Shown here piece by piece: positions 1 to 64,000 of a stretch of 64,000 nt of DNA. Within the stretch, counting starts at the first letter, position 1. Each line of letters begins with the position of its first letter. Both the position numbers and the translations under genes were made by a program. The notes beneath the pieces were generated by a model. The model had not been told where the DNA came from. It saw only the letters and a list, made by a program, of their open reading frames with translations, and ran no database searches. Location: contig NC_133619.1 in the NCBI RefSeq assembly GCF_048593235.1, forward strand, positions 330,536,454 through 330,600,453, given 5' to 3'. Origin of the DNA: Sminthopsis crassicaudata. Lineage: Eukaryota.

Positions 1-863
1 TGTTACAACAGCATTGGGAGCTAATAGATAACAACTCTGGAATATCTACTTGAGAAATGTTTGGTTCTCAGGGGATCCTTAGCCTGAAGGTTGCTAGATG
101 GTATTGGCAGACAGCAGAAGGCACTGCAGAGAAATAACACAGGTCATAAAGGGCGGAGATCTGGCTGTGAGTCCCACGCTGGCACTGACCAGCAGTGTGG
201 CTTTTTGTAAGTCACTTATCCTTTTTTACTTGAGATGGTCCCTCATTTGTAAAGTGCAGCTTCTAATATTTGTACCACTCACTTTCCCAAATTTTTATGA
301 GGGCCATTTTTCAAAAGGGTAAAGTATTACATAAATCTGAGGATCTACATTTTTTTTTTATTAAAATCTCTTTTTTTTTTTAAATATCATCCCAGTTTCT
401 CAGTTTTCCTCTCATCCTTTCAGAGAATCATGTGATTCAACAAATAGTAATTTTCAAAGGGAAAAAAAAAAACAACAGAAAAATACTCTAAAAATCTCAA
501 TGCATGTGTAATATGCAATATCTATTGACCTCCCACTTCTTCAAAGGGATGGAGTAGTCGTATCTTCTTGTTTTTTTCTATTACATAACCATTTTAGACC
601 TTTCTAATTTTGTGACATCCATTTTCAATATGTTTATATGGGCTCTTCTTTTCATCTGTATTGTTGAGGTCTTTATGTTGTAGCCATTGCTTTGGGGAGG
701 GGAGGGGCAAAATAGGTGGAGATATAGTGCACAAAGGCAGGCCTGGAATCAAGAAGACTGAAATTGAAATTTGGCCTTAGACACTTCTACCTGAGTGAGA
801 CTGGGATTAATCCTTTTGTCTTTGTAAAATAACTAGAGAAGAAAATGTCAAACTAGCCCACTA

Positions 864-896
<33 letters not shown>

Positions 897-1226
897 AAAT
901 CTCAAATAGGGTCTTGAGGAGTCAAATACAACTGAAATCACTGAATCATCATTTCATGCATTTCTTCCAATGTTTCTTTCCATTCATCAAGCTCATCTTT
1001 CCTTCCTTCCGTTTTTCTTTCTTATCTTTCTTTNNNNNNNNNNNNNNNNNNNNNNNNNNNNNNNNNNNNNNNNNNNNNNNNNNNNNNNNNNNNNNNNNNN
1101 NNNNNNNNNNNNNNNNNNNNNNNNNNNNNNNNNNNNNNNNNNNNNNNNNNNNNNNNNNNNNNNNNNNNNNNNNNNNNNNNNNNNNNNNNNNNNNNNNNNN
1201 NNNNNNNNNNNNNNNNNNNNNNNNNN

Positions 1227-1312
1227 CAGAGTCACACACCTAACAAATACTTGAGGCCATCTTTTAACTCAGGTCTTCCTGAGCCAGCATTTTATTGACT
1301 GTCACCTAGCTG
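1227..1312 (-). mobile_element. Degraded tRNA-derived SINE head (WSINE1/MAR1/MIR-like) next to a masked microsatellite; repeated in every unit
   Basis: The reverse complement reads gcagctaggtgacagtcaataaaatgctggctcaggaagacctgagtt...ggtgtgtgac, with A/B-box-like SINE head sequence. Copies at ~2650-2745, 8235-8325, 38715-38807, 40352-40445, 46640-46731 and 48167-48258. Confidence 0.65.
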
Positions 1313-2939
1313 CTTTATAATAATTACTTCTTAAAATATTTTTCTTACAGTATAATTATACCCCCTACATTAATACTCCATGATTTGTTTAGCCCAAAAT
1401 CTATGGGCTTCCATTTTGTTTATAATTCTCTGTTATCAGAAAAACAGCCGCTTGTTTAATCTTTTTTTTTTTTTTTGGCTCTTTATTTTGTTCTTTATGG
1501 GGACTTTATTTTTATTTTTTCTTCATTTATAAGCCCTGTAATACAGGTCACAAAGTTAGTTGATCTCAGTGTGAATCCAAGTCTGGCACTGACTAGCTGT
1601 GTGGCTTGTGCTAAGTCACTTCTCCTTTGGGACCTGAGACCTCATCTGTAAAATCGAGCTCCTAATACTTATACCACCTACTTTGCCAAATGTTTATGAT
1701 GGACATTTTTCAAAATGGTAAAATATTTCATAAATGTGAGGATTTCCATTTTTTATAAAAATCTTTTGGTTTCTTATATGATAACAATTTCTCATAGTTT
1801 TCCTCTCATCCTTTCAGAGAATCATGAGATTCAATATACAGTATTTTTCAAAGAAAAAAGCCAGAAAAAAACTCTGGAAAAAAATTCTAAATGTATGAAG
1901 AATATGCAATATCTATAGACCTCCCACTTCTTCAAAGGGATGGAGTAATAGTAGTTTTTTCTTTATTTTGGAGTCGTTTTAAAGCTTTCTAATTTTGTGA
2001 CATTTATTTTTGAGTTTATGTGTGCTCTTCTTTTCATTTACATTTTTGAGATCATGATGTAACCATTTTCTGGGGGTGGGGGGAGGGAGGCAGGTAGTGC
2101 ACAAAGCCAGGCCTGGAATCAAGAAGACCTAAATTGAAATTTGACATTAGACACTTACTACCTGAGTGAGTCTGGGCTGAAACCATTTGCCTTTGTAAAA
2201 TGAACTGGAGAACGAAATGACAAACTACCCCAGTATCTTCTTTGTAAGAAAATCTCAAATGGTGCACAAGGAGTCAAATACAGCTGAAATCACTGAACAA
2301 CCCCTGCAGCAACTTCACTTTGCATCATTTCATACATATGTTCCATTTTTCTCATCACACTCCTCTTTCCTTTCTTCCTCCCTTTCTCGNNNNNNNNNNN
2401 NNNNNNNNNNNNNNNNNNNNNNNNNNNNNNNNNNNNNNNNNNNNNNNNNNNNNNNNNNNNNNNNNNNNNNNNNNNNNNNNNNNNNNNNNNNNNNNNNNNN
2501 NNNNNNNNNNNNNNNNNNNNNNNNNNNNNNNNNNNNNNNNNNNNNNNNNNNNNNNNNNNNNNNNNNNNNNNNNNNNNNNNNNNNNNNNNNNNNNNNNNNN
2601 NNNNNNNNNNNNNNNNNNNNNNNNNNNNNNNNNNNNNNNNNNNNNNNNNACCCAGGGTCACACACCTAGCAAATATTTGAGGCCATATTTGAAGTCAGGT
2701 CTTCATAATGCTATGCCAGTGTTTTATTGACTGTCACCTAGTCATTACTTCTTAAAACATTTTCCTTAAAGTATTGTTATATCATTATTCAATACTTCAT
2801 AACTTGTTTAGACATTCGACAGTCTACGGGCTTCCATTTTATTTCTAATTGTTTGTTATAAGGAAAAGTATCATTATAAATATTTTGTTCTTTGTGGGGA
2901 CTTTATTTTTATTTTTTCTTCACTTATAAGCCTTGTAAT

Positions 2940-3920
2940 GGAGCCTCTGGTTGAAAGGATATTGAAATTTTAGTCACTTAACTTGGAAAATTCCAAATTG
3001 CTTTCCAAAGGGTCGCACAGTTCCACCAACAATAAAATTATTATGTCTATCATCCCATAACTTCTCCACCAGTAGATATTGACATTTTTTGGTTCTCTTA
3101 GCCAAATTTTACTTGTCAGATGAAACATGAAGGTTTTTTTCCTTTTCTCTTATGACTAGTAATTTGATTAGGAATACTCTACAATGATTCCTTTGAGACC
3201 TTTAAAGTCATATCCTTTGACCACTTATCTATTGAGGAATCATGATTACTCCTTTGTAAAAATTCAATTCCAACTTCATTTACAAAAGCACAATTCCCCC
3301 TCTCTTCCATATTCAATGAGAAAACAAAAAAACAAAACCCAGGCTACATCAAGCAACACAAAAAGAAAAACTTGACCACAAGAACCATAAGAGGGTCAAG
3401 AGAAGTAAGCAAGAGACAAAAGATGAAATTAGAAATAAGATTAGGATTTAGTACAAAAAAATTAAAGGAAGAATCATTTAAAATAAAAACTGAAAAAGTA
3501 GTGAATTTCCTGAAAAAAAAAAAAAAAACCAGAATTCTGCAAAGAAATTTGAGATATTGAGACAAGAGATCTAAGAATTAATTAATCAAAGGATTGAAAA
3601 ATAAAAGAAAATATAATGTATCCGCCATCAAAATCAGCTGACTTGAAAAACAGGTTGAGGAGACATCATTGAAGCATCACTGGTTTCCTTGAATACCTCA
3701 ATCAAACTAAAACCTTGGACACTGTTTCCAAAAGGTCCTAACTCTCCTCAAACTTGCTAGAATCCCAGAAAAAATATAGTTTTAGAGGTGCCATATTTAA
3801 CAACAACAAAATATAAATAAATGGAAGAAATATTCATGGACAAAGAAAATGATTGCTTTTTGGCAGATGGCATGATGGTGTACTTTAAAAAGCCTGGGAA
3901 AGTCTTAGCCAGGCATGACA
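2940..3920. mobile_element. Old scrambled L1 fragments within the repeat unit
   Basis: Antisense ORF2-like piece at ~2950-3080. An ORF1-like lysine/glutamate-rich piece at ~3400-3800. The peptide FLADGMMVYFKKP (3821..4003 ORF) resembles the L1 RT motif FADDMIVYLENP. Confidence 0.6.
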
Positions 3921-4739
3921 TAAACCAACAAGAACCATCACCTGTTCTGGGGTTAACCTCAGCAGAAAGAGATAGGGAAAGAAATGATTCAAAACAACTA
4001 TAAAATGGGTAAAATATTTGTGTCACAGATTTGTGTCACAGGGGAATCAGATAAATAAAACCACAAAATACATTTAAAAAGATAGAATTCTCCACATGAG
4101 TACAGCAGTCACTCATGACTTGATCCTCACATTGACTGATCTGAAGCTTTAACATGTAACTTAGCTAAACAAGTTTGATTCTCCTTGAGCAGCCTGGGGC
4201 TCTCTCCTCTCTGGGGTTCAATAGCAGTTTCACACTTAGTAAAGACAAGACGTCCACTGAGGTAAACTGTGCTAAACTGGAACGGGGGAGGGGACAGGTT
4301 GCAAGGCACAGGATCCCATCAATGCCTAGGCAATGCAGGACCACACAGGTCACAGGGAAAGGCCAATGACCAGTCAGCCCAGGGCCCAGGCAGGGAACAC
4401 TGGAGCCAAAGCAGGAAAGCAGGGCATCCCCGGGGCCTGGCAGGAAGCTTGACACCAGCACAATTGACAGTATTCGATGGTGTCTGAAATCCTTTGGACA
4501 CAGTCAGCAATGACCTGGGGTTTTCCTTTGGTTAAAGTGCCAAACTGGAGAAAACAGTTCTGTGCTGCATTGCCTAGGTGTGAACACCCTGGTGAGTCCC
4601 CAGCCCCAGGAATACAATGAAATCCAGAAGTGAAAACTCACCCAGGTGAGAACTCTCACTAGGGAGAAACTGGGGTCTTTATCAGGCCAGAGGTTGACAC
4701 CTTGATGATAGATGAGGGGAGGGGCTAAGAGGGAAGGCC

Positions 4740-4777
4740 TATAAAAGAGCCCACTAGATGGACTCCTGTCATTTTCC
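4740..4777 (+). promoter_or_regulatory. Core promoter of TRIM copy 1: TATA box plus initiator
   Basis: TATAAAAG at 4740-4747 and TCATTTT (YYANWYY) with the A at 4771, placing the TATA at -31. The TATA is retained in the other copies on the minus strand at 22080-22087, 36695-36702, 43831-43838, 51617-51624 and 59373-59380. Confidence 0.7.
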
Positions 4778-4916
4778 TGGTTGCCAGAGCTCAGGGAAAG
4801 AACTAGTTGCACATCCTGGGTTGACTCTCTCTGAAAACAGAAGAGCTCAGGGAAAGAACTGGTTCCCTAGCCTTAGTGGATTATCTCTGGAAAAAAGGCC
4901 TAGAAAACCTAGGAAC

Positions 4917-6548
4917 ATGGAAGCCAAAATCTGCTTTGAAAGCCTCAGAGTGGGGGCCTCCTGTCCCCTGTGCTTGGGCCATTGCATGGACCCAGTGACT
5001 CTCGAGTGTGGCCACACCTTCTGCACAGAGTGTCTTGCCAGCTCCTGGAAGGACATCTGCCCTCCAACAGCCTGCCCGGTGTGCAGCACAGCCACTGCCT
5101 TGGAAGACACGGTCCCCGACAGGGGGCTGCAGGATCTGGCTAACCCTGGCAAGCTGCAGAGAGCTCCCCTACTGCAGAGCCTCGGGGACCTGCCCACCTG
5201 TGACAAACACGGCCTACAGCACACCTTGTTCTGTGAGGAGGATCAGAGACCCTTGTGCGGACCCTGCTTTTTAAGCCCAGAGCACCAGAAGCACAGAGTT
5301 CTGCTCCTGGATGCGGCCGTCACTCAGTGCATGGAGAAGCTCGAGGCCACAGGCAAGAGTTTAAGGACCCAGAAGAAGAGATTTCAGATGGAATTGGGAT
5401 TTGAGGAAATCCGAGAGGCGCAGTGGGAGAAGGACGGCCGCCTGCTCAAAGCCTTGCTCGTGTCTGAATATGAGAAAATGCACCAGTTCTTGGGGGAGGA
5501 AGAAGAGATTCAACTGCAGACATTGGACCAGGAAGCAAGAGGCAATTTGGAGAACAAGAAAAGCCCCTTCCGAAAGAACCTTGGACTGCTAATGAAGCCA
5601 AAGAAGCAGCCCCTGCAGGGGCTCAAGGCTCAGAAGCAGGCTGTGAAGTCTGAATGGGAGCAAAAGCTCCACTTCTTGTCAGAGGAAAAGAAGCGACACC
5701 TGCAGAGGCTGGACCAAGAAGTCACAGACAACCTGGCCAAGTTTGAGGAGAGCAAGACCAGAATGAACCAAGAGATCCACAAGCTGGACATGCTGATAGC
5801 AGACATAGAGAAGAATTCTGTTCAGCCTCCTCTTGAAATGCTCCAGGAGGCAAAAGGCACATTGGGAAGGAGTGAGGAGCTACTTCTTCAGAAGCCAGTG
5901 GTGGCTTCCCCGACATGGACCATGCGCCCCGTCTCCGGAATGGCAGAAACGCTGCTGACTTTCCACAGGCGTCTGTGTCTGGACCCTCAAACAGCCAATC
6001 CCCATCTGGCCCTGTCTGAAGACCTGCAGAGGGTGGAATACCGTGCTGTCCCACAGGATGTCCCCGACAACCCAGAGAGATTCGATTCTGCCCTCTGGGT
6101 CTTGGCCAAGCAGAAGTTCACTTCAGGGAGACACTACTGGGAAGTGGTGGTGGGGGAGCAGAGGGAGTGGGAGGTGGGCGTCTGTGAGGAACGGATCAGA
6201 AGGAAGGGGGATGATGGCCAGAAGGTTCTGGGAGACAGGCTGACCCTGGCGGCCTTCACCTTTGGCAGGGACTTTCACTTGTGGCATTCAAAGCAAACCG
6301 TTCCTTCCTGCAAACCAGTTCAGAAGGTGGGCGTTTTCCTTGATTATGAAAGAGGGCACGTAGCTTTTTACAATGCTGCAGATGGAACCCTAATCTACAG
6401 TCCCCCAAATAAGGCTTTTCAAGGTCCCCTTCTCCCTTGTTTCTCTCCTTGCTTTCCAAAGGGGAAAAACACCTCTGGATGTCTGCATATCTGTCCCAGG
6501 AGGGACAATGCTCAAGAAGATGATCGTTCCCAAAATGAGATTTTCTAA
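4917..6548 (+). CDS. Intronless tripartite-motif protein (RING-B-box2-coiled coil-PRY/SPRY), TRIM60/61/75-like, copy 1, 543 aa
   Basis: C3HC4 RING (CPLC..CGHTFCTEC..CPVC, C16-C56), B-box2 (CDKH..FCEED..CGPC..H..H from C95), coiled coil, and B30.2 motifs LDPQTANPHLALSED, GRHYWEV and VGVFLDYE. ATG 4917 has a strong Kozak context (gaacATGG). The ORF track starts at ATG 4758, which lies upstream of the predicted TSS. Confidence 0.92.
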   Translation: MEAKICFESLRVGASCPLCLGHCMDPVTLECGHTFCTECLASSWKDICPPTACPVCSTATALEDTVPDRGLQDLANPGKLQRAPLLQSLGDLPTCDKHGLQHTLFCEEDQRPLCGPCFLSPEHQKHRVLLLDAAVTQCMEKLEATGKSLRTQKKRFQMELGFEEIREAQWEKDGRLLKALLVSEYEKMHQFLGEEEEIQLQTLDQEARGNLENKKSPFRKNLGLLMKPKKQPLQGLKAQKQAVKSEWEQKLHFLSEEKKRHLQRLDQEVTDNLAKFEESKTRMNQEIHKLDMLIADIEKNSVQPPLEMLQEAKGTLGRSEELLLQKPVVASPTWTMRPVSGMAETLLTFHRRLCLDPQTANPHLALSEDLQRVEYRAVPQDVPDNPERFDSALWVLAKQKFTSGRHYWEVVVGEQREWEVGVCEERIRRKGDDGQKVLGDRLTLAAFTFGRDFHLWHSKQTVPSCKPVQKVGVFLDYERGHVAFYNAADGTLIYSPPNKAFQGPLLPCFSPCFPKGKNTSGCLHICPRRDNAQEDDRSQNEIF

Positions 6549-6610
6549 TCCAAGCAACCAAAACAACCTCTGCAATGACTCCATTCATGAGAACCCTTGT
6601 TGAATATGTC

Positions 6611-6616
6611 AATAAA
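6611..6616 (+). terminator. Poly(A) signal of copy 1
   Basis: AATAAA 63 nt after the stop, with a second at 6728-6733. Equivalents on the minus strand at 20211-20216, 34824-34829, 41962-41967, 49746-49751 and 57502-57507. Confidence 0.55.
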
Positions 6617-6919
6617 GTTATATTAAACTTATATTATAAAGTTTATTATTTATTAATATGTTAATAATGATTAGTTAATATTAAGTTGTTATTTATTGTC
6701 AAAAGCCAAAAAAGAAAAAATCTTTCAAATAAAAAGTTCATCCTCTAAAAAGTACTTTTTGCTTTAAGGTGTTTTAATTAAAATTTTTCTTCTTTTTGTA
6801 GAAAATATCCTTACCTTTACTTTGATTATACATCCACGTTAATTATCAGTCAGTTTACATTTTTTCTGTCACTGGAACTTATTAATTTCCTTCCAAATAC
6901 GTTCATTGCCAAATTAGAG

Positions 6920-9900
6920 GCAGTTAGTTACAACAGCATTGGGAGCTAATAGATAACAACTCTGGAATATCTACTTGAGAAATGTTTGCTTCTCAGGGGA
7001 TCCTTAGCCTAAAGGTTGCTAGATGGTATTGGCAGACAGCACAAGGCACTGCAGAGAAATAACACAGGTCATAAAGGGCGGAGATCTGGCTGTGAGTCCA
7101 AGTCTGGCACTGACCAGCAGTGTGGGTTTTGGTAAGTCACTTATCCTTTTGGACTTGAGATGGTCCCTCATTTGTAAAGTGCAGCTTCTAATAATTGTGC
7201 CACTTACTTTCCCAAATATTTATGAGGGCCATTTTTCAAAAGGGTAAAGTATTACATAAATGTGAGGATCTACATTTTATTTTTTATTAAAATCTTTTGT
7301 TTTCTTTACATCTTCACAGTTTCTCACAGTTTTCCTCTCTTCCTTTCAGAGAATCATGTGATTCAACAAATAGTAATTTTCAAAGGGAAAGAAAAACAGA
7401 AAAATACTCTTAAAAAATCTTAATGCATGTGTAATATGCAATATCAATTGACCTCCCTCTTCTTCAAAGGGATGGAGTAGGGGTACCTTCTTGTTTTTCT
7501 CTATTATGTAATCATTTTAGAGCACTTTGTGACATTCATTTTTGAAGTCTTTGTATGGGCCCTTCTTTTCATTTGTATTGTTGAAGTCATTATGTTGTAG
7601 CCACTGTTTTGGGGAGGGGAGGGGCAAAATAGGTGGAGAGAAATGCACAAAGGCAGGCCTGGAATCAAGAAGACCGCAACTGAAATTTGACCTTAGATAC
7701 TTATTGCCTGAATGAGTCTGGGCTAAATCCTTTCTCCTTTGTAAAATGACCTGGAGAAGAAAATGACAAACCACCACATTATCTTTTTTCTTTTTAAAGA
7801 AAATCTCACATAGGATCACTGAGAGTCAAATACATTGAAATCACTGAACAGCAACTGCAAAAACATCACTCTGCATCATTTCATGCATATCTTCCCATGT
7901 TTCTCTGTATNNNNNNNNNNNNNNNNNNNNNNNNNNNNNNNNNNNNNNNNNNNNNNNNNNNNNNNNNNNNNNNNNNNNNNNNNNNNNNNNNNNNNNNNNN
8001 NNNNNNNNNNNNNNNNNNNNNNNNNNNNNNNNNNNNNNNNNNNNNNNNNNNNNNNNNNNNNNNNNNNNNNNNNNNNNNNNNNNNNNNNNNNNNNNNNNNN
8101 NNNNNNNNNNNNNNNNNNNNNNNNNNNNNNNNNNNNNNNNNNNNNNNNNNNNNNNNNNNNNNNNNNNNNNNNNNNNNNNNNNNNNNNNNNNNNNNNNNNN
8201 NNNNNNNNNNNNNNNNNNNNNNNNNNNNNNNNNNTACCCAGGGTCACACACCTAGCAAATATTGGAGGCCATATTTGAACTCAGGTCTTCTTACTGCTGC
8301 ACCAGTGTTGTGAATGTCACCTAGTCATTACTTCTTGAAACATTTTCCTTAAAGTATTGTTATATCATTATACAATACTTCATAACTTGTTTAGACATTC
8401 GACAGTCTATGGGCTTCCTTTTTATTTCTAATTCTTTGTTTTCAGAAAAAGTACCACTATAAATATTTTGTTCTTTATGGGGACTTTATTTTTAATTTTT
8501 CTTCACTTATACACCTTGTAATGGAACCTCTGGTTCAAAGGATATTGAAATTTTAGTCACTTCACTTGGAAAATTCCAAATTGCTTTCCCAAACGGTTGT
8601 AACATTTCACAGTTCCACCAACAATAAAATTAATATGTCTATCATCCCATAACTTCTCCACCAGTAGATATTGACATTTGTTGTTCCTCTTAGCCAAATT
8701 TTACTTGTGAGATGAAACATGAAGGTTCTCTTCCTTTTCTCTTTTGACTAGTAATTTGATTAGGAATACTCTGCAATGATTCCTTGGAGACTTTTAAAGC
8801 CATATCCTTTGACCACTTATCTATTGAGGAATCATGATTAGTCCTTTGTAAAAATTCAATTTCAACTTCATTTCCAAAAGCACAATTCCCCCTCTCTTCC
8901 ATATTCAATGAGACAACAAAAAAAAACCCAAACCCCATGCGACATCAAGCAACACAAAAAGAAAAACACAAAAAGCAACACAAGAGCCATAAGAGAGTCT
9001 AGAGAAGTAAGCAAGAGACAAAAGATGAAATTAGAAATAAGATTAGGATTTAGTACAAAAAAATTAAAGGAAGAATCATTTAAAATAAAAACTGAAAAAG
9101 TTGTGAATTTCCTGAAAAAAACAAACAAACAGAATTCTACAAACAAAATGCAGATATTGAGACAAGAGATCTAAGAATTAGTTAATCAAAGGATTGAAAA
9201 ATAAAAGAAAATATAATGTATCCGCCATAAAAATCAGCTGACTTGAAAAACAGGTTGAGGAGACATCATTGAAGCATCACTGGTTTCCTTGAATACCTCA
9301 ATCAAACTAAAACCTTGGACACTGTTTCCAAAAGGTCCTAACTCTCCTCAAACTTGCTAGAATCCCAGAAAAAATATAGTTTCAGAGGTGCCATATTTAA
9401 CAACAACAAAATATAAATAAATGGAAGAAATATTCATGGGCAAAGAAAATGATTGCTTTTTGGCAGATGGCATGATGGTATACTGAGAAAAGCCTGGGAA
9501 AGTCTTAGCCAGGCATGACATAAACCAACAAGAACCATCACCTGTTCTGGGGTTAACCTCAGCAGAAAGAGATAGGGAAAGAAATGTGATTCAAAACAAC
9601 TATAAAATGGGTAAAATATTTGTGTCACAGATTTGTGTCACAGAGGAACCAGATGAATAAAACCACAAAATACATTTAAAAAGATAGAATTCTCCACATG
9701 AGTACAGCAGTCACTCATGACTTGATCCTCCCATTGACTGATCTGAAGCTTTAACATGTAACTTAGCTAAACAAGTTTGATTCTCTTTGAGCAGCCTGGG
9801 GCTCTCTCCTCTCTGGGGTTCAATAGCAGTTTCACACTTAGTAAAGACAAGACATCCACTGAGGTAAACTGTGCTAAACTGGAATGGGGGAGGGGGAGGT

Positions 9901-11313
9901 TGCAAGGCATAAGATCCCATCAATGCCTAGGCAATGCAGGACCACACAGGTCACAGGGAAAGGGCAATGACCAGTCAGCCCAGGGCCCAGGCAGTGTGCA
10001 ATATCTATTGACCTCCCACTTCTTGAAAGGGATGGAGTACGGGTTTCTTCTTGTTTTTCTCTATTATGTAATCATTTTAGAGCTTTCTAATTTTGTGACA
10101 TCCATTTTCAATATGTTTATATGTGCTCTTCTTTTCATTTGTATTGTTGAGGTCATTATGTTGTAGCCACTGTTTTGAGGAGGCGAAGGGCAAAATAGGT
10201 GGAGAGAAATGCACAGAGCCAGGCCTGGAATCAAGAAGACCGAAACTGAAATTTGGCCTTAGATACTTATTGCCTGAATGAGTCTGGGCTAAATCCTTTC
10301 TCCATTATAAAATGAACTGGAGAAGAAAATGACAAACTGCCACAATATCTTTTTTCTTTTTAAAGAAAATCTCACATAGGATCACTGAGAGTCAAATACA
10401 TTGAAATCACTGAACAACAACTGCAACATCACTCTGCATCATTTCTTACTTCTTACTCTTGAACGAGCATTTTATTGACTGTCATCTAGCTGCTTTATAA
10501 TAATTGCTTTTTATAACATTTTTTAAGTATAATTATATCCCTCTACATTAATACCCCATGATTTGTTTAGACATTCCAAAATTTATGAGCTTCCATTTTG
10601 TTTCTAATTCTCTGTTATCAGGAAATCGGCCACTTGTTTTTTTCTTTATTTTGTTCTTTATGGGGACTTTATTTTTATTTTTTCTTCACTTATAAGCCCT
10701 ATAATACAGGTCACAAAGTTGGTGATCTCAGAGTGAATCCAAGTCTGACACTGACTAGCTGTGTTATGCTAAGTCACTTCTCCTTTGGGACCTGAGATGG
10801 TCCCTCATCTGTAAAATCGAGCTCCTAATACTTATACCACTTATTTTGCCAAATGTTTATGAGGGATATTTTTCAAAATGTAAAGTATTTCATAAATGTG
10901 AGGATTTACATTTTTTTTAGAAAAATCTTTTATTTTTTTATATTACCACAGTTTCTCACAGTTTCCCTCTCATCCTTTCAGAGAATCATGTGATTCAACA
11001 AATAGTATTTTTCAAGGAAAAAAAGCCAGAAAAATACTCTGAAAAAAAAATCTAAATGTATGAACAGTGTGCAATGTCTACAGACCTCTCACTTCTTCAA
11101 AGGAGTAATAGTAGTTTTTCTTTATTTTAGAGTCATTTTAAAGCTTTCTAGTTTTGTGACATTTATTTTTGAGTTTATGTGTGTTCTTCTTTTCGTTTAC
11201 ATTGTTGAGGTCATAGTGTTGTAGCCACTCTTTTGGGCGGGACCAACTAGGTGGAGAGATAGTGCACAAAGCCAGGCCTGGAATCAAGAAGACCAAAATT
11301 GAAATCTGGCCTT
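6920..11313 (+). repeat. Rearranged repeat unit lacking the TRIM gene
   Basis: 8330-9994 matches 2700-4394. At 9994/9995 the sequence jumps directly into 3'-flank sequence (homolog of ~7435), skipping promoter and CDS. Confidence 0.8.
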
Positions 11314-12600
11314 GGGTGGGAATCCTCAGTGCAGAGCAGGCACAGTGGGAGGATAGGCAGGGTTCACCTTGGCACAGGTCAGGCTTGGAGGGCATTAGTC
11401 TCAGTGAGGGGTTCCATTCCAGATGAGAAAAAGAAACAGCAAAGCAGATTATTATAAGGGATTCCCCCTAAGTGAGTTAGAGAGTGCAATTCTGAAACAA
11501 AGGATAGCACAACGCTTGTGGAAGAACCACACTTCCTTCTGAAGGGTACCCCCAGGCCTGGCTATCAGCCACGCCAGAGGAGGGTTGGTTGCCCACAGGT
11601 TTTGTTGAACTCCCCCTTATCTAGTTATCTGTTTGTACATTTACAATTTATAACCTTAGAGTAACCAGCCCTAAGTTATATCTGTCCTAATGAACAGGAA
11701 GAGGTGTGCAAACAGGGGAACTGAGGCAGGATAATTCAGGGAAACTGAGGCAGGACCATTAAAGGGAACTATGGCACAATATTCCACACTCTCTCTTCTG
11801 AATATTCAAATCATTGTATTACGTTCCTCTAGATACCTAGAAGGTCTCAGAACCATAATGTTGACTATTTGAGGCAGATAAAGCAAAATAGAAGTAGAAA
11901 AATGCAAGGACTTACATGGCAAGGGCAAGTCTCTCCCTGACAACCCCAAAGTTAACAGCAGGACAAAGGCTCCCTGCTGCAGTATGACAGGTGGAGTACC
12001 ATCTCAGCCAGAGAATCCAGTATGAGATGGACAGTTCACTCTTAGGTGGTCTGCAGTCATTTGTGCACTTAACTCAGCCTCTGCTTATATAGGAAGTAGC
12101 AGGGCTCAAGACAGTTGTGCTGCCCATTCAGAGGGGCACCCCACTCTAGGGGAGAAGGGTAAGGCTTGGAGTAGCTCCACCTGTCCAGGATACAGATTTC
12201 TGAGCAGAGATATGAGAGTAGGCACAGTTAGACCATCAAGGCAGACACACTCCAAACTTTTAGAGGCCTTATCTCAAAACTGCAATGTCCTATGAGAATG
12301 CTGAAATACTAATTAAGTAACTGGGGTTGCAGGACTGGAGACTGCCAAGTCCCAAGGTGCCTGATTTCCGGTTGTTTCTAAAAAAAGTAGTCTGAGTCTG
12401 CCAGGGCAATTCCAACAGAATAAGGGGTTCCAGAGCTAAAGCATAACCACAGTCACATTCCAGTAGGTTTAAGCAAGAAGTAAAAACAGAAAAGGACTGC
12501 TTAATTCAATCTGAACTAGTGGGAAGGGGGTGGGGCAGAAGTGCCTAAGGCAAAGTGAAGAAGAAAGTAGGAGTTTCCATTCTTTCAGGTATTTTTGAGA
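11314..12600 (-). mobile_element. LTR (11314-11778) with adjacent 3' internal ERV remnant, antisense
   Basis: On the minus strand a purine-rich tract (gaagagagagtgtggaatat) precedes TGTGCC at 11778, and AATAAA lies near 11447. It abruptly truncates the tandem unit. Boundaries are approximate. Confidence 0.45.
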
Positions 12601-12799
12601 AAGATCCACCTGTTTCTCCAATTTTTTATCTCTTGGTTCCTCCTTTTTCTCTCAGGCAAATGGAATCATCAAAAAAAGCAAATAAATTGTCAAATAACCA
12701 TCCCACATAGAAATCCCAAGAGCGAATTCCTACACATATAGGTTTTTCTGAAAAATCTCTCAAACATAACAGCAATGGCTACACAATTTTCACAATGGA

Positions 12800-13729
12800 T
12801 AAAGACCATAACCCAAAAAAGCTAGCATCTCTCGGGACCTGGCCACACCCACCCACAGTGTCTCAGCTCCCTGTCAGAATCTTAGAGCACAGACAATTCT
12901 GTCCTGCTAGTGCCTCACTGCTGCCCCCTGCAGTCTGTAGAGGAAGCTCAGTAATACTATCCAGCTCCCCCCCCCCAAAAAAAAAACAGACTGCATTTAT
13001 TTTTTTGTTTGTTATCTTTGATTCTTTTCTGACAAAATGGGCAAAAAATTAAAATGGGCTCTAACTATTGATAGCTTCTATCATGATAGAGAGCAGACTT
13101 TAAACCCTGAGGAGACTAAAAACAGACTGTCTCCGGATGAATCCCCAAAGGGGGATATGATCTATCCTCAACATACAAGACTCTTATAGTAGAAATTTAA
13201 AAAAAACCTCTCACAAGAGAGCTAGAAGAAAAGTGGGAAAAGGAAAGGGAACCTTGGCAAAAGGATCTGCATAAGTCATCCCACTCATTTAAAGATAGAG
13301 TGGATAAAGAAATCAAATCCTTGAAAAACAGAATTAGTGAGTTGGAGAAGGTAAACTATTCCAAAGAAAACAGCATTATTCAATTGGATAAAGAAAATAG
13401 CTCTCTAAAAAAATAAAATTGATGAAATGGAAAAAAAATTCCATAGAACTAAACAACTCACTTAAAAACTCAATTGGACAATTACAAAAAGATATAAAAA
13501 AGTGAGCAAAGAAAATAATTCATTAAAAATCAGAATTGAACAAATGGAATTGAATGACTTCAGGAGACACCAAGAATCAGTCAAGCAAAACCAGAAAAAT
13601 GAAATGATGGGGAAAAAAAATGTCAAATACCTTCCTGGGAAAACAACAGACCTAGAAAATAGATCTAGGAGAAATCATCTGAGAATTATTGGACTTCTTG
13701 AAAAATATGATTAAAAAAAAAAAAAGAGC
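12800..13729 (+). mobile_element. L1 5' part (5'UTR and first half of ORF1, decayed)
   Basis: ATG at 13037 followed by ORF1-type coiled-coil peptides (SKENNSLKIRIEQMELNDFRRHQE...TDLENRSRRNHLRIIGL). ORF1 resumes in register at 25281. Confidence 0.85.
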
Positions 13730-14054
13730 TGTAAGGGTCCATTAGAGAGGTATGGCAACCACAATTGGGATGTAAGTAGGCCAGTGGTCTTGAGGTTCCC
13801 TGATGTGATTGGATAGGATCACATAAGGACTTCCTTTGTGGGTGTGACTTCCAGCCACATGGGGGAATCCTAATTACTTTGATCTTGAGTAAAGTCCGGG
13901 ATGTAATCTCCGTCATTGATTGGCTTGTGCCTGTGACCTCATACACCCTATATAAGCTCAGAGGAGGAAGGGCTTGACCCTCCTTTTTTCCATCTTCTTT
14001 CCACCTGGAGCTCAGCACTGGGCAGTGATACTAAGAGAGTGCAGGAGGTCATAG

Positions 14055-14527
14055 TGATGAGGGTTGGGGTCCCTTTAAGATTCCTTTCTAATTGCCCAAC
14101 CCATGACTGACCTTGATTCACAAATCCTAGTCAAAGGCACCCTTTGAATATCTGGGCCCAGTCCCCACCCTCAGCTCAGCTTCCCCCAGCCCTCACCTGA
14201 TCTGAGCTAACTGAAAAGCCCGACAGAACTGGGTACCGCCCATCATCTTCTAGGTATAAAAGAAATGAGCTGGAACGCCCTCTTTGCAGGAGCCCTTCCC
14301 CCAACACATGGTATCCTTCCAGCCATGTAATGATCCCTGCCCTCCCAGCGGCCACCTCTGGCCCTGGCGTCTTTCTAACTGAACTTTGCTTCCAGATTCC
14401 TACAATAAACCTTTTATTTATCAATCTAGGTTTTCAGGCCTGTAAACTCATTTTACATGGGACACTGCACCTCATGGGATTATCTATGTGCTGAGAAATG
14501 GGGTTCCCCCTTTCCTTTCCCTCATTA
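14055..14527 (+). mobile_element. Solo LTR nested in the 5' LTR of the provirus
   Basis: Termini TGATGAGG...CCTCATTA and a 4-bp TSD ATAG (14051-14054, 14528-14531). It is absent at the matching position of the 3' LTR. Contains TATAAAAG (~14254) and AATAAA (~14404). Confidence 0.88.
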
Positions 14528-14868
14528 ATAGAGTGAGGTGTAAACCATGTGAATAAAATCTAAACTTGCCTGCCAAAACTCTGGGGTGCTCTGTTGTACT
14601 CAAACTATGTCCATATGAGAAAGCAGCTGAAGGATTTTGGAGACCTCAAAACAGAGGCAAAGTTTGTAATATTTGCCAGAGTTTCTCTAATTAGATCTAG
14701 GAACCAGGATTGATTAGCAGTAGTTAGGTGCAAGAGTGGCACTTAACATATGATCCCATAAATGAGGCGTAATAATAAATCGCTAAGCCTTGAAATATTA
14801 ATTATTAAAAGTTAATATTCAAGAAGGCATAACAGTTCCTCATCTGGAAGAGAAGGTAGAGATACATT

Positions 14869-16320
14869 ATGGGTCTAACTGTGACCAGACCCGAGAGTAC
14901 AGTTGTACAGGAAGCTTATGAGTTAGAAACTAGAACAGGTGATTCTTTAACAAAAAACACACCCAAAGAAAAAGAAAAGCAGGAGGAGTGCTCCCCAATG
15001 CCAAAGAGTATTTATCCTTCATTAGAAGACTTATCAGGATATGTGCTCCAGGTAGTCTAGGCAATAAAGAAAACAACCTCCCACACTCCTTAAGTACAGC
15101 TCAAATAGAGAGGAGTGATGGGATTAAACTTGGAACAAAAGATGCTGGAGCTAGGCCCTCAAGCAGAATTAGGAGGTAAAGCAAAGGCCAGACTACAGCA
15201 ATTAGAACAAGAAATGCAACAGCTCAGACAAAAAGCTGAGGTAGAAGACAAAGGATTAAATTAGAACAGAGAGGGAAGCAAGAGCCCTGGACACAGATTG
15301 AGCTGGAGAAGAGACAGGAGATTGTTTTGCAAAGACCAGCTGTTTTTCCCATTGAGCACAGAAAAAACCATCCCCACACAGCTTTACAGGAAGGGTTAAT
15401 GAAGGCAGCTGCTGAAGGGGAAAATATAATGCCATGGGATTCTGATTGGGGCCTACAGACTTACCCTGTAGAGGATAATGGGTGGGGTAGTCGGACACTT
15501 GTTCTGATCCCATTTAAAATGTTAAAAGAGGTGAAAGAAACTTGTGAAAGCTACAGCCTGAACTCATTTTATACTATGCACATTTTACAAATGAAATCAA
15601 TTAGTTATGCCCTTGCCCCGAATGATTGGAAGTGTATGGCATCTGCTTGTTTTACTCCTGGTCAGTCAGTGTGGCTATCAGAATTTACTAAATCAGCTCA
15701 GAAATATGCTATAGCCAATGACCATCAGGACCCGGAAAAGTCTGTGCTTATAATTATCGGCACAGGCTGCTATTCTACAACTCAGGCCCAGATATTTGTG
15801 TTTGCACCTATCTCACAGTGTGCTATGCAGGCTTGGGGAGAATAAATAAGGAGGGGCTGGTAGAGCAACATCTTACTTCAATAAAACAAAGCCCCAGAGA
15901 ATATATTCAAGATCATGAGTCCCGATTAAAAACAGCAATTGACAGAGTTATAGGGAAAAATGGTGCTTCTGACCTTCTTTTCAGGCAACTGCTAAAAGAG
16001 GGAATGAATAAGATGTGCAGAAATATAGCGGCTGGACTCTCTAAAGAAGCCCCTATCTCTGAAATTATAGATAGATGTAATGAAGCAGACGAGGCTGTTA
16101 ATAGAGAGACAATGGCCTCAGCTACAGCTCAGGGAATCACACAGGGAATGGACAGGAAAATGGAAAGAAATGTTATAACTGTGGCAGAAAGGGACATTTC
16201 CAAGCCCAATGCCATAAGCGGCCAATAGGAGGCAGAACATTATATTGCCTTGTTTATGGCAAGATAGGCAACGGGGCAAAATTTTATATTACCAGGAAGA
16301 AAAATACTACATGGTTCAGG
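14869..16320 (+). pseudogene. gag: Frameshifted gag
   Basis: MG start, a betaretroviral CA-like segment (YSLNSFYT..LAPNDWK), an MHR-like segment IKQSPREYIQDHESRL, and a CX2CX4HX4C zinc knuckle CYNCGRKGHFQAQC at 16171-16212. Confidence 0.8.
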
Positions 16321-16439
16321 GAAATTGGTGAGGGGTCCCACGAGGACCCCAAACACACACTAAATAGATTAGGAACCTATCCAGAAGGGAGCTACAGGGT
16401 CCAAAGGGAATTATCAGGCCTTGATGAGAAATATGTACA

Positions 16440-18760
16440 GTATTTGGTGAATGCAGTTGAGGGTTTTAACATTAACCCATGGACCACTGCACGTGTTGAG
16501 GTGCAACCCAAGGCTGGAGATAGAATTGGACTTTCAGACTATGCACCTGTGATTGTACATACTATGATATTAAAACATATGGAACCATTTATCTTGGTTA
16601 CCAATCCTCATCCATATCCTGTGAATTTAAAGGGAGATCATCCAATTGCTGAAGCACTCCCATTACATCCCTTTGGTGAGGTGAATTTTACTCACACGCA
16701 GTTAGAGAGAGTGGAGTTTTATACCTGTAGAACTACAAAGATAGTCTCTGGAGAGTCGGAACTCCCCTTTGCTTACCTTGTGGATTTTTCACTTCCACAG
16801 GTGGGCTTGACTGCCCAACCCCCTCCGAGTATTTATAAAACAGTGTTTATTTATAGAATGATTTGAGAAACTGCTGTCTTAATCACCAGTATAGATAGTC
16901 TGTGATCTATGACCCAGGAGGAGAAGGAACATCAGATTTATTGATTCACACTCCTGAAATACAATTTAGTATTAGTAATTCAAACTTTGACTTGAGGCAA
17001 AAGAATTTAAGGATATTATCGACCGGAGCTTTCATTGCTGAGTGTCCTTTGCTCATTATCTGTAGGAATCATTGAAAAGGCTGGTAGACACAGATGTAAG
17101 TAATATAGCTATTAGATGTGCCAGCTGGGTTAGTAATTGGTTAAAAGCCACCGCAAATACCTATGTGTCTGGTATAAAAGGGTCTATGACAACTAAAATT
17201 AGTGCTACCGCTTAGAAATGGAAATTTAAATTTAAGACAGAAAAATTTATTTGTTTTACAGTTGAAAGTTCCCCCATTGACCAGTGGGGAAGAGGATTCT
17301 TAAAAAATTCAAATTTTATTAGGCACAGGACAGAAAAGACTTAACCAAGGACATTTATAAGCTTCTCTAAGTCCTTGGAATCCCCTTAAATTTGTTATAA
17401 AAAGGAAGTTTGGGGAATGGAGAATGTTTATTGATCTGAGAAAAGTAAATGGACACGTGGAGACAACTGAAGCTCTTCAACTTGGGCTTCCATCTCCTCA
17501 ATAGCTTGAGGAATGGTCTTTTAGGATTAAAAATTAGATCCCTCTAGAGAGGTTATGAAGGAATTTGTCTTTTCAGTGCCCAGCATTAATTCAGCTGAGC
17601 CTTATAAAGGATTTGAATGGACAGCCTTGTCACATGGAATAAAGAACAGCTCAATTTTGAGTCAAAGGCATGTGGCTGCTGACCTTGCTCCTGTGAGAAA
17701 AGTATCTCCAAGAGTTAAGGTAGTATTCCTTTTAAGAGGAAACAATACTTTAGACTCACAATACCAGCTTAAAAAAGAAGCTCTAAGCTCTAAAAGAGAT
17801 TGAATTGTTTTATCTAATATGGCTGAAAAAATAACTAAAAAATATTGGAAATATCAAATTTTGTCCTTCATCAAGGAGACAATATGAAGTGGGTGAACCT
17901 CCCAGCACAATTAGATAAAAAATTTAAATTTTACCCAGTGCTCATGGTTACAATTTCAGTAAAAACCATTGAGAAAGTAGTAAAATTATCTGGGACAAGA
18001 CCTGGTGAATTATGTATCTCTCATATCAATGTACAAATTGATGTGTATTGTGAAACCATCCCAGAGTGTAAAAATTTATTGGCTACAACTCTAAGCCTTG
18101 CACGTGGATATGTAAAAATAATTTTTGATTCAGCTTATTCAGTAGAAGTGGCACAAAGAACTGCCATAGCTCAAATAGAATTTGTAGTTTTTAATATATA
18201 TTATCAGTTGTTTAAAGAGCTTCAAGAGCGAATGAGAAAGCACTCTGGTAAATATTATATCCTACATGTCCATTTTAAGAATAGACTTTCAAATCATATC
18301 TTTTATAATCAGGCTGATAGAACCTTATATCTGCAAATTGTGATAACTAAAGAAGTTAGGAGCATAGCAAAAGGCTGTACAGCTTGTCTTTCTTTTCACT
18401 CTCCTATGTTCCCTATAGGACAAAACCCTTATGGTTTGAAATTTAATGTTTTAAGACAATGAACATTATTCATTTTAAAAGGCAGAGCACTATGTAATTA
18501 TGGATATACATCCTCAATTCTTTATGGCTTCATTCCAATGTGGAGAAGCAGCTAGGCCTGTGATCTACCATTTTTCTATTGTAGGAATCTCACATGCATT
18601 TAAGACAGATTATAGATTGGCTTATAAATATTTTGCCTTTAAGTCTTTTTGCATTGAATTTGACTCTTCCCTATTCCATTGGCATTTCTTATAGTCCTAC
18701 TAATGAAGTCATTACTGGACAGACTATTTATATCCCCAAGATGTTCTCTTTTAAACAAGA
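16440..18760 (+). pseudogene. pol: Decayed dUTPase/protease, RT, RNase H and integrase
   Basis: LVDTD (mutated DTG) at ~17081, SPWN..FVIK..WRM..DLRKVN at ~17365-17450, FSVPSINSAEPY, and an integrase-type CTAC zinc motif at ~18376. Many stops and frameshifts. Confidence 0.75.
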
Positions 18761-18893
18761 GAAGGGAATTTTGGGATATGCACAAGATGTGGCAATACAT
18801 ACATGTGATTGTTTGCAATTTTTAAGTTATTTTGATTTTACATTCCTAAGTGTGAAGGTCTGAGTTTATCACCTTGTAATCTTAAGTTATAAG

Positions 18894-19252
18894 TTATAAG
18901 TCCAAGTTATCACCTTGTAATCCTAACACCTAAGTTATTTTGATCTTACATTTTTAAATTATTTCGGTTTTACATTTTTAAATTCTTTGGATTTTATCTT
19001 AGCAAGGCACTTCTGGCACACACAGAAAGTACAGCTAAGTGACAGATTGACTGACTTTTGTTTGTTTTTTTGACAAGAACTTTCTTTCCACAATGATGTG
19101 GAAAGGCCTGGATGGCATTTGGAAAGGGACAAATTGGGTTAGGGTTTGGAGTCCCGGATACATTCTTTTCATTCTAGATGCAGATCCAACAACAGAGGAG
19201 TGACCTGGGGATCCAAGAGAAGGACCAGAAAATAGCCCTGAGGGACCAGTCA
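18894..19252 (+). repeat. Direct repeat A (ERV post-integrase sequence); second copy A' at 23869-24265
   Basis: Near-identical text from ttataagtccaagttatcacc to ...gaccagtca in both places, differing by scattered substitutions and a short internal minisatellite length difference. Confidence 0.92.
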
Positions 19253-20278
19253 ACAATGCAAATGAAAAGATGAGCCCAAACAAAAACATCAACAATGAAT
19301 GTCACAAAGTGCTCTAAAATGATTACATAATAGAGAAAAACAAGAAGAAAGCCCTACTCCATCCCTTTGATGAAGTGGGAGGTCAATAGATATTGCACAT
19401 TACACATGCATTGAGATTTTTCTAGAGTATTTTTCTTTTTTTTTTCCTTTGAAAATTACTATTTGTTGAATCACATGATTCTCTGAAAGGATGAGAGGGA
19501 AACTGTGAGAAACTGTGATGATGTTAAAAAAAAAAAAAGATTTTAATAAAAAATAAAATGTAGATCCTCACATTTATGTAATACTTTACCCTTTTGAAAA
19601 ATGGCCCTCATAAATATTTGGGAAAGTGAGTGGTACAATTATTAGAAGCTCCACTTTACAAATGAGGGACCATCTCAAGTAAAAAAGGATAAGTGACTTA
19701 CCAAAAGCCACACTGCTGGTCAGTGCCAGCGTGGGACTCACAGCCAGATCTCCGCCCTTTATGACCTGTGTTATTTCTCTGCAGTGCCTTCTGCTGTCTG
19801 CCAATACCATCTAGCAACCTTTAGGCTAAGGATCCCCTGAGAACCAAATATTTCTCAAGTAGATATTCCAGTGTTGTTATCTATTAGCTCCCAATGCTGT
19901 TGTAACAAACTGCCTCTAATTTGGCCATGAACGTATTTGGAAGGAAATTAATAAGTTTAAGTGACAGAAAAAATGTAAAATTACTGACAGCTTGGATGTA
20001 TAATCAAAGTAAAGGTAAGGATATTTTTTCTATAAAAAGAAGAAAATTTTAATTAAAACACTTTAATGCAAAAAGTAATTTTTAGAGGATAAACTTTTTA
20101 TTTGAAAGATTTGTTTTTTGGCTTTTGACAATAAATAACAACTTAATATTAACTAATTAATAATAACATGTTAATAAATAATAAACTTTATAATATAAGT
20201 TTAATATAACTTTATTGACAAATTCAACAAGGGTTCTCATGAATGGAGTCATTGCAGAGGTTGATTTGGTTGCTTGGA

Positions 20279-21910
20279 TTAGAAAATCTCATTTTGGGAA
20301 CGATCATCTTCTTGAGCATTGTTCCTCCTGGGACAGATATGCAGATATCCAGAGGTGTTTTTCCCCTTTGGAAAGCAAGGAGAGAAACAAGGGAGAAGGG
20401 GACCTTGAAAAGCCTTATTTGGGGGACTGTAGATTAGAGTTCCATCTGCAGCATTGTAAAAAGCTACGTGCCCTCTTTCATAATCTAGGAAAACGCCCAC
20501 CTTCTGAACTGGTTTGCAGGAAGGAACAGTTTGCTTTGAATGCCACAAGTGAAAGTCCCTGCCAAAGGTGAAGGCCGCCAGGGTCAGCCTGTCTCCCAGA
20601 ACCTTCTGGCCACCATCCCCCTTCCTTCTGATCCGTTCCTCACAGACGCCCACCTCCCACTCCTTCTGCTCCCCCACCACCACTTCCCAGTAGTGTCTCC
20701 CTGAAGTGAACTTCTGCTTGGCCAAGACCCAGAGGGCAGAATCGAATCTCTCTGGGTTGTCGGGAACATCCTGTGGGACAGCATGGTATTCCACCCTCTG
20801 CAGATCTTCAGACAGGGCCAGATGGGGATTGGCTGTTTGAGGGTCCAGACACAGACGCCTGTGGAAAGTCAGCAGCGTTTCTGCCATTCCGGAGACGGGG
20901 CGCATGGTCCATGTCGGGGAAGCCACCACTGGCTTCTGAAGAAGGAGCTCCTCACTCCTTCCCAATGTGCCTTTTGCCTCCTGGAGCATTTCAAGAGGAA
21001 GCTGAACAGAATTCTTCTCTATGCCTGCTATCAGCATGTCCAGCTTGTGGATCTCTTGCTTCATTCTGGTCTTGCTCTCCTCAAACTTTGCCAGGTTGTC
21101 TGTGACTTCTTGGTCCAGCCTCTGCAGGTGTCGCTTCTTTTCCTCTGACAGGAAGTGGAGCTTTTGCTCCCATTCAGACTTCACAGCCTGCTGCTGAGCC
21201 TTGAGCCCCTGCAGGGGCTGCTTCTTTGGCTTCATTAGCAGTCCAAGGTTCTTTCGGAAGGGGCTTTTCTTGTTCTCCAAATTGTCTCTTGCTTCCTGGT
21301 CCAATGTCTGCAGTTGAATCTCTTCTTCCTCCCCCAAGAACTGCTGCATTTTCTCATATTCAGACACAAGCAAGGCTTTGAGCAGGCGGCCGTCCTTCTC
21401 CCACTGCGCCTCTCGAATTTCCTCAAATCCCAATTCCATCTGAAATCTCTTCTTCTGGGTCCTTAAACTCTTGCCTGTGGCCTCGAGCTTCTCCATGCAC
21501 TGAGTGACGGCCGCATCCAGGAGCAGAACTCTGTGCTTCTGGTGCTCTGGGCTTAAAAAGCAGGGTCCGCACAAGGGTCTCTGATCCTCCTCACAGAACA
21601 AGGTGTGCTGTAGGCCGTGTTTGTCACAGGTGGGCAGGTCCCCGAGGCTCTGCAGTAGGGGAGCTCTCTGCATCTTGCCAGTGTTAGCCAGATCCTGCAG
21701 CCCCCTGTCGGGGACCGTGTCTTCCAAGGCAGTGGCTGTGCTGCACACCGGGCAGGCTGTTGGAGGGCAGATGTCCTTCCAGGAGCTGGCAAGACACTCT
21801 GTGCAGAAGGTGTGGCCACACTCGAGAGTCACTGGGTCCATGAAATGGCCCAAGCACAGGGGACAGGAGGCCCCCACTCTGAGGTTTTCAAAGCAGATTT
21901 TGGCATCCAT
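20279..21910 (-). CDS. Intronless TRIM, copy 2, 543 aa, located inside the provirus
   Basis: Open ORF with the same RING/B-box/coiled-coil/B30.2 motifs. TATA, Inr and AATAAA are retained. Confidence 0.9.
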   Translation of the reverse strand: MDAKICFENLRVGASCPLCLGHFMDPVTLECGHTFCTECLASSWKDICPPTACPVCSTATALEDTVPDRGLQDLANTGKMQRAPLLQSLGDLPTCDKHGLQHTLFCEEDQRPLCGPCFLSPEHQKHRVLLLDAAVTQCMEKLEATGKSLRTQKKRFQMELGFEEIREAQWEKDGRLLKALLVSEYEKMQQFLGEEEEIQLQTLDQEARDNLENKKSPFRKNLGLLMKPKKQPLQGLKAQQQAVKSEWEQKLHFLSEEKKRHLQRLDQEVTDNLAKFEESKTRMKQEIHKLDMLIAGIEKNSVQLPLEMLQEAKGTLGRSEELLLQKPVVASPTWTMRPVSGMAETLLTFHRRLCLDPQTANPHLALSEDLQRVEYHAVPQDVPDNPERFDSALWVLAKQKFTSGRHYWEVVVGEQKEWEVGVCEERIRRKGDGGQKVLGDRLTLAAFTFGRDFHLWHSKQTVPSCKPVQKVGVFLDYERGHVAFYNAADGTLIYSPPNKAFQGPLLPCFSPCFPKGKNTSGYLHICPRRNNAQEDDRSQNEIF

Positions 21911-22374
21911 GTTCCTAGGTTTTCTAGTCCTTTTTTCCAGAGATAATCCACTAAGGCTAGGGAACTAGTTCTTTCCCTGAGCTCTTCTGTTTTCAGAGAG
22001 AGTCAACCCAGGATGTGCAACTATTTCTTCCCCTGAGCTCTGGCAACCAGGAAAATGACAGGAGTCCATCTAGTGGGCTCTTTTATAGGCCTTCCCTCTT
22101 AGCCCCTCCCCTCATCTACCATCAAGGTGTCAACTTATGCCCTGATAAAGACCCTAGTTTCTCCCTAGTGAGAGTTCTCACCTGGGTGAGTTTTCACTTC
22201 TGGATTTCATTGTATTCCTGGGGCTGGGGACTCACCAGGGTGTTCACACCTAGGCAAAGCAGCACAGAACTTTTTTCTCCAAATTGGGAAAGAACCAATT
22301 TTGTCTAAATGATTTCATTTTTTTTCTTCCTTTTTCTGCTTTCCTTTCCTTTCCTGTGCTTTTCTTTCCTTGGA

Positions 22375-22490
22375 TGTCAAAGTTGCCCAGAGTTATAGAG
22401 CTAGAAAGCATTTAGTGACTGATTCCTGGTTTGACTTGAAATACTCCAGGGCTGGCCTATATCCACTGTGCTATCTATCTGTCACTCACT
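22375..22490. mobile_element. Old MIR/MAR-like SINE fragment
   Basis: ttgcccagagttatagagctag...ctatatccactgtgctatc is a core-SINE-like motif. Confidence 0.45.
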
Positions 22491-22783
22491 TTCCCTATAT
22501 TGTTTACTGACACCAGGGAATTGGAGAATTGATCAAAAAGGTATTCCAGGAGGTTCTCTGTGGTAGTATTGGTCATAGTTATTGATCTAGTAATATTTGT
22601 CACCTCCATTGTCTATTCCCAGTTCCTAGTTACCATTTCAGTGGCAAAATAAGTTTTGAAGTTTCCAAAGTTTCATTAAAGTACTACTAGTGAAATTTCT
22701 AGGTCAGAAAGTATCATCAAGTAAAGATACAGACCAAGAATTTCAAAATTAGAATGTGTATTGCAATTATTTTGGGGTGAGAG

Positions 22784-23578
22784 TTATTTATTTATTTTTA
22801 TTCAAACTTTTAATTGACAAAGCATACGCATGGGTAATTTTTCCAACATTGACCCTTGCAAAGTCTTTTGTTCCAAATTTTCCCCTTCTTCCCCCCATAC
22901 TCTCCCCTAGCAGACAGGTAGTCCAATACATGTGAAATATGTTGAAATACATATTAAATCCAATATATGTATACATAATTAAACAGTAATCTTATTGCAC
23001 AAGAAAAAGATCAAAAAGGAAGAAAAAGAAAAACTGAGAAAGAAAACAAAATGCAAGCAAATAACAACAAAAAGAGTTAAAATGCTGTGTTGTGGTCCAC
23101 ACTCAGTTCCCACAGCCTCCTCTCTAGACTTTCTTTGTCACTGCACAAGTGGAACAGGTTTGAATCATCTCATTGTTGAAGAGAGACATGCCCATCAGAA
23201 TTGATTATCATATAGTCTTGTTGCTGCCAGGTATAATGATCTCCTGGTTCTGCTCATTTCAATTAGCATCAGTTCATATAGGTCTCTCCAAGTGTCTCTG
23301 AAACCATTCTGATGGTCGTTTATTATAGAACAGTAATATTCCATACCATTCATATATTATAATTTATTCTCCATTTCTCCAATTCATGGGCATCCACTCA
23401 GTTTACATTTCCTTGCCAATACAAAATGGGTTGCCACAAACATTTTTGTATATGTGGGTCCCTTTCCCTCCTTTAAGATCTCTTTGGGATATAATCCCAA
23501 TAGAAACACTACTGGATCAAAGGCTATGTACAATTTGATAACTTTTTGAGCATAGTTCAAAATTGCTCTGCATAAAGA
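22784..23578 (-). mobile_element. L1 3' end (end of ORF2 plus 3'UTR plus A-rich tail), antisense
   Basis: Starts with a (ttat)n/T-rich tail, then gcatgggtaatttttccaacattgacccttgca and ORF2-terminal antisense sequence resembling the L1 end at 29900-30355. Confidence 0.8.
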
Positions 23579-23599
23579 TTTTTCTTTATTTTTAAATTT

Positions 23600-23868
23600 A
23601 AAAATTTTTGGAGTTTAATATCATATTGACAAAGAAATGCCTCTTCTAGTTGTATATGTTAAACTAAATTGGATTGCTGACTAGGAAAGGAGGGAGAAAA
23701 TTTGGAATACAAGGTTTTGTAAAGATAAATGTTGCATGCTATTTTTGCATGTATTTTGAAAATTAAAAAGCTATTACTACCCACTACACACTGGTCAGAT
23801 TGGCTAGAATGACGGAAAGATAATGCAGAATGTTGGAGGGGATGTGGGAAAACAGGGACACCAATACA
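23600..23868 (+). mobile_element. Short sense L1 fragments (3'UTR piece and ORF2 piece)
   Basis: cactacacactggtcagattggctag...tgttggaggggatgtgggaaaacagggacac matches 29490-29580. Confidence 0.7.
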
Positions 23869-25280
23869 TTATAAGTCCAAGTTATCACCTTGTAATCCTA
23901 ACACCTAAGTTATTTTGATCTTATATTCTTAAGTTATTTTGGTTTTACATTTTTAAATTCTTAAATTTAAATTATTTCAGTTTTACACTTTTAAATTCTT
24001 TGGATTTTACCTTAGCAAGGCACTTCTGGCACACACAGAAAGTACAGCTAAGTGACAGATTGACTGACTTTTGTTTGTTTTTTTGACAAGAACTTTCTTT
24101 CCACAATGATGTGGAAAGGCCTGGATGGCATTTGCAAAGGCCCAAATTGGGTTAGGGTTTGGAGTCCCGAATACATTCTTTTCATTCTAGATGCAGATCC
24201 AACAACAGAGGAGTGACCTGGGGATCCAAAAGAAGGACCAGAAAACAGCCCTGAGCGACCAGTCAGATGTCAGCAGCCCTCCAGATGCTGATGGCAGCAA
24301 AGTCCCTCCTGACCATGACACCAGAGACAACAGAACCAACTCCGGTGTAGCAGCTAAAATGGACTGTTTTGGGTGATATGCAGTACAATTGTACTAGAAT
24401 TGTGAGAATTGTGCAGAATTATAACATCCTATCATGGTGACATCCCATTTCATTGACATCCTGCCTCTTTGATATCTTCTCTCTTTGGGCATGACTCTTT
24501 TGAGTGGGTTAAACATTGTGTTTGGTTATGGCAACAGTTGAGCCTAGTTCTCACTGTCATACCTTTGGCCTATTGGTCTGTTGCTTCCTACCTCCTTGAG
24601 CATGATACTTGGTGATGTTGTTGATCAAGCAAACTATAGCTAATGCTAAATAGCTTGATATGAGATGAATGGTCCCTTCTTTGAAAGAAAGGGGATTTGT
24701 AAGGGTCCATTAGAGAGGTCTGGCAAGCACAATTGGGATGTAAGCAGGACAATGGTCTTGAGGTCCCTGGAGTATGAGTATATAACGACTTCCCCCATGG
24801 GTGTGACCTCCAGCCACAGCAGGGAATCCTAATTACTTGGATCTCTAGTAAAGTTCGAGATGTAATCTCCATCATCAATTGGCTTGTGCCTGTGAACTCA
24901 TAGTCCCTATATAAGCTCAGAGGAGTGTTAGGATTCTTGCAGAATCTTAAGAGAGAATTCTTAAGGAAGGAGGAGGAAGGGCTTGACCCTCCTTTTTTTC
25001 ATCTCCTTTCCATCTGGAGTTCAGCACTGGGGTTCGATACTAAGAGAGTGCAGGAGGTCATAGAGTGAGCTATAAACCATGTGAATAAAGTCTAAGCTTG
25101 CCTGCCAAAACTCTTTGGTGCTCTGTTGTACTCAAAATACGTCCATATGAGAAAGCAGCTGGAGGACTCTGGAGACCTCAAAACAGAGGTAAGATTTGTA
25201 ATATTTGCCAGAGTTTCTCTGATTAGACCTAGGAACCAGGATTGATTAGTGATAGTTAGGTTTGAGAATGGCACCTAACA

Positions 25281-28200
25281 AAGAGCCTGGACACTATTTT
25301 CCAGGAAATTATCAAAGAGAACTGCCCAGATGTTATAGAAACAGAGGGTAAAATAGACATTGAAAGAATTCATCGCTCAAATACTGAAAGAGACCCTAAA
25401 ATCAAAACTCCAAGAAATATTGTGGCTAAATTCCAGAACTATCAGACCAAGTTAAAAATACTACAAGCTATTAGAAAAAAATCAATTCAAATATAGAGGA
25501 GCCACAATAAGGATTACTCAGAATTTAACAGCATCCACATTAAAGGATCCAAGGGCCTGAAATCTGATATTCCAAAAGGCTACGGAACTTGGTATGCAGA
25601 CAAGAATTACTTACCCAGCCAAAATGACCACTTTTTCCAGGGAAGAAGATGGACATTCAATGAAATAGGTTAATTTCATCGATTTCTGATGAAAAAAAAA
25701 CCAGAACTAAACAAAAAGTTTGATCTCCAAATATAGGACTCAAGAGAAACCTAAAAAGGTAAAAAGAAAACTTGGGAACTATATTTCTGTTATAAAAATA
25801 TATAAAGAACACATGTATAACTTGTTCTAGAAACTAGAGTTGGAAAAGAAATTGTACCAGAAAAAGGGTAAAGTGGAGGTACTAAATCTCACAAAGAGAC
25901 AAAGTAAACCTATTATATCTGAGAGAAAGAATGGAGGGGGATGAACACAGTATGTATCTTACTCTCATCAGAATTGGCTTAAAGAGAAAAATTTTAGACA
26001 TATTGGATTTATGGTGAAACTTCTCCCACCTCATTGAAAAGTGGGAGGAGAAAAGTGAAAAGGGAAGGAGGAAGCTAAGTTGAAGTGAATACAGAAATTG
26101 GGAGGAAAAAAGGTAAAAAAGGGGGAGGAATTCTAAAGTGGGAGAGGGATATAAAAAGGGAGGGCTGTGGGAAGCAAGTGGTACTCACAAGTTTAATACT
26201 GGGGAGGGGGGCAAGGGAGACAAAAAGGAGAAAAGCAAAAGCAGGAGTTAACAAATTAGTCATTTTCACCATAAATGTGAATGGGGTAAACTCCCTCATA
26301 AAGAGGAAGTGGTTAGCAGACTGGATTAAAAGCCAGAATCCTACAATATGTTGTTTACAGGAAACACACTTGAAGCAGGGTGATACATACAGAGTAAAAG
26401 TAAAAGGTTGGAACAGAATTCACTTCAGGTGAAGTCAAAAAAGCAGGGGTAGCCATCCTGATCTCATATTAAGCAAAAGCAAAAATTGATCTAATTAATA
26501 GAGATAAAGAAGGGCACTATATCTTGCTAAAGGGTAGCATAGATAATGAAGCAATATCAATATTAAACATATAGGCACCAAGTGGTATAGCATCTAATGC
26601 AAGAAGAAATAAACAGCAAAACTATAATAGCGGGAGATCTCAACTTTGCTCTCTCAGAATTAGATAAATCAAACCACAAAATAAATAAAAAGTCAAAGAG
26701 GTAAATAGAATACTAGAAAAGTTTGATATGATAGATCTTTGGTGAAAACTAAAGGCAGACAGAACACTTTCTTCTCAGCAATTCATGGAACCTTTACAAA
26801 AACTGACCATATATTAGGACATAAAAACCTCAAATTCAAATGCAGTAAGGCAAAAATAGTAAATGCATCATTTTCATATCATGATGCAATAAAAATTACA
26901 TTCAATAAAAAGCCAGGGGAAAATAGACTAAAAAATAATTGGAAACTAAATAATCTCATACTAAAGAATGATTGGGTAAAACAGCAAATCATAAACATAA
27001 TAAATAATTTCACCCAAGAAAATGACAATAACTAGATATTATACCAAAATGTGTGGGATGCAGCCAAAATGGTAATATTGGGAAATTTTATATCTCTAGA
27101 AGCCTACTTGCATACAATAGAGAAAGAGAAGGTCAATGAATTGGGCTTGCAACTAAAAATATTAGAAAAGGAACAAATTAAAAACCCCACACAAACACGA
27201 AACTTGAAATCCTAAAAATAAAAGGTGAGATTAATAAAATTGAAAGTAAAAAACTATTGAATGAATTAATTAAACTAAGAGGTGGTTCTATGAAAAAAGC
27301 CAACAAAATAGGTAAACCCTCAGTAAATCTGATTTAAAAAAGGAAAGAGGAAAATCAAATTGTTAGTCTTAAAAATGAAAAAGGTGAACTCACCACTAAT
27401 GAAGAGGAAATAATTAGGAGTTACTTTGCCCAACTTTATGGCAATAAATTCAATAACTTAAATGAAATGGAAGAATACATTCAAAAATATAGCTTGCCCA
27501 GATTAACAGAGGAAGAAGTAAATTGGTTAAACAGTCCCATCTTAGAAAAAGAAATAGAACAAGCTATTAATCAATTCCCTAAGAAAAAATTCCCAGGACC
27601 AGATGGATTTACATGTGAATTCTACCAAACATTTAAAGAACAATGAACTCAATGCTACATAAGCTATTTGAAAAAATAGGGATTGAAGGAGTCCTACCAA
27701 ATTCCTTTTATGACACAGACATGGTACTGATACCTAAACCAGGGAGGTTGAAAACAGAGAAAGAAAATTATAGACCAAACTCCCTAATGAATAGTGATGC
27801 TAAAATCTTAAATAAAATATTAGCAAAAAGATTACAGAAAATCATCCCTAGGATAATACACTATAACCAAGTAGGATTTATACCAGGAATGCAGGTTGGT
27901 TCAATATTATGAAAACTATTAGCATAATTGACTATGTCAATAACCAAAGTAACAAAAACCATATGATCATCTCAATAGATGCAGAAAAATCATTTGATAA
28001 AATCCAACATCCATTTCTAATAAAAAACACACGAGAGTATAGGAATAAATGGACTTTTCCTTAAAGTAATCAGGAGCATATTTAAAACCATCAGTAAGCA
28101 TCATATGTAATAGGGATAAACTGGAACTATTCCCAGTAAGACCAGGAGTGAAACAAGGTTGCCCACTATCACCATTATTATGCAATAAGAGTAAAGAAAG

Positions 28201-30355
28201 AGATTAAAAGAATTAGAGTAGGTAATGAGGAAACCAAATTATCACTCTTTGCAAATGATATGATGGTATACTTAGAGAACCCCAGAGAACCATCTAAAAA
28301 ACTATTAGAAATAATCCACCCCTTTAGCAAAGTTGCAGGATACAAAATAAATCCACATAAACCTTCAGCATTTTTATACATCACCAACAAAATCCAACAG
28401 CAAGAGATACAAAGAGAAATTCCATTCAAAACAACTGCTGATAGCATAAAATATTTGGTAATCTATCTGGCAAAGGAAAGTCAGGAATTATAGGAACAAA
28501 ATTACAAAACACTTTCCACGCAAATAAAGTCAGATTTCATTAATTGAAAAAAATATTAGGTGCTCTTGGATAGGTTGAGCGAATATAATAAAGATGACAA
28601 TACTCCCTAAACTAATATATTTATTTAGTGCTATACCAATCAGACTCCCAAGTAACTATTTTAATGACCTAGAAAAAATAACAACACAATTCATATGGAA
28701 GAACAAAAAATCAGGAATTTCAAGGGAATTCATAAAAAAAAAAAAAAAATCAAATGAAGGTGACCTAGCTGTACCAGACCTAAAACTATTTTATAAAGCA
28801 GCAGTCACCAAAATCATTTGGTATTGGCTAAAAAATAGATTAATTAATCAGTGAAATAGGTTAGATTCACAAGACAAAATAGTCAATAACTATAGCAATC
28901 TAGTGTTTGAAAAACCCAAAGATCACAACTTTTGGCATAAGAATTCGCTATTTGACAAAAACTGCTGGAAAAACTGGAAATTAGTATGGCAGAAACTAAG
29001 CATGGATCCACACTTAACACTGTATACCAAGATAAGATCAAAATGGGTCCATGACTTAGGTATAAAGAATGAGATCATAAATAAATTCAAAGAACACAGG
29101 ATAGTTTACCTCTTAGACTTGTGGAGGAGGAAGGAATTTGTGACCAAAGAAGACTAGAGATCATTATTGATCACAGAATAGAAAATTTTGATTATATCAA
29201 ATTAAAAAGCCTTTGTACAAACAAAACTAATGCAAACAAGATTACAAGGGAGGCAATAAACTGGGAAAACATTTTTACAGTTAAAGGTTGCGATAAAGGC
29301 CTCATTTCCAAAATATATAGAGAATTTATTCTAATTTATAAGAAATCAAGCCATTCTCCAATTGATAAATGGTCAAAGGATATGGACAGACAATTGTCAG
29401 ATGATGAAATTGAACCTATTTAATCATATGAAAGGGTGTTCCAAATCACTACTGATCAGAGAAATGCAAATTAAGACGACTGAGATACCACTACTACACA
29501 CCTGTCAGACTGGCTAAGATAACAAGAAAAAATAATGATAAATTGTTGGAGGGGATGTGGGAAAACTGGGACACTGATGCATTGTTGGTGGAGTGTTGAG
29601 AGAATCCAACCATTCTGGAGAGCAATCTAGAATTATGCCCAAAAAGTTATCAAACTGTGCATACCCTTTGACTCAGCAGTGCTATTACTGGGCTTATATC
29701 CCAAAGAAATACTAAAGAAGGGAAAGGGACCTGTATGTGCAAGAATGTTTGTGGCAGCCCTTTTTGTAGTGGCTAAAAACTGGAAAATGAATGGATGCCC
29801 ATCAATTGGAGAATGGTTGGCTAAATTGTGGTATATGAATGTTATGGAATGTTATTGTTCTGTAAGAAATGACCAGCAGGATATTTTTAGAAAGACCTAG
29901 AGAGACTTACATGAAGTGATGCTGAGTGAAATGAGCAGAACCAGGAGATTATTATACATACACTGCAACAACAATACTGTATAAGGATGTATTCTGATGG
30001 AAGTTGGTATCTTCAACAAAGGGATCTAATTCAGAACAAATTGATCAGTGATAAACAGAATCAGCTACACCAAGAGAAGGAACACTGGAAAATGCGTGTA
30101 AACTGTTTGCATTTTTGTTTTTCGTCCCAGGTTATCTTTATCTTCTGGATCCGATTCTTCCTGTGTAACAAGAAATTTGGTTCTGCACACATATATTGTA
30201 TCTAGGATATACTATAACACATTTAACATGTATGAGACTGCCTGCCATCTAGGGTAGAAGGTGGAGGGAGGGAAGGGAAAAGTTGGAACAAAAGTGAGTG
30301 CAAGGGATAATGTTATAAAAATTACCCATGCATATGTACTGTCAATAAAAAGTTA
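25281..30355 (+). mobile_element. L1 3' part: rest of ORF1, spacer, decayed ORF2 (EN, RT, C-domain) and 3'UTR
   Basis: ORF1 SLDTIFQEIIKENCPD. Endonuclease [26 protein letters not shown] and LFANDMMVY. 3' end aattacccatgcatatgtactgtcaataaaaag. Confidence 0.92.
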
Positions 30356-30375
30356 AATCATATGAAAGGGTGTTC

Positions 30376-31458
30376 TTTAAATCAACACAACAGACAGACA
30401 AGTCACAAACGCAAAACACAAATCACATAGACATAGACAGCACTACTACAACAATATTAACACATATAGACTAGGGGTTATCTGGAAACCTTAGAATAGC
30501 CCTCAGGGAAGTTATAGCTCGAGAGTCTTCCCTCTCAGAATCCAAATGGAACTTTTTAGGCTTTTGGTGCATTTCTCTGCCTGCACAAAGAATGCCCAGA
30601 GATAACCAGATAGTGGAAAAAGGCACTCAGAACCAGAGTTGTGCCACTGGCACACAGAACCAGATAGACACAGGTACACTTAAACACAAAGAGACAGTAG
30701 ACAAACATATCTGGAACACAACATACAATCAGCCAGCCAGGGCACTCCAACAGCATCTCAGGGAGGTCACTAGGGAGCACTGTTCTTGCGTCCAGCATAG
30801 CCACCTACTATCCTACAGTATTCACCCAAAATTGAACCGGTTCCCAGAATGCTCAAAGCCAACTGAGTCAAATTTATGTCTCCTCTCCCAGTATGCAAAA
30901 GTGGGTTACCGAGGTCTGGGGCCGAGGAACATCTTCTTGGTGGCCACCCCCCCTAGAGACGGTAGCCCCCTTCCTCCTCCAGGGAAAGGGACTGGCTATT
31001 GAACAGAGCCAAAGGCTATCTCTCTGGGGAGCTTCCAAATGAAATGCCCACATATACAAGACAGCCAAAGTAAGGACAGATAAGAGTGTTTATTGAGCAC
31101 TAGCCAGTACTGAACCCAGTCTGGACCAGGGGTCATTGCCAATCACTTTCAGAGACATATATTATAGAAAAATCGACAGAGGTTCCTTGGAACATTCATT
31201 ATGATAATAGAATTCCTTTTCCAGACAGGAGGTAAAGGTTATCACATTTAAGAATTCCATTCCCAGACAAGCAGTAAGACAATATTTCTTCATGTTTATC
31301 AAGTTGTCAAGGTCTTAGGTGGTGGAGAGCAACACATCTGGGGGTGTAAATATTATCTGCATTAGGGGGTGAAAAGCTAGCAACACAGTTCTGACTGCAG
31401 ACCGAGTTTCAAACAAAGGTAATGTTTTTCACGGTCTCAGGGGTGTCCTGCCACTTCA
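30376..31458 (-). mobile_element. LTR plus leader remnant of a second ERV family, antisense
   Basis: On the minus strand it starts TGAAGTGG at 31458, has AATAAA near 31090, and has a PBS-like tggccaccaagaag near 30947 followed by a low-complexity leader. Boundaries are uncertain. Confidence 0.5.
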
Positions 31459-32969
31459 GATCAATCACACAGGAAGCAAGCTGATGGGAGAAAGGGATTA
31501 CAATTAGGGAGGATAGAGTTGTATGTAGCTGGGACAATTGAGATACCCCCTGGAGAGGTGAAATCTGTTCCTCTCCAGCCTATGGATCCCTGGCCTCCAG
31601 GCACAGTAGGCTTGACCATTTCACCTCCTGAGAGTACTTACAAGACAGTGTCCATCCATACACTGATGTGGGAAACTGGGGAATGTGTAGATAATATCCC
31701 AGTCACTAATTCAGGTAGACAAAGTGTGACTTATCAACCAGGGGAAGTAGTAGCATCAGGTTTACTGATTCAGACTCCTAATAAGCAACCTGGTGACAGT
31801 CACCCAGATTCTGACTCCAAGCAGCAAAACCCAGGAATATACTGGACAGCAGCTCTGGCAGCTGACCGACCTATGCTCACCATCTGTATAAATGACATAT
31901 CATTAGAAGGATTGGTAGACACAGGTGCAGATCTCACAGTCATTAGAGATGCCAACTGGCCCAGTCACTGGCCAAAGACTAAGGCAGACACCTACATGTC
32001 TGGGGTAGGAGGATCAATAGCAGTTGAAGTTAGTGCTACCCCTTTGAGATGGATATTTGAAGGTGAAACAGGAGTTTTTATTCCTTTTGTAGCTGAAGAA
32101 ATCCCCATCAATTTGTGGGGAAGAGACATTTTAAAACAATTAGGATCATAAATGAGTACTTCGGTTTTTTAAGCAGGGCTGCTATTGAAGGCCGGCCACC
32201 ACTTTCACCTGTTCCTATCCAATAGAAAACTGATACACCAGTGTGGATAGAACAGTGGCCCTTAGGTAACAATAAAATTCAGGCCTTACTAGATATAGTA
32301 CAGGAACAACTTGACCAAGGACACTTACAACCTTCTCTAAGTCCTTGGAATTCCCCAGTATTTGTTGTAAAAAAGGAATCTGGAAAATGGAGGATGATGA
32401 CTGATTTAAGAAAGGTAAATGAACAGATGGAAACTATGGAAACTCTTCAGTCTGGACTTCCATCTCCTACTCAGTTGCCTAGAGAATGGCCTCTGTGGGT
32501 TATAGACATTAAGGATTGTTTCTATTCTATCCCTCTAGATAAGGAGGATATGAAAAGATTTGCCTTTTCAGTGCCCAGCATTAACTTAGCTGAGCCTTAT
32601 AAAAGATATGAATGGACAGGTTTGCCACAGGGAATGAAAAACAGAGCTACTATGTGTCAAATGTATGTTGCTACTGCTCTTAGTCCAGTAAGAAAAGCAT
32701 TTCCAAAAGTAATATTGTTACATTATATGGATGATATATTGGGATGTGCACCTGAGGAACAAATGTTATAAGCATGTCTATAAAAACCATAGAAACACTA
32801 AGGAATTATAAATTGCACATAGCTTCAGAAAAGATTCAAAGACATGCTCCTTTTCAATATTTAGGATATGAAGTATATCCTAAGGTGCTTACAGAACAAA
32901 AACAACAGAGAAGTTGAACACATTAAATAACTTTCAGAAATTGATAGGAGATATCCAATGGATGCGTCC
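31459..32969 (+). pseudogene. pol: Betaretrovirus-like pro-pol fragment (dUTPase-like region, protease, RT N-half)
   Basis: EGLVDTGADLTVI and NLWGRDIL (protease). [25 protein letters not shown] and LHYMDDIL (RT). Premature stop at 32769-32771. Less decayed than the 13.7-25.3 kb provirus. Confidence 0.88.
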
Positions 32970-33109
32970 CGGGGTAGAGTTAACTGCATCACCATGCTAA
33001 GTACTAAATATGTGTGAACTAAAGAACCATCATCTCATCAATTCCACTGAGTTATTATCTTGTTTCAAATATACTTCTCCAGAGTTCTGGCTCTCTAGGA
33101 GTTCCCTCT

Positions 33110-33290
33110 TTTTTTTTTTTTCTTTGTTGTTGTTGTTTGTTTGTTTGTTTGTTTGTTTTTGCTGAGACAATTGGGGTTAAGTGACTTGCCCAGAATCACA
33201 CACCTAGACAGTATTAAGTTTTTGAGGCCAAATTTGAACTCAGATCCTCCTGACTTCAGGAACTGTGTGATCTATCCACTGCATTATCAA
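33110..33290 (-). mobile_element. WSINE1-like marsupial SINE with (AAAC)n/A tail
   Basis: gctgagacaattggggttaagtgacttgcccagaatcacacacctag...tttgaactcagatcctcctgacttcagg...ctatccactg, preceded by (ttgt)n. Confidence 0.8.
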
Positions 33291-33632
33291 TTAGATCACA
33301 ATTCTGTGTAACAAACTGCCTCAAATTTGTGTAATGAACATATTTGAAAGGAAATTAATAAATTCAAGTGATAGGAAAATGTAAAGGGACTGACAACTTG
33401 AATTTAAATTCAAAATAAAGGTAAGGATTGTTTTCTATAAAAAGAAGGAAACTTCTTAAGTACAACACCTTGATGCAAAAAATAATTTTTAGAGAATGAA
33501 GTTTTTAATTGGAAGGTTTTTCTTTTCTTTTCTTTTTTTTTGGCTTTTGACAATGACATAAATTTATTAAAATATTCAACATGGGTTCTCCTGAATGGAA
33601 AGTCATTGCAGAGGTTGTTTTGGTTGCTTGGA

Positions 33633-33724
33633 TTAGAAAATCTCATTTTGGGGGACTGTAGATTAGAGTTCCATCTGCAGCATTGGAAAAAGCTATGTGC
33701 CCTCCTTCATAATTAAGGAAAGCG
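33633..33724 (-). pseudogene. Relic 3' end of a seventh TRIM copy
   Basis: Stop-proximal SPRY sequence with an internal deletion, followed (on the minus strand) by the typical TRIM 3' flank at 33305-33632. More diverged than the intact copies. Confidence 0.85.
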
Positions 33725-34893
33725 TCTAAGGCCAAATTTCATTTTAGATCTTCTTGATTCCAGGCCTGGCTTTGTGCATATGTTTCCACCTCTTTTGCCC
33801 TTCCCCTCCCCAAAACAGTGGCTACAACATAAGGACCTCAACAATGCAAATGAAAAGAAGGGCCCATACAAAGACATCAAAAATGGATGTCACAAAATTA
33901 GAAAGCTCTAAAATAATTACATAATAGAGAAAAACAAGAAGATAACCCCTACTCCATGCCTTTGATGAACGGGGAGGTCAATAGATATTGCATATTATAC
34001 ATGCATTGAGATTTTTTTAGAGTATTTTTCTGTTTTTTTCTCTTTGAAAATTACTATTTGTTGAATCACACGATTCTCTGAAAGGATGAGAGGAAAACTG
34101 TGAGAAACTGTGATGATGTTAAAAAAAAAAAAAAGAAAAAGATTTTAATAAAAAAAATCTAGATCCTCAGATTCATGTAATACTTTACCCTTTTGAAAAA
34201 TGGCCCTCATAAAAATTTGGGAAAGTAAGTGGTACAAATATTAGAAGCTGCAATTTACAAATGAGGGACCATCTCAAGTCCAAAAGGATAAGTGACTTAC
34301 CAAAAGCCACACTGCTGGTCAGTGCCAGCCTGGGACTCACAGCCAGATCTCCGCCCTTTATGACCTGTGTTATTTCTCTGCAGTGCCTTCTGCTGTCTGC
34401 CAATACCATCTAGCAACCTTCAGGCTAAGGATCCCCTGAGAACCAAACATTTCTCAAGTAGATATTCCAGAGTTGTTATCTATTAGCTCCCAATGCTGTT
34501 GTAACAAACTGCCTCTAATTTGGCCATGAACGTATTTGGAAGGAAATTAATAAGTTCAAGTGACAGAAAAAATGAAAAGTGACTGACAGCTTGGATGTAT
34601 AATCAAAGTAAAGGTAAAGATATTTTATATAAAAAGAAGAAAAATTTTAATTAAAACACCTTAAAGCAAAAAGTAATTTTTAGAGGATAAACTTTTTATT
34701 TGAAAGATTTTTTCTTTTTTTTTTTTTTTTTGGCTTTTGACAAATAAATAACAACTTAATATTAACTAATTAATAATAACATATTAATAAATAATAAACT
34801 TTATAATATAAGTTTAATATAACTTTATTGACATATTCAACAACAGTTCTCATGAATGGAAAGTCATTGCAGAGGTTGTTTTGGTTGCTTGGA

Positions 34894-48200: not shown

Positions 48201-49830
48201 GAAGACCTGAGTTAAAATATGGCCTCAAGTATTTGTTAGGTGTGTGACCCTGTGCAACAGGAAAGAAGGAAAGAAAGGAGAAAGGAAGGAAAGAAAGCAA
48301 GCAAGCAAGAAAGCAAGAATGAAAGAAATAAGGAAGGAGGGAAGGAAAGAATGAAAAAAAGAAGAATGAAAGAAGGAGGGTAGGAAAGAAAGAAAAGAAG
48401 GAAGGAAAAAAGGAAAGAATGAAAGAAAGAAAAAAAGATAAGAAAGAAAAAAGGAAGGAAAGATGAGCTTGATGAATGGAAAGAAACATTGGAAGATATG
48501 CATGAAATGATGATTCAGTGATTTCAGTTGTATTTGACTCCTCAAGACCCTATTTGAGATTTTCTTTTTAAAAAAAAAAGATAGACGGCTGGTTTGACAT
48601 TTTCTTCTCTAGTTACTTTACAAAGGTCAAAGGATTAAGCCCAGACTCACTCTGGTAGAAGTGTCTAAGGCCAAATTTCAGTTTCAGTCTTCTTGATTCC
48701 AGGCCTGGCTTTGTGCACTATATCTCCACCTATTTTGCCCCTCCCCTCCCCAAAAGAGTGGCTACAACATAAAGACCTCAACAATGCAAATGAAAAGAAG
48801 GGCCCATACAAAGCCATCAAAAATGGATGTCACAAAATTAGAAAGCTCTAAAATGATTACATAATAGAAAAAAACAAGAAGACACGCCTACTCCATCCCT
48901 TTGATGAACTGGGCGGTCAATAGATATTGCATATTACACATGCATTGAGATTTTTTTAGAGTATTTTTCTTTTTTTTTTTCCCCTTTGAAAATTACTATT
49001 TGTTGAATCACATGATTCTCTGAAAGGATGAGAGGGAAACTGTGAGAAACTGTGAGGATGTTAAAAAAAAAAAAAAGATTTTAATAAAAAAAATGTAGAT
49101 CCTCACATTTATGTAATACTTTACCCTTTTGAAAAATGGCCCTCATAAATATTTGGGAAAGTGAGTGGTTCAATTATTAGAAGCTGCACTTTACAAATGA
49201 GGGACCATCTCAAGTCCAAAAGGATAAGTGACTTACAAAAAGCCACACTGCTGGTCAGTGCCAGCCTGGGACTCACAGCCAGATCTCCGCCCTTTATGAC
49301 CTGTGTTATTTCTCTGCAGTGCCTTGTGCTGTCTGCCAATACCATCTAGCAACCTTTAGGCTAAGGATCCCCTGAGAACCAAACATTTCTCAAGTAGATA
49401 TTGCAGAGTTGTTATCTATTAGCTCCCAATGCTGTTGTAACAAACTGCCTCTAATTTGGCCATGAACGTATTTGGAAGGAAATTAATAAGTTCAAGTGAC
49501 AGAAAAAAATGTAAAGTGACTGACAGCTTGGATGTATAATCAAAGTAAAGGTAAGGATATTTTCTATAAAAAGAAGAAAATTTTAATTAAAACACCTTAA
49601 TGCAAAAAGTAATATTTAGAGGATGAACTTTTTATTTGAAAGATTTTTTTTTTTGGCTTTTGACAATAAATAACAACTTAATATTAACTAATTAATATTA
49701 ACATATTAATAATTAATAAACTTTATAATATAAGTTTAATATAACTTTATTGACAAATTCAACAAGGGTTCTCATGAATGGAAAGTCATTGCAGAGGTTG
49801 TTTTGGTTGCTTGGATTAGAAAATCTCATT

Positions 49831-51447
49831 TTAGGAACGATCATCTTCTTGAGCATTGTCCCTCCTGGGACAGATAAGCAGATATCCAGAGGTGTTTTTC
49901 CCCCTTGGAAAGCAAGGAGAGAAACAAGGGAGAAGGGGACCTTGAAAAGCCGTATTTGGGGGACTGTAGATTAGAGTTCCATCTGCAGCATTGTAAAAAG
50001 CTACGTGCCCTCTTTCATAATCTAGGAAAACGCCCACCTTCTGAACTGGTTTGCAGGAAGGAACAGTTTGCTTTGAATGCCACAAGTGAAAGTCCCTGCC
50101 AAAGGTGAAGGCCGCCAGGGTCAGCCTGTCTCCCAGAACCTTCTGGCCACCATCCCCCTTCCTTCTGATCCGTTCCTCACAGACGCCCACCTCCCACTCC
50201 CTCTGCTCCCCCACCACCACTTCCCAGTAGTGTCTCCCTGAAGTGAACTTTTGCTTGGCCAAGACCCAGAGGGCAGAATCGAATCTCTCTGGGTTGTCGG
50301 GGACATCCTGTGGGACAGCACGGTATTCCACCCTCTGCAGATCTTCAGACAGGGCCAGATGGGGATTGGCTGTTTGAGGGTCCAGACACAGACGCCTGTG
50401 GAAAGTCAGCAGCGTTTCTGCCATTCCGGAGACGGGGCGCATGGTCCATGTCGGGGAAGCCACCACTGGCTTCTGAAGAAGTAGCTCCTCACTCCTTCCC
50501 AATGTGCCTTTTGCCTCCTGGAGCATTTCAAGAGGAAGCTGAACAGAATTCTTCTCTATGTCTGCTATCAGCATGTCCAGCTTGTGGATCTCTTGCTTCA
50601 TTCTGGTCTTGCTCTCCTCAAACTTGGCCAGGTTGTCTGTGACTTCTTGGTCCAGCCTCTGCAGGTGTCGCTTCTTTTCCTCTGACAAGAAGTGGAGCTT
50701 TTGCTCCCACTCAGACTTCACAGCCTGCTTGTGAGCCTCGAGCCCCTGCAGGGGCTGCTTCTTTGGCTTCATTAGCAGTCCAAGGTTCTTTTGGAAGGGG
50801 CTTTTCTTGTTCTCCAAATTGCCTCTTGCTTCCTGGTCTAATGTCTGCAGTTGAATCTCTTCTTCCTCCCCCAAGAACTGCTGCATTTTCTCATATTCAG
50901 ACAAGAGCAAGGCTTTGAGAAGGCGGCCGTCCTTCTCCCACTGCGCCTCTCGGATTTCCTCAAATCCCAATTCCATCTGAAATCTCTTCTTCTGGGTCCT
51001 TAAACTCTTGCCTGTGGCCTCGAGCTTCTCCATGCACTGAGTGACGGCCGCATCCAGGAGCAGAACTCTGTGCTTCTGGTGCTCTGGGCTTAAAAAGCAG
51101 GGTCCGCACAAGGGTCTCTGATCCTCCTCACAGAACAAGGTGTGCTGTAGGCCGTGTTTGTCACAGGTGGGCAGGTCCCCGAGGCTCTGCAGTAGGGGAG
51201 CTCTCTGCATCTTGCCAGTGTTAGCCAGATCCTGCAGCCCCCTGTCGGGGACCGTGTCTTCCAAGGCAGTGGCTGTGCTGCACACCGGGCAGGCTGTTGG
51301 AGGGCAGATGTCCTTCCAGGAGCTGGCAAGACACTCTGTGCAGAAGGTGTGGCCACACTCGAAAGTCACTGGGTCCATGCAATGGCCCAAGCACAGGGGA
51401 CAGGAGGCCCCCACTCTGAGGCTTTCAAAGCAGATTTTGGCATCCAT
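49831..51447 (-). CDS. Intronless TRIM, copy 5, 538 aa
   Basis: Open ORF. A CAA>TAA change removes the last five residues (QNEIF). Confidence 0.9.
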   Translation of the reverse strand: MDAKICFESLRVGASCPLCLGHCMDPVTFECGHTFCTECLASSWKDICPPTACPVCSTATALEDTVPDRGLQDLANTGKMQRAPLLQSLGDLPTCDKHGLQHTLFCEEDQRPLCGPCFLSPEHQKHRVLLLDAAVTQCMEKLEATGKSLRTQKKRFQMELGFEEIREAQWEKDGRLLKALLLSEYEKMQQFLGEEEEIQLQTLDQEARGNLENKKSPFQKNLGLLMKPKKQPLQGLEAHKQAVKSEWEQKLHFLSEEKKRHLQRLDQEVTDNLAKFEESKTRMKQEIHKLDMLIADIEKNSVQLPLEMLQEAKGTLGRSEELLLQKPVVASPTWTMRPVSGMAETLLTFHRRLCLDPQTANPHLALSEDLQRVEYRAVPQDVPDNPERFDSALWVLAKQKFTSGRHYWEVVVGEQREWEVGVCEERIRRKGDGGQKVLGDRLTLAAFTFGRDFHLWHSKQTVPSCKPVQKVGVFLDYERGHVAFYNAADGTLIYSPPNTAFQGPLLPCFSPCFPRGKNTSGYLLICPRRDNAQEDDRS

Positions 51448-54400
51448 GTTCCTAGGTTTTCTAGTCCTTTTTTCCAGAGATAATCCACTAAGGCTAGGGA
51501 ACTAGTTCTTTCCCTGAGCTCTTCTGTTTTCAGAGAGAGTCAACCCAGTATGTGCAACTAGATCTTCCCCTGAGCTCTGGCAGCCAGGAAAATGACAGGA
51601 GTCCATCTATTGGGCTCTTTTATAGGCCTTCCCTCTTAGCCCCTCCCCTCATCTATCATCAAGGTGTCAACCTCTGGCCTGATAAAGACCCCAGTTTCTC
51701 CCTAGTGAGAGTTCTCACCTGGGTGAGTTTTCACTTCTGGATTTCATTGTATTCCTGGGGCTGGGGACTCACCAGGGTGCTCACCCCTAGGCCATGCAGC
51801 CCAGAACTGTTTTCTCCAGTTTGGCACTTTAACCAAAGGAAAACCCCAGGCCATTGCTGACTGTGTCCAAAGGATTTCAGACACCATCAAACACTGTCAG
51901 TGGTGCTGGTGTCAAGCTTCCTGCCAGGCCCCAGGGATGCCCGGCTTTCCTGCTTTGGCTCCAGTGTTCCCTGCCTGGTCCCTGGGCTGACTGGTCATTG
52001 CCCTTTCCCTGTGACCTGTGTGGTCCTGCATTGCCTAGGCATTGATGGGATCCTGTGCCTTGCAACCTGTCCCCTCCCCCGTTCCAGTTTGTCCCTGCTC
52101 AGATTTTCAGTAGGATTGTGACATTGCTAGTCTAGCAAAGGTGTTTATAGTTACTCCTCTTTAGCTTTCTTTAACCTTGTTCCTTCTCTTATATTTTTAG
52201 AGTTTTTATGACATGTTTCTGGAAGGTTTTTAGACAATCCTTTGGGTCCTATTATTTCATCGGCTTAGTTGGAAGTCTGGAGCATAGGCTTTTAATCAGG
52301 GACCTTTCAGCATATCTGGTCTCCTGCACATTATACATATACCACAGTACTTCCGCTTCTCCAGCCCCTCGCTTCTCCCTGAAACTCCCACCCGAAACCC
52401 GAGTTCTGATCAGTGATCTTTCACTGCGTCTACCCTACAATCCCACCAATCATGCTACATTCCCTGGTTAGCTTCACACCGCACTGCTCTGCATGTGCCC
52501 TTTCTCATCACTCCTTCCTAACTCTATCTCTGAAAACAGTAATTAAAGCTCTACTAACAAAATATCCCTTTTTTGCTAACTTACATCTTATATCTTCCCA
52601 GTTAGAATATAAGACCCTTGAGGACAGGACTTACTATCTCCTGGGCTGCTCTGCTTAGCCTATAGTCAACACTAAATAAATGCATTTTCATTATATTATT
52701 GTTCCCTTTTTCATCCTTGAAGTTTTGTTTCTCCAGATAAAATTGGTTTTTATTTTTCCTAGTCCTCTGAAGTAACACCGTGGTCTATTTGGCACAGCAC
52801 TGAAAATGTAAGTTGATTTGGACAGTATCATTTTTATTCTACTAGCATAGTCCAAATATGAGCAGTTATTATATTTTCAATTATTTATGTCTGTTTTTAC
52901 TTCTGTGCAGAGGGTTTTGGCTGGGAGTAGTGCTCCCTACCTGTAACCCCTGATATTGGAAGAAGCTAAAGATGTTTTTGGTCTGCTTTAGTTGGGAGTT
53001 CTGAGATATAGCATAGTTCACCTCAGTGGATGCCTTTACAGAGTCTGAAACTGCTATTGAACCCCAGGGAGGAGAGAGCCCCAGGCTGCTGAACGAGGAT
53101 CAAACTTGTTTAGCTAAGACAGTGAAATGAGGTAAAGCCTCAGATCAATCAATAGGAAGATCAAGTCATGAGTGACTGCTATACTGCTCCTGCAGGACCA
53201 TAGAGAATTCTATCTTTTGTTTAAAAAGCATTTTGTCGTTTTATTCACATGATACCTCTGTGGCACAAATGTTGAACTCCCAGATACTTTATACATTTTA
53301 TAGTGGTTTTCAATCGCATTTCTTTCTCTATCTCTTCCTGTTGAGGTTTGTTAGTAACTCAGAACCTTGTTGGTTTAGTTTATGCCTTGCTAAGATTATC
53401 CCAGGCTTTTCTAAGTACACCATCATGCCATCTGCCAAAAAAAGCAAGTTTGAGGGGAGTTAGGATCTTTTGCAACAGTGTCCAAGTTTTTAGTTTGATT
53501 ATGGTATTCAAGGAAAGCAATGATTCTTCAACATTTTGGTAGCAGATACATTATATTTTCTTTTTGTTTTCAATGTTTTGATTAATATATTCTTATATTT
53601 CTTCTCTCACTGAATTTTGCTTGTAGAACTCTGGTTTTTTTTTTCAGGGAATCCACTACTTGAATAAAGTTTTTATTTTAAATGATACTTCCTTTAATTT
53701 TTTTTGTACTAAATCGAATCTTATTTCTAATTTCATCTTTTGTCTCTTGCTTACTTCTCTAGACACTCTTGTAACTCTTGGGATCAAGTTGTGTTGTTTT
53801 TTGCTTGATTTAAAATCTGTTTTGGTTTTTTTGCCTTCTCATTGAATATGGGAGAGAGGGGAAAAGTTAGTGCTTTTGGAACTGAAGATGATATTGAATT
53901 TTTACAAAGGACTGATCATGATTCCTCAATAGATAAGTGGTCAAAGGATATGACTTTAAAAGTTTCAATGGAATCATTGCAGAGTATTCCTAATCAAATT
54001 ACTAGTCATAAGAGAAAAGAAAGAAAACTTTATCTTTCTTCTCACAAGTAAAATTTGTCTATGAGGACTAAAAAATGGCAATAGTTATTGGAGGAGGGGT
54101 TGTGGGATGATACTAATTTTATTGTTGGTGGAACTGTGAAATCCTACAGCCATTTGGGAAAGCAATTTGGAATTATCCAAGTTAAGTGACTAAATTTTCA
54201 ATATCCTTTGAACCAGAGACTGCATTACAGGGCTTATAAGGGAAGAAAAAATAAAAGTAAAGTTCCCATATAGAATAAAATTATACATTGGTACTTTTTC
54301 TTATATTAAAGGATTGGAATTAAAATTGAAGTTTATAGATTGTGGAACAAACTATGGACTATTAATGTAGGGGGATATAACTATACTTTAAGAAAAACGT

Positions 54401-57400
54401 TTTAAGAAGTAATGATTATAAATTTCTTAGGTGACAGTCAATAGAACACTGGCCCAGGAATAAGAAAACCTGAGTTCAAAAATGGCCTCAAATATTTGCT
54501 TAGGTGCGTGAACCTGGGNNNNNNNNNNNNNNNNNNNNNNNNNNNNNNNNNNNNNNNNNNNNNNNNNNNNNNNNNNNNNNNNNNNNNNNNNNNNNNNNNN
54601 NNNNNNNNNNNNNNNNNNNNNNNNNNNNNNNNNNNNNNNNNNNNNNNNNNNNNNNNNNNNNNNNNNNNNNNNNNNNNNNNNNNNNNNNNNNNNNNNNNNN
54701 NNNNNNNNNNNNNNNNNNNNNNNNNNNNNNNNNNNNNNNNNNNNNNNNNNNNNNNNNNNNNNNNNNNNNNNNNNNNNNNNNNNNNNNNNNNNNNNNNNNN
54801 NNNNNNNNNNNNNNNNNNNNNNNNNNNNNNNNNNNNNNNNNNNNNNNNNNNNNNNNNNNNNNNNNNNNNNAGAAATATGGGAACATATGCATGAAATGAT
54901 GTAAAGTGAAGTTGTTGCAGGTGTTGTTCAGTGATTTCAGTTGTATTTGACTCCTCATGCCCCATTTGAGATTTTCTTAAAAGGAAGATACTGGGGTAGT
55001 TTGTCATTTCCTTCTCCAGTTCATTTTACAAAGGCAAATGGTTTCAGCCCAGACTCACTCAGGTAGTAAGTGTCTAATGCCAAATTTCAATTTAGGTCTT
55101 CTTGATTCCAGGCCTGGCTTTGTGCACTAACCCCCCACCCACCCCCCCGCCAAAAAAAAAAAAAAAAAGTGGTTACATCATGATCTCAAAAATGTAAATG
55201 AAAAGAAGAGCACACATAAACTCAAAAATAAATGTCACAAAATTAGAAAGCTTTAAAACGACTCCAAAATAAAGAAAAAACTACTATTACTCCATCCCTT
55301 TGAAGAAGTGGGAGGTCTATAGATATTGCATATTCTTCATACATTTAGATTTTTTTTTTCAGAATATTTTTCTGGCTTTTTTCTTTGAAAAATACTGTAT
55401 ATTGAATCGCATTTGATTCTCTGAAAGGATGAGAGGAAAACTATGAGAAATTGTTATCATATAAGAAACCAAAAGATTTTTATAAAAAATGGAAATCCTC
55501 ACATTTATGAAATACTTTACCATTCTGAAAAATATCCATCATAAACATTTGGCAAAGTAAGTGGTATAAGTATTAGGAGCTCGATTTTACAGATGAGGTC
55601 TCAGGTCCCAAAGGAGAAGTGACTTAGCATAAGCCACACAGCTAGTCAGTGCCAGACTTGGATTCACACTGAGATCAACTAACTTTGTGACCTGTATTAC
55701 AGGGCTTATAAATGAAGAAAAAATAAAAATAAAGTCCCCATAAAGAACAAAATAAAGAGCCAAAAAAAAAAAAGATTAAACAAGCGGCTGTTTTTCTGAT
55801 AACAGAGAATTATAAACAAAATGGAAGCCCATAGATTTTGGGCTAAACAAATCATGGAGTATTAATGTAGGGGGTATAATTATAGTGTAAGAAAAATATT
55901 TTAAGAAGTAATTATTATAAAGCAGCTAGGTGACAGTCAATAAAATGCTGGCTCAGGAAGACCTGAGTTAAAATATGGCCTCAAGTATTTGTTAGGTGTG
56001 TGACCCTGTGCAACAGGAAAGAAGGAAAGAAAGGAGAAAGGAAGGAAAGAAAGCAAGCAAGCAAGAAAGCAAGAATGAAAGAAATAAGGAAGGAGGGAAG
56101 GAAAGAATGAAAAAAAGAAGAATGAAAGAAGGAGGGTAGGAAAGAAAGAAAAGAAGGAAGGAAAAAAGGAAAGAATGAAAGAAAGAAAAAAAGATAAGAA
56201 AGAAAAAAGGAAGGAAAGATGAGCTTGATGAATGGAAAGAAACATTGGAAGATATGCATGAAATGATGATTCAGTGATTTCAGTTGTATTTGACTCCTCA
56301 AGACCCTATTTGAGATTTTCTTTTTAAAAAAAAAAGATAGACGGCTGGTTTGACATTTTCTTCTCTAGTTACTTTACAAAGGTCAAAGGATTAAGCCCAG
56401 ACTCACTCTGGTAGAAGTGTCTAAGGCCAAATTTCAGTTTCAGTCTTCTTGATTCCAGGCCTGGCTTTGTGCACTATATCTCCACCTATTTTGCCCCTCC
56501 CCTCCCCAAAAGAGTGGCTACAACATAAAGACCTCAACAATGCAAATGAAAAGAAGGGCCCATACAAAGCCATCAAAAATGGATGTCACAAAATTAGAAA
56601 GCTCTAAAATGATTACATAATAGAAAAAAACAAGAAGACACGCCTACTCCATCCCTTTGATGAACTGGGCGGTCAATAGATATTGCATATTACACATGCA
56701 TTGAGATTTTTTTAGAGTATTTTTCTTTTTTTTTTTCCCCTTTGAAAATTACTATTTGTTGAATCACATGATTCTCTGAAAGGATGAGAGGGAAACTGTG
56801 AGAAACTGTGAGGATGTTAAAAAAAAAAAAAAGATTTTAATAAAAAAAATGTAGATCCTCACATTTATGTAATACTTTACCCTTTTGAAAAATGGCCCTC
56901 ATAAATATTTGGGAAAGTGAGTGGTTCAATTATTAGAAGCTGCACTTTACAAATGAGGGACCATCTCAAGTCCAAAAGGATAAGTGACTTACAAAAAGCC
57001 ACACTGCTGGTCAGTGCCAGCCTGGGACTCACAGCCAGATCTCCGCCCTTTATGACCTGTGTTATTTCTCTGCAGTGCCTTGTGCTGTCTGCCAATACCA
57101 TCTAGCAACCTTTAGGCTAAGGATCCCCTGAGAACCAAACATTTCTCAAGTAGATATTGCAGAGTTGTTATCTATTAGCTCCCAATGCTGTTGTAACAAA
57201 CTGCCTCTAATTTGGCCATGAACGTATTTGGAAGGAAATTAATAAGTTCAAGTGACAGAAAAAAATGTAAAGTGACTGACAGCTTGGATGTATAATCAAA
57301 GTAAAGGTAAGGATATTTTCTATAAAAAGAAGAAAATTTTAATTAAAACACCTTAATGCAAAAAGTAATATTTAGAGGATGAACTTTTTATTTGAAAGAT

Positions 57401-57586
57401 TTTTTTTTTTGGCTTTTGACAATAAATAACAACTTAATATTAACTAATTAATATTAACATATTAATAATTAATAAACTTTATAATATAAGTTTAATATAA
57501 CTTTATTGACAAATTCAACAAGGGTTCTCATGAATGGAAAGTCATTGCAGAGGTTGTTTTGGTTGCTTGGATTAGAAAATCTCATT

Positions 57587-59203
57587 TTAGGAACGATCAT
57601 CTTCTTGAGCATTGTCCCTCCTGGGACAGATAAGCAGATATCCAGAGGTGTTTTTCCCCCTTGGAAAGCAAGGAGAGAAACAAGGGAGAAGGGGACCTTG
57701 AAAAGCCTTATTTGGGGGACTGTAGATTAGAGTTCCATCTGCAGCATTGTAAAAAGCTACGTGCCCTCTTTCATAATCTAGGAAAACGCCCACCTTCTGA
57801 ACTGGTTTGCAGGAAGGAACAGTTTGCTTTGAATGCCACAAGTGAAAGTCCCTGCCAAAGGTGAAGGCCGCCAGGGTCAGCCTGTCTCCCAGAACCTTCT
57901 GGCCACCATCCCCCTTCCTTCTGATCCGTTCCTCACAGACGCCCACCTCCCACTCCCTCTGCTCCCCCACCACCACTTCCCAGTAGTGTCTCCCTGAAGT
58001 GAACTTTTGCTTGGCCAAGACCCAGAGGGCAGAATCGAATCTCTCTGGGTTGTCGGGGACATCCTGTGGGACAGCACGGTATTCCACCCTCTGCAGGTCT
58101 TCAGACAGGGCCAGATGGGGATTGGCTGTTTGAGGGTCCAGACACAGACGCCTGTGGAAAGTCAGCAGCGTTTCTGCCATTCCGGAGACGGGGCGCATGG
58201 TCCATGTCGGGGAAGCCACCACTGGCTTCTGAAGAAGTAGCTCCTCACTCCTTCCCAATGTGCCTTTTGCCTCCTGGAGCATTTCAAGAGGAAGCTGAAC
58301 AGAATTCTTCTCTATGTCTGCTATCAGCATGTCCAGCTTGTGGATCTCTTGCTTCATTCTGGTCTTGCTCTCCTCAAACTTGGCCAGGTTGTCTGTGACT
58401 TCTTGGTCCAGCCTCTGCAGGTGTTGCTTCTTTTCCTCTGACAAGAAGTGGAGCTTTTGCTCCCACTCAGACTTCACAGCCTGCTTCTGAGCCTCGAGCC
58501 CCTGCAGGGGCTGCTTCTTTGGCTTCATTAGCAGTCCAAGGTTCTTTCGGAAGGGGCTTTTCTTGTTCTCCAAATTGCCTCTTGCTTCCCGGTCTAATGT
58601 CTGCAGTTGTATCTCTTCTTCCTCCCCCAAGAACTGGTGCATTTTCTCATATTCAGACAAGAGCAAGGCTTTGAGCAGGCGGCCGTCCTTCTCCCACTGC
58701 GCCTCCCGGATTTCCTCAAATCCCAATTCCATCTGAAATCTCTTCTTCTGGGTCCTTAAACTCTTGCCTGTGGCCTCGAGCTTCTCCATGCACTGAGTGA
58801 CGGCCGCATCCAGGAGCAGAACTCTGTGCTTCTGGTGCTCTGGGCTTAAAAAGCAGGGTCCGCACAAGGGTCTCTGATCCTCCTCACAGAACAAGGTGTG
58901 CTGTAGGCCGTGTTTGTCACAGGTGGGCAGGTCCCCGAGGCTCTGCAGTAGGGGAGCTCTCTGCATCTTGCCAGTGTTAGCCAGATCCTGCAGCCCCCTG
59001 TCGGGGACCGTGTCTTCCAAGGCAGTGGCTGTGCTGCACACCGGGCAGGCTGTTGGAGGGCAGATGTCCTTCCAGGAGCTGGCAAGACACTCTGTGCAGA
59101 AGGTGTGGCCACACTCGAAAGTCACTGGGTCCATGCAATGGCCCAAGCACAGGGGACAGGAGGCCCCCACTCTGAGGCTTTCAAAGCAGATTTTGGCATC
59201 CAT
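57587..59203 (-). CDS. Intronless TRIM, copy 6, 538 aa
   Basis: Open ORF with the same early stop as copy 5. Confidence 0.9.
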   Translation of the reverse strand: MDAKICFESLRVGASCPLCLGHCMDPVTFECGHTFCTECLASSWKDICPPTACPVCSTATALEDTVPDRGLQDLANTGKMQRAPLLQSLGDLPTCDKHGLQHTLFCEEDQRPLCGPCFLSPEHQKHRVLLLDAAVTQCMEKLEATGKSLRTQKKRFQMELGFEEIREAQWEKDGRLLKALLLSEYEKMHQFLGEEEEIQLQTLDREARGNLENKKSPFRKNLGLLMKPKKQPLQGLEAQKQAVKSEWEQKLHFLSEEKKQHLQRLDQEVTDNLAKFEESKTRMKQEIHKLDMLIADIEKNSVQLPLEMLQEAKGTLGRSEELLLQKPVVASPTWTMRPVSGMAETLLTFHRRLCLDPQTANPHLALSEDLQRVEYRAVPQDVPDNPERFDSALWVLAKQKFTSGRHYWEVVVGEQREWEVGVCEERIRRKGDGGQKVLGDRLTLAAFTFGRDFHLWHSKQTVPSCKPVQKVGVFLDYERGHVAFYNAADGTLIYSPPNKAFQGPLLPCFSPCFPRGKNTSGYLLICPRRDNAQEDDRS

Positions 59204-62200
59204 GTTCCTAGGTTTTCTAGTCCTTTTTTCCAGAGATAATCCACTAAGGCTAGGGAACTAGTTCTTTCCCTGAGCTCTTCTGTTTTCAGAGAGAGTCAAC
59301 CCAGTATGTGCAACTAGATCTTCCCCTGAGCTCTGGCAGCCAGGAAAATGACAGGAGTCCATCTATTGGGCTCTTTTATAGGCCTTCCCTCTTAGCCCCT
59401 CCCCTCATCTATCATCAAGGTGTCAACCTCTGGCCTGATAAAGACCCCAGTTTCTCCCTAGTGAGAGTTCTCACCTGGGTGAGTTTTCACTTCTGGATTT
59501 CATTGTATTCCTGGGGCTGGGGACTCACCAGGGTGCTCACCCCTAGGCCATGCAGCCCAGAACTGTTTTCTCCAGTTTGGCACTTTAACCAAAGGAAAAC
59601 CCCAGGCCATTGCTGACTGTGTCCAAAGGATTTCAGACACCATCAAACACTGTCAGTGGTGCTGGTGTCAAGCTTCCTGCCAGGCCCCAGGGATGCCCGG
59701 CTTTCCTGCTTTGGCTCCAGTGTTCCCTGCCTGGTCCCTGGGCTGACTGGTCATTGCCCTTTCCCTGTGACCTGTGTGGTCCTGCATTGCCTAGGCATTG
59801 ATGGGATCCTGTGCCTTGCAACCTGTCCCCTCCCCCGTTCCAGTTTGTCCCTGCTCAGATTTTCAGTAGGATTGTGACATTGCTAGTCTAGCAAAGGTGT
59901 TTATAGTTACTCCTCTTTAGCTTTCTTTAACCTTGTTCCTTCTCTTATATTTTTAGAGTTTTTATGACATGTTTCTGGAAGGTTTTTAGACAATCCTTTG
60001 GGTCCTATTATTTCATCGGCTTAGTTGGAAGTCTGGAGCATGGCTTTTAATCAGGGACCTTTCAGCATATCTGGTCTCCTGCACATTATACATATACCAC
60101 AGTACTTCCGCTTCTCCAGCCCCTCGCTTCTCCCTGAAACTCCCACCCGAAACCCGAGTTCTGATCAGTGATCTTTCACTGCGTCTACCCTACAATCCCA
60201 CCAATCATGCTACATTCCCTGGTTAGCTTCACACCGCACTGCTCTGCATGTGCCCTTTCTCATCACTCCTTCCTAACTCTATCTCTGAAAACAGTAATTA
60301 AAGCTCTACTAACAAAATATCCCTTTTTTGCTAACTTACATCTTATATCTTCCCAGTTAGAATATAAGACCCTTGAGGACAGGACTTACTATCTCCTGGG
60401 CTGCTCTGCTTAGCCTATAGTCAACACTAAATAAATGCATTTTCATTATATTATTGTTCCCTTTTTCATCCTTGAAGTTTTGTTTCTCCAGATAAAATTG
60501 GTTTTTATTTTTCCTAGTCCTCTGAAGTAACACCGTGGTCTATTTGGCACAGCACTGAAAATGTAAGTTGATTTGGACAGTATCATTTTTATTCTACTAG
60601 CATAGTCCAAATATGAGCAGTTATTATATTTTCAATTATTTATGTCTGTTTTTACTTCTGTGCAGAGGGTTTTGGCTGGGAGTAGTGCTCCCTACCTGTA
60701 ACCCCTGATATTGGAAGAAGCTAAAGATGTTTTTGGTCTGCTTTAGTTGGGAGTTCTGAGATATAGCATAGTTCACCTCAGTGGATGCCTTTACAGAGTC
60801 TGAAACTGCTATTGAACCCCAGGGAGGAGAGAGCCCCAGGCTGCTGAACGAGGATCAAACTTGTTTAGCTAAGACAGTGAAATGAGGTAAAGCCTCAGAT
60901 CAATCAATAGGAAGATCAAGTCATGAGTGACTGCTATACTGCTCCTGCAGGACCATAGAGAATTCTATCTTTTGTTTAAAAAGCATTTTGTCGTTTTATT
61001 CACATGATACCTCTGTGGCACAAATGTTGAACTCCCAGATACTTTATACATTTTATAGTGGTTTTCAATCGCATTTCTTTCTCTATCTCTTCCTGTTGAG
61101 GTTTGTTAGTAACTCAGAACCTTGTTGGTTTAGTTTATGCCTTGCTAAGATTATCCCAGGCTTTTCTAAGTACACCATCATGCCATCTGCCAAAAAAAGC
61201 AAGTTTGAGGGGAGTTAGGATCTTTTGCAACAGTGTCCAAGTTTTTAGTTTGATTATGGTATTCAAGGAAAGCAATGATTCTTCAACATTTTGGTAGCAG
61301 ATACATTATATTTTCTTTTTGTTTTCAATGTTTTGATTAATATATTCTTATATTTCTTCTCTCACTGAATTTTGCTTGTAGAACTCTGGTTTTTTTTTTC
61401 AGGGAATCCACTACTTGAATAAAGTTTTTATTTTAAATGATACTTCCTTTAATTTTTTTTGTACTAAATCGAATCTTATTTCTAATTTCATCTTTTGTCT
61501 CTTGCTTACTTCTCTAGACACTCTTGTAACTCTTGGGATCAAGTTGTGTTGTTTTTTGCTTGATTTAAAATCTGTTTTGGTTTTTTTGCCTTCTCATTGA
61601 ATATGGGAGAGAGGGGAAAAGTTAGTGCTTTTGGAACTGAAGATGATATTGAATTTTTACAAAGGACTGATCATGATTCCTCAATAGATAAGTGGTCAAA
61701 GGATATGACTTTAAAAGTTTCAATGGAATCATTGCAGAGTATTCCTAATCAAATTACTAGTCATAAGAGAAAAGAAAGAAAACTTTATCTTTCTTCTCAC
61801 AAGTAAAATTTGTCTATGAGGACTAAAAAATGGCAATAGTTATTGGAGGAGGGGTTGTGGGATGATACTAATTTTATTGTTGGTGGAACTGTGAAATCCT
61901 ACAGCCATTTGGGAAAGCAATTTGGAATTATCCAAGTTAAGTGACTAAATTTTCAATATCCTTTGAACCAGAGACTGCATTACAGGGCTTATAAGGGAAG
62001 AAAAAATAAAAGTAAAGTTCCCATATAGAATAAAATTATACATTGGTACTTTTTCTTATATTAAAGGATTGGAATTAAAATTGAAGTTTATAGATTGTGG
62101 AACAAACTATGGACTATTAATGTAGGGGGATATAACTATACTTTAAGAAAAACGTTTTAAGAAGTAATGATTATAAATTTCTTAGGTGACAGTCAATAGA

Positions 62201-64000
62201 ACACTGGCCCAGGAATAAGAAAACCTGAGTTCAAAAATGGCCTCAAATATTTGCTTAGGTGCGTGAACCTGGGNNNNNNNNNNNNNNNNNNNNNNNNNNN
62301 NNNNNNNNNNNNNNNNNNNNNNNNNNNNNNNNNNNNNNNNNNNNNNNNNNNNNNNNNNNNNNNNNNNNNNNNNNNNNNNNNNNNNNNNNNNNNNNNNNNN
62401 NNNNNNNNNNNNNNNNNNNNNNNNNNNNNNNNNNNNNNNNNNNNNNNNNNNNNNNNNNNNNNNNNNNNNNNNNNNNNNNNNNNNNNNNNNNNNNNNNNNN
62501 NNNNNNNNNNNNNNNNNNNNNNNNNNNNNNNNNNNNNNNNNNNNNNNNNNNNNNNNNNNNNNNNNNNNNNNNNNNNNNNNNNNNNNNNNNNNNNNNNNNN
62601 NNNNNNNNNNNNNNNNNNNNNNNNNNNNNNNNNNNNNNNNNNNNNAGAAATATGGGAACATATGCATGAAATGATGTAAAGTGAAGTTGTTGCAGGTGTT
62701 GTTCAGTGATTTCAGTTGTATTTGACTCCTCATGCCCCATTTGAGATTTTCTTAAAAGGAAGATACTGGGGTAGTTTGTCATTTCCTTCTCCAGTTCATT
62801 TTACAAAGGCAAATGGTTTCAGCCCAGACTCACTCAGGTAGTAAGTGTCTAATGCCAAATTTCAATTTAGGTCTTCTTGATTCCAGGCCTGGCTTTGTGC
62901 ACTAACCCCCCACCCACCCCCCCGCCAAAAAAAAAAAAAAAAAGTGGTTACATCATGATCTCAAAAATGTAAATGAAAAGAAGAGCACACATAAACTCAA
63001 AAATAAATGTCACAAAATTAGAAAGCTTTAAAACGACTCCAAAATAAAGAAAAAACTACTATTACTCCATCCCTTTGAAGAAGTGGGAGGTCTATAGATA
63101 TTGCATATTCTTCATACATTTAGATTTTTTTTTTCAGAATATTTTTCTGGCTTTTTTCTTTGAAAAATACTGTATATTGAATCGCATTTGATTCTCTGAA
63201 AGGATGAGAGGAAAACTATGAGAAATTGTTATCATATAAGAAACCAAAAGATTTTTATAAAAAATGGAAATCCTCACATTTATGAAATACTTTACCATTC
63301 TGAAAAATATCCATCATAAACATTTGGCAAAGTAAGTGGTATAAGTATTAGGAGCTCGATTTTACAGATGAGGTCTCAGGTCCCAAAGGAGAAGTGACTT
63401 AGCATAAGCCACACAGCTAGTCAGTGCCAGACTTGGATTCACACTGAGATCAACTAACTTTGTGACCTGTATTACAGGGCTTATAAATGAAGAAAAAATA
63501 AAAATAAAGTCCCCATAAAGAACAAAATAAAGAGCCAAAAAAAAAAAAGATTAAACAAGCGGCTGTTTTTCTGATAACAGAGAATTATAAACAAAATGGA
63601 AGCCCATAGATTTTGGGCTAAACAAATCATGGAGTATTAATGTAGGGGGTATAATTATAGTGTAAGAAAAATATTTTAAGAAGTAATTATTATAAAGCAG
63701 CTAGGTGACAGTCAATAAAATGCTGGCTCAGGAAGACCTGAGTTAAAATATGGCCTCAAGTATTTGTTAGGTGTGTGACCCTGTGCAACAGGAAAGAAGG
63801 AAAGAAAGGAGAAAGGAAGGAAAGAAAGCAAGCAAGCAAGAAAGCAAGAATGAAAGAAATAAGGAAGGAGGGAAGGAAAGAATGAAAAAAAGAAGAATGA
63901 AAGAAGGAGGGTAGGAAAGAAAGAAAAGAAGGAAGGAAAAAAGGAAAGAATGAAAGAAAGAAAAAAAGATAAGAAAGAAAAAAGGAAGGAAAGATGAGCT

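Follow-up and report, generated by a model that had tools for sequence, protein, structure and literature searches.

The closest described relatives of the locus analysed here are the TRIML genes. Eutherian TRIML1 is multi-exon, and TRIM60/61/75 combine a single coding exon with the C-IV architecture, as the array genes do. TRIML1/2 are expressed in embryo, trophoblast and gonad, and the available text of a TRIML evolution study regards additional marsupial copies as likely artefacts and RING-less TRIML as confined to eutherians (PMC6993854). In TRIM5 and TRIM21, anchor and linchpin residues of the RING have a role in catalysis and K63 signalling, although the R55A mutant of TRIM21 remained able to neutralise virus in cells (PMC6776665, available text). 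Lineage-specific TRIM clusters are common, so an array alone is unsurprising. We found no description of the present array, its coiled-coil duplication or its RING changes in a literature search that included the text of PMC12866920, PMC13408496, PMC11091235, PMC10445537 and PMC11334065 and supplements such as 11 of the 15 files of PMC12221971, subscription papers and bioRxiv supplements aside.

We analysed a window of 64,000 nt from Sminthopsis crassicaudata, the fat-tailed dunnart (GCF_048593235.1, NC_133619.1:330,536,454-330,600,453, forward strand) and found six intact intronless RING-B-box-coiled-coil-PRY/SPRY ORFs, uninterrupted over 538-543 codons and with no other host gene within the 64 kb (table). 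Over all 15 pairs, ORFs A-F are 97.8-99.4% identical in nucleotides and 95.6-98.9% in amino acids. The array is partly inverted, copy A being oriented opposite to B-F; its repeat unit measures 7.1-7.8 kb, the spacers of C-F are mutually alignable and N runs are confined to spacers, with none inside ORFs. On one chromosome the dunnart carries at least 15 copies. Hence, the preliminary description, which reported six intact intronless TRIM ORFs with identities in the high 90s (%), additional copies past both window ends, one gene-less unit and one relic, was accurate on each of these points.

Features of the 64,000-nt window (positions counted from its first base)
Feature	Position	Strand	Details
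3' flank of another copy past left end	1..1033	+	92-94% to 3' flanks of B-F
Putative TATA box of copy A	4740..4746	+	177 bp upstream of ATG
TRIML-like ORF A, intronless	4917..6548	+	543 aa; equals RefSeq model P0127 as far as residue 470
AATAAA signal of copy A	6611..6616	+	62 bp past stop
Gene-less unit	8236..11315	+	5' flank meets 3' flank at 9994/9995; the ORF is among the roughly 3.04 kb absent
Broken ERV fragment	15240..17715	+	gag p24, zinc knuckle; pro/pol via similarity to 31725-32710
TRIML-like ORF B	20279..21910	-	543 aa
Flank upstream of B matching devil paralogue P0006 residues 1-34	22478..22576	-	68%, E 5e-7; at B only
Broken L1	25266..28490	+	ORF1 RBD, endonuclease, RT pieces
Broken ERV fragment	31423..32768	+	protease, RT
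Relic copy	33284..33724	-	SPRY fragment fused to diverged 3' flank
TRIML-like ORF C	34894..36525	-	543 aa; unmatched among 14 annotated cluster members
TRIML-like ORF D	42030..43661	-	543 aa; identical to P0131
TRIML-like ORF E	49831..51447	-	538 aa
Internally duplicated coiled-coil module, copy E	50598..50916	-	aa 178-221 repeated at 240-284
Likely gene-conversion tract	50669..50950		8 of the 12 substitutions that separate units E and F
TRIML-like ORF F	57587..59203	-	538 aa
3' flank of another copy past right end	62646..64000	-	1355 of 1355 bases equal F's flank

Stacked haplotypes or assembly errors can produce a false array, and the spacers of E, F and the next unit are 99.8-100% identical; marsupial TRIML1 copies were also suspected as artefacts in the available text of PMC6993854. 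However, the copies lie 0.6-2.2% apart and differ by inversions, unique insertions and one deletion, and the 3039-bp deletion joint of the gene-less unit is also present in a contig of public run X1. Several copies of the same clade occur in the devil and Antechinus assemblies as well. We regard an artefact as highly improbable.

ERV gag, protease and polymerase domains and L1 domains were found, as the preliminary description stated, but it had them interleaved with all genes and they occupy only two stretches, at ~11.3-19.2 and 22.3-33.3 kb. The Pfam retroelement scan covered 35 of the 57 listed ORFs, excluding the C-F spacers, and nine matched retroelement families. The recent spread was at the DNA level, since the flank upstream of B resembles a devil paralogue located on a different chromosome.

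Comparison by phylogeny places the array genes in the TRIML1/2 family and not with TRIM60/61/75 or the TRIM5/21 types. Among the matches listed, 49 of 50 eutherian hits are named TRIML1, and in a FastTree of 109 proteins the dunnart copies form, with eutherian TRIML1 and TRIML2, a clade of 37 rows apart from other TRIMs (local support 99), within which they are nested inside a marsupial expansion of 30 rows. No TRIM60/61/75 name appears in the best 120 of 973 matches, and none was nameable in the tree. Hence, the proposed TRIM60/61/75 kinship gives way to TRIML1/2, by eutherian match names and tree. One-to-one orthology with eutherian TRIML1 was not found; judged from the rows looked up, among which the four orthologue accessions of PMC6993854 do not appear, the array genes would be co-orthologues at most. 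Full-length TRIML1 homology lies inside one ORF, introns being absent. The putative TRIML1-like parent gene has introns, and a retrogene origin of the array genes is plausible.

In the same clade the devil has eight copies and Antechinus two, compared with at least 15 in the dunnart. A second tree, which left out the shark and sturgeon matches, 42 of the 50 eutherian matches, five dunnart models duplicating window copies and one fragment, resolved clades by species of 14, 10 and 2 rows (SH-aLRT 100, 99 and 100). The phylogeny against other marsupials that had been proposed as a check thus groups copies by species and gives no one-to-one orthologues. Of the claim that the array is lineage-specific, the lack of such orthologues stands, so the refuting pattern named in the preliminary description did not appear, but devil and Antechinus also have multi-copy clusters; on these protein comparisons the array is dasyurid-wide, not dunnart-only.

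Species-wise grouping together with signals of conversion points to concerted evolution or repeated young expansion. Among the six copies, 127 of 231 informative site pairs fail the four-gamete test. Units E and F differ by 12 substitutions, 10 of them in the ORF, which makes up 22% of the unit (p 1e-5). By these patterns the array is kept homogeneous, or young, in each species by unequal crossover plus gene conversion, the latter being no less evident than birth-and-death. The birth-and-death model put forward earlier agrees with the gene-less unit, the relic and copy numbers of 15:8:2, but not with the absence of any cross-species grouping of paralogues; a marsupial array spread by unequal crossover, with copies also lost, was judged correctly.

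Selection among the six copies appears weak and purifying. We found no indels in 1632 bp of ORF compared with nine in 716 bp of 3' flank, the 5' flank also having none, and a pN/pS of 0.53 over 66 variants, none at a zinc ligand. Omega was 0.56-0.74, with p 0.03-0.27 depending on the transition bias assumed, and no positive selection was seen among the six copies. Mostly neutral turnover, in which a recombination-prone 7.7-kb unit drifts in number, one or two copies matter and the others seem intact just through being kept young by conversion, would accommodate an omega not clearly below 1, the copy numbers across species and the decay seen in the gene-less unit, the relic, a fragment of 165 aa and the devil models without a RING. 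The spacer also carries old sub-repeats (72-79% identity), which favour misalignment. Yet all six window ORFs are open and indel-free, the E/F differences are concentrated in the ORF and the multi-copy state recurs in three genera, and we consider neutral turnover unlikely.

The order of domains in the array proteins is that of TRIM class C-IV (RING, B-box 2, coiled coil, PRY/SPRY) by Pfam, AlphaFold and Foldseek; Pfam places the RING of copy A at residues 16-56, B-box at 93-130, PRY at 354-401 and SPRY at 405-512, and the AlphaFold model has a pLDDT of 81.6. Pairwise alignment with shuffles revealed an internal duplication of the coiled coil, which spans 193 residues here compared with 131 in 27 of 51 aligned relatives, including 7/7 eutherian ones; the duplication is common only to marsupial relatives. 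By sequence and model, the 62-residue duplication lengthens the rod, which has a hinge, and the RING is folded. The duplicated module offers a natural test of how the length of the rod shapes TRIM geometry.

The dunnart RING ligase looks weakened. The six copies all retain the eight zinc ligands along with L18, L20 and W44, and in alignment TRIM21 D21 and R55 correspond to G21 and S57. The three anchors and the linchpin read V-G-G-S in 14/14 dunnart RINGs versus E-E-D-W in 50/50 eutherian RINGs (positions 12-13 read in an ungapped register just outside the alignment), so that the tri-ionic anchor for Ube2N and linchpin arginine of the TRIM5 type are present at 0/4 positions in every dunnart RING. 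The full set of three acidic anchors is also missing from each of the 58 other marsupial RINGs, so part of the anchor loss is old and family-wide. The linchpin R is retained in devil (two models) and Antechinus (two), and outside the window dunnart copy P0129 has lost one zinc ligand. In one devil assembly, 7 of 8 models begin after the RING and have a common 6-residue deletion; they may be pseudogenes or annotation errors.

These RINGs bear on whether the array amplifies an active E3 ligase for dose, which would degrade a fixed germ-cell or embryo substrate via an E2 not needing the lost residues. The intact zinc ligands, L18, L20 and W44, the devil and Antechinus linchpin arginines and two annotated models of full length (of 14) speak for activity. 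RINGs without the linchpin arginine can also work, as TRIM21 R55A (PMC6776665, available text) and eutherian TRIML1, with W at this position, suggest. Against activity stand the loss of linchpin and all three anchors throughout the dunnart RINGs, the zinc ligand missing from P0129 and the absence of a RING from most devil models; we think an active ligase improbable.

The PRY/SPRY domain appears to be the most conserved part between the three species (84-88%), opposite to an antiviral arms race, high identity being usual for the fold. We found 158/180 residues identical in devil and 152/180 in Antechinus, compared with 76% and 70% elsewhere in the protein (p 0.001 and 0.0004). Among the variable loops, v1 is identical at 17/19 positions, v4 at 11/11, v3 at 16-17/20 and v2 at 10-13/16 against devil and Antechinus; neither the proteins of three species nor dN/dS among the six copies show TRIM5-type fast-evolving loops. 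The six copies differ by 14 nonsynonymous and 9 synonymous PRY/SPRY variants, no replacement excess. The fold matches TRIM21 PRYSPRY (Foldseek TM 0.88-0.90).

A restriction factor of the TRIM5 mould, aimed at viruses or retroelements and with a longer coiled coil that alters lattice spacing on capsids, would share this domain order and fold with TRIM5/21. Conversion is centred on the coiled coil, dasyurid genomes are ERV-rich (PMC11334065, available text) and young primate TRIM duplicates are under positive selection (PMC3228819, available text). However, the array combines conserved variable loops with missing K63-signalling residues, and the adjoining ERV/L1 pieces are broken. Hence, the antiviral candidacy raised in the preliminary description is weakened, and we rate it as quite unlikely.

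Each copy appears to be a compact gene driven by a TATA box. The TATA motif recurs at the identical 177-bp spacing in all six copies (the other five at 22087, 36702, 43838, 51624 and 59380), and an AATAAA lies 62-79 bp past every stop, followed by a tract that is AT-rich, not A-rich (by eye only). A possible N-terminal extension of 53 residues was rejected as the true start: its frame is open in A and D but carries a stop in each of the remaining four copies, and it begins 18 bp past the TATA box. RefSeq names the window copies 'probable TRIML1', and we flag that 10 of 14 dunnart models end at residue 470 via a splice that truncates the SPRY domain.

Parts of the window were matched in 20 of 24 sequencing runs, none recorded as RNA or with a tissue or library record. 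We compared 48480-54500 with the contigs of four runs (X1, X2, X5 and X8). Contigs of X5 and X8, from two studies and guessed to be RNA, are limited to the gene body (49810-51800 and 50225-51879), with the unique spacer left bare, whereas X1 and X2 contigs extend over every one of the 30 bins. Since the X5 and X8 ends do not coincide, we take this as a faint pointer at most and do not count it as evidence. The X5 and X8 contigs cross the duplicated coiled-coil module gap-free, and no single window copy fits their letters. Contigs of X1, X2 and X5 run through the RefSeq donor at 50038 without a joint. Both observations are uninformative on splicing if the runs are DNA.

Our preferred reading, held tentatively and at somewhat below even chance, is that the array encodes an adaptor or decoy of weak catalytic activity, amplified for dose, which has a fixed host partner in the germ line or the conceptus and has converged on RING-less TRIML2. 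Compact, intronless, TATA-driven genes of the TRIML1/2 family in a dasyurid tandem and inverted array would encode a PRY/SPRY that binds one fixed host partner and a RING without catalytic contacts, which would act as weak ligase, adaptor or decoy. The protein would bind and shield its partner or damp other TRIMs, and copy number would set dose during a brief window in germ cells or early conceptus. By analogy with placental TRIML1/2, a germ-line or early-embryo role fits best.

A bolder form of the adaptor or decoy reading is that carnivorous marsupials independently evolved a TRIML2-like decoy, an array-amplified long-coiled-coil TRIML whose ligase activity was lost in two ways (through the linchpin and anchors in the dunnart, through the whole RING in the devil) and whose dose dampens inflammation or TRIM signalling where conceptus and uterus meet, or else in germ cells. 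We think this bolder form rather unlikely; if true, a catalytically disabled TRIML would be no placental-only innovation. Because the dunnart is kept as a laboratory marsupial, its array lends itself to tests of expression, activity and copy deletion.

Among known systems, eutherian TRIML1 supplies the array's best eutherian matches (E to 3e-94, among the matches listed), forms one clade with it and TRIML2, and shares RING-CC-PRY/SPRY and ~51% PRY/SPRY identity. Unlike the array, eutherian TRIML1 keeps anchors E-E-D and the shorter coiled coil and, in the available text of PMC6993854, is single-copy per species and has lost the B-box. According to the same text, TRIML2, of the same clade, is a paralogue minus the ligase parts and a proposed inhibitor; its RING and B-box are wholly absent and its PRY/SPRY is positively selected. 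In the array genes, by contrast, the dunnart retains the RING in altered form, most devil models lack it, and the PRY/SPRY is conserved.

Marsupial long-coiled-coil 'probable TRIML1' models (devil XP_031799396, wombat XP_027710291 and opossum XP_056677011) share the clade and the duplicated module, but occur mostly in one to few copies, at 50-60% identity and with linchpin K or R. The primate TRIM43/48/49/51/64 cluster is likewise young, copy-number-variable and DNA-duplicated (PMC3228819, available text), and TRIM64-like proteins fall near the TRIML clade; that cluster is nevertheless spliced, positively selected in v1 and coiled coil, and a separate clade. TRIM5, TRIM21 and TRIM22 resemble the array in domain order and PRY/SPRY fold, but at ~41% PRY/SPRY identity, and the array is without their loop diversification, anchor and linchpin residues. 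Set against the view of marsupial copies in PMC6993854, a real multi-copy array exists in three genera of dasyurids and shows signs that ligase function was lost.

We found six uninterrupted TRIM ORFs of 538-543 aa in the window translation (copies A to F; table), with a pairwise DNA identity of 97.8-99.4%. Each has a TATA box 177 bp 5' of its ATG and AATAAA 62-79 bp 3' of its stop; hence, every copy is a compact unit of ~1.9 kb. RING, B-box, PRY and SPRY were all found on copy A. Copies C to F are arranged head-to-tail with a unit length of 7.1-7.8 kb, and both window ends hold flanks belonging to further copies. Hence, the preliminary description was correct on six very similar intact ORFs, copies beyond both ends, one gene-less unit and one relic; its interleaved ERV and L1 insertions are present as broken pieces, but fill only two stretches (35 of 57 listed ORFs scanned). 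That the array is an assembly artefact is very improbable; the ~3.04-kb deletion joint of the gene-less unit recurs in a contig from one public run, though that run need not be independent of the assembly.

TRIML-like ORFs and decayed members of the array
Feature	Position	Strand	Remark
TRIML-like ORF A	4917-6548	+	translation
TRIML-like ORF B	20279-21910	-	translation
TRIML-like ORF C	34894-36525	-	translation
TRIML-like ORF D	42030-43661	-	translation
TRIML-like ORF E	49831-51447	-	translation
TRIML-like ORF F	57587-59203	-	translation
Gene-less unit	8236-11315		lacks ~3.04 kb
Relic copy	33284-33724

Copies E and F stop (49831-49833, 57587-57589) five codons before A to D (538 vs 543 aa). The 5' flanks (43662-46700 vs 37000-38800) are of one kind in A and C, another in D, E and F, and a third in B, and the first two are just 76-80% alike beyond ~640 bp upstream of the ATG. 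A 56-bp tandem repeat (4786-4894, two copies) in the predicted 5' UTR contains the word GGATTA, which we take to be a putative homeobox site. The spacers (44300-49700 and equivalents) hold sub-repeats 72-79% identical at offsets of 1.3-1.5 kb; these are far older than the split between units, which are 98% identical. GC is 53% in the ORFs (65% at third positions) vs 35% in the spacers, with GC-biased conversion in the ORFs possible. Repeats common to both retroelement-rich stretches (18894-19252/23869-24265 and 13730-14748/24698-25280; 74-89%) are probably common element ends.

The top match of the copies is a Sminthopsis crassicaudata protein (98%), whose cluster has 14 members, all on one 657-Mb chromosome. 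Five match A, B, D, E and F, and C is unmatched among the 14; hence, there are at least 15 loci. RefSeq already annotates these genes, but 10 of the 14 models (XP_074158184-199) cut the SPRY short by a splice: the main exon ends at residue 470 (donor 50038 in copy E) with various acceptors, two models splice into the next unit's 5' flank, and the genomic ORF continues past residue 470 into a complete SPRY. A further dunnart TRIML-like model (P0146, 354 aa, 757-Mb chromosome) has a long doubled coiled coil and lacks PRY/SPRY.

Among the matches listed (best 120 of 973), marsupial or unnamed proteins make up 68, eutherian proteins 50 and fish proteins 2; 49 of the 50 eutherian ones are named TRIML1, and none of the 120 TRIM60, TRIM61 or TRIM75. 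With outgroups included, a 109-protein tree groups the copies with eutherian TRIML1 and TRIML2 (support 99), nested within a 30-row marsupial expansion, which argues against a TRIM60/61/75 affinity. We take the copies to be co-orthologues of TRIML1, not 1:1 TRIML1. The label is loose, as three proteins so named fall outside the TRIML1/TRIML2 clade.

The same clade holds eight devil models in one assembly (two in an older one) and two from Antechinus. A quick IQ-TREE search, run without bootstrap, gave each species its own clade (dunnart 100, devil 99, Antechinus 100). The three join at 100, and their sister is a devil gene located on a 255-Mb chromosome. The four-gamete test was failed by 127 of 231 informative site pairs among the six copies. 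Between units E and F, 12 of 7402 aligned bases are substituted: 10 fall inside the ORF, and 8 are packed into a 282-bp stretch covering the duplicated coiled coil; such a bias is absent between D and E (p 0.54). Together, these results are best read as an array common to dasyurids and homogenised within each species, with losses; alternatively, each species may have had an independent young expansion. Of the lineage-specific birth-and-death array first proposed, the losses are seen, but devil and Antechinus are multi-copy too, the copies group by species and gene conversion shows up equally clearly. Upstream of copy B, translated DNA matches residues 1-34 of the sister devil model, which points to gene and flank having moved at the DNA level; retroposition may have been the first step.

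The coiled-coil span (131-323) has 193 residues in the window copies. Among 51 aligned proteins, the equivalent span is exactly 131 residues long in 27, including 7 of 7 eutherian ones, and 191-200 in 15 Australidelphian rows; two others, one from opossum, have 222 and 236. An internal repeat accounts for the added length: 0 of 1000 shuffles reached the score in five long forms, and two short-form controls scored at chance level. The period is 62 in the dunnart copies; in wombat it is 69, in opossum 105. Used as a query, the region matched 22 proteins, all marsupial or unnamed. Because two short rows fall within the long clade, the repeat may have been lost there, their gene models may be wrong, or duplication may have happened more than once. 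In the AlphaFold model, helices span 131-213 and 231-301, and the hinge has low confidence.

All RING zinc ligands are retained in the six copies. Dunnart G21 and S57 align to TRIM21 D21 (an anchor) and R55 (the linchpin), and V12 and G13 occupy the anchor positions E12 and E13 by register; these TRIM21 residues drive Ube2N catalysis (PMC6776665). The four positions read V-G-G-S in 14/14 dunnart RINGs, V-D-G-R in 4/4 devil and Antechinus array RINGs and E-E-D-W in 50/50 eutherian RINGs. The linchpin is R or K in 56 of 58 further marsupial RINGs, and all three anchors occur together in none of the 58. In gene models only, the RING is unlisted in 11 of the 68 marsupial or unnamed matches listed; 8 of 10 devil models over both assemblies (KAM9034430-37, XP_031817146/7; P0004, P0005, P0136-P0143) lack it and have a common 6-residue deletion ahead of the B-box, and 7 of 8 in one assembly start after the RING and form a clade.

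We tentatively prefer a weak-ligase adaptor or decoy, in which the altered RING would catalyse weakly. An active ligase amplified for dose is unlikely; the retained zinc ligands and the substituted anchors and linchpin stand side by side here. Mostly neutral turnover of copies is also unlikely. Of the 66 changes among the six copies, 43 are replacements and 23 are silent (pN/pS 0.53, omega 0.56-0.74), with neutrality rejected only without transition bias (p 0.03; otherwise 0.12 and 0.27), and indels number 0 in the ORF, 9 in the 3' flank and 0 in the 5' flank. A convergent TRIML2-like decoy in carnivorous marsupials is similarly unlikely.

The antiviral role first proposed fares worse. PRY/SPRY is the most conserved part between species (88% and 84% vs 76% and 70% elsewhere), with v1 identical at 17/19 positions and v4 at 11/11; the most variable loop is v2 (13/16 and 10/16). 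Such conservation does not match an arms race over the binding surface, and a restriction factor is quite improbable.

For the preferred adaptor or decoy, PRY/SPRY would bind a fixed host partner, and dose would be the reason for copy number. A role in germ line or conceptus may be proposed because of eutherian TRIML1/2 and of two opossum models expressed in gonad (PMC6993854). PMC12917576 apparently lists Triml1 with genes that male mice do not need for fertility.

For TRIM21, R55A abolishes Ube2D1 catalysis, yet the mutant still neutralised virus in cells (PMC6776665). Several marsupial TRIML1 annotations have been noted and thought possibly artefacts (PMC6993854). In the open-access papers and supplements covered, we found no earlier description of the multi-copy array, the coiled-coil duplication or the RING changes. 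Lineage-wise expansion of TRIM clusters is itself already known (PMC3228819, PMC10445537).

Follow-up and report, generated by a model that had tools for sequence, protein, structure and literature searches.

Six full-length TRIM ubiquitin-ligase genes lie in the window, the 64,000-nt stretch of Sminthopsis crassicaudata DNA analysed here, and our results show that they are processed, intronless retrocopies of a marsupial TRIML1-like gene that carried two tandem copies of exon 3. This exon (231 nt, phase 0) encodes the middle and C-terminal part of helix H1. We consider it very likely that the whole account holds, namely that exons were duplicated in a TRIML1-like parent, that retrocopies of this parent gave rise to a tandem array and that the resulting coiled coil is probably a hairpin.

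Results

A tandem array of class C-IV TRIM genes

The six genes are 97-98% identical to one another and form a tandem array with a unit of about 7.75 kb. Copy 1 is on the forward strand at 4917-6545, with its stop codon at 6546-6548. The ORF list, Pfam and homologues identify it as an intronless class C-IV TRIM of 543 aa; an in-frame upstream ATG at 4758, the alternative to the start at 4917, opens an ORF of 596 aa. The other copies are on the reverse strand. Copies 2 (20282-21910), 3 (34897-36525) and 4 (42033-43661) encode 543 aa, with a 596-aa ORF in copy 4 if an upstream ATG is used, and copies 5 (49834-51447) and 6 (57590-59203) encode 538 aa, as their stop falls five codons early. Beyond these six intact ORFs of 538-543 codons, a single 25-aa relic is the sole disrupted copy.

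The copy 1 protein consists of a RING (aa 16-56), a B-box (aa 93-130), a coiled coil/L2 region (aa 131-353) and a PRY-SPRY domain (aa 354-512). In Pfam the RING is of the C3HC4 type (zf-C3HC4_4 31.2 bits, cut-off 30; zf-C3HC4 27.1, cut-off 21), the B-box that follows it is of type 2 (zf-B_box 32.5 bits, cut-off 24.1), and PRY (354-401) and SPRY (405-512) score 68.6 and 57.3 bits. A full-length AlphaFold2 model submitted to Foldseek retrieved the B30.2 structures of TRIM21 and BTN3 (TM about 0.86-0.89, normalised to target); PRY-SPRY matches were all that this search returned, and they are uninformative on the geometry of the coiled coil. With RING, B-box, helical coiled coil and PRY-SPRY all present, the window protein is a class C-IV TRIM.

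The coiled coil contains a genuine internal duplication

Two core motifs, aa 183-211 (5463-5549, forward strand; SEYEKMHQFLGEEEEIQLQTLDQEARGNL) and aa 245-273 (5649-5735, forward strand; SEWEQKLHFLSEEKKRHLQRLDQEVTDNL), are identical at 15/29 residues and 61/87 nt (70%), and are offset in frame by 186 nt. The gapless match, its spacing and its nucleotide homology had been claimed from the letters alone, as had its presence in all copies and its part in the 543-aa length, and each of these points proved exact: the repeat is present in 6/6 full-length copies, and a MAFFT alignment with 71 homologues places a net insertion of exactly 62 aa, where about 62 had been expected, by comparison with the 464-474 aa of canonical TRIML1-type proteins. 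E, K, Q and L are abundant in both segments, as in any coiled coil, and could be taken to produce a chance or generic heptad likeness. This explanation is close to inconceivable, as the core pair has a BLOSUM62 score of 68 against 24.2 +/- 4.1 in 500 shuffles (maximum 42, z = 10.8; 0/500 reach 68), the runner-up 29-mer within the whole coiled coil scores only 23, and the nucleotide identity compares with 27 +/- 4 of 87 (31% expected) after codon shuffling and is even across the three codon positions. Moreover, in intron-bearing relatives the two copies are separate exons.

The repeated unit is wider than the two 29-aa cores. A canonical coiled-coil HMM matches the window protein twice, at model positions 1-87 and 24-162; every long form is matched twice over overlapping model ranges, and among the 120 best matches the double hit is confined to marsupial long forms. 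Between orders both cores retain 62-65% identity and are among the best-kept parts of the coiled coil, and the linker between them is the least conserved (41%).

This linker also belongs to the unit. It had been described as a separate basic segment joining the copies, a description that does not survive: it represents the C-terminal part of exon 3a in degenerate form, an identification preferred on the basis of the hhalign match to the exon 3b tail (P = 3e-4), the exon maps and the EMLQ/LEGQ junction. A placement at the head of repeat copy 2 was rejected; HMMER had put aa 213-244 on model positions 24-55, and on that fixed diagonal there are 6/31 identities (P = 0.024 for protein, 0.10 for nucleotides), with an hhalign P of 0.055. 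The linker has a net charge of +9 in dasyurids and of -3 to +1 in other orders, and its basic character is, judging from the sequences compared, a dasyurid novelty. The suggestion, made from the letters alone, that the linker might act as an NLS depends on a loose bipartite pattern. Defining a classical bipartite NLS as two basic residues, a spacer of 10-12 residues and at least 3 basic residues in 5, we found a loose match at aa 214-231 (KK SPFRKNLGLLM KPKKQ) and in Sarcophilus P0003. The pattern is absent from Antechinus P0002, and in its loose form it matches unrelated sites as well, for example in the SPRY domain of a Petaurus protein.

Exon maps of intron-bearing relatives

Where does the second copy come from? 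The coiled-coil exons of dog TRIML1 measure 96 nt and 231 nt, both in phase 0. Long-form genes of Dromiciops and of the devil, Sarcophilus, keep their introns, with 1.3-1.6 kb between exons 3a and 3b. In the Dromiciops gene (L002) exon 2 lies at 1566-1661 (96 nt), exon 3a at 1921-2127 (207 nt, equal to the 69-aa insert) and exon 3b at 3772-4002 (231 nt), the borders being ag and gt splice sites. In the devil gene (L004) exon 3a has 195 nt and exon 3b 219 nt, and the intron closes with ttggaaatccag, the counterpart of the former L-E-I-Q codons. Intron 3a of Dromiciops harbours a relic of exon 2 (74% over 76 nt, E = 6e-8) whose splice sites are lost and whose frame is broken; its score of 41 bits compares with at most 26.5 bits among 200 shuffles. 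The intron flanks of Dromiciops exons 3a and 3b share no similarity beyond the exons themselves. Opossum-type proteins retain a second exon 2 (exon 2'): the junctions between their repeat copies, EMLK/SPGMW in P0019 and MMLQ/EKIQSIKNTL in P0014, are the end of exon 3 followed by the start of exon 2, and P0019 matches itself without gaps at 53/114 positions with a period of 105. An in-exon microhomology duplication was considered for the opossum form, as this period falls just short of the 109 aa encoded by exons 2 and 3; it was dropped because two 2-aa deletions and the Dromiciops relic explain the difference. Dog TRIML1 spans 24.8 kb and Vombatus P0060 6.3 kb, whereas the window CDS is intronless.

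Copy 1 is colinear with the exons only of the devil and Dromiciops genes. The equivalent of an upstream 5' exon of the devil gene lies at 4485-4840 (forward strand, like all features of copy 1) and includes the ATG at 4758; in blastn it matches the corresponding region of the devil gene at 82% over 358 nt, and the intron of about 1 kb is absent here. According to the dog, Dromiciops and devil exon maps and the translation, the equivalent of the 96-nt exon 2 spans 5334-5429 (aa 140-171, EKLEATGKSL...AQWE). It is followed by the exon 3a equivalent, the extra repeat copy 1, at 5430-5627 (aa 172-237, 66 aa), of which the initial 40 aa are well conserved and the decayed tail, aa 212-237, makes up the basic, proline-containing linker. 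The exon 3b equivalent, repeat copy 2, occupies 5628-5846 (aa 238-310, 73 aa) and begins AQKQAVK because the acceptor of the dasyurid parent lies 12 nt downstream of the ancestral one. In the reverse-strand copies the exon 3a and 3b equivalents together span 20981-21397 (copy 2), 35596-36012 (copy 3), 42732-43148 (copy 4), 50518-50934 (copy 5) and 58274-58690 (copy 6).

The ORF of copy 1 runs continuously across the junctions 5333/5334, 5429/5430, 5627/5628 and 5846/5847, so that the parental introns are precisely absent, and the copy junction K237/A238 coincides with the devil 3a/3b splice junction. Homology in blastn to the intron-bearing devil gene ends at 6621, five bases past an AATAAA signal at 6611-6616, which is where it should end in a processed retrocopy. 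No clean poly(A) tract follows 6621, where the sequence is A/T-rich; marks of retrocopying may have eroded, given that the insertion predates the Sminthopsis/Antechinus split. The Antechinus orthologue is intronless, has an intact ORF and is 75% identical; related models are also found in Sarcophilus, and Monodelphis P0019 is intronless as well (its gene range equals the CDS length).

Distribution and phylogeny of the long forms

The same repeat was found in five marsupial orders, with a period of 60-62 aa in dasyurids, of 67-69 aa in the bandicoot, diprotodonts and Dromiciops, and of 91 and 105 aa in the opossum type. The closest mammalian homologues thus share length and repeat in part: those across the marsupial orders carry the repeat, contrary to the view that it is special to these copies, whereas eutherian TRIML1 is without it. 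In a tree built without the insert columns the long forms are a single clade (SH-aLRT 100); the window protein falls in this clade, which comprises 24 long forms, all of them marsupial, and has 38 short paralogues as its sister group. On a tree of the repeat copies a single change separates first from second copies and 19/19 australidelphian second copies form one clade (SH-aLRT 99), with which didelphid second copies are not resolved. Notamacropus P0012, a protein of 468 aa with a hybrid 3a/3b sequence, is an apparent revertant that may instead be an artefact of the gene model.

Predicted architecture of the coiled coil

AlphaFold2 models of the full-length protein and of the coiled coil by itself agree on helices at 131-215, 232-301 and 305-323 and on a non-helical loop at aa 216-231 (5562-5609, forward strand; pLDDT about 58-73). 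These are monomer predictions, with a pLDDT of 84 and a pTM of 0.68 for the full-length model and of 90 and 0.76 for the coiled coil. The Foldseek matches of the latter are exclusively long antiparallel hairpins (dynein stalk, Smc arms, AhlC, Maxi antifreeze) and are weak, all with E > 0.01 and a TM of about 0.3. Together with the pTM they indicate that the topology is probably a hairpin. A monomer run is biased towards this outcome, since the intermolecular contacts of an obligate dimer tend to be met within the chain. A symmetric trimming of the hairpin tip, with the end of copy 1 and the start of copy 2 adding up to a constant, was considered and discarded; local-alignment ends are fuzzy and the relation failed at the exon borders.

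Discussion

Based on these observations, we propose a model for the origin of the family. The ancestral step would be a genomic tandem duplication of a segment with exons 2 and 3, giving the order 2-3a-2'-3b. In the opossum type exon 2' would have been kept in the protein (period 105 or 91 aa); in Australidelphia it would have decayed within the intron and exon 3a would have been reduced to 207 nt (69 aa). In dasyurids exon 3a would then have shortened to 195-198 nt and the exon 3b acceptor moved 12 nt downstream. The spliced dasyurid mRNA would have been retrocopied and later amplified into the array, leaving the window protein with exon 3a as aa 172-237, exon 3b as aa 238-310 and a net gain of 62 aa. 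The exon 2 relic between 3a and 3b of Dromiciops and the second exon 2 of the opossum type suggest that the duplication is probably older than the opossum/Australidelphia split. That the order 2-3a-2'-3b arose once is suggested by one relic, that of Dromiciops, and by protein junctions.

Other histories have to be weighed against this model. The period of exactly 186 nt, in frame, and the single-exon structure of the window genes would suit a recent tandem duplication within the exon, in the dunnart family, joined by a new linker, and the sequence-only reading implies an event inside the present single exon. Such an origin is extremely improbable: the repeat is shared by five orders, in Dromiciops and the devil each copy forms an exon of its own and 1.3-1.6 kb of intron lies between the two, the junction K237/A238 is the devil splice junction and the linker aligns to the exon 3b tail. 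Convergence is a less remote but still improbable history, in which the opossum lineage duplicated exons 2 and 3 and Australidelphia, independently, only exon 3. The junctions do differ, exon 3 meeting exon 2 in P0019 and P0014 and exon 3 in Australidelphia, and the didelphid copies are unresolved on the copy tree. However, a decayed exon 2 sits in Dromiciops exactly between 3a and 3b, as a single 2-3a-2'-3b ancestor predicts, the long forms are monophyletic and one change splits first from second copies. A further reading takes the array for young, non-functional retro-pseudogenes, in which the repeat is inherited baggage that has no present role. The genes are retrocopies, pN/pS across the six copies is 0.53 and exceeds 1 in the RING/B-box part, and two copies have a slightly early stop; per-region dN/dS among the six copies offers too few differences to reveal constraint on the insert. 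We nonetheless judge this reading unlikely, given six intact ORFs beside one relic, a pN/pS of 0.12-0.24, from few sites, in the coiled-coil cores of the window copies, and the intact Antechinus orthologue and Sarcophilus models, which imply that the retrogene lineage is older than the split of these dasyurid genera and has stayed in frame ever since.

How do these genes relate to known TRIMs? The best non-marsupial matches are to TRIML1 (local identities of 33-46% covering 53-98% of the query, E about 1e-90), with which the window genes share the order RING, coiled coil, PRY/SPRY and the 96-nt and 231-nt phase-0 coiled-coil exons. Marsupial TRIML1 is reported to have a B-box (PMC12007913), as does the window protein. 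The window genes differ from TRIML1 in belonging to a marsupial-only paralogue clade, in being intronless, in their two copies of exon 3 (+62 aa) and in their tandem array. They should not be regarded as TRIML1 orthologues, as they fall outside the orthologue group and are not multi-exon; relatives carry the name 'TRIML1' at NCBI on grounds of best similarity only. Zhang et al. 2020 recognized a single marsupial TRIML1 orthologue group and treated the other 'potential marsupial TRIML1' genes as non-orthologues, the repeat being unmentioned (PMC6993854). Neither a described duplication of a TRIM coiled coil nor a description of this marsupial family was found in the searchable literature. The TRIM60/61/75 group is intronless. 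TRIM5 has expanded in the cow into a lineage-specific array (PMC2151084). These arrays and retrogenes resemble the window genes in being tandem, near-identical PRY-SPRY TRIM genes of one lineage or in having a single coding exon, but their coiled coil is of standard length, and no duplicated coiled-coil exon is reported for them in the literature searched.

What are the implications of a second exon 3 for the TRIM scaffold? In the prevailing view the TRIM coiled coil acts as a conserved molecular ruler: its 17-nm antiparallel dimer sets the distance from the catalytic RING/B-box ends to the central substrate-binding PRY-SPRY pair. In ordinary TRIMs the H3/PRY-SPRY core is carried by the central segment of H1, which pairs with its counterpart in the partner chain across the dyad. 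Solved TRIM structures show H1 as a continuous helix of about 110 residues within the 17-nm dimer, and in TRIM72 a rigid core on this antiparallel dimer is made up of H3:H3', PRY-SPRY and the hendecad part in the centre of H1:H1' (PMC10643145, PMC12549529). The window protein follows the same order of H1, H2/L2 and PRY-SPRY as TRIM5alpha (4TN3/5W9A), TRIM72 (7XT2) and pyrin/TRIM20 (4CG4), and its repeat copy 2 aligns to the central motif of the solved TRIM5 coiled coil (phmmer E = 1e-4). Its H1 differs from theirs in that 85 and 70 helical residues are predicted with a loop between them and the central part occurs twice; the double HMM match, the predicted loop at 216-231 and the 62 added residues depart from a single, uninterrupted H1 with one central segment.

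We propose that the self-complementary central segment of H1, present twice per chain, could fold back on itself. The two copies would be parted by a proline-containing loop of about 16-25 residues, the decayed exon 3a tail, and the two halves would form an intramolecular antiparallel coiled coil that mimics the H1:H1' interface within one chain. The 17-nm bivalent rod would thereby give way to a shorter scaffold, in which each coiled-coil unit bears a single RING/B-box and a single PRY-SPRY. Two long helices of one chain likewise pair in antiparallel fashion in the dynein stalk, SMC arms, AhlC and Maxi antifreeze, which differ in having no sequence kinship to the window protein and in that their hairpin is ancestral and does not derive from a duplicated homodimer interface. 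As a working mechanism, the path from H1 duplication to an intramolecular hairpin has, in our estimate, about an even chance of being correct. The fuller proposal, a single-chain pseudo-dimer and hence a shorter TRIM, kept for tens of Myr in marsupials and recently amplified in dasyurids, where the tip loop has turned basic, is more tentative and would be the less probable outcome.

The longer rod envisaged by the sequence-only reading is now only one of two candidate architectures: AlphaFold2 gives the monomer a compact helix-loop-helix shape, and a hairpin would shorten the scaffold. In an extended, domain-swapped dimer, helix 131-215 of each chain would pair with helix 232-301 of its partner, so that both ends keep the canonical register and the loops come to lie at the dyad; this would lengthen the rod from about 17 to about 23-25 nm and increase the distance between the two PRY-SPRY domains. 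Every known TRIM coiled coil is an antiparallel dimer (PMC10643145). HMM coordinates suggest that the residue pairings of the hairpin could also be made between chains, because the antiparallel register, in which x faces c-x, survives duplication of the central segment, and such a state is invisible to monomer AlphaFold2 runs. A long, flexible loop generally favours the closed form over domain swapping, and a proline-containing loop of at least 16 residues would be expected to do so here; the coiled-coil model, with its pTM of 0.76 and fold matches solely to hairpins, also speaks against the extended dimer. We hold the latter to be a serious possibility that nevertheless falls short of even odds, both for the swapped pairing and for the lengthened rod.

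Whichever architecture applies, a second central coiled-coil exon was in place before the australidelphian orders diverged and has been carried ever since; it probably predates the split from opossums as well. Its history is readable, from duplication of an exon pair through exon loss, shrinkage of exon 3a and a shift of the acceptor to retrocopying and tandem amplification, and it makes a clean textbook example of a retrogene that keeps a record of its parent's exon structure. The natural variants, with periods of 105, 91, 69 and 62 aa and the apparent wallaby revertant P0012, would allow one to ask what helix length, interruption and valency contribute to the dimerisation, higher-order assembly and E3 activity of TRIMs. 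If the single-chain pseudo-dimer proves true, the family would offer a natural test of the part played by coiled-coil length and valency in ligase activation and target avidity.

Results

Six intact single-ORF TRIM genes, with 97-98% mutual identity, are present in the window at 4917-6545 (+; copy 1, encoding the 543-aa reference protein), 20282-21910 (-; copy 2), 34897-36525 (-; copy 3), 42033-43661 (-; copy 4), 49834-51447 (-; copy 5) and 57590-59203 (-; copy 6). Pfam detects a RING (aa 16-56), a B-box (aa 93-130), a PRY (aa 354-401) and a SPRY domain (aa 405-512), which together identify these genes as class C-IV TRIMs. The sequence-only reading had described two similar coiled-coil segments in all copies, and this internal repeat is confirmed: two 29-aa cores (aa 183-211 and aa 245-273) are identical at 15/29 residues and 61/87 nucleotides, 186 nt apart, and the repeat is found in 6/6 window copies. 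Generic heptad similarity does not account for it, as the core protein score of 68 lies above all 500 shuffles (24 +/- 4; z = 10.8) and no other 29-mer of this coiled coil scores above 23; core nucleotide identity is 70% versus 31% in codon shuffles. In copies 1 and 4 an upstream in-frame ATG gives a 596-aa ORF (4758-4916, +; 43662-43820, -). This stretch has 82% nucleotide identity to an upstream exon of the Tasmanian devil (Sarcophilus) locus L004 (1276-1633), which the devil model P0005 includes in its protein as an extended N-terminus, so that either ATG may be the true start codon of copies 1 and 4.

The best database match of the window protein is a Sminthopsis crassicaudata protein (98% identity), and its close relatives are all marsupial and all named 'TRIML1' by NCBI. 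An alignment with 71 homologues, in which the canonical reference length of 464-474 aa is that of eutherian TRIML1 and most marsupial paralogues, places an insertion at one coiled-coil site. As had been proposed, it measures 62 aa in the window protein; it is also 62 aa in Sarcophilus P0003, 60-64 aa in other dasyurid forms, 67 aa in Macrotis, 69 aa in diprotodonts and Dromiciops, 91 aa in P0014 and 105 aa in Monodelphis P0019. The expectation that mammalian homologues would lack the repeat holds for eutherian TRIML1 and most marsupial paralogues, but not for the other marsupials that carry the same repeat. In a tree built without the insert columns, all insert-bearing proteins group in a single clade (24 rows, SH-aLRT 100), sister to 38 short marsupial paralogues. 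A coiled-coil/L2 HMM built from 35 canonical-length forms gives two matches in every repeat-bearing long form, and their model ranges overlap; among its 120 best database matches such overlapping pairs occur only in marsupial long forms, and one other double match comes from a fused gene model in shark. When the repeat copies themselves are placed on a tree, 19/19 australidelphian second copies fall in one clade (SH-aLRT 99), a single change separating first from second copies.

The dog TRIML1 locus shows the classical TRIM layout, with coding exon 1 up to aa 142, a 96-nt exon 2 (aa 143-174) and a 231-nt exon 3 (aa 175-251), all exons being phase 0. Introns are retained in the gene for the Dromiciops long form P0008 (locus L002), which comprises exon 1 (1001-1417), exon 2 (1566-1661; 96 nt), exon 3a (1921-2127; 207 nt = 69 aa) and exon 3b (3772-4002; 231 nt = 77 aa), with ag/.../gt sites and phase 0 throughout. 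Its 69-aa insertion is thus exactly one additional exon, and the protein junction ...PMEMHK/LQTQAM... joins an exon 3 end to an exon 3 start. Within the 1.6-kb 3a-3b intron (L002 ~3107-3182) lies a decayed exon-2 copy (74% over 76 nt, E = 6e-8; 41 bits versus a maximum of 26.5 among 200 shuffles), which has neither splice site (AG, GT) and a broken reading frame. Opossum-type proteins still contain this second exon 2: the junctions ...MMLQ/EKIQSIKNTL of P0014 and ...EMLK/SPGMWKTL of P0019 pass from exon 3 end to exon 2 start, and P0019 has an ungapped self-match of 53/114 residues with a period of 105, that is 109 minus two 2-aa deletions. The simplest history is that the segment spanning exons 2 and 3 was duplicated once in the genome, before opossums and Australidelphia split ~70-80 million years ago, and that the second exon 2 was subsequently lost in Australidelphia. 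Two proteins of the long-form clade, P0012 (Notamacropus eugenii, 468 aa) and P0035 (485 aa), are without the repeat. P0012 is a sequence hybrid, 3a-like to ...LDKE and 3b-like from VKDNLAK, which is what exon 3a/3b recombination would leave, and is a candidate natural revertant to standard length.

The devil long form P0005 is also multi-exon, with exon 2 of 96 nt, exon 3a of 195 nt (65 aa, ending ...SVERIK) and exon 3b of 219 nt (73 aa, with AQKQSVK at its start). Immediately ahead of exon 3b the intron ends in 12 bases, ttggaaatccag (L004 5381-5392), that match the codons for L-E-I-Q, a motif still present at this junction in P0015 and represented by L-E-G-Q in other Australidelphia; the dasyurid acceptor of exon 3b thus seems to lie 12 nt further downstream than it once did. 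The junction in the window protein, ...LQGLK(237)/A(238)QKQAVK, is identical in place, and the window genes inherited it in shortened form from the dasyurid gene. The exon equivalents of copy 1 lie at 5334-5429 (exon 2), 5430-5627 (exon 3a; aa 172-237) and 5628-5846 (exon 3b; aa 238-310), all on the + strand, and exon 3a adds 66 aa while the exon 3b acceptor costs 4 aa, which leaves the net gain of 62 aa.

The segment between the cores had been described as a basic, proline-containing linker. Assigning it to an upstream part of the helix (HMMER, aa 213-244) gave a weak match (fixed-diagonal P = 0.024, hhalign P = 0.055) and was rejected. A linker profile from 15 australidelphian proteins matches the exon 3b tail better (hhalign P = 3e-4; esk.Sq.q..lnlpM-------.seqQPvemlk versus esk.kmtq.IhnL.m.mseiek.f.klpiemLq), with a 7-residue gap consistent with exon lengths of 207 nt versus 231 nt. 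On this match the linker is the degenerate exon 3a tail rather than a separate joining element. Between orders it is the least conserved segment (41% identity versus 50-71% elsewhere); its length is kept, at 37 aa outside dasyurids, and 1-4 prolines occur in nearly all long forms. Outside dasyurids the net charge is -3 to +1, whereas the subclade of the window proteins reaches +9 to +12, so the basic character is recent. As for the suggested nuclear localization signal, a formal bipartite pattern at aa 214-231 is missing from Antechinus, and the same pattern matches unrelated sites.

The window gene DNA is colinear with L004 exons only: the upstream 5' exon is present and its ~1-kb L004 intron absent, and homology ends at 6621, just past AATAAA at 6611-6616. 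The Antechinus orthologue (L003) is intronless too and colinear with the window gene including the flanks. These features identify the window genes as processed retrocopies of spliced dasyurid mRNA that predate the Sminthopsis/Antechinus split. In Monodelphis P0019 the gene range likewise equals the CDS length. The retrocopies were later amplified as a tandem array, whose period is ~7.75 kb and whose flanks are 95-96% identical, with one copy inverted; copies 4, 5 and 6 lie head-to-tail at 40600-64000, and copy 1 is oppositely oriented. Runs of N (352-419 bases) recur once per array unit, at 38808, 46732, 54519 and 62274, so each unit has the same element masked or unassembled. Copies 5 and 6 stop five codons earlier than the other four (538 versus 543 aa; 49819-49833 and 57575-57589, -), which suggests that this duplicate pair is the youngest in the array. 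At 33649-33723 (-) a lone 25-aa piece of SPRY, 80% identical to TRIM aa 473-497, is what remains of a further, destroyed TRIM copy. Between copies 2 and 3, a 210-aa ORF at 31519-32148 (+) with a retroviral aspartyl protease domain (Pfam RVP, E = 1.9e-24) is an endogenous retrovirus fragment. Two ORFs of >200 aa without Pfam match, at 17845-18459 (+) and 38768-39406 (-), the second overlapping an N run, are probably chance or repeat-derived.

Intact ORFs in 6/6 copies, together with the intact intronless Antechinus orthologue, argue against simple pseudogenes. Comparison of the six copies gives an overall pN/pS of 0.53, with the lowest values in the coiled-coil cores (0.12-0.24), counts per region being small; for the RING/B-box part (aa 1-130, all six copies) pN/pS is about 1.7, again on small counts, with pairwise sums of 60 non-synonymous versus 10 synonymous differences.

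Discussion

What are the implications of a repeated coiled coil for TRIM architecture? In solved TRIMs the central part of helix H1 pairs with its counterpart in the other chain, and this pairing, H3:H3' and the two PRY-SPRY domains make up the rigid core of a 17-nm dimer (PMC10643145, PMC12549529). In TRIM5 structures it is this central H1 motif with which the second repeat copy aligns. Whereas solved TRIMs have this self-complementary segment once per chain, the window protein has it twice with a flexible loop between, so that the same contacts could form within or between chains. AlphaFold2 monomer models of the full protein with a 64-sequence alignment (pLDDT 84, pTM 0.68) and of the coiled coil alone (pLDDT 90, pTM 0.76) both predict helices at aa 131-215, 232-301 and 305-323 and a low-confidence loop at about aa 216-231. 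The high pTM, and Foldseek matches confined to long antiparallel hairpins (dynein stalk, Smc arms, AhlC, Maxi antifreeze; all weak, E > 0.01), suggest that in the model the two long helices fold back against each other. Formed within the chain, the contacts would yield a hairpin, which is a shorter unit carrying a single RING and a single PRY-SPRY; formed between chains, they would instead yield a domain-swapped dimer of ~23-25 nm. A long flexible loop would favour closure, and the AlphaFold2 models agree; we accordingly lean to the hairpin, at about an even chance, over the domain-swapped dimer, to which we give roughly one chance in three. Monomer predictions are, however, biased towards a hairpin, and the preference is a tentative one.

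With respect to TRIML1 the window proteins are paralogues rather than orthologues. A single group of marsupial TRIML1 orthologues was delimited by Zhang et al. (2020, PMC6993854), who left other 'potential marsupial TRIML1' proteins aside; a 2025 paper (PMC12007913) adds only the presence of a B-box in marsupial TRIML1. The long-form sequences are already in public annotation, and we found no description of a duplicated TRIM coiled coil or of this marsupial family in the searchable literature. Nor did that literature yield any account of the duplicated coiled-coil exon and its stepwise reduction (105, 91, 69, 62 aa), the exon-2 relic, the splice-acceptor shift or the retrocopy array. The functional meaning of the duplicated coiled-coil exon is something we infer; the duplication itself is real, has a clean explanation and lends itself to use as a natural experiment on how the TRIM 'ruler' works.

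Follow-up and report, generated by a model that had tools for sequence, protein, structure and literature searches.

A TRIML1-like gene between the LTRs of a decayed endogenous retrovirus: a possible two-step by-product of gene conversion in a tandem array

Long-tract gene conversion with non-canonical termination has been described in mammalian cells (Hartlerode et al. 2016, PMC5104497). Host DNA lying inside an element is also known from the gap-filling of single-copy Pack-TIRs (Tan et al. 2021, PMC8277862) and from LTR-mediated retroposition, which includes the capture of FAM8A1 by HERV-K (Tan et al. 2016, PMC5131818). Marsupial genes named "probable TRIML1" have been reported as well (Zhang et al. 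2020, PMC6993854); the part of that report concerned with extra marsupial TRIML1 copies leaned toward annotation artefacts. No paper on the present locus or on its array was found in the open-access literature (subscription papers and supplements were outside the scope of the search). We analyzed a window of DNA from a marsupial genome assembly, i.e. the whole stretch of 64,000 nucleotides, in which an open TRIM gene is enclosed in an endogenous retrovirus (ERV). Such a gene, placed between two LTRs with an intact target site duplication (TSD), mimics viral capture or a one-step templated insertion; paralogs from the same genome point to a staged rearrangement among segmental duplicates, which makes the locus a well-preserved warning example.

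The ERV interrupts a host L1 which is continuous across it and resumes on its right side, up to ~30360. Positions refer to the window and features lie on the forward strand unless otherwise stated. The 6-bp TSD AAGAGC is found at both edges (13724..13729 and 25281..25286), as expected from the initial annotation, which had recognized an ERV with an intact outer TSD and an open TRIM gene between two copies, A and A', of a viral segment. The 5' LTR (13730..14748) contains a nested solo LTR of another family (14055..14527; 473 bp, TSD ATAG, TATAA at 14255 and AATAAA at 14404), which was missing from that description and is common to the three paralogs presented below. It is followed by a dead gag-pro-pol remnant (14749..18893) with 78-90 stops per frame. 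In this remnant the gag assignment was recovered, as a Pfam search of 14749-18896 identified Gag_p24 (E=1e-21) and Gag_p24_C (E=6e-8), with zf-CCHC and RVP below cut-off; the pol assignment was not, and pol or env families were absent at E<=0.01. The Gag_p24 domains and the 6-bp TSD suggest a class II/betaretrovirus-like element. Beyond the insert, the remaining 3' region (24266..24697) ends with a polypurine tract (~24683-24695) and the 3' LTR (24698..25280). In 26 of 26 dispersed loci of the family, the end of A leads directly into a region of the 24266-24697 type. Relatives of the LTR are dispersed in the genome, mostly at 70-82% identity.

The insert contains an intronless and open TRIML1-like coding sequence of 543 aa (20279..21910, reverse strand), i.e. 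in antisense to the ERV. RING, B-box, PRY and SPRY domains are present in this order, all above Pfam curated cut-offs, and a coiled coil is probable. The 3' flank of the gene (19253..20278, reverse strand) carries AATAAA at 62 and 176 nt past the stop codon, and a TATAAAA box (22081..22087, reverse strand), located 171-177 nt upstream of the ATG, marks a predicted promoter. A 596-aa form, read in two copies of the window from an upstream ATG 12 nt past the TATA box, is probably not used: in the ERV-housed copy this ATG is followed by a stop. Upstream of the gene, the region 22282..23780 includes a SINE-like remnant (~22380-22480) and an inverted 3' piece of L1 (22781-23575). Described earlier as SINE and L1 pieces, these sequences are not separate inserts but form the old flank upstream of the donor TRIM unit, ~99% identical to one ERV paralog (X, see below) and shared at ~85-88% identity with three other array units. 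A predicted TATA box and poly(A) signals thus accompany the gene itself, and in the origin proposed below the virus would contribute homology only.

The best database matches of the 543-aa protein are named "probable TRIML1". In a quick tree, rooted at the midpoint and built without outgroup TRIMs, the protein falls in a marsupial-only paralog clade, whose members are mostly 536-577 aa long and which stands apart from eutherian TRIML1; it is not placed as a one-to-one TRIML1 ortholog. Other marsupial proteins are nearer to the eutherian group, and the branches between dasyurids are long. All 25 near-identical, intronless full-length copies of the coding sequence are located within one 385-kb array, rich in tandem and inverted blocks, where conversion is pervasive. 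Since 24 of the 25 copies are open and mosaic, the ERV-housed copy is not special among them, and its open frame is likely maintained through conversion with the other array copies. Among the six TRIM units of the window, 14 of the 15 pairs differ by 2.1-3.2% and one pair by 0.3%; the four-gamete test, failed by 841 of 1830 site pairs, shows their cores to be mosaic. The pN/pS ratio in PRY-SPRY is 0.50 in a codon alignment of 23 of the 25 copies (a truncated and a frameshifted one were dropped). An unaligned count of 1.94, suggestive of positive selection, was discarded as this value came from indels. A role of the gene as a retroviral restriction factor finds no support in these comparisons, nor is a mobile or LTR-controlled restriction factor demonstrated by the locus. 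Mobilisation in trans, considered in the initial annotation, looks unlikely, since a nested LTR that brings its own AATAAA interrupts the 5' LTR, and no primer site of the canonical retroviral type, which begins with TGG, was found after the 5' LTR.

Besides the window copy (W), the array contains the ERV integration two more times: E, at G000:C3:330662822-330669289, is empty, and X, at G000:C3:330493277-330503758, is an inverted half-copy. The TSD and flanks of E are those of W, with a single A and no insert; this empty paralog of the same integration bears out the earlier proposal that the gene entered at the DNA level, long after integration. X carries the left junction and the gene, without the right junction. 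In X a 5'-truncated L1 upstream of the gene runs over its complete length of 923 bp and is flanked by TSDs. W keeps its target site (23766-23780) and first 88 bp (together 23766..23868) and then jumps into A'. The site is empty of this L1 in three other array units. W is colinear with E over 4274-19252 and 23869-38807, and among the array stretches compared a junction at ~9994 is common to W and E only. W differs from X at 63 of 5804 sites and from E at 89 of 5804 sites (60 of 7399 on the right side), and it has private alleles. Immediately left of the insert, from ~17.8 kb, only 8 of 1432 sites differ between W and X; W is also X-like at 11361-13289 (7 differences from X vs 22 from E). The shared-derived sites between 13290 and 17800 are mixed (XE 9, WX 6, WE 5), several of them resting on a single outgroup. 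The 17.8-kb border was set by eye, and an unbiased single change-point for the W/X/E sites falls at 14.2 kb. A 94-bp piece (16917-17010) is kept in W and is gone from X and E. An X-specific full-length L1 near 13290, whose best relatives are 97-98% identical, does not discriminate between the models. W, X and E are patchy mosaics.

The left junction, J1 (19250..19252), displays the 3-bp TCA microhomology previously noticed, which is real; at least 3 bp are expected by chance with a probability of ~6% (0.057). The right junction, J2 (23869..23870), displays a 2-bp TT microhomology (chance 0.17). J1 is common to W and X and J2 is found in W only, and J1 is likely the older event and J2 the younger. 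Among the 40 places listed for each junction, full-length J1 was found at 2 and full-length J2 at 1, all in the array. The junctions were also examined in contigs of four runs. J1 is bridged by one Logan contig of run X1 (19184-19323), the same junction being present in X. J2 is crossed by a single 58-nt contig of run X1, with 0 mismatches and 28+30 letters, i.e. below the bridging threshold of 31 letters. Read support, asked for at both junctions, was thus obtained for J1, in a form shared with X, and was limited to this 58-nt contig for J2. No contig crosses J2 in runs X2, X11 and X7; gaps in contig cover prove nothing, and these were not counted as polymorphism. Run X1 may be the assembly's own sample. 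A 57-nt contig of run X2 is identical to the A' haplotype of W. Contigs of run X7, which we guess to be RNA, cover intergenic DNA too.

Repeat A (18894..19252) and repeat A' (23869..24265) are the same 3' internal segment of the ERV. A has the X-type haplotype, without 38 bp, and A' the E-type haplotype, with these 38 bp. They differ at 11 of 359 sites (3.1%) plus this one 38-bp indel, compared with 62 of 532 sites (11.7%) between the two LTRs (Fisher p=2e-6); the figures estimated by eye, a few percent vs well over 10%, were therefore correct. The similarity noted between the A-A' divergence and that of the TRIM copies also stood as a number (3.1% vs 2.1-3.2% in 14 of 15 pairs), but it dates nothing because the TRIM cores are mosaic. 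A differs from X at 5 of 354 sites and from E at 11 of 359, and A' differs from E at 9 of 397. The 38-bp indel and five substitutions pair A with X and A' with E. The polarity of the indel, taken from 26 dispersed loci, is ambiguous, the region being internally repetitive. In the non-repetitive part of A, two adjacent derived bases join A and X, one derived base joins A' and E (the alternative base being present at 26 of 26 outgroup loci), and no clean site joins A' with A. Polarity in the repetitive part shifts with the alignment, which leaves this one clean A'-E site. From these haplotypes, A and A' are likely a paralog pair, i.e. donor and recipient sequence, rather than a target duplication.

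Taken together, these observations are best accounted for by a two-step origin, to which we give a probability of about one half. The ERV-housed gene would be a by-product of a tandem TRIML1-like array in which an old ERV integration was segmentally copied three times, and of long-tract gene conversion with non-canonical termination. At step 1, a duplication or deletion breakpoint at TCA would have given X, by placing the 3' flank of an old TRIM unit next to the end of A. At step 2, an empty E-like copy would have been broken at the start of A; its left broken end would have invaded X through kilobases of ~99% identical ERV sequence, and copying would have passed through the A of X, then through the TRIM gene with the flank upstream of it, and reached the L1 (~5-6 kb). 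The copied end would then have been rejoined to the other broken end on the 2-bp TT microhomology. Termination on the donor side is seen in the L1: W leaves it after 88 bp and passes, at the TT, into an E-type A'. The recipient backbone is kept on both sides, with the colinearity of W and E and the ~9994 junction, though X-like patches remain. Homologous entry fits the X-like sequence from ~17.8 kb, yet the patch at 11361-13289 and the change-point at 14.2 kb lie further left. A derivation of the whole left half of W from X is hard to explain, as W keeps the 94 bp lost in X and E. The TSD would be intact because a single integration is the ancestor of both halves of W. An empty copy with the W haplotype, which would have been the direct recipient, is absent from the assembly.

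The J1-only X, the empty E and the A/X and A'/E groupings also fit a two-step history in which J2 is a plain breakpoint, produced by a microhomology-mediated deletion between tandem X-like and E-like units or as a duplication junction, a later conversion having made the left half E-like. The abundance of tandem and inverted blocks, the pervasive conversion and the X-like patch at 11361-13289 also agree with this scheme; it needs extra events for the E-type junction at ~9994 and for the 94 bp missing in X, and we hold it as a possible but tentative alternative. A single FoSTeS/MMBIR event, making both junctions and duplicating A, was the model of the initial annotation. It would explain the microhomologies of 3 bp and 2 bp and the A-A' divergence far below that of the LTRs, it is compatible with the unrooted four-copy tree of A alone, and transposition-independent gap-filling within elements is described for Pack-TIRs (PMC8277862). 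X would then have arisen later, by recombination of a copy of W with a donor since lost, and E would be an earlier paralog or an A-A' excision product. The latter was rejected, as E shares the 94-bp deletion with X, which W does not have, and, left of A, 15 sites set it apart from both W and X. The presence of J1 without J2 in X and the pairing of A with X and of A' with E go against a single event, as do the derived base joining A' and E and the lack of any clean site joining A' and A. A lost donor and more recombination are required too, and within the 464 kb examined no unit carries the 923-bp L1 without J1. Moreover, the W-X divergence stays at 0.8% toward J2 (13 differences over 1581 bp), below the 3.1% level of A-A' (11/359, p=0.002). 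We consider this model unlikely.

Could J2 be an artefact, X-like and E-like sequence having been merged into a chimeric W during assembly? In favour of this are the high repetitiveness of the array and the cover of J2, which comes from a contig under the threshold in one of the four runs, perhaps the assembly's own sample. Against this, W differs from both X and E, with the private alleles mentioned above; the overlap at J2 is only 2 bp, the J2 contig has no mismatch, and the 57-nt contig of run X2 equals the A' of W. A chimera is accordingly regarded as very improbable. As for retroviral transduction, i.e. capture at reverse transcription and integration of the chimera as a unit, it agrees with the lack of introns in a gene flanked by two LTRs, with the microhomology where the sequences are fused and with the intact TSD. 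The empty copy E of the same integration, with the same TSD and flanks, contradicts it. The insert is antisense genomic DNA including 1.6 kb of upstream flank with L1 pieces, and not mRNA; ERV sequence was duplicated rather than replaced, with none lost relative to E; and the LTRs are 11.7% apart when the insert is ~1-2% from X. None of the 26 dispersed family loci matches the insert within ~1.5 kb, J1 and J2 occur nowhere outside the array among the matches listed, and a search of the assembly for dispersed LTR-flanked chimeras found none, in agreement with the earlier rejection of this route. Transduction is refuted for this assembly, and we give it next to no credence.

A broader proposal builds on the two-step origin: ERV paralogs would act as a homology landing pad, delivering an intact and expressed TRIML1-like gene between two germline LTRs, with its own regulation from the 3' LTR (2.6 kb upstream of the TATA box), as a presence/absence allele whose donor, empty site and product lie side by side. 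We find this extension improbable, slightly more so than the single-event model.

The comparison with known systems can now be made for each of them, as far as the cited descriptions go. The gene has the RING-B-box-PRY/SPRY architecture of marsupial "probable TRIML1" (PMC6993854), but it is intronless, present in 25 copies and placed in a marsupial-only clade apart from eutherian TRIML1; such an array, with 24 open and mosaic copies, suggests that genuine expansion can lie behind extra TRIML1 annotations in marsupials. With LTR-mediated retroposition (PMC5131818) the locus shares intronless host sequence between LTRs and short similarity at the fusions. There, part of the element is replaced by an mRNA and the resulting copies can spread, whereas here genomic DNA was added, viral sequence is duplicated, an empty paralog exists and no copy is dispersed. 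Gap-filling of Pack-TIRs (PMC8277862) resembles it in that nearby host DNA enters the element after insertion, in cis, with ~2-bp microhomology, and that an empty version of the site exists; it concerns a TIR transposon, whereas the element here is an ERV, its junctions apparently differ in age and long homology between paralogs likely served for one of the switches. In the system of Hartlerode et al. (PMC5104497), as in our proposal, several kb are copied from a homologous donor and then joined by microhomology where homology is lacking. In that system the donor is the sister chromatid and a reporter in mouse ES cells was used, whereas the present event would be natural and germline, with a non-allelic donor and a whole gene. 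If the two-step origin is true, a repair outcome known mainly from reporter assays has a natural counterpart in the germline at this locus, and both the donor and the empty site lie nearby for testing.

The gene-in-ERV arrangement is real in the assembly, where the window corresponds to G000:C3:330536454-330600453 (assembly and contig). The ERV occupies 13730-25280, is nested in an L1 and carries the TSD AAGAGC at both ends. Comparison of its two LTRs shows 62 differences in 532 sites (11.7%). The 5' LTR is interrupted by a nested solo LTR of 473 bp (14055-14527), of a different family and with a 4-bp TSD, whose relative at L071:1-110 is 94% identical over 110 bp; the 3' LTR has a 50-bp insertion at 24921-24970 compared to the 5' LTR. 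The internal region matches Gag_p24 and Gag_p24_C, yet each frame is broken by 78-90 stops; across 14749-18896, Pfam recognised neither a pol nor an env family at E<=0.01. Two copies of one 3' internal ERV segment, A (18894-19252) and A' (23869-24265), differ at 11 of 359 sites and by one 38-bp indel. Between them lies an antisense intronless ORF of 543 aa with RING, B-box, PRY and SPRY domains, a predicted TATAAAA 171-177 nt 5' of the ORF and AATAAA signals 3' of it. The anatomy described in the initial annotation (ERV with its TSD, A/A' repeats and inverted open TRIM ORF) was correctly recovered. A second, related ERV remnant, pro/pol-like and 66-72% identical to 16901-17715, is present at 30400-32980, and has an inverted 88% relative at L044:3499-4982.

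A query running from A' to the polypurine tract gave two further matches, both inside the TRIM array, and the 400 kb surrounding the window were compared piecewise. In one match, E (C3:330662822-330669289), this ERV recurs with identical TSD, a single A and no insert. The other, X (C3:330493277-330503758, inverted), matches 13290-23870 of the window copy, W, at 98%, including the gene and the left junction J1 (A to TRIM 3' flank). At the position of the right junction J2 (L1 stub to A'), X runs on into an L1 3' end while W switches to A'. This L1 of X is 923 bp long and is flanked by target duplications; three other units show the site empty, and W retains just the first 88 bp of the element. 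X would therefore be the ancestral state at J2, unless a lost donor is invoked. At the host L1 of X, a young L1 of ~6.4 kb is inserted at the equivalent of 13290-13304 (L047:7330-10000 and L048:1-3755), with best relatives 97-98% identical.

The descent of the two repeats was then considered. Between A and its counterpart in X there are 5 differences in 354 sites, against 11 in 359 for the counterpart in E; A' and the A of E differ at 9 of 397. Five substitutions and the 38-bp indel group A with X and A' with E. In the non-repetitive part of A, with 26 dispersed family loci as outgroup, one derived base is common to A' and E and two adjacent derived bases to A and X; sites in the repetitive part were excluded, as their polarity varied with the alignment. 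Judging by these sites, A and A' come from different lineages. W, X and E diverge mutually by 1.2-1.4% over 13290-17800. Taken as relative ages, the divergences place integration first (11.7%), then the three-way copying (1.2-1.4%), then J2 (0.3-0.8%). The initial annotation had proposed a one-step FoSTeS insertion that duplicated A, for which equal divergences are predicted, barring conversion afterwards that concealed the difference; W and X differ beside J2 at only 13 sites over 1581 bp, below the A-A' divergence (p=0.002). A single event for both junctions is also at odds with X, which has J1 without J2, and with the grouping of A with X and of A' with E. We regard the one-step insertion as improbable.

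The reading that we favour, with a probability of about one half, is that a break in an empty ERV copy was followed by invasion of X by the broken end through homology; copying would have proceeded through the TRIM gene of X, and the copied end would have been joined to the other side on a TT microhomology, giving W. W runs colinear with E to the left and right of the insert, shares a junction at ~9994 with E only (among the fetched stretches), keeps 94 bp which are lost in X and E and present in dispersed family members, and is X-like from ~17.8 kb to J2 (8 differences from X in 1432, against 29 from E), all of which fits this model. Against a clean invasion, W is X-like at 11361-13289 as well, shared-derived sites give a mixed signal across 13290-17800, and an unbiased search places the change-point at 14.2 kb. 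A serious rival, possible if rather doubtful, is that J2 arose as a simple junction of a deletion or a duplication, and that conversion followed. The ~9994 junction lies in an array unit (8236-10449) from which the TRIM gene has been lost and whose upstream flank is fused directly to the 3' flank.

Read support was judged from assembled contigs of four runs. Run X1 has one contig that bridges J1, and a second contig, in run X2, is one letter short; J1 is also present in copy X. In run X1 only, a 58-nt contig spans J2 with an exact match; it is below the 31-letter criterion, and this run may be the assembly's own sample. That W is a misassembly seems quite unlikely.

The genome search gave 25 full-length TRIM copies (98-100% identity), all in C3:330.457-330.841 Mb, and exon-split relatives (72-80%) on C6; the array is thus likely an amplified retrogene. 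About three such relatives, at C6:169.94-170.13 Mb, are the likely parental cluster, and next to them, at C6:170133777, lies another element of the ERV's family. The array genes, in both orientations, are mosaic and under purifying selection; other CDSs of the window are at 4917-6548, 34894-36525, 42030-43661, 49816-51447 and 57572-59203. The region 47,000-64,000 with L051-L052 forms a very young tandem run of ~7.76-kb units, of which two adjacent ones encode a 538-aa form and show only 10 differences in 3047 sites. The CDS of X (C3:330495211-330496896, L047) has an in-frame 54-bp insertion near the C-terminus, giving 561 aa. That of W has private bases, for example in codons 9, 296 and 376. 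The ORF reaches at least 536 aa in 24 of the 25 copies. Across an alignment of 23 copies, every domain has a pN/pS of 0.50-0.56, and the four-gamete test fails for 841 of the 1830 pairs of informative sites. In none of six 260-bp CDS windows does the TRIM of X rank with the four copies closest to that of W, although their unique flanks are ~99% identical. These patterns indicate that TRIM cores are being exchanged between array copies, so the open frame in W is nothing special and TRIM-TRIM divergence, offered earlier as timing evidence, has no dating value. In a quick tree of 37 proteins, the protein of W falls in a dasyurid clade inside a marsupial-only group, separate from eutherian TRIML1; database clusters include eight consecutive devil accessions and two Antechinus proteins. 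Dunnart, Antechinus and devil each form clades of their own, and the branches between species are long, which suggests concerted evolution. Zhang et al. (PMC6993854) describe marsupials as having several "probable TRIML1" genes each, and TRIML1 as expressed preferentially in testis and placenta.

The nested LTR supplies AATAAA at 14404 and no primer site of canonical form is found 3' of the 5' LTR, so a full-length ERV transcript looks unlikely. Recombination between A and A' (97% over 359 bp) could in principle excise the insert; E as such an excision product of W was rejected on the 94 bp that W alone of the three keeps. No paper on the locus was found in the open-access literature. The feature can be reconstructed neatly and would be the outcome of repair and segmental duplication of known kinds within a converting gene array; it is neither an instance of viral capture nor an LTR-controlled gene with demonstrated restriction activity. 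Retroviral transduction, already disfavoured in the initial annotation, is very improbable: the insert is genomic and antisense, with viral sequence duplicated and not replaced; among the 40 matches listed in each search, J1 is full-length at 2 and J2 at 1; and none of the 26 dispersed family loci matches the insert, all 26 continuing uninterrupted past the end of A. In the nature of its insert and the duplication of viral sequence W is unlike LTR-mediated retroposition (PMC5131818), and more closely resembles transposition-independent gap-filling (PMC8277862).
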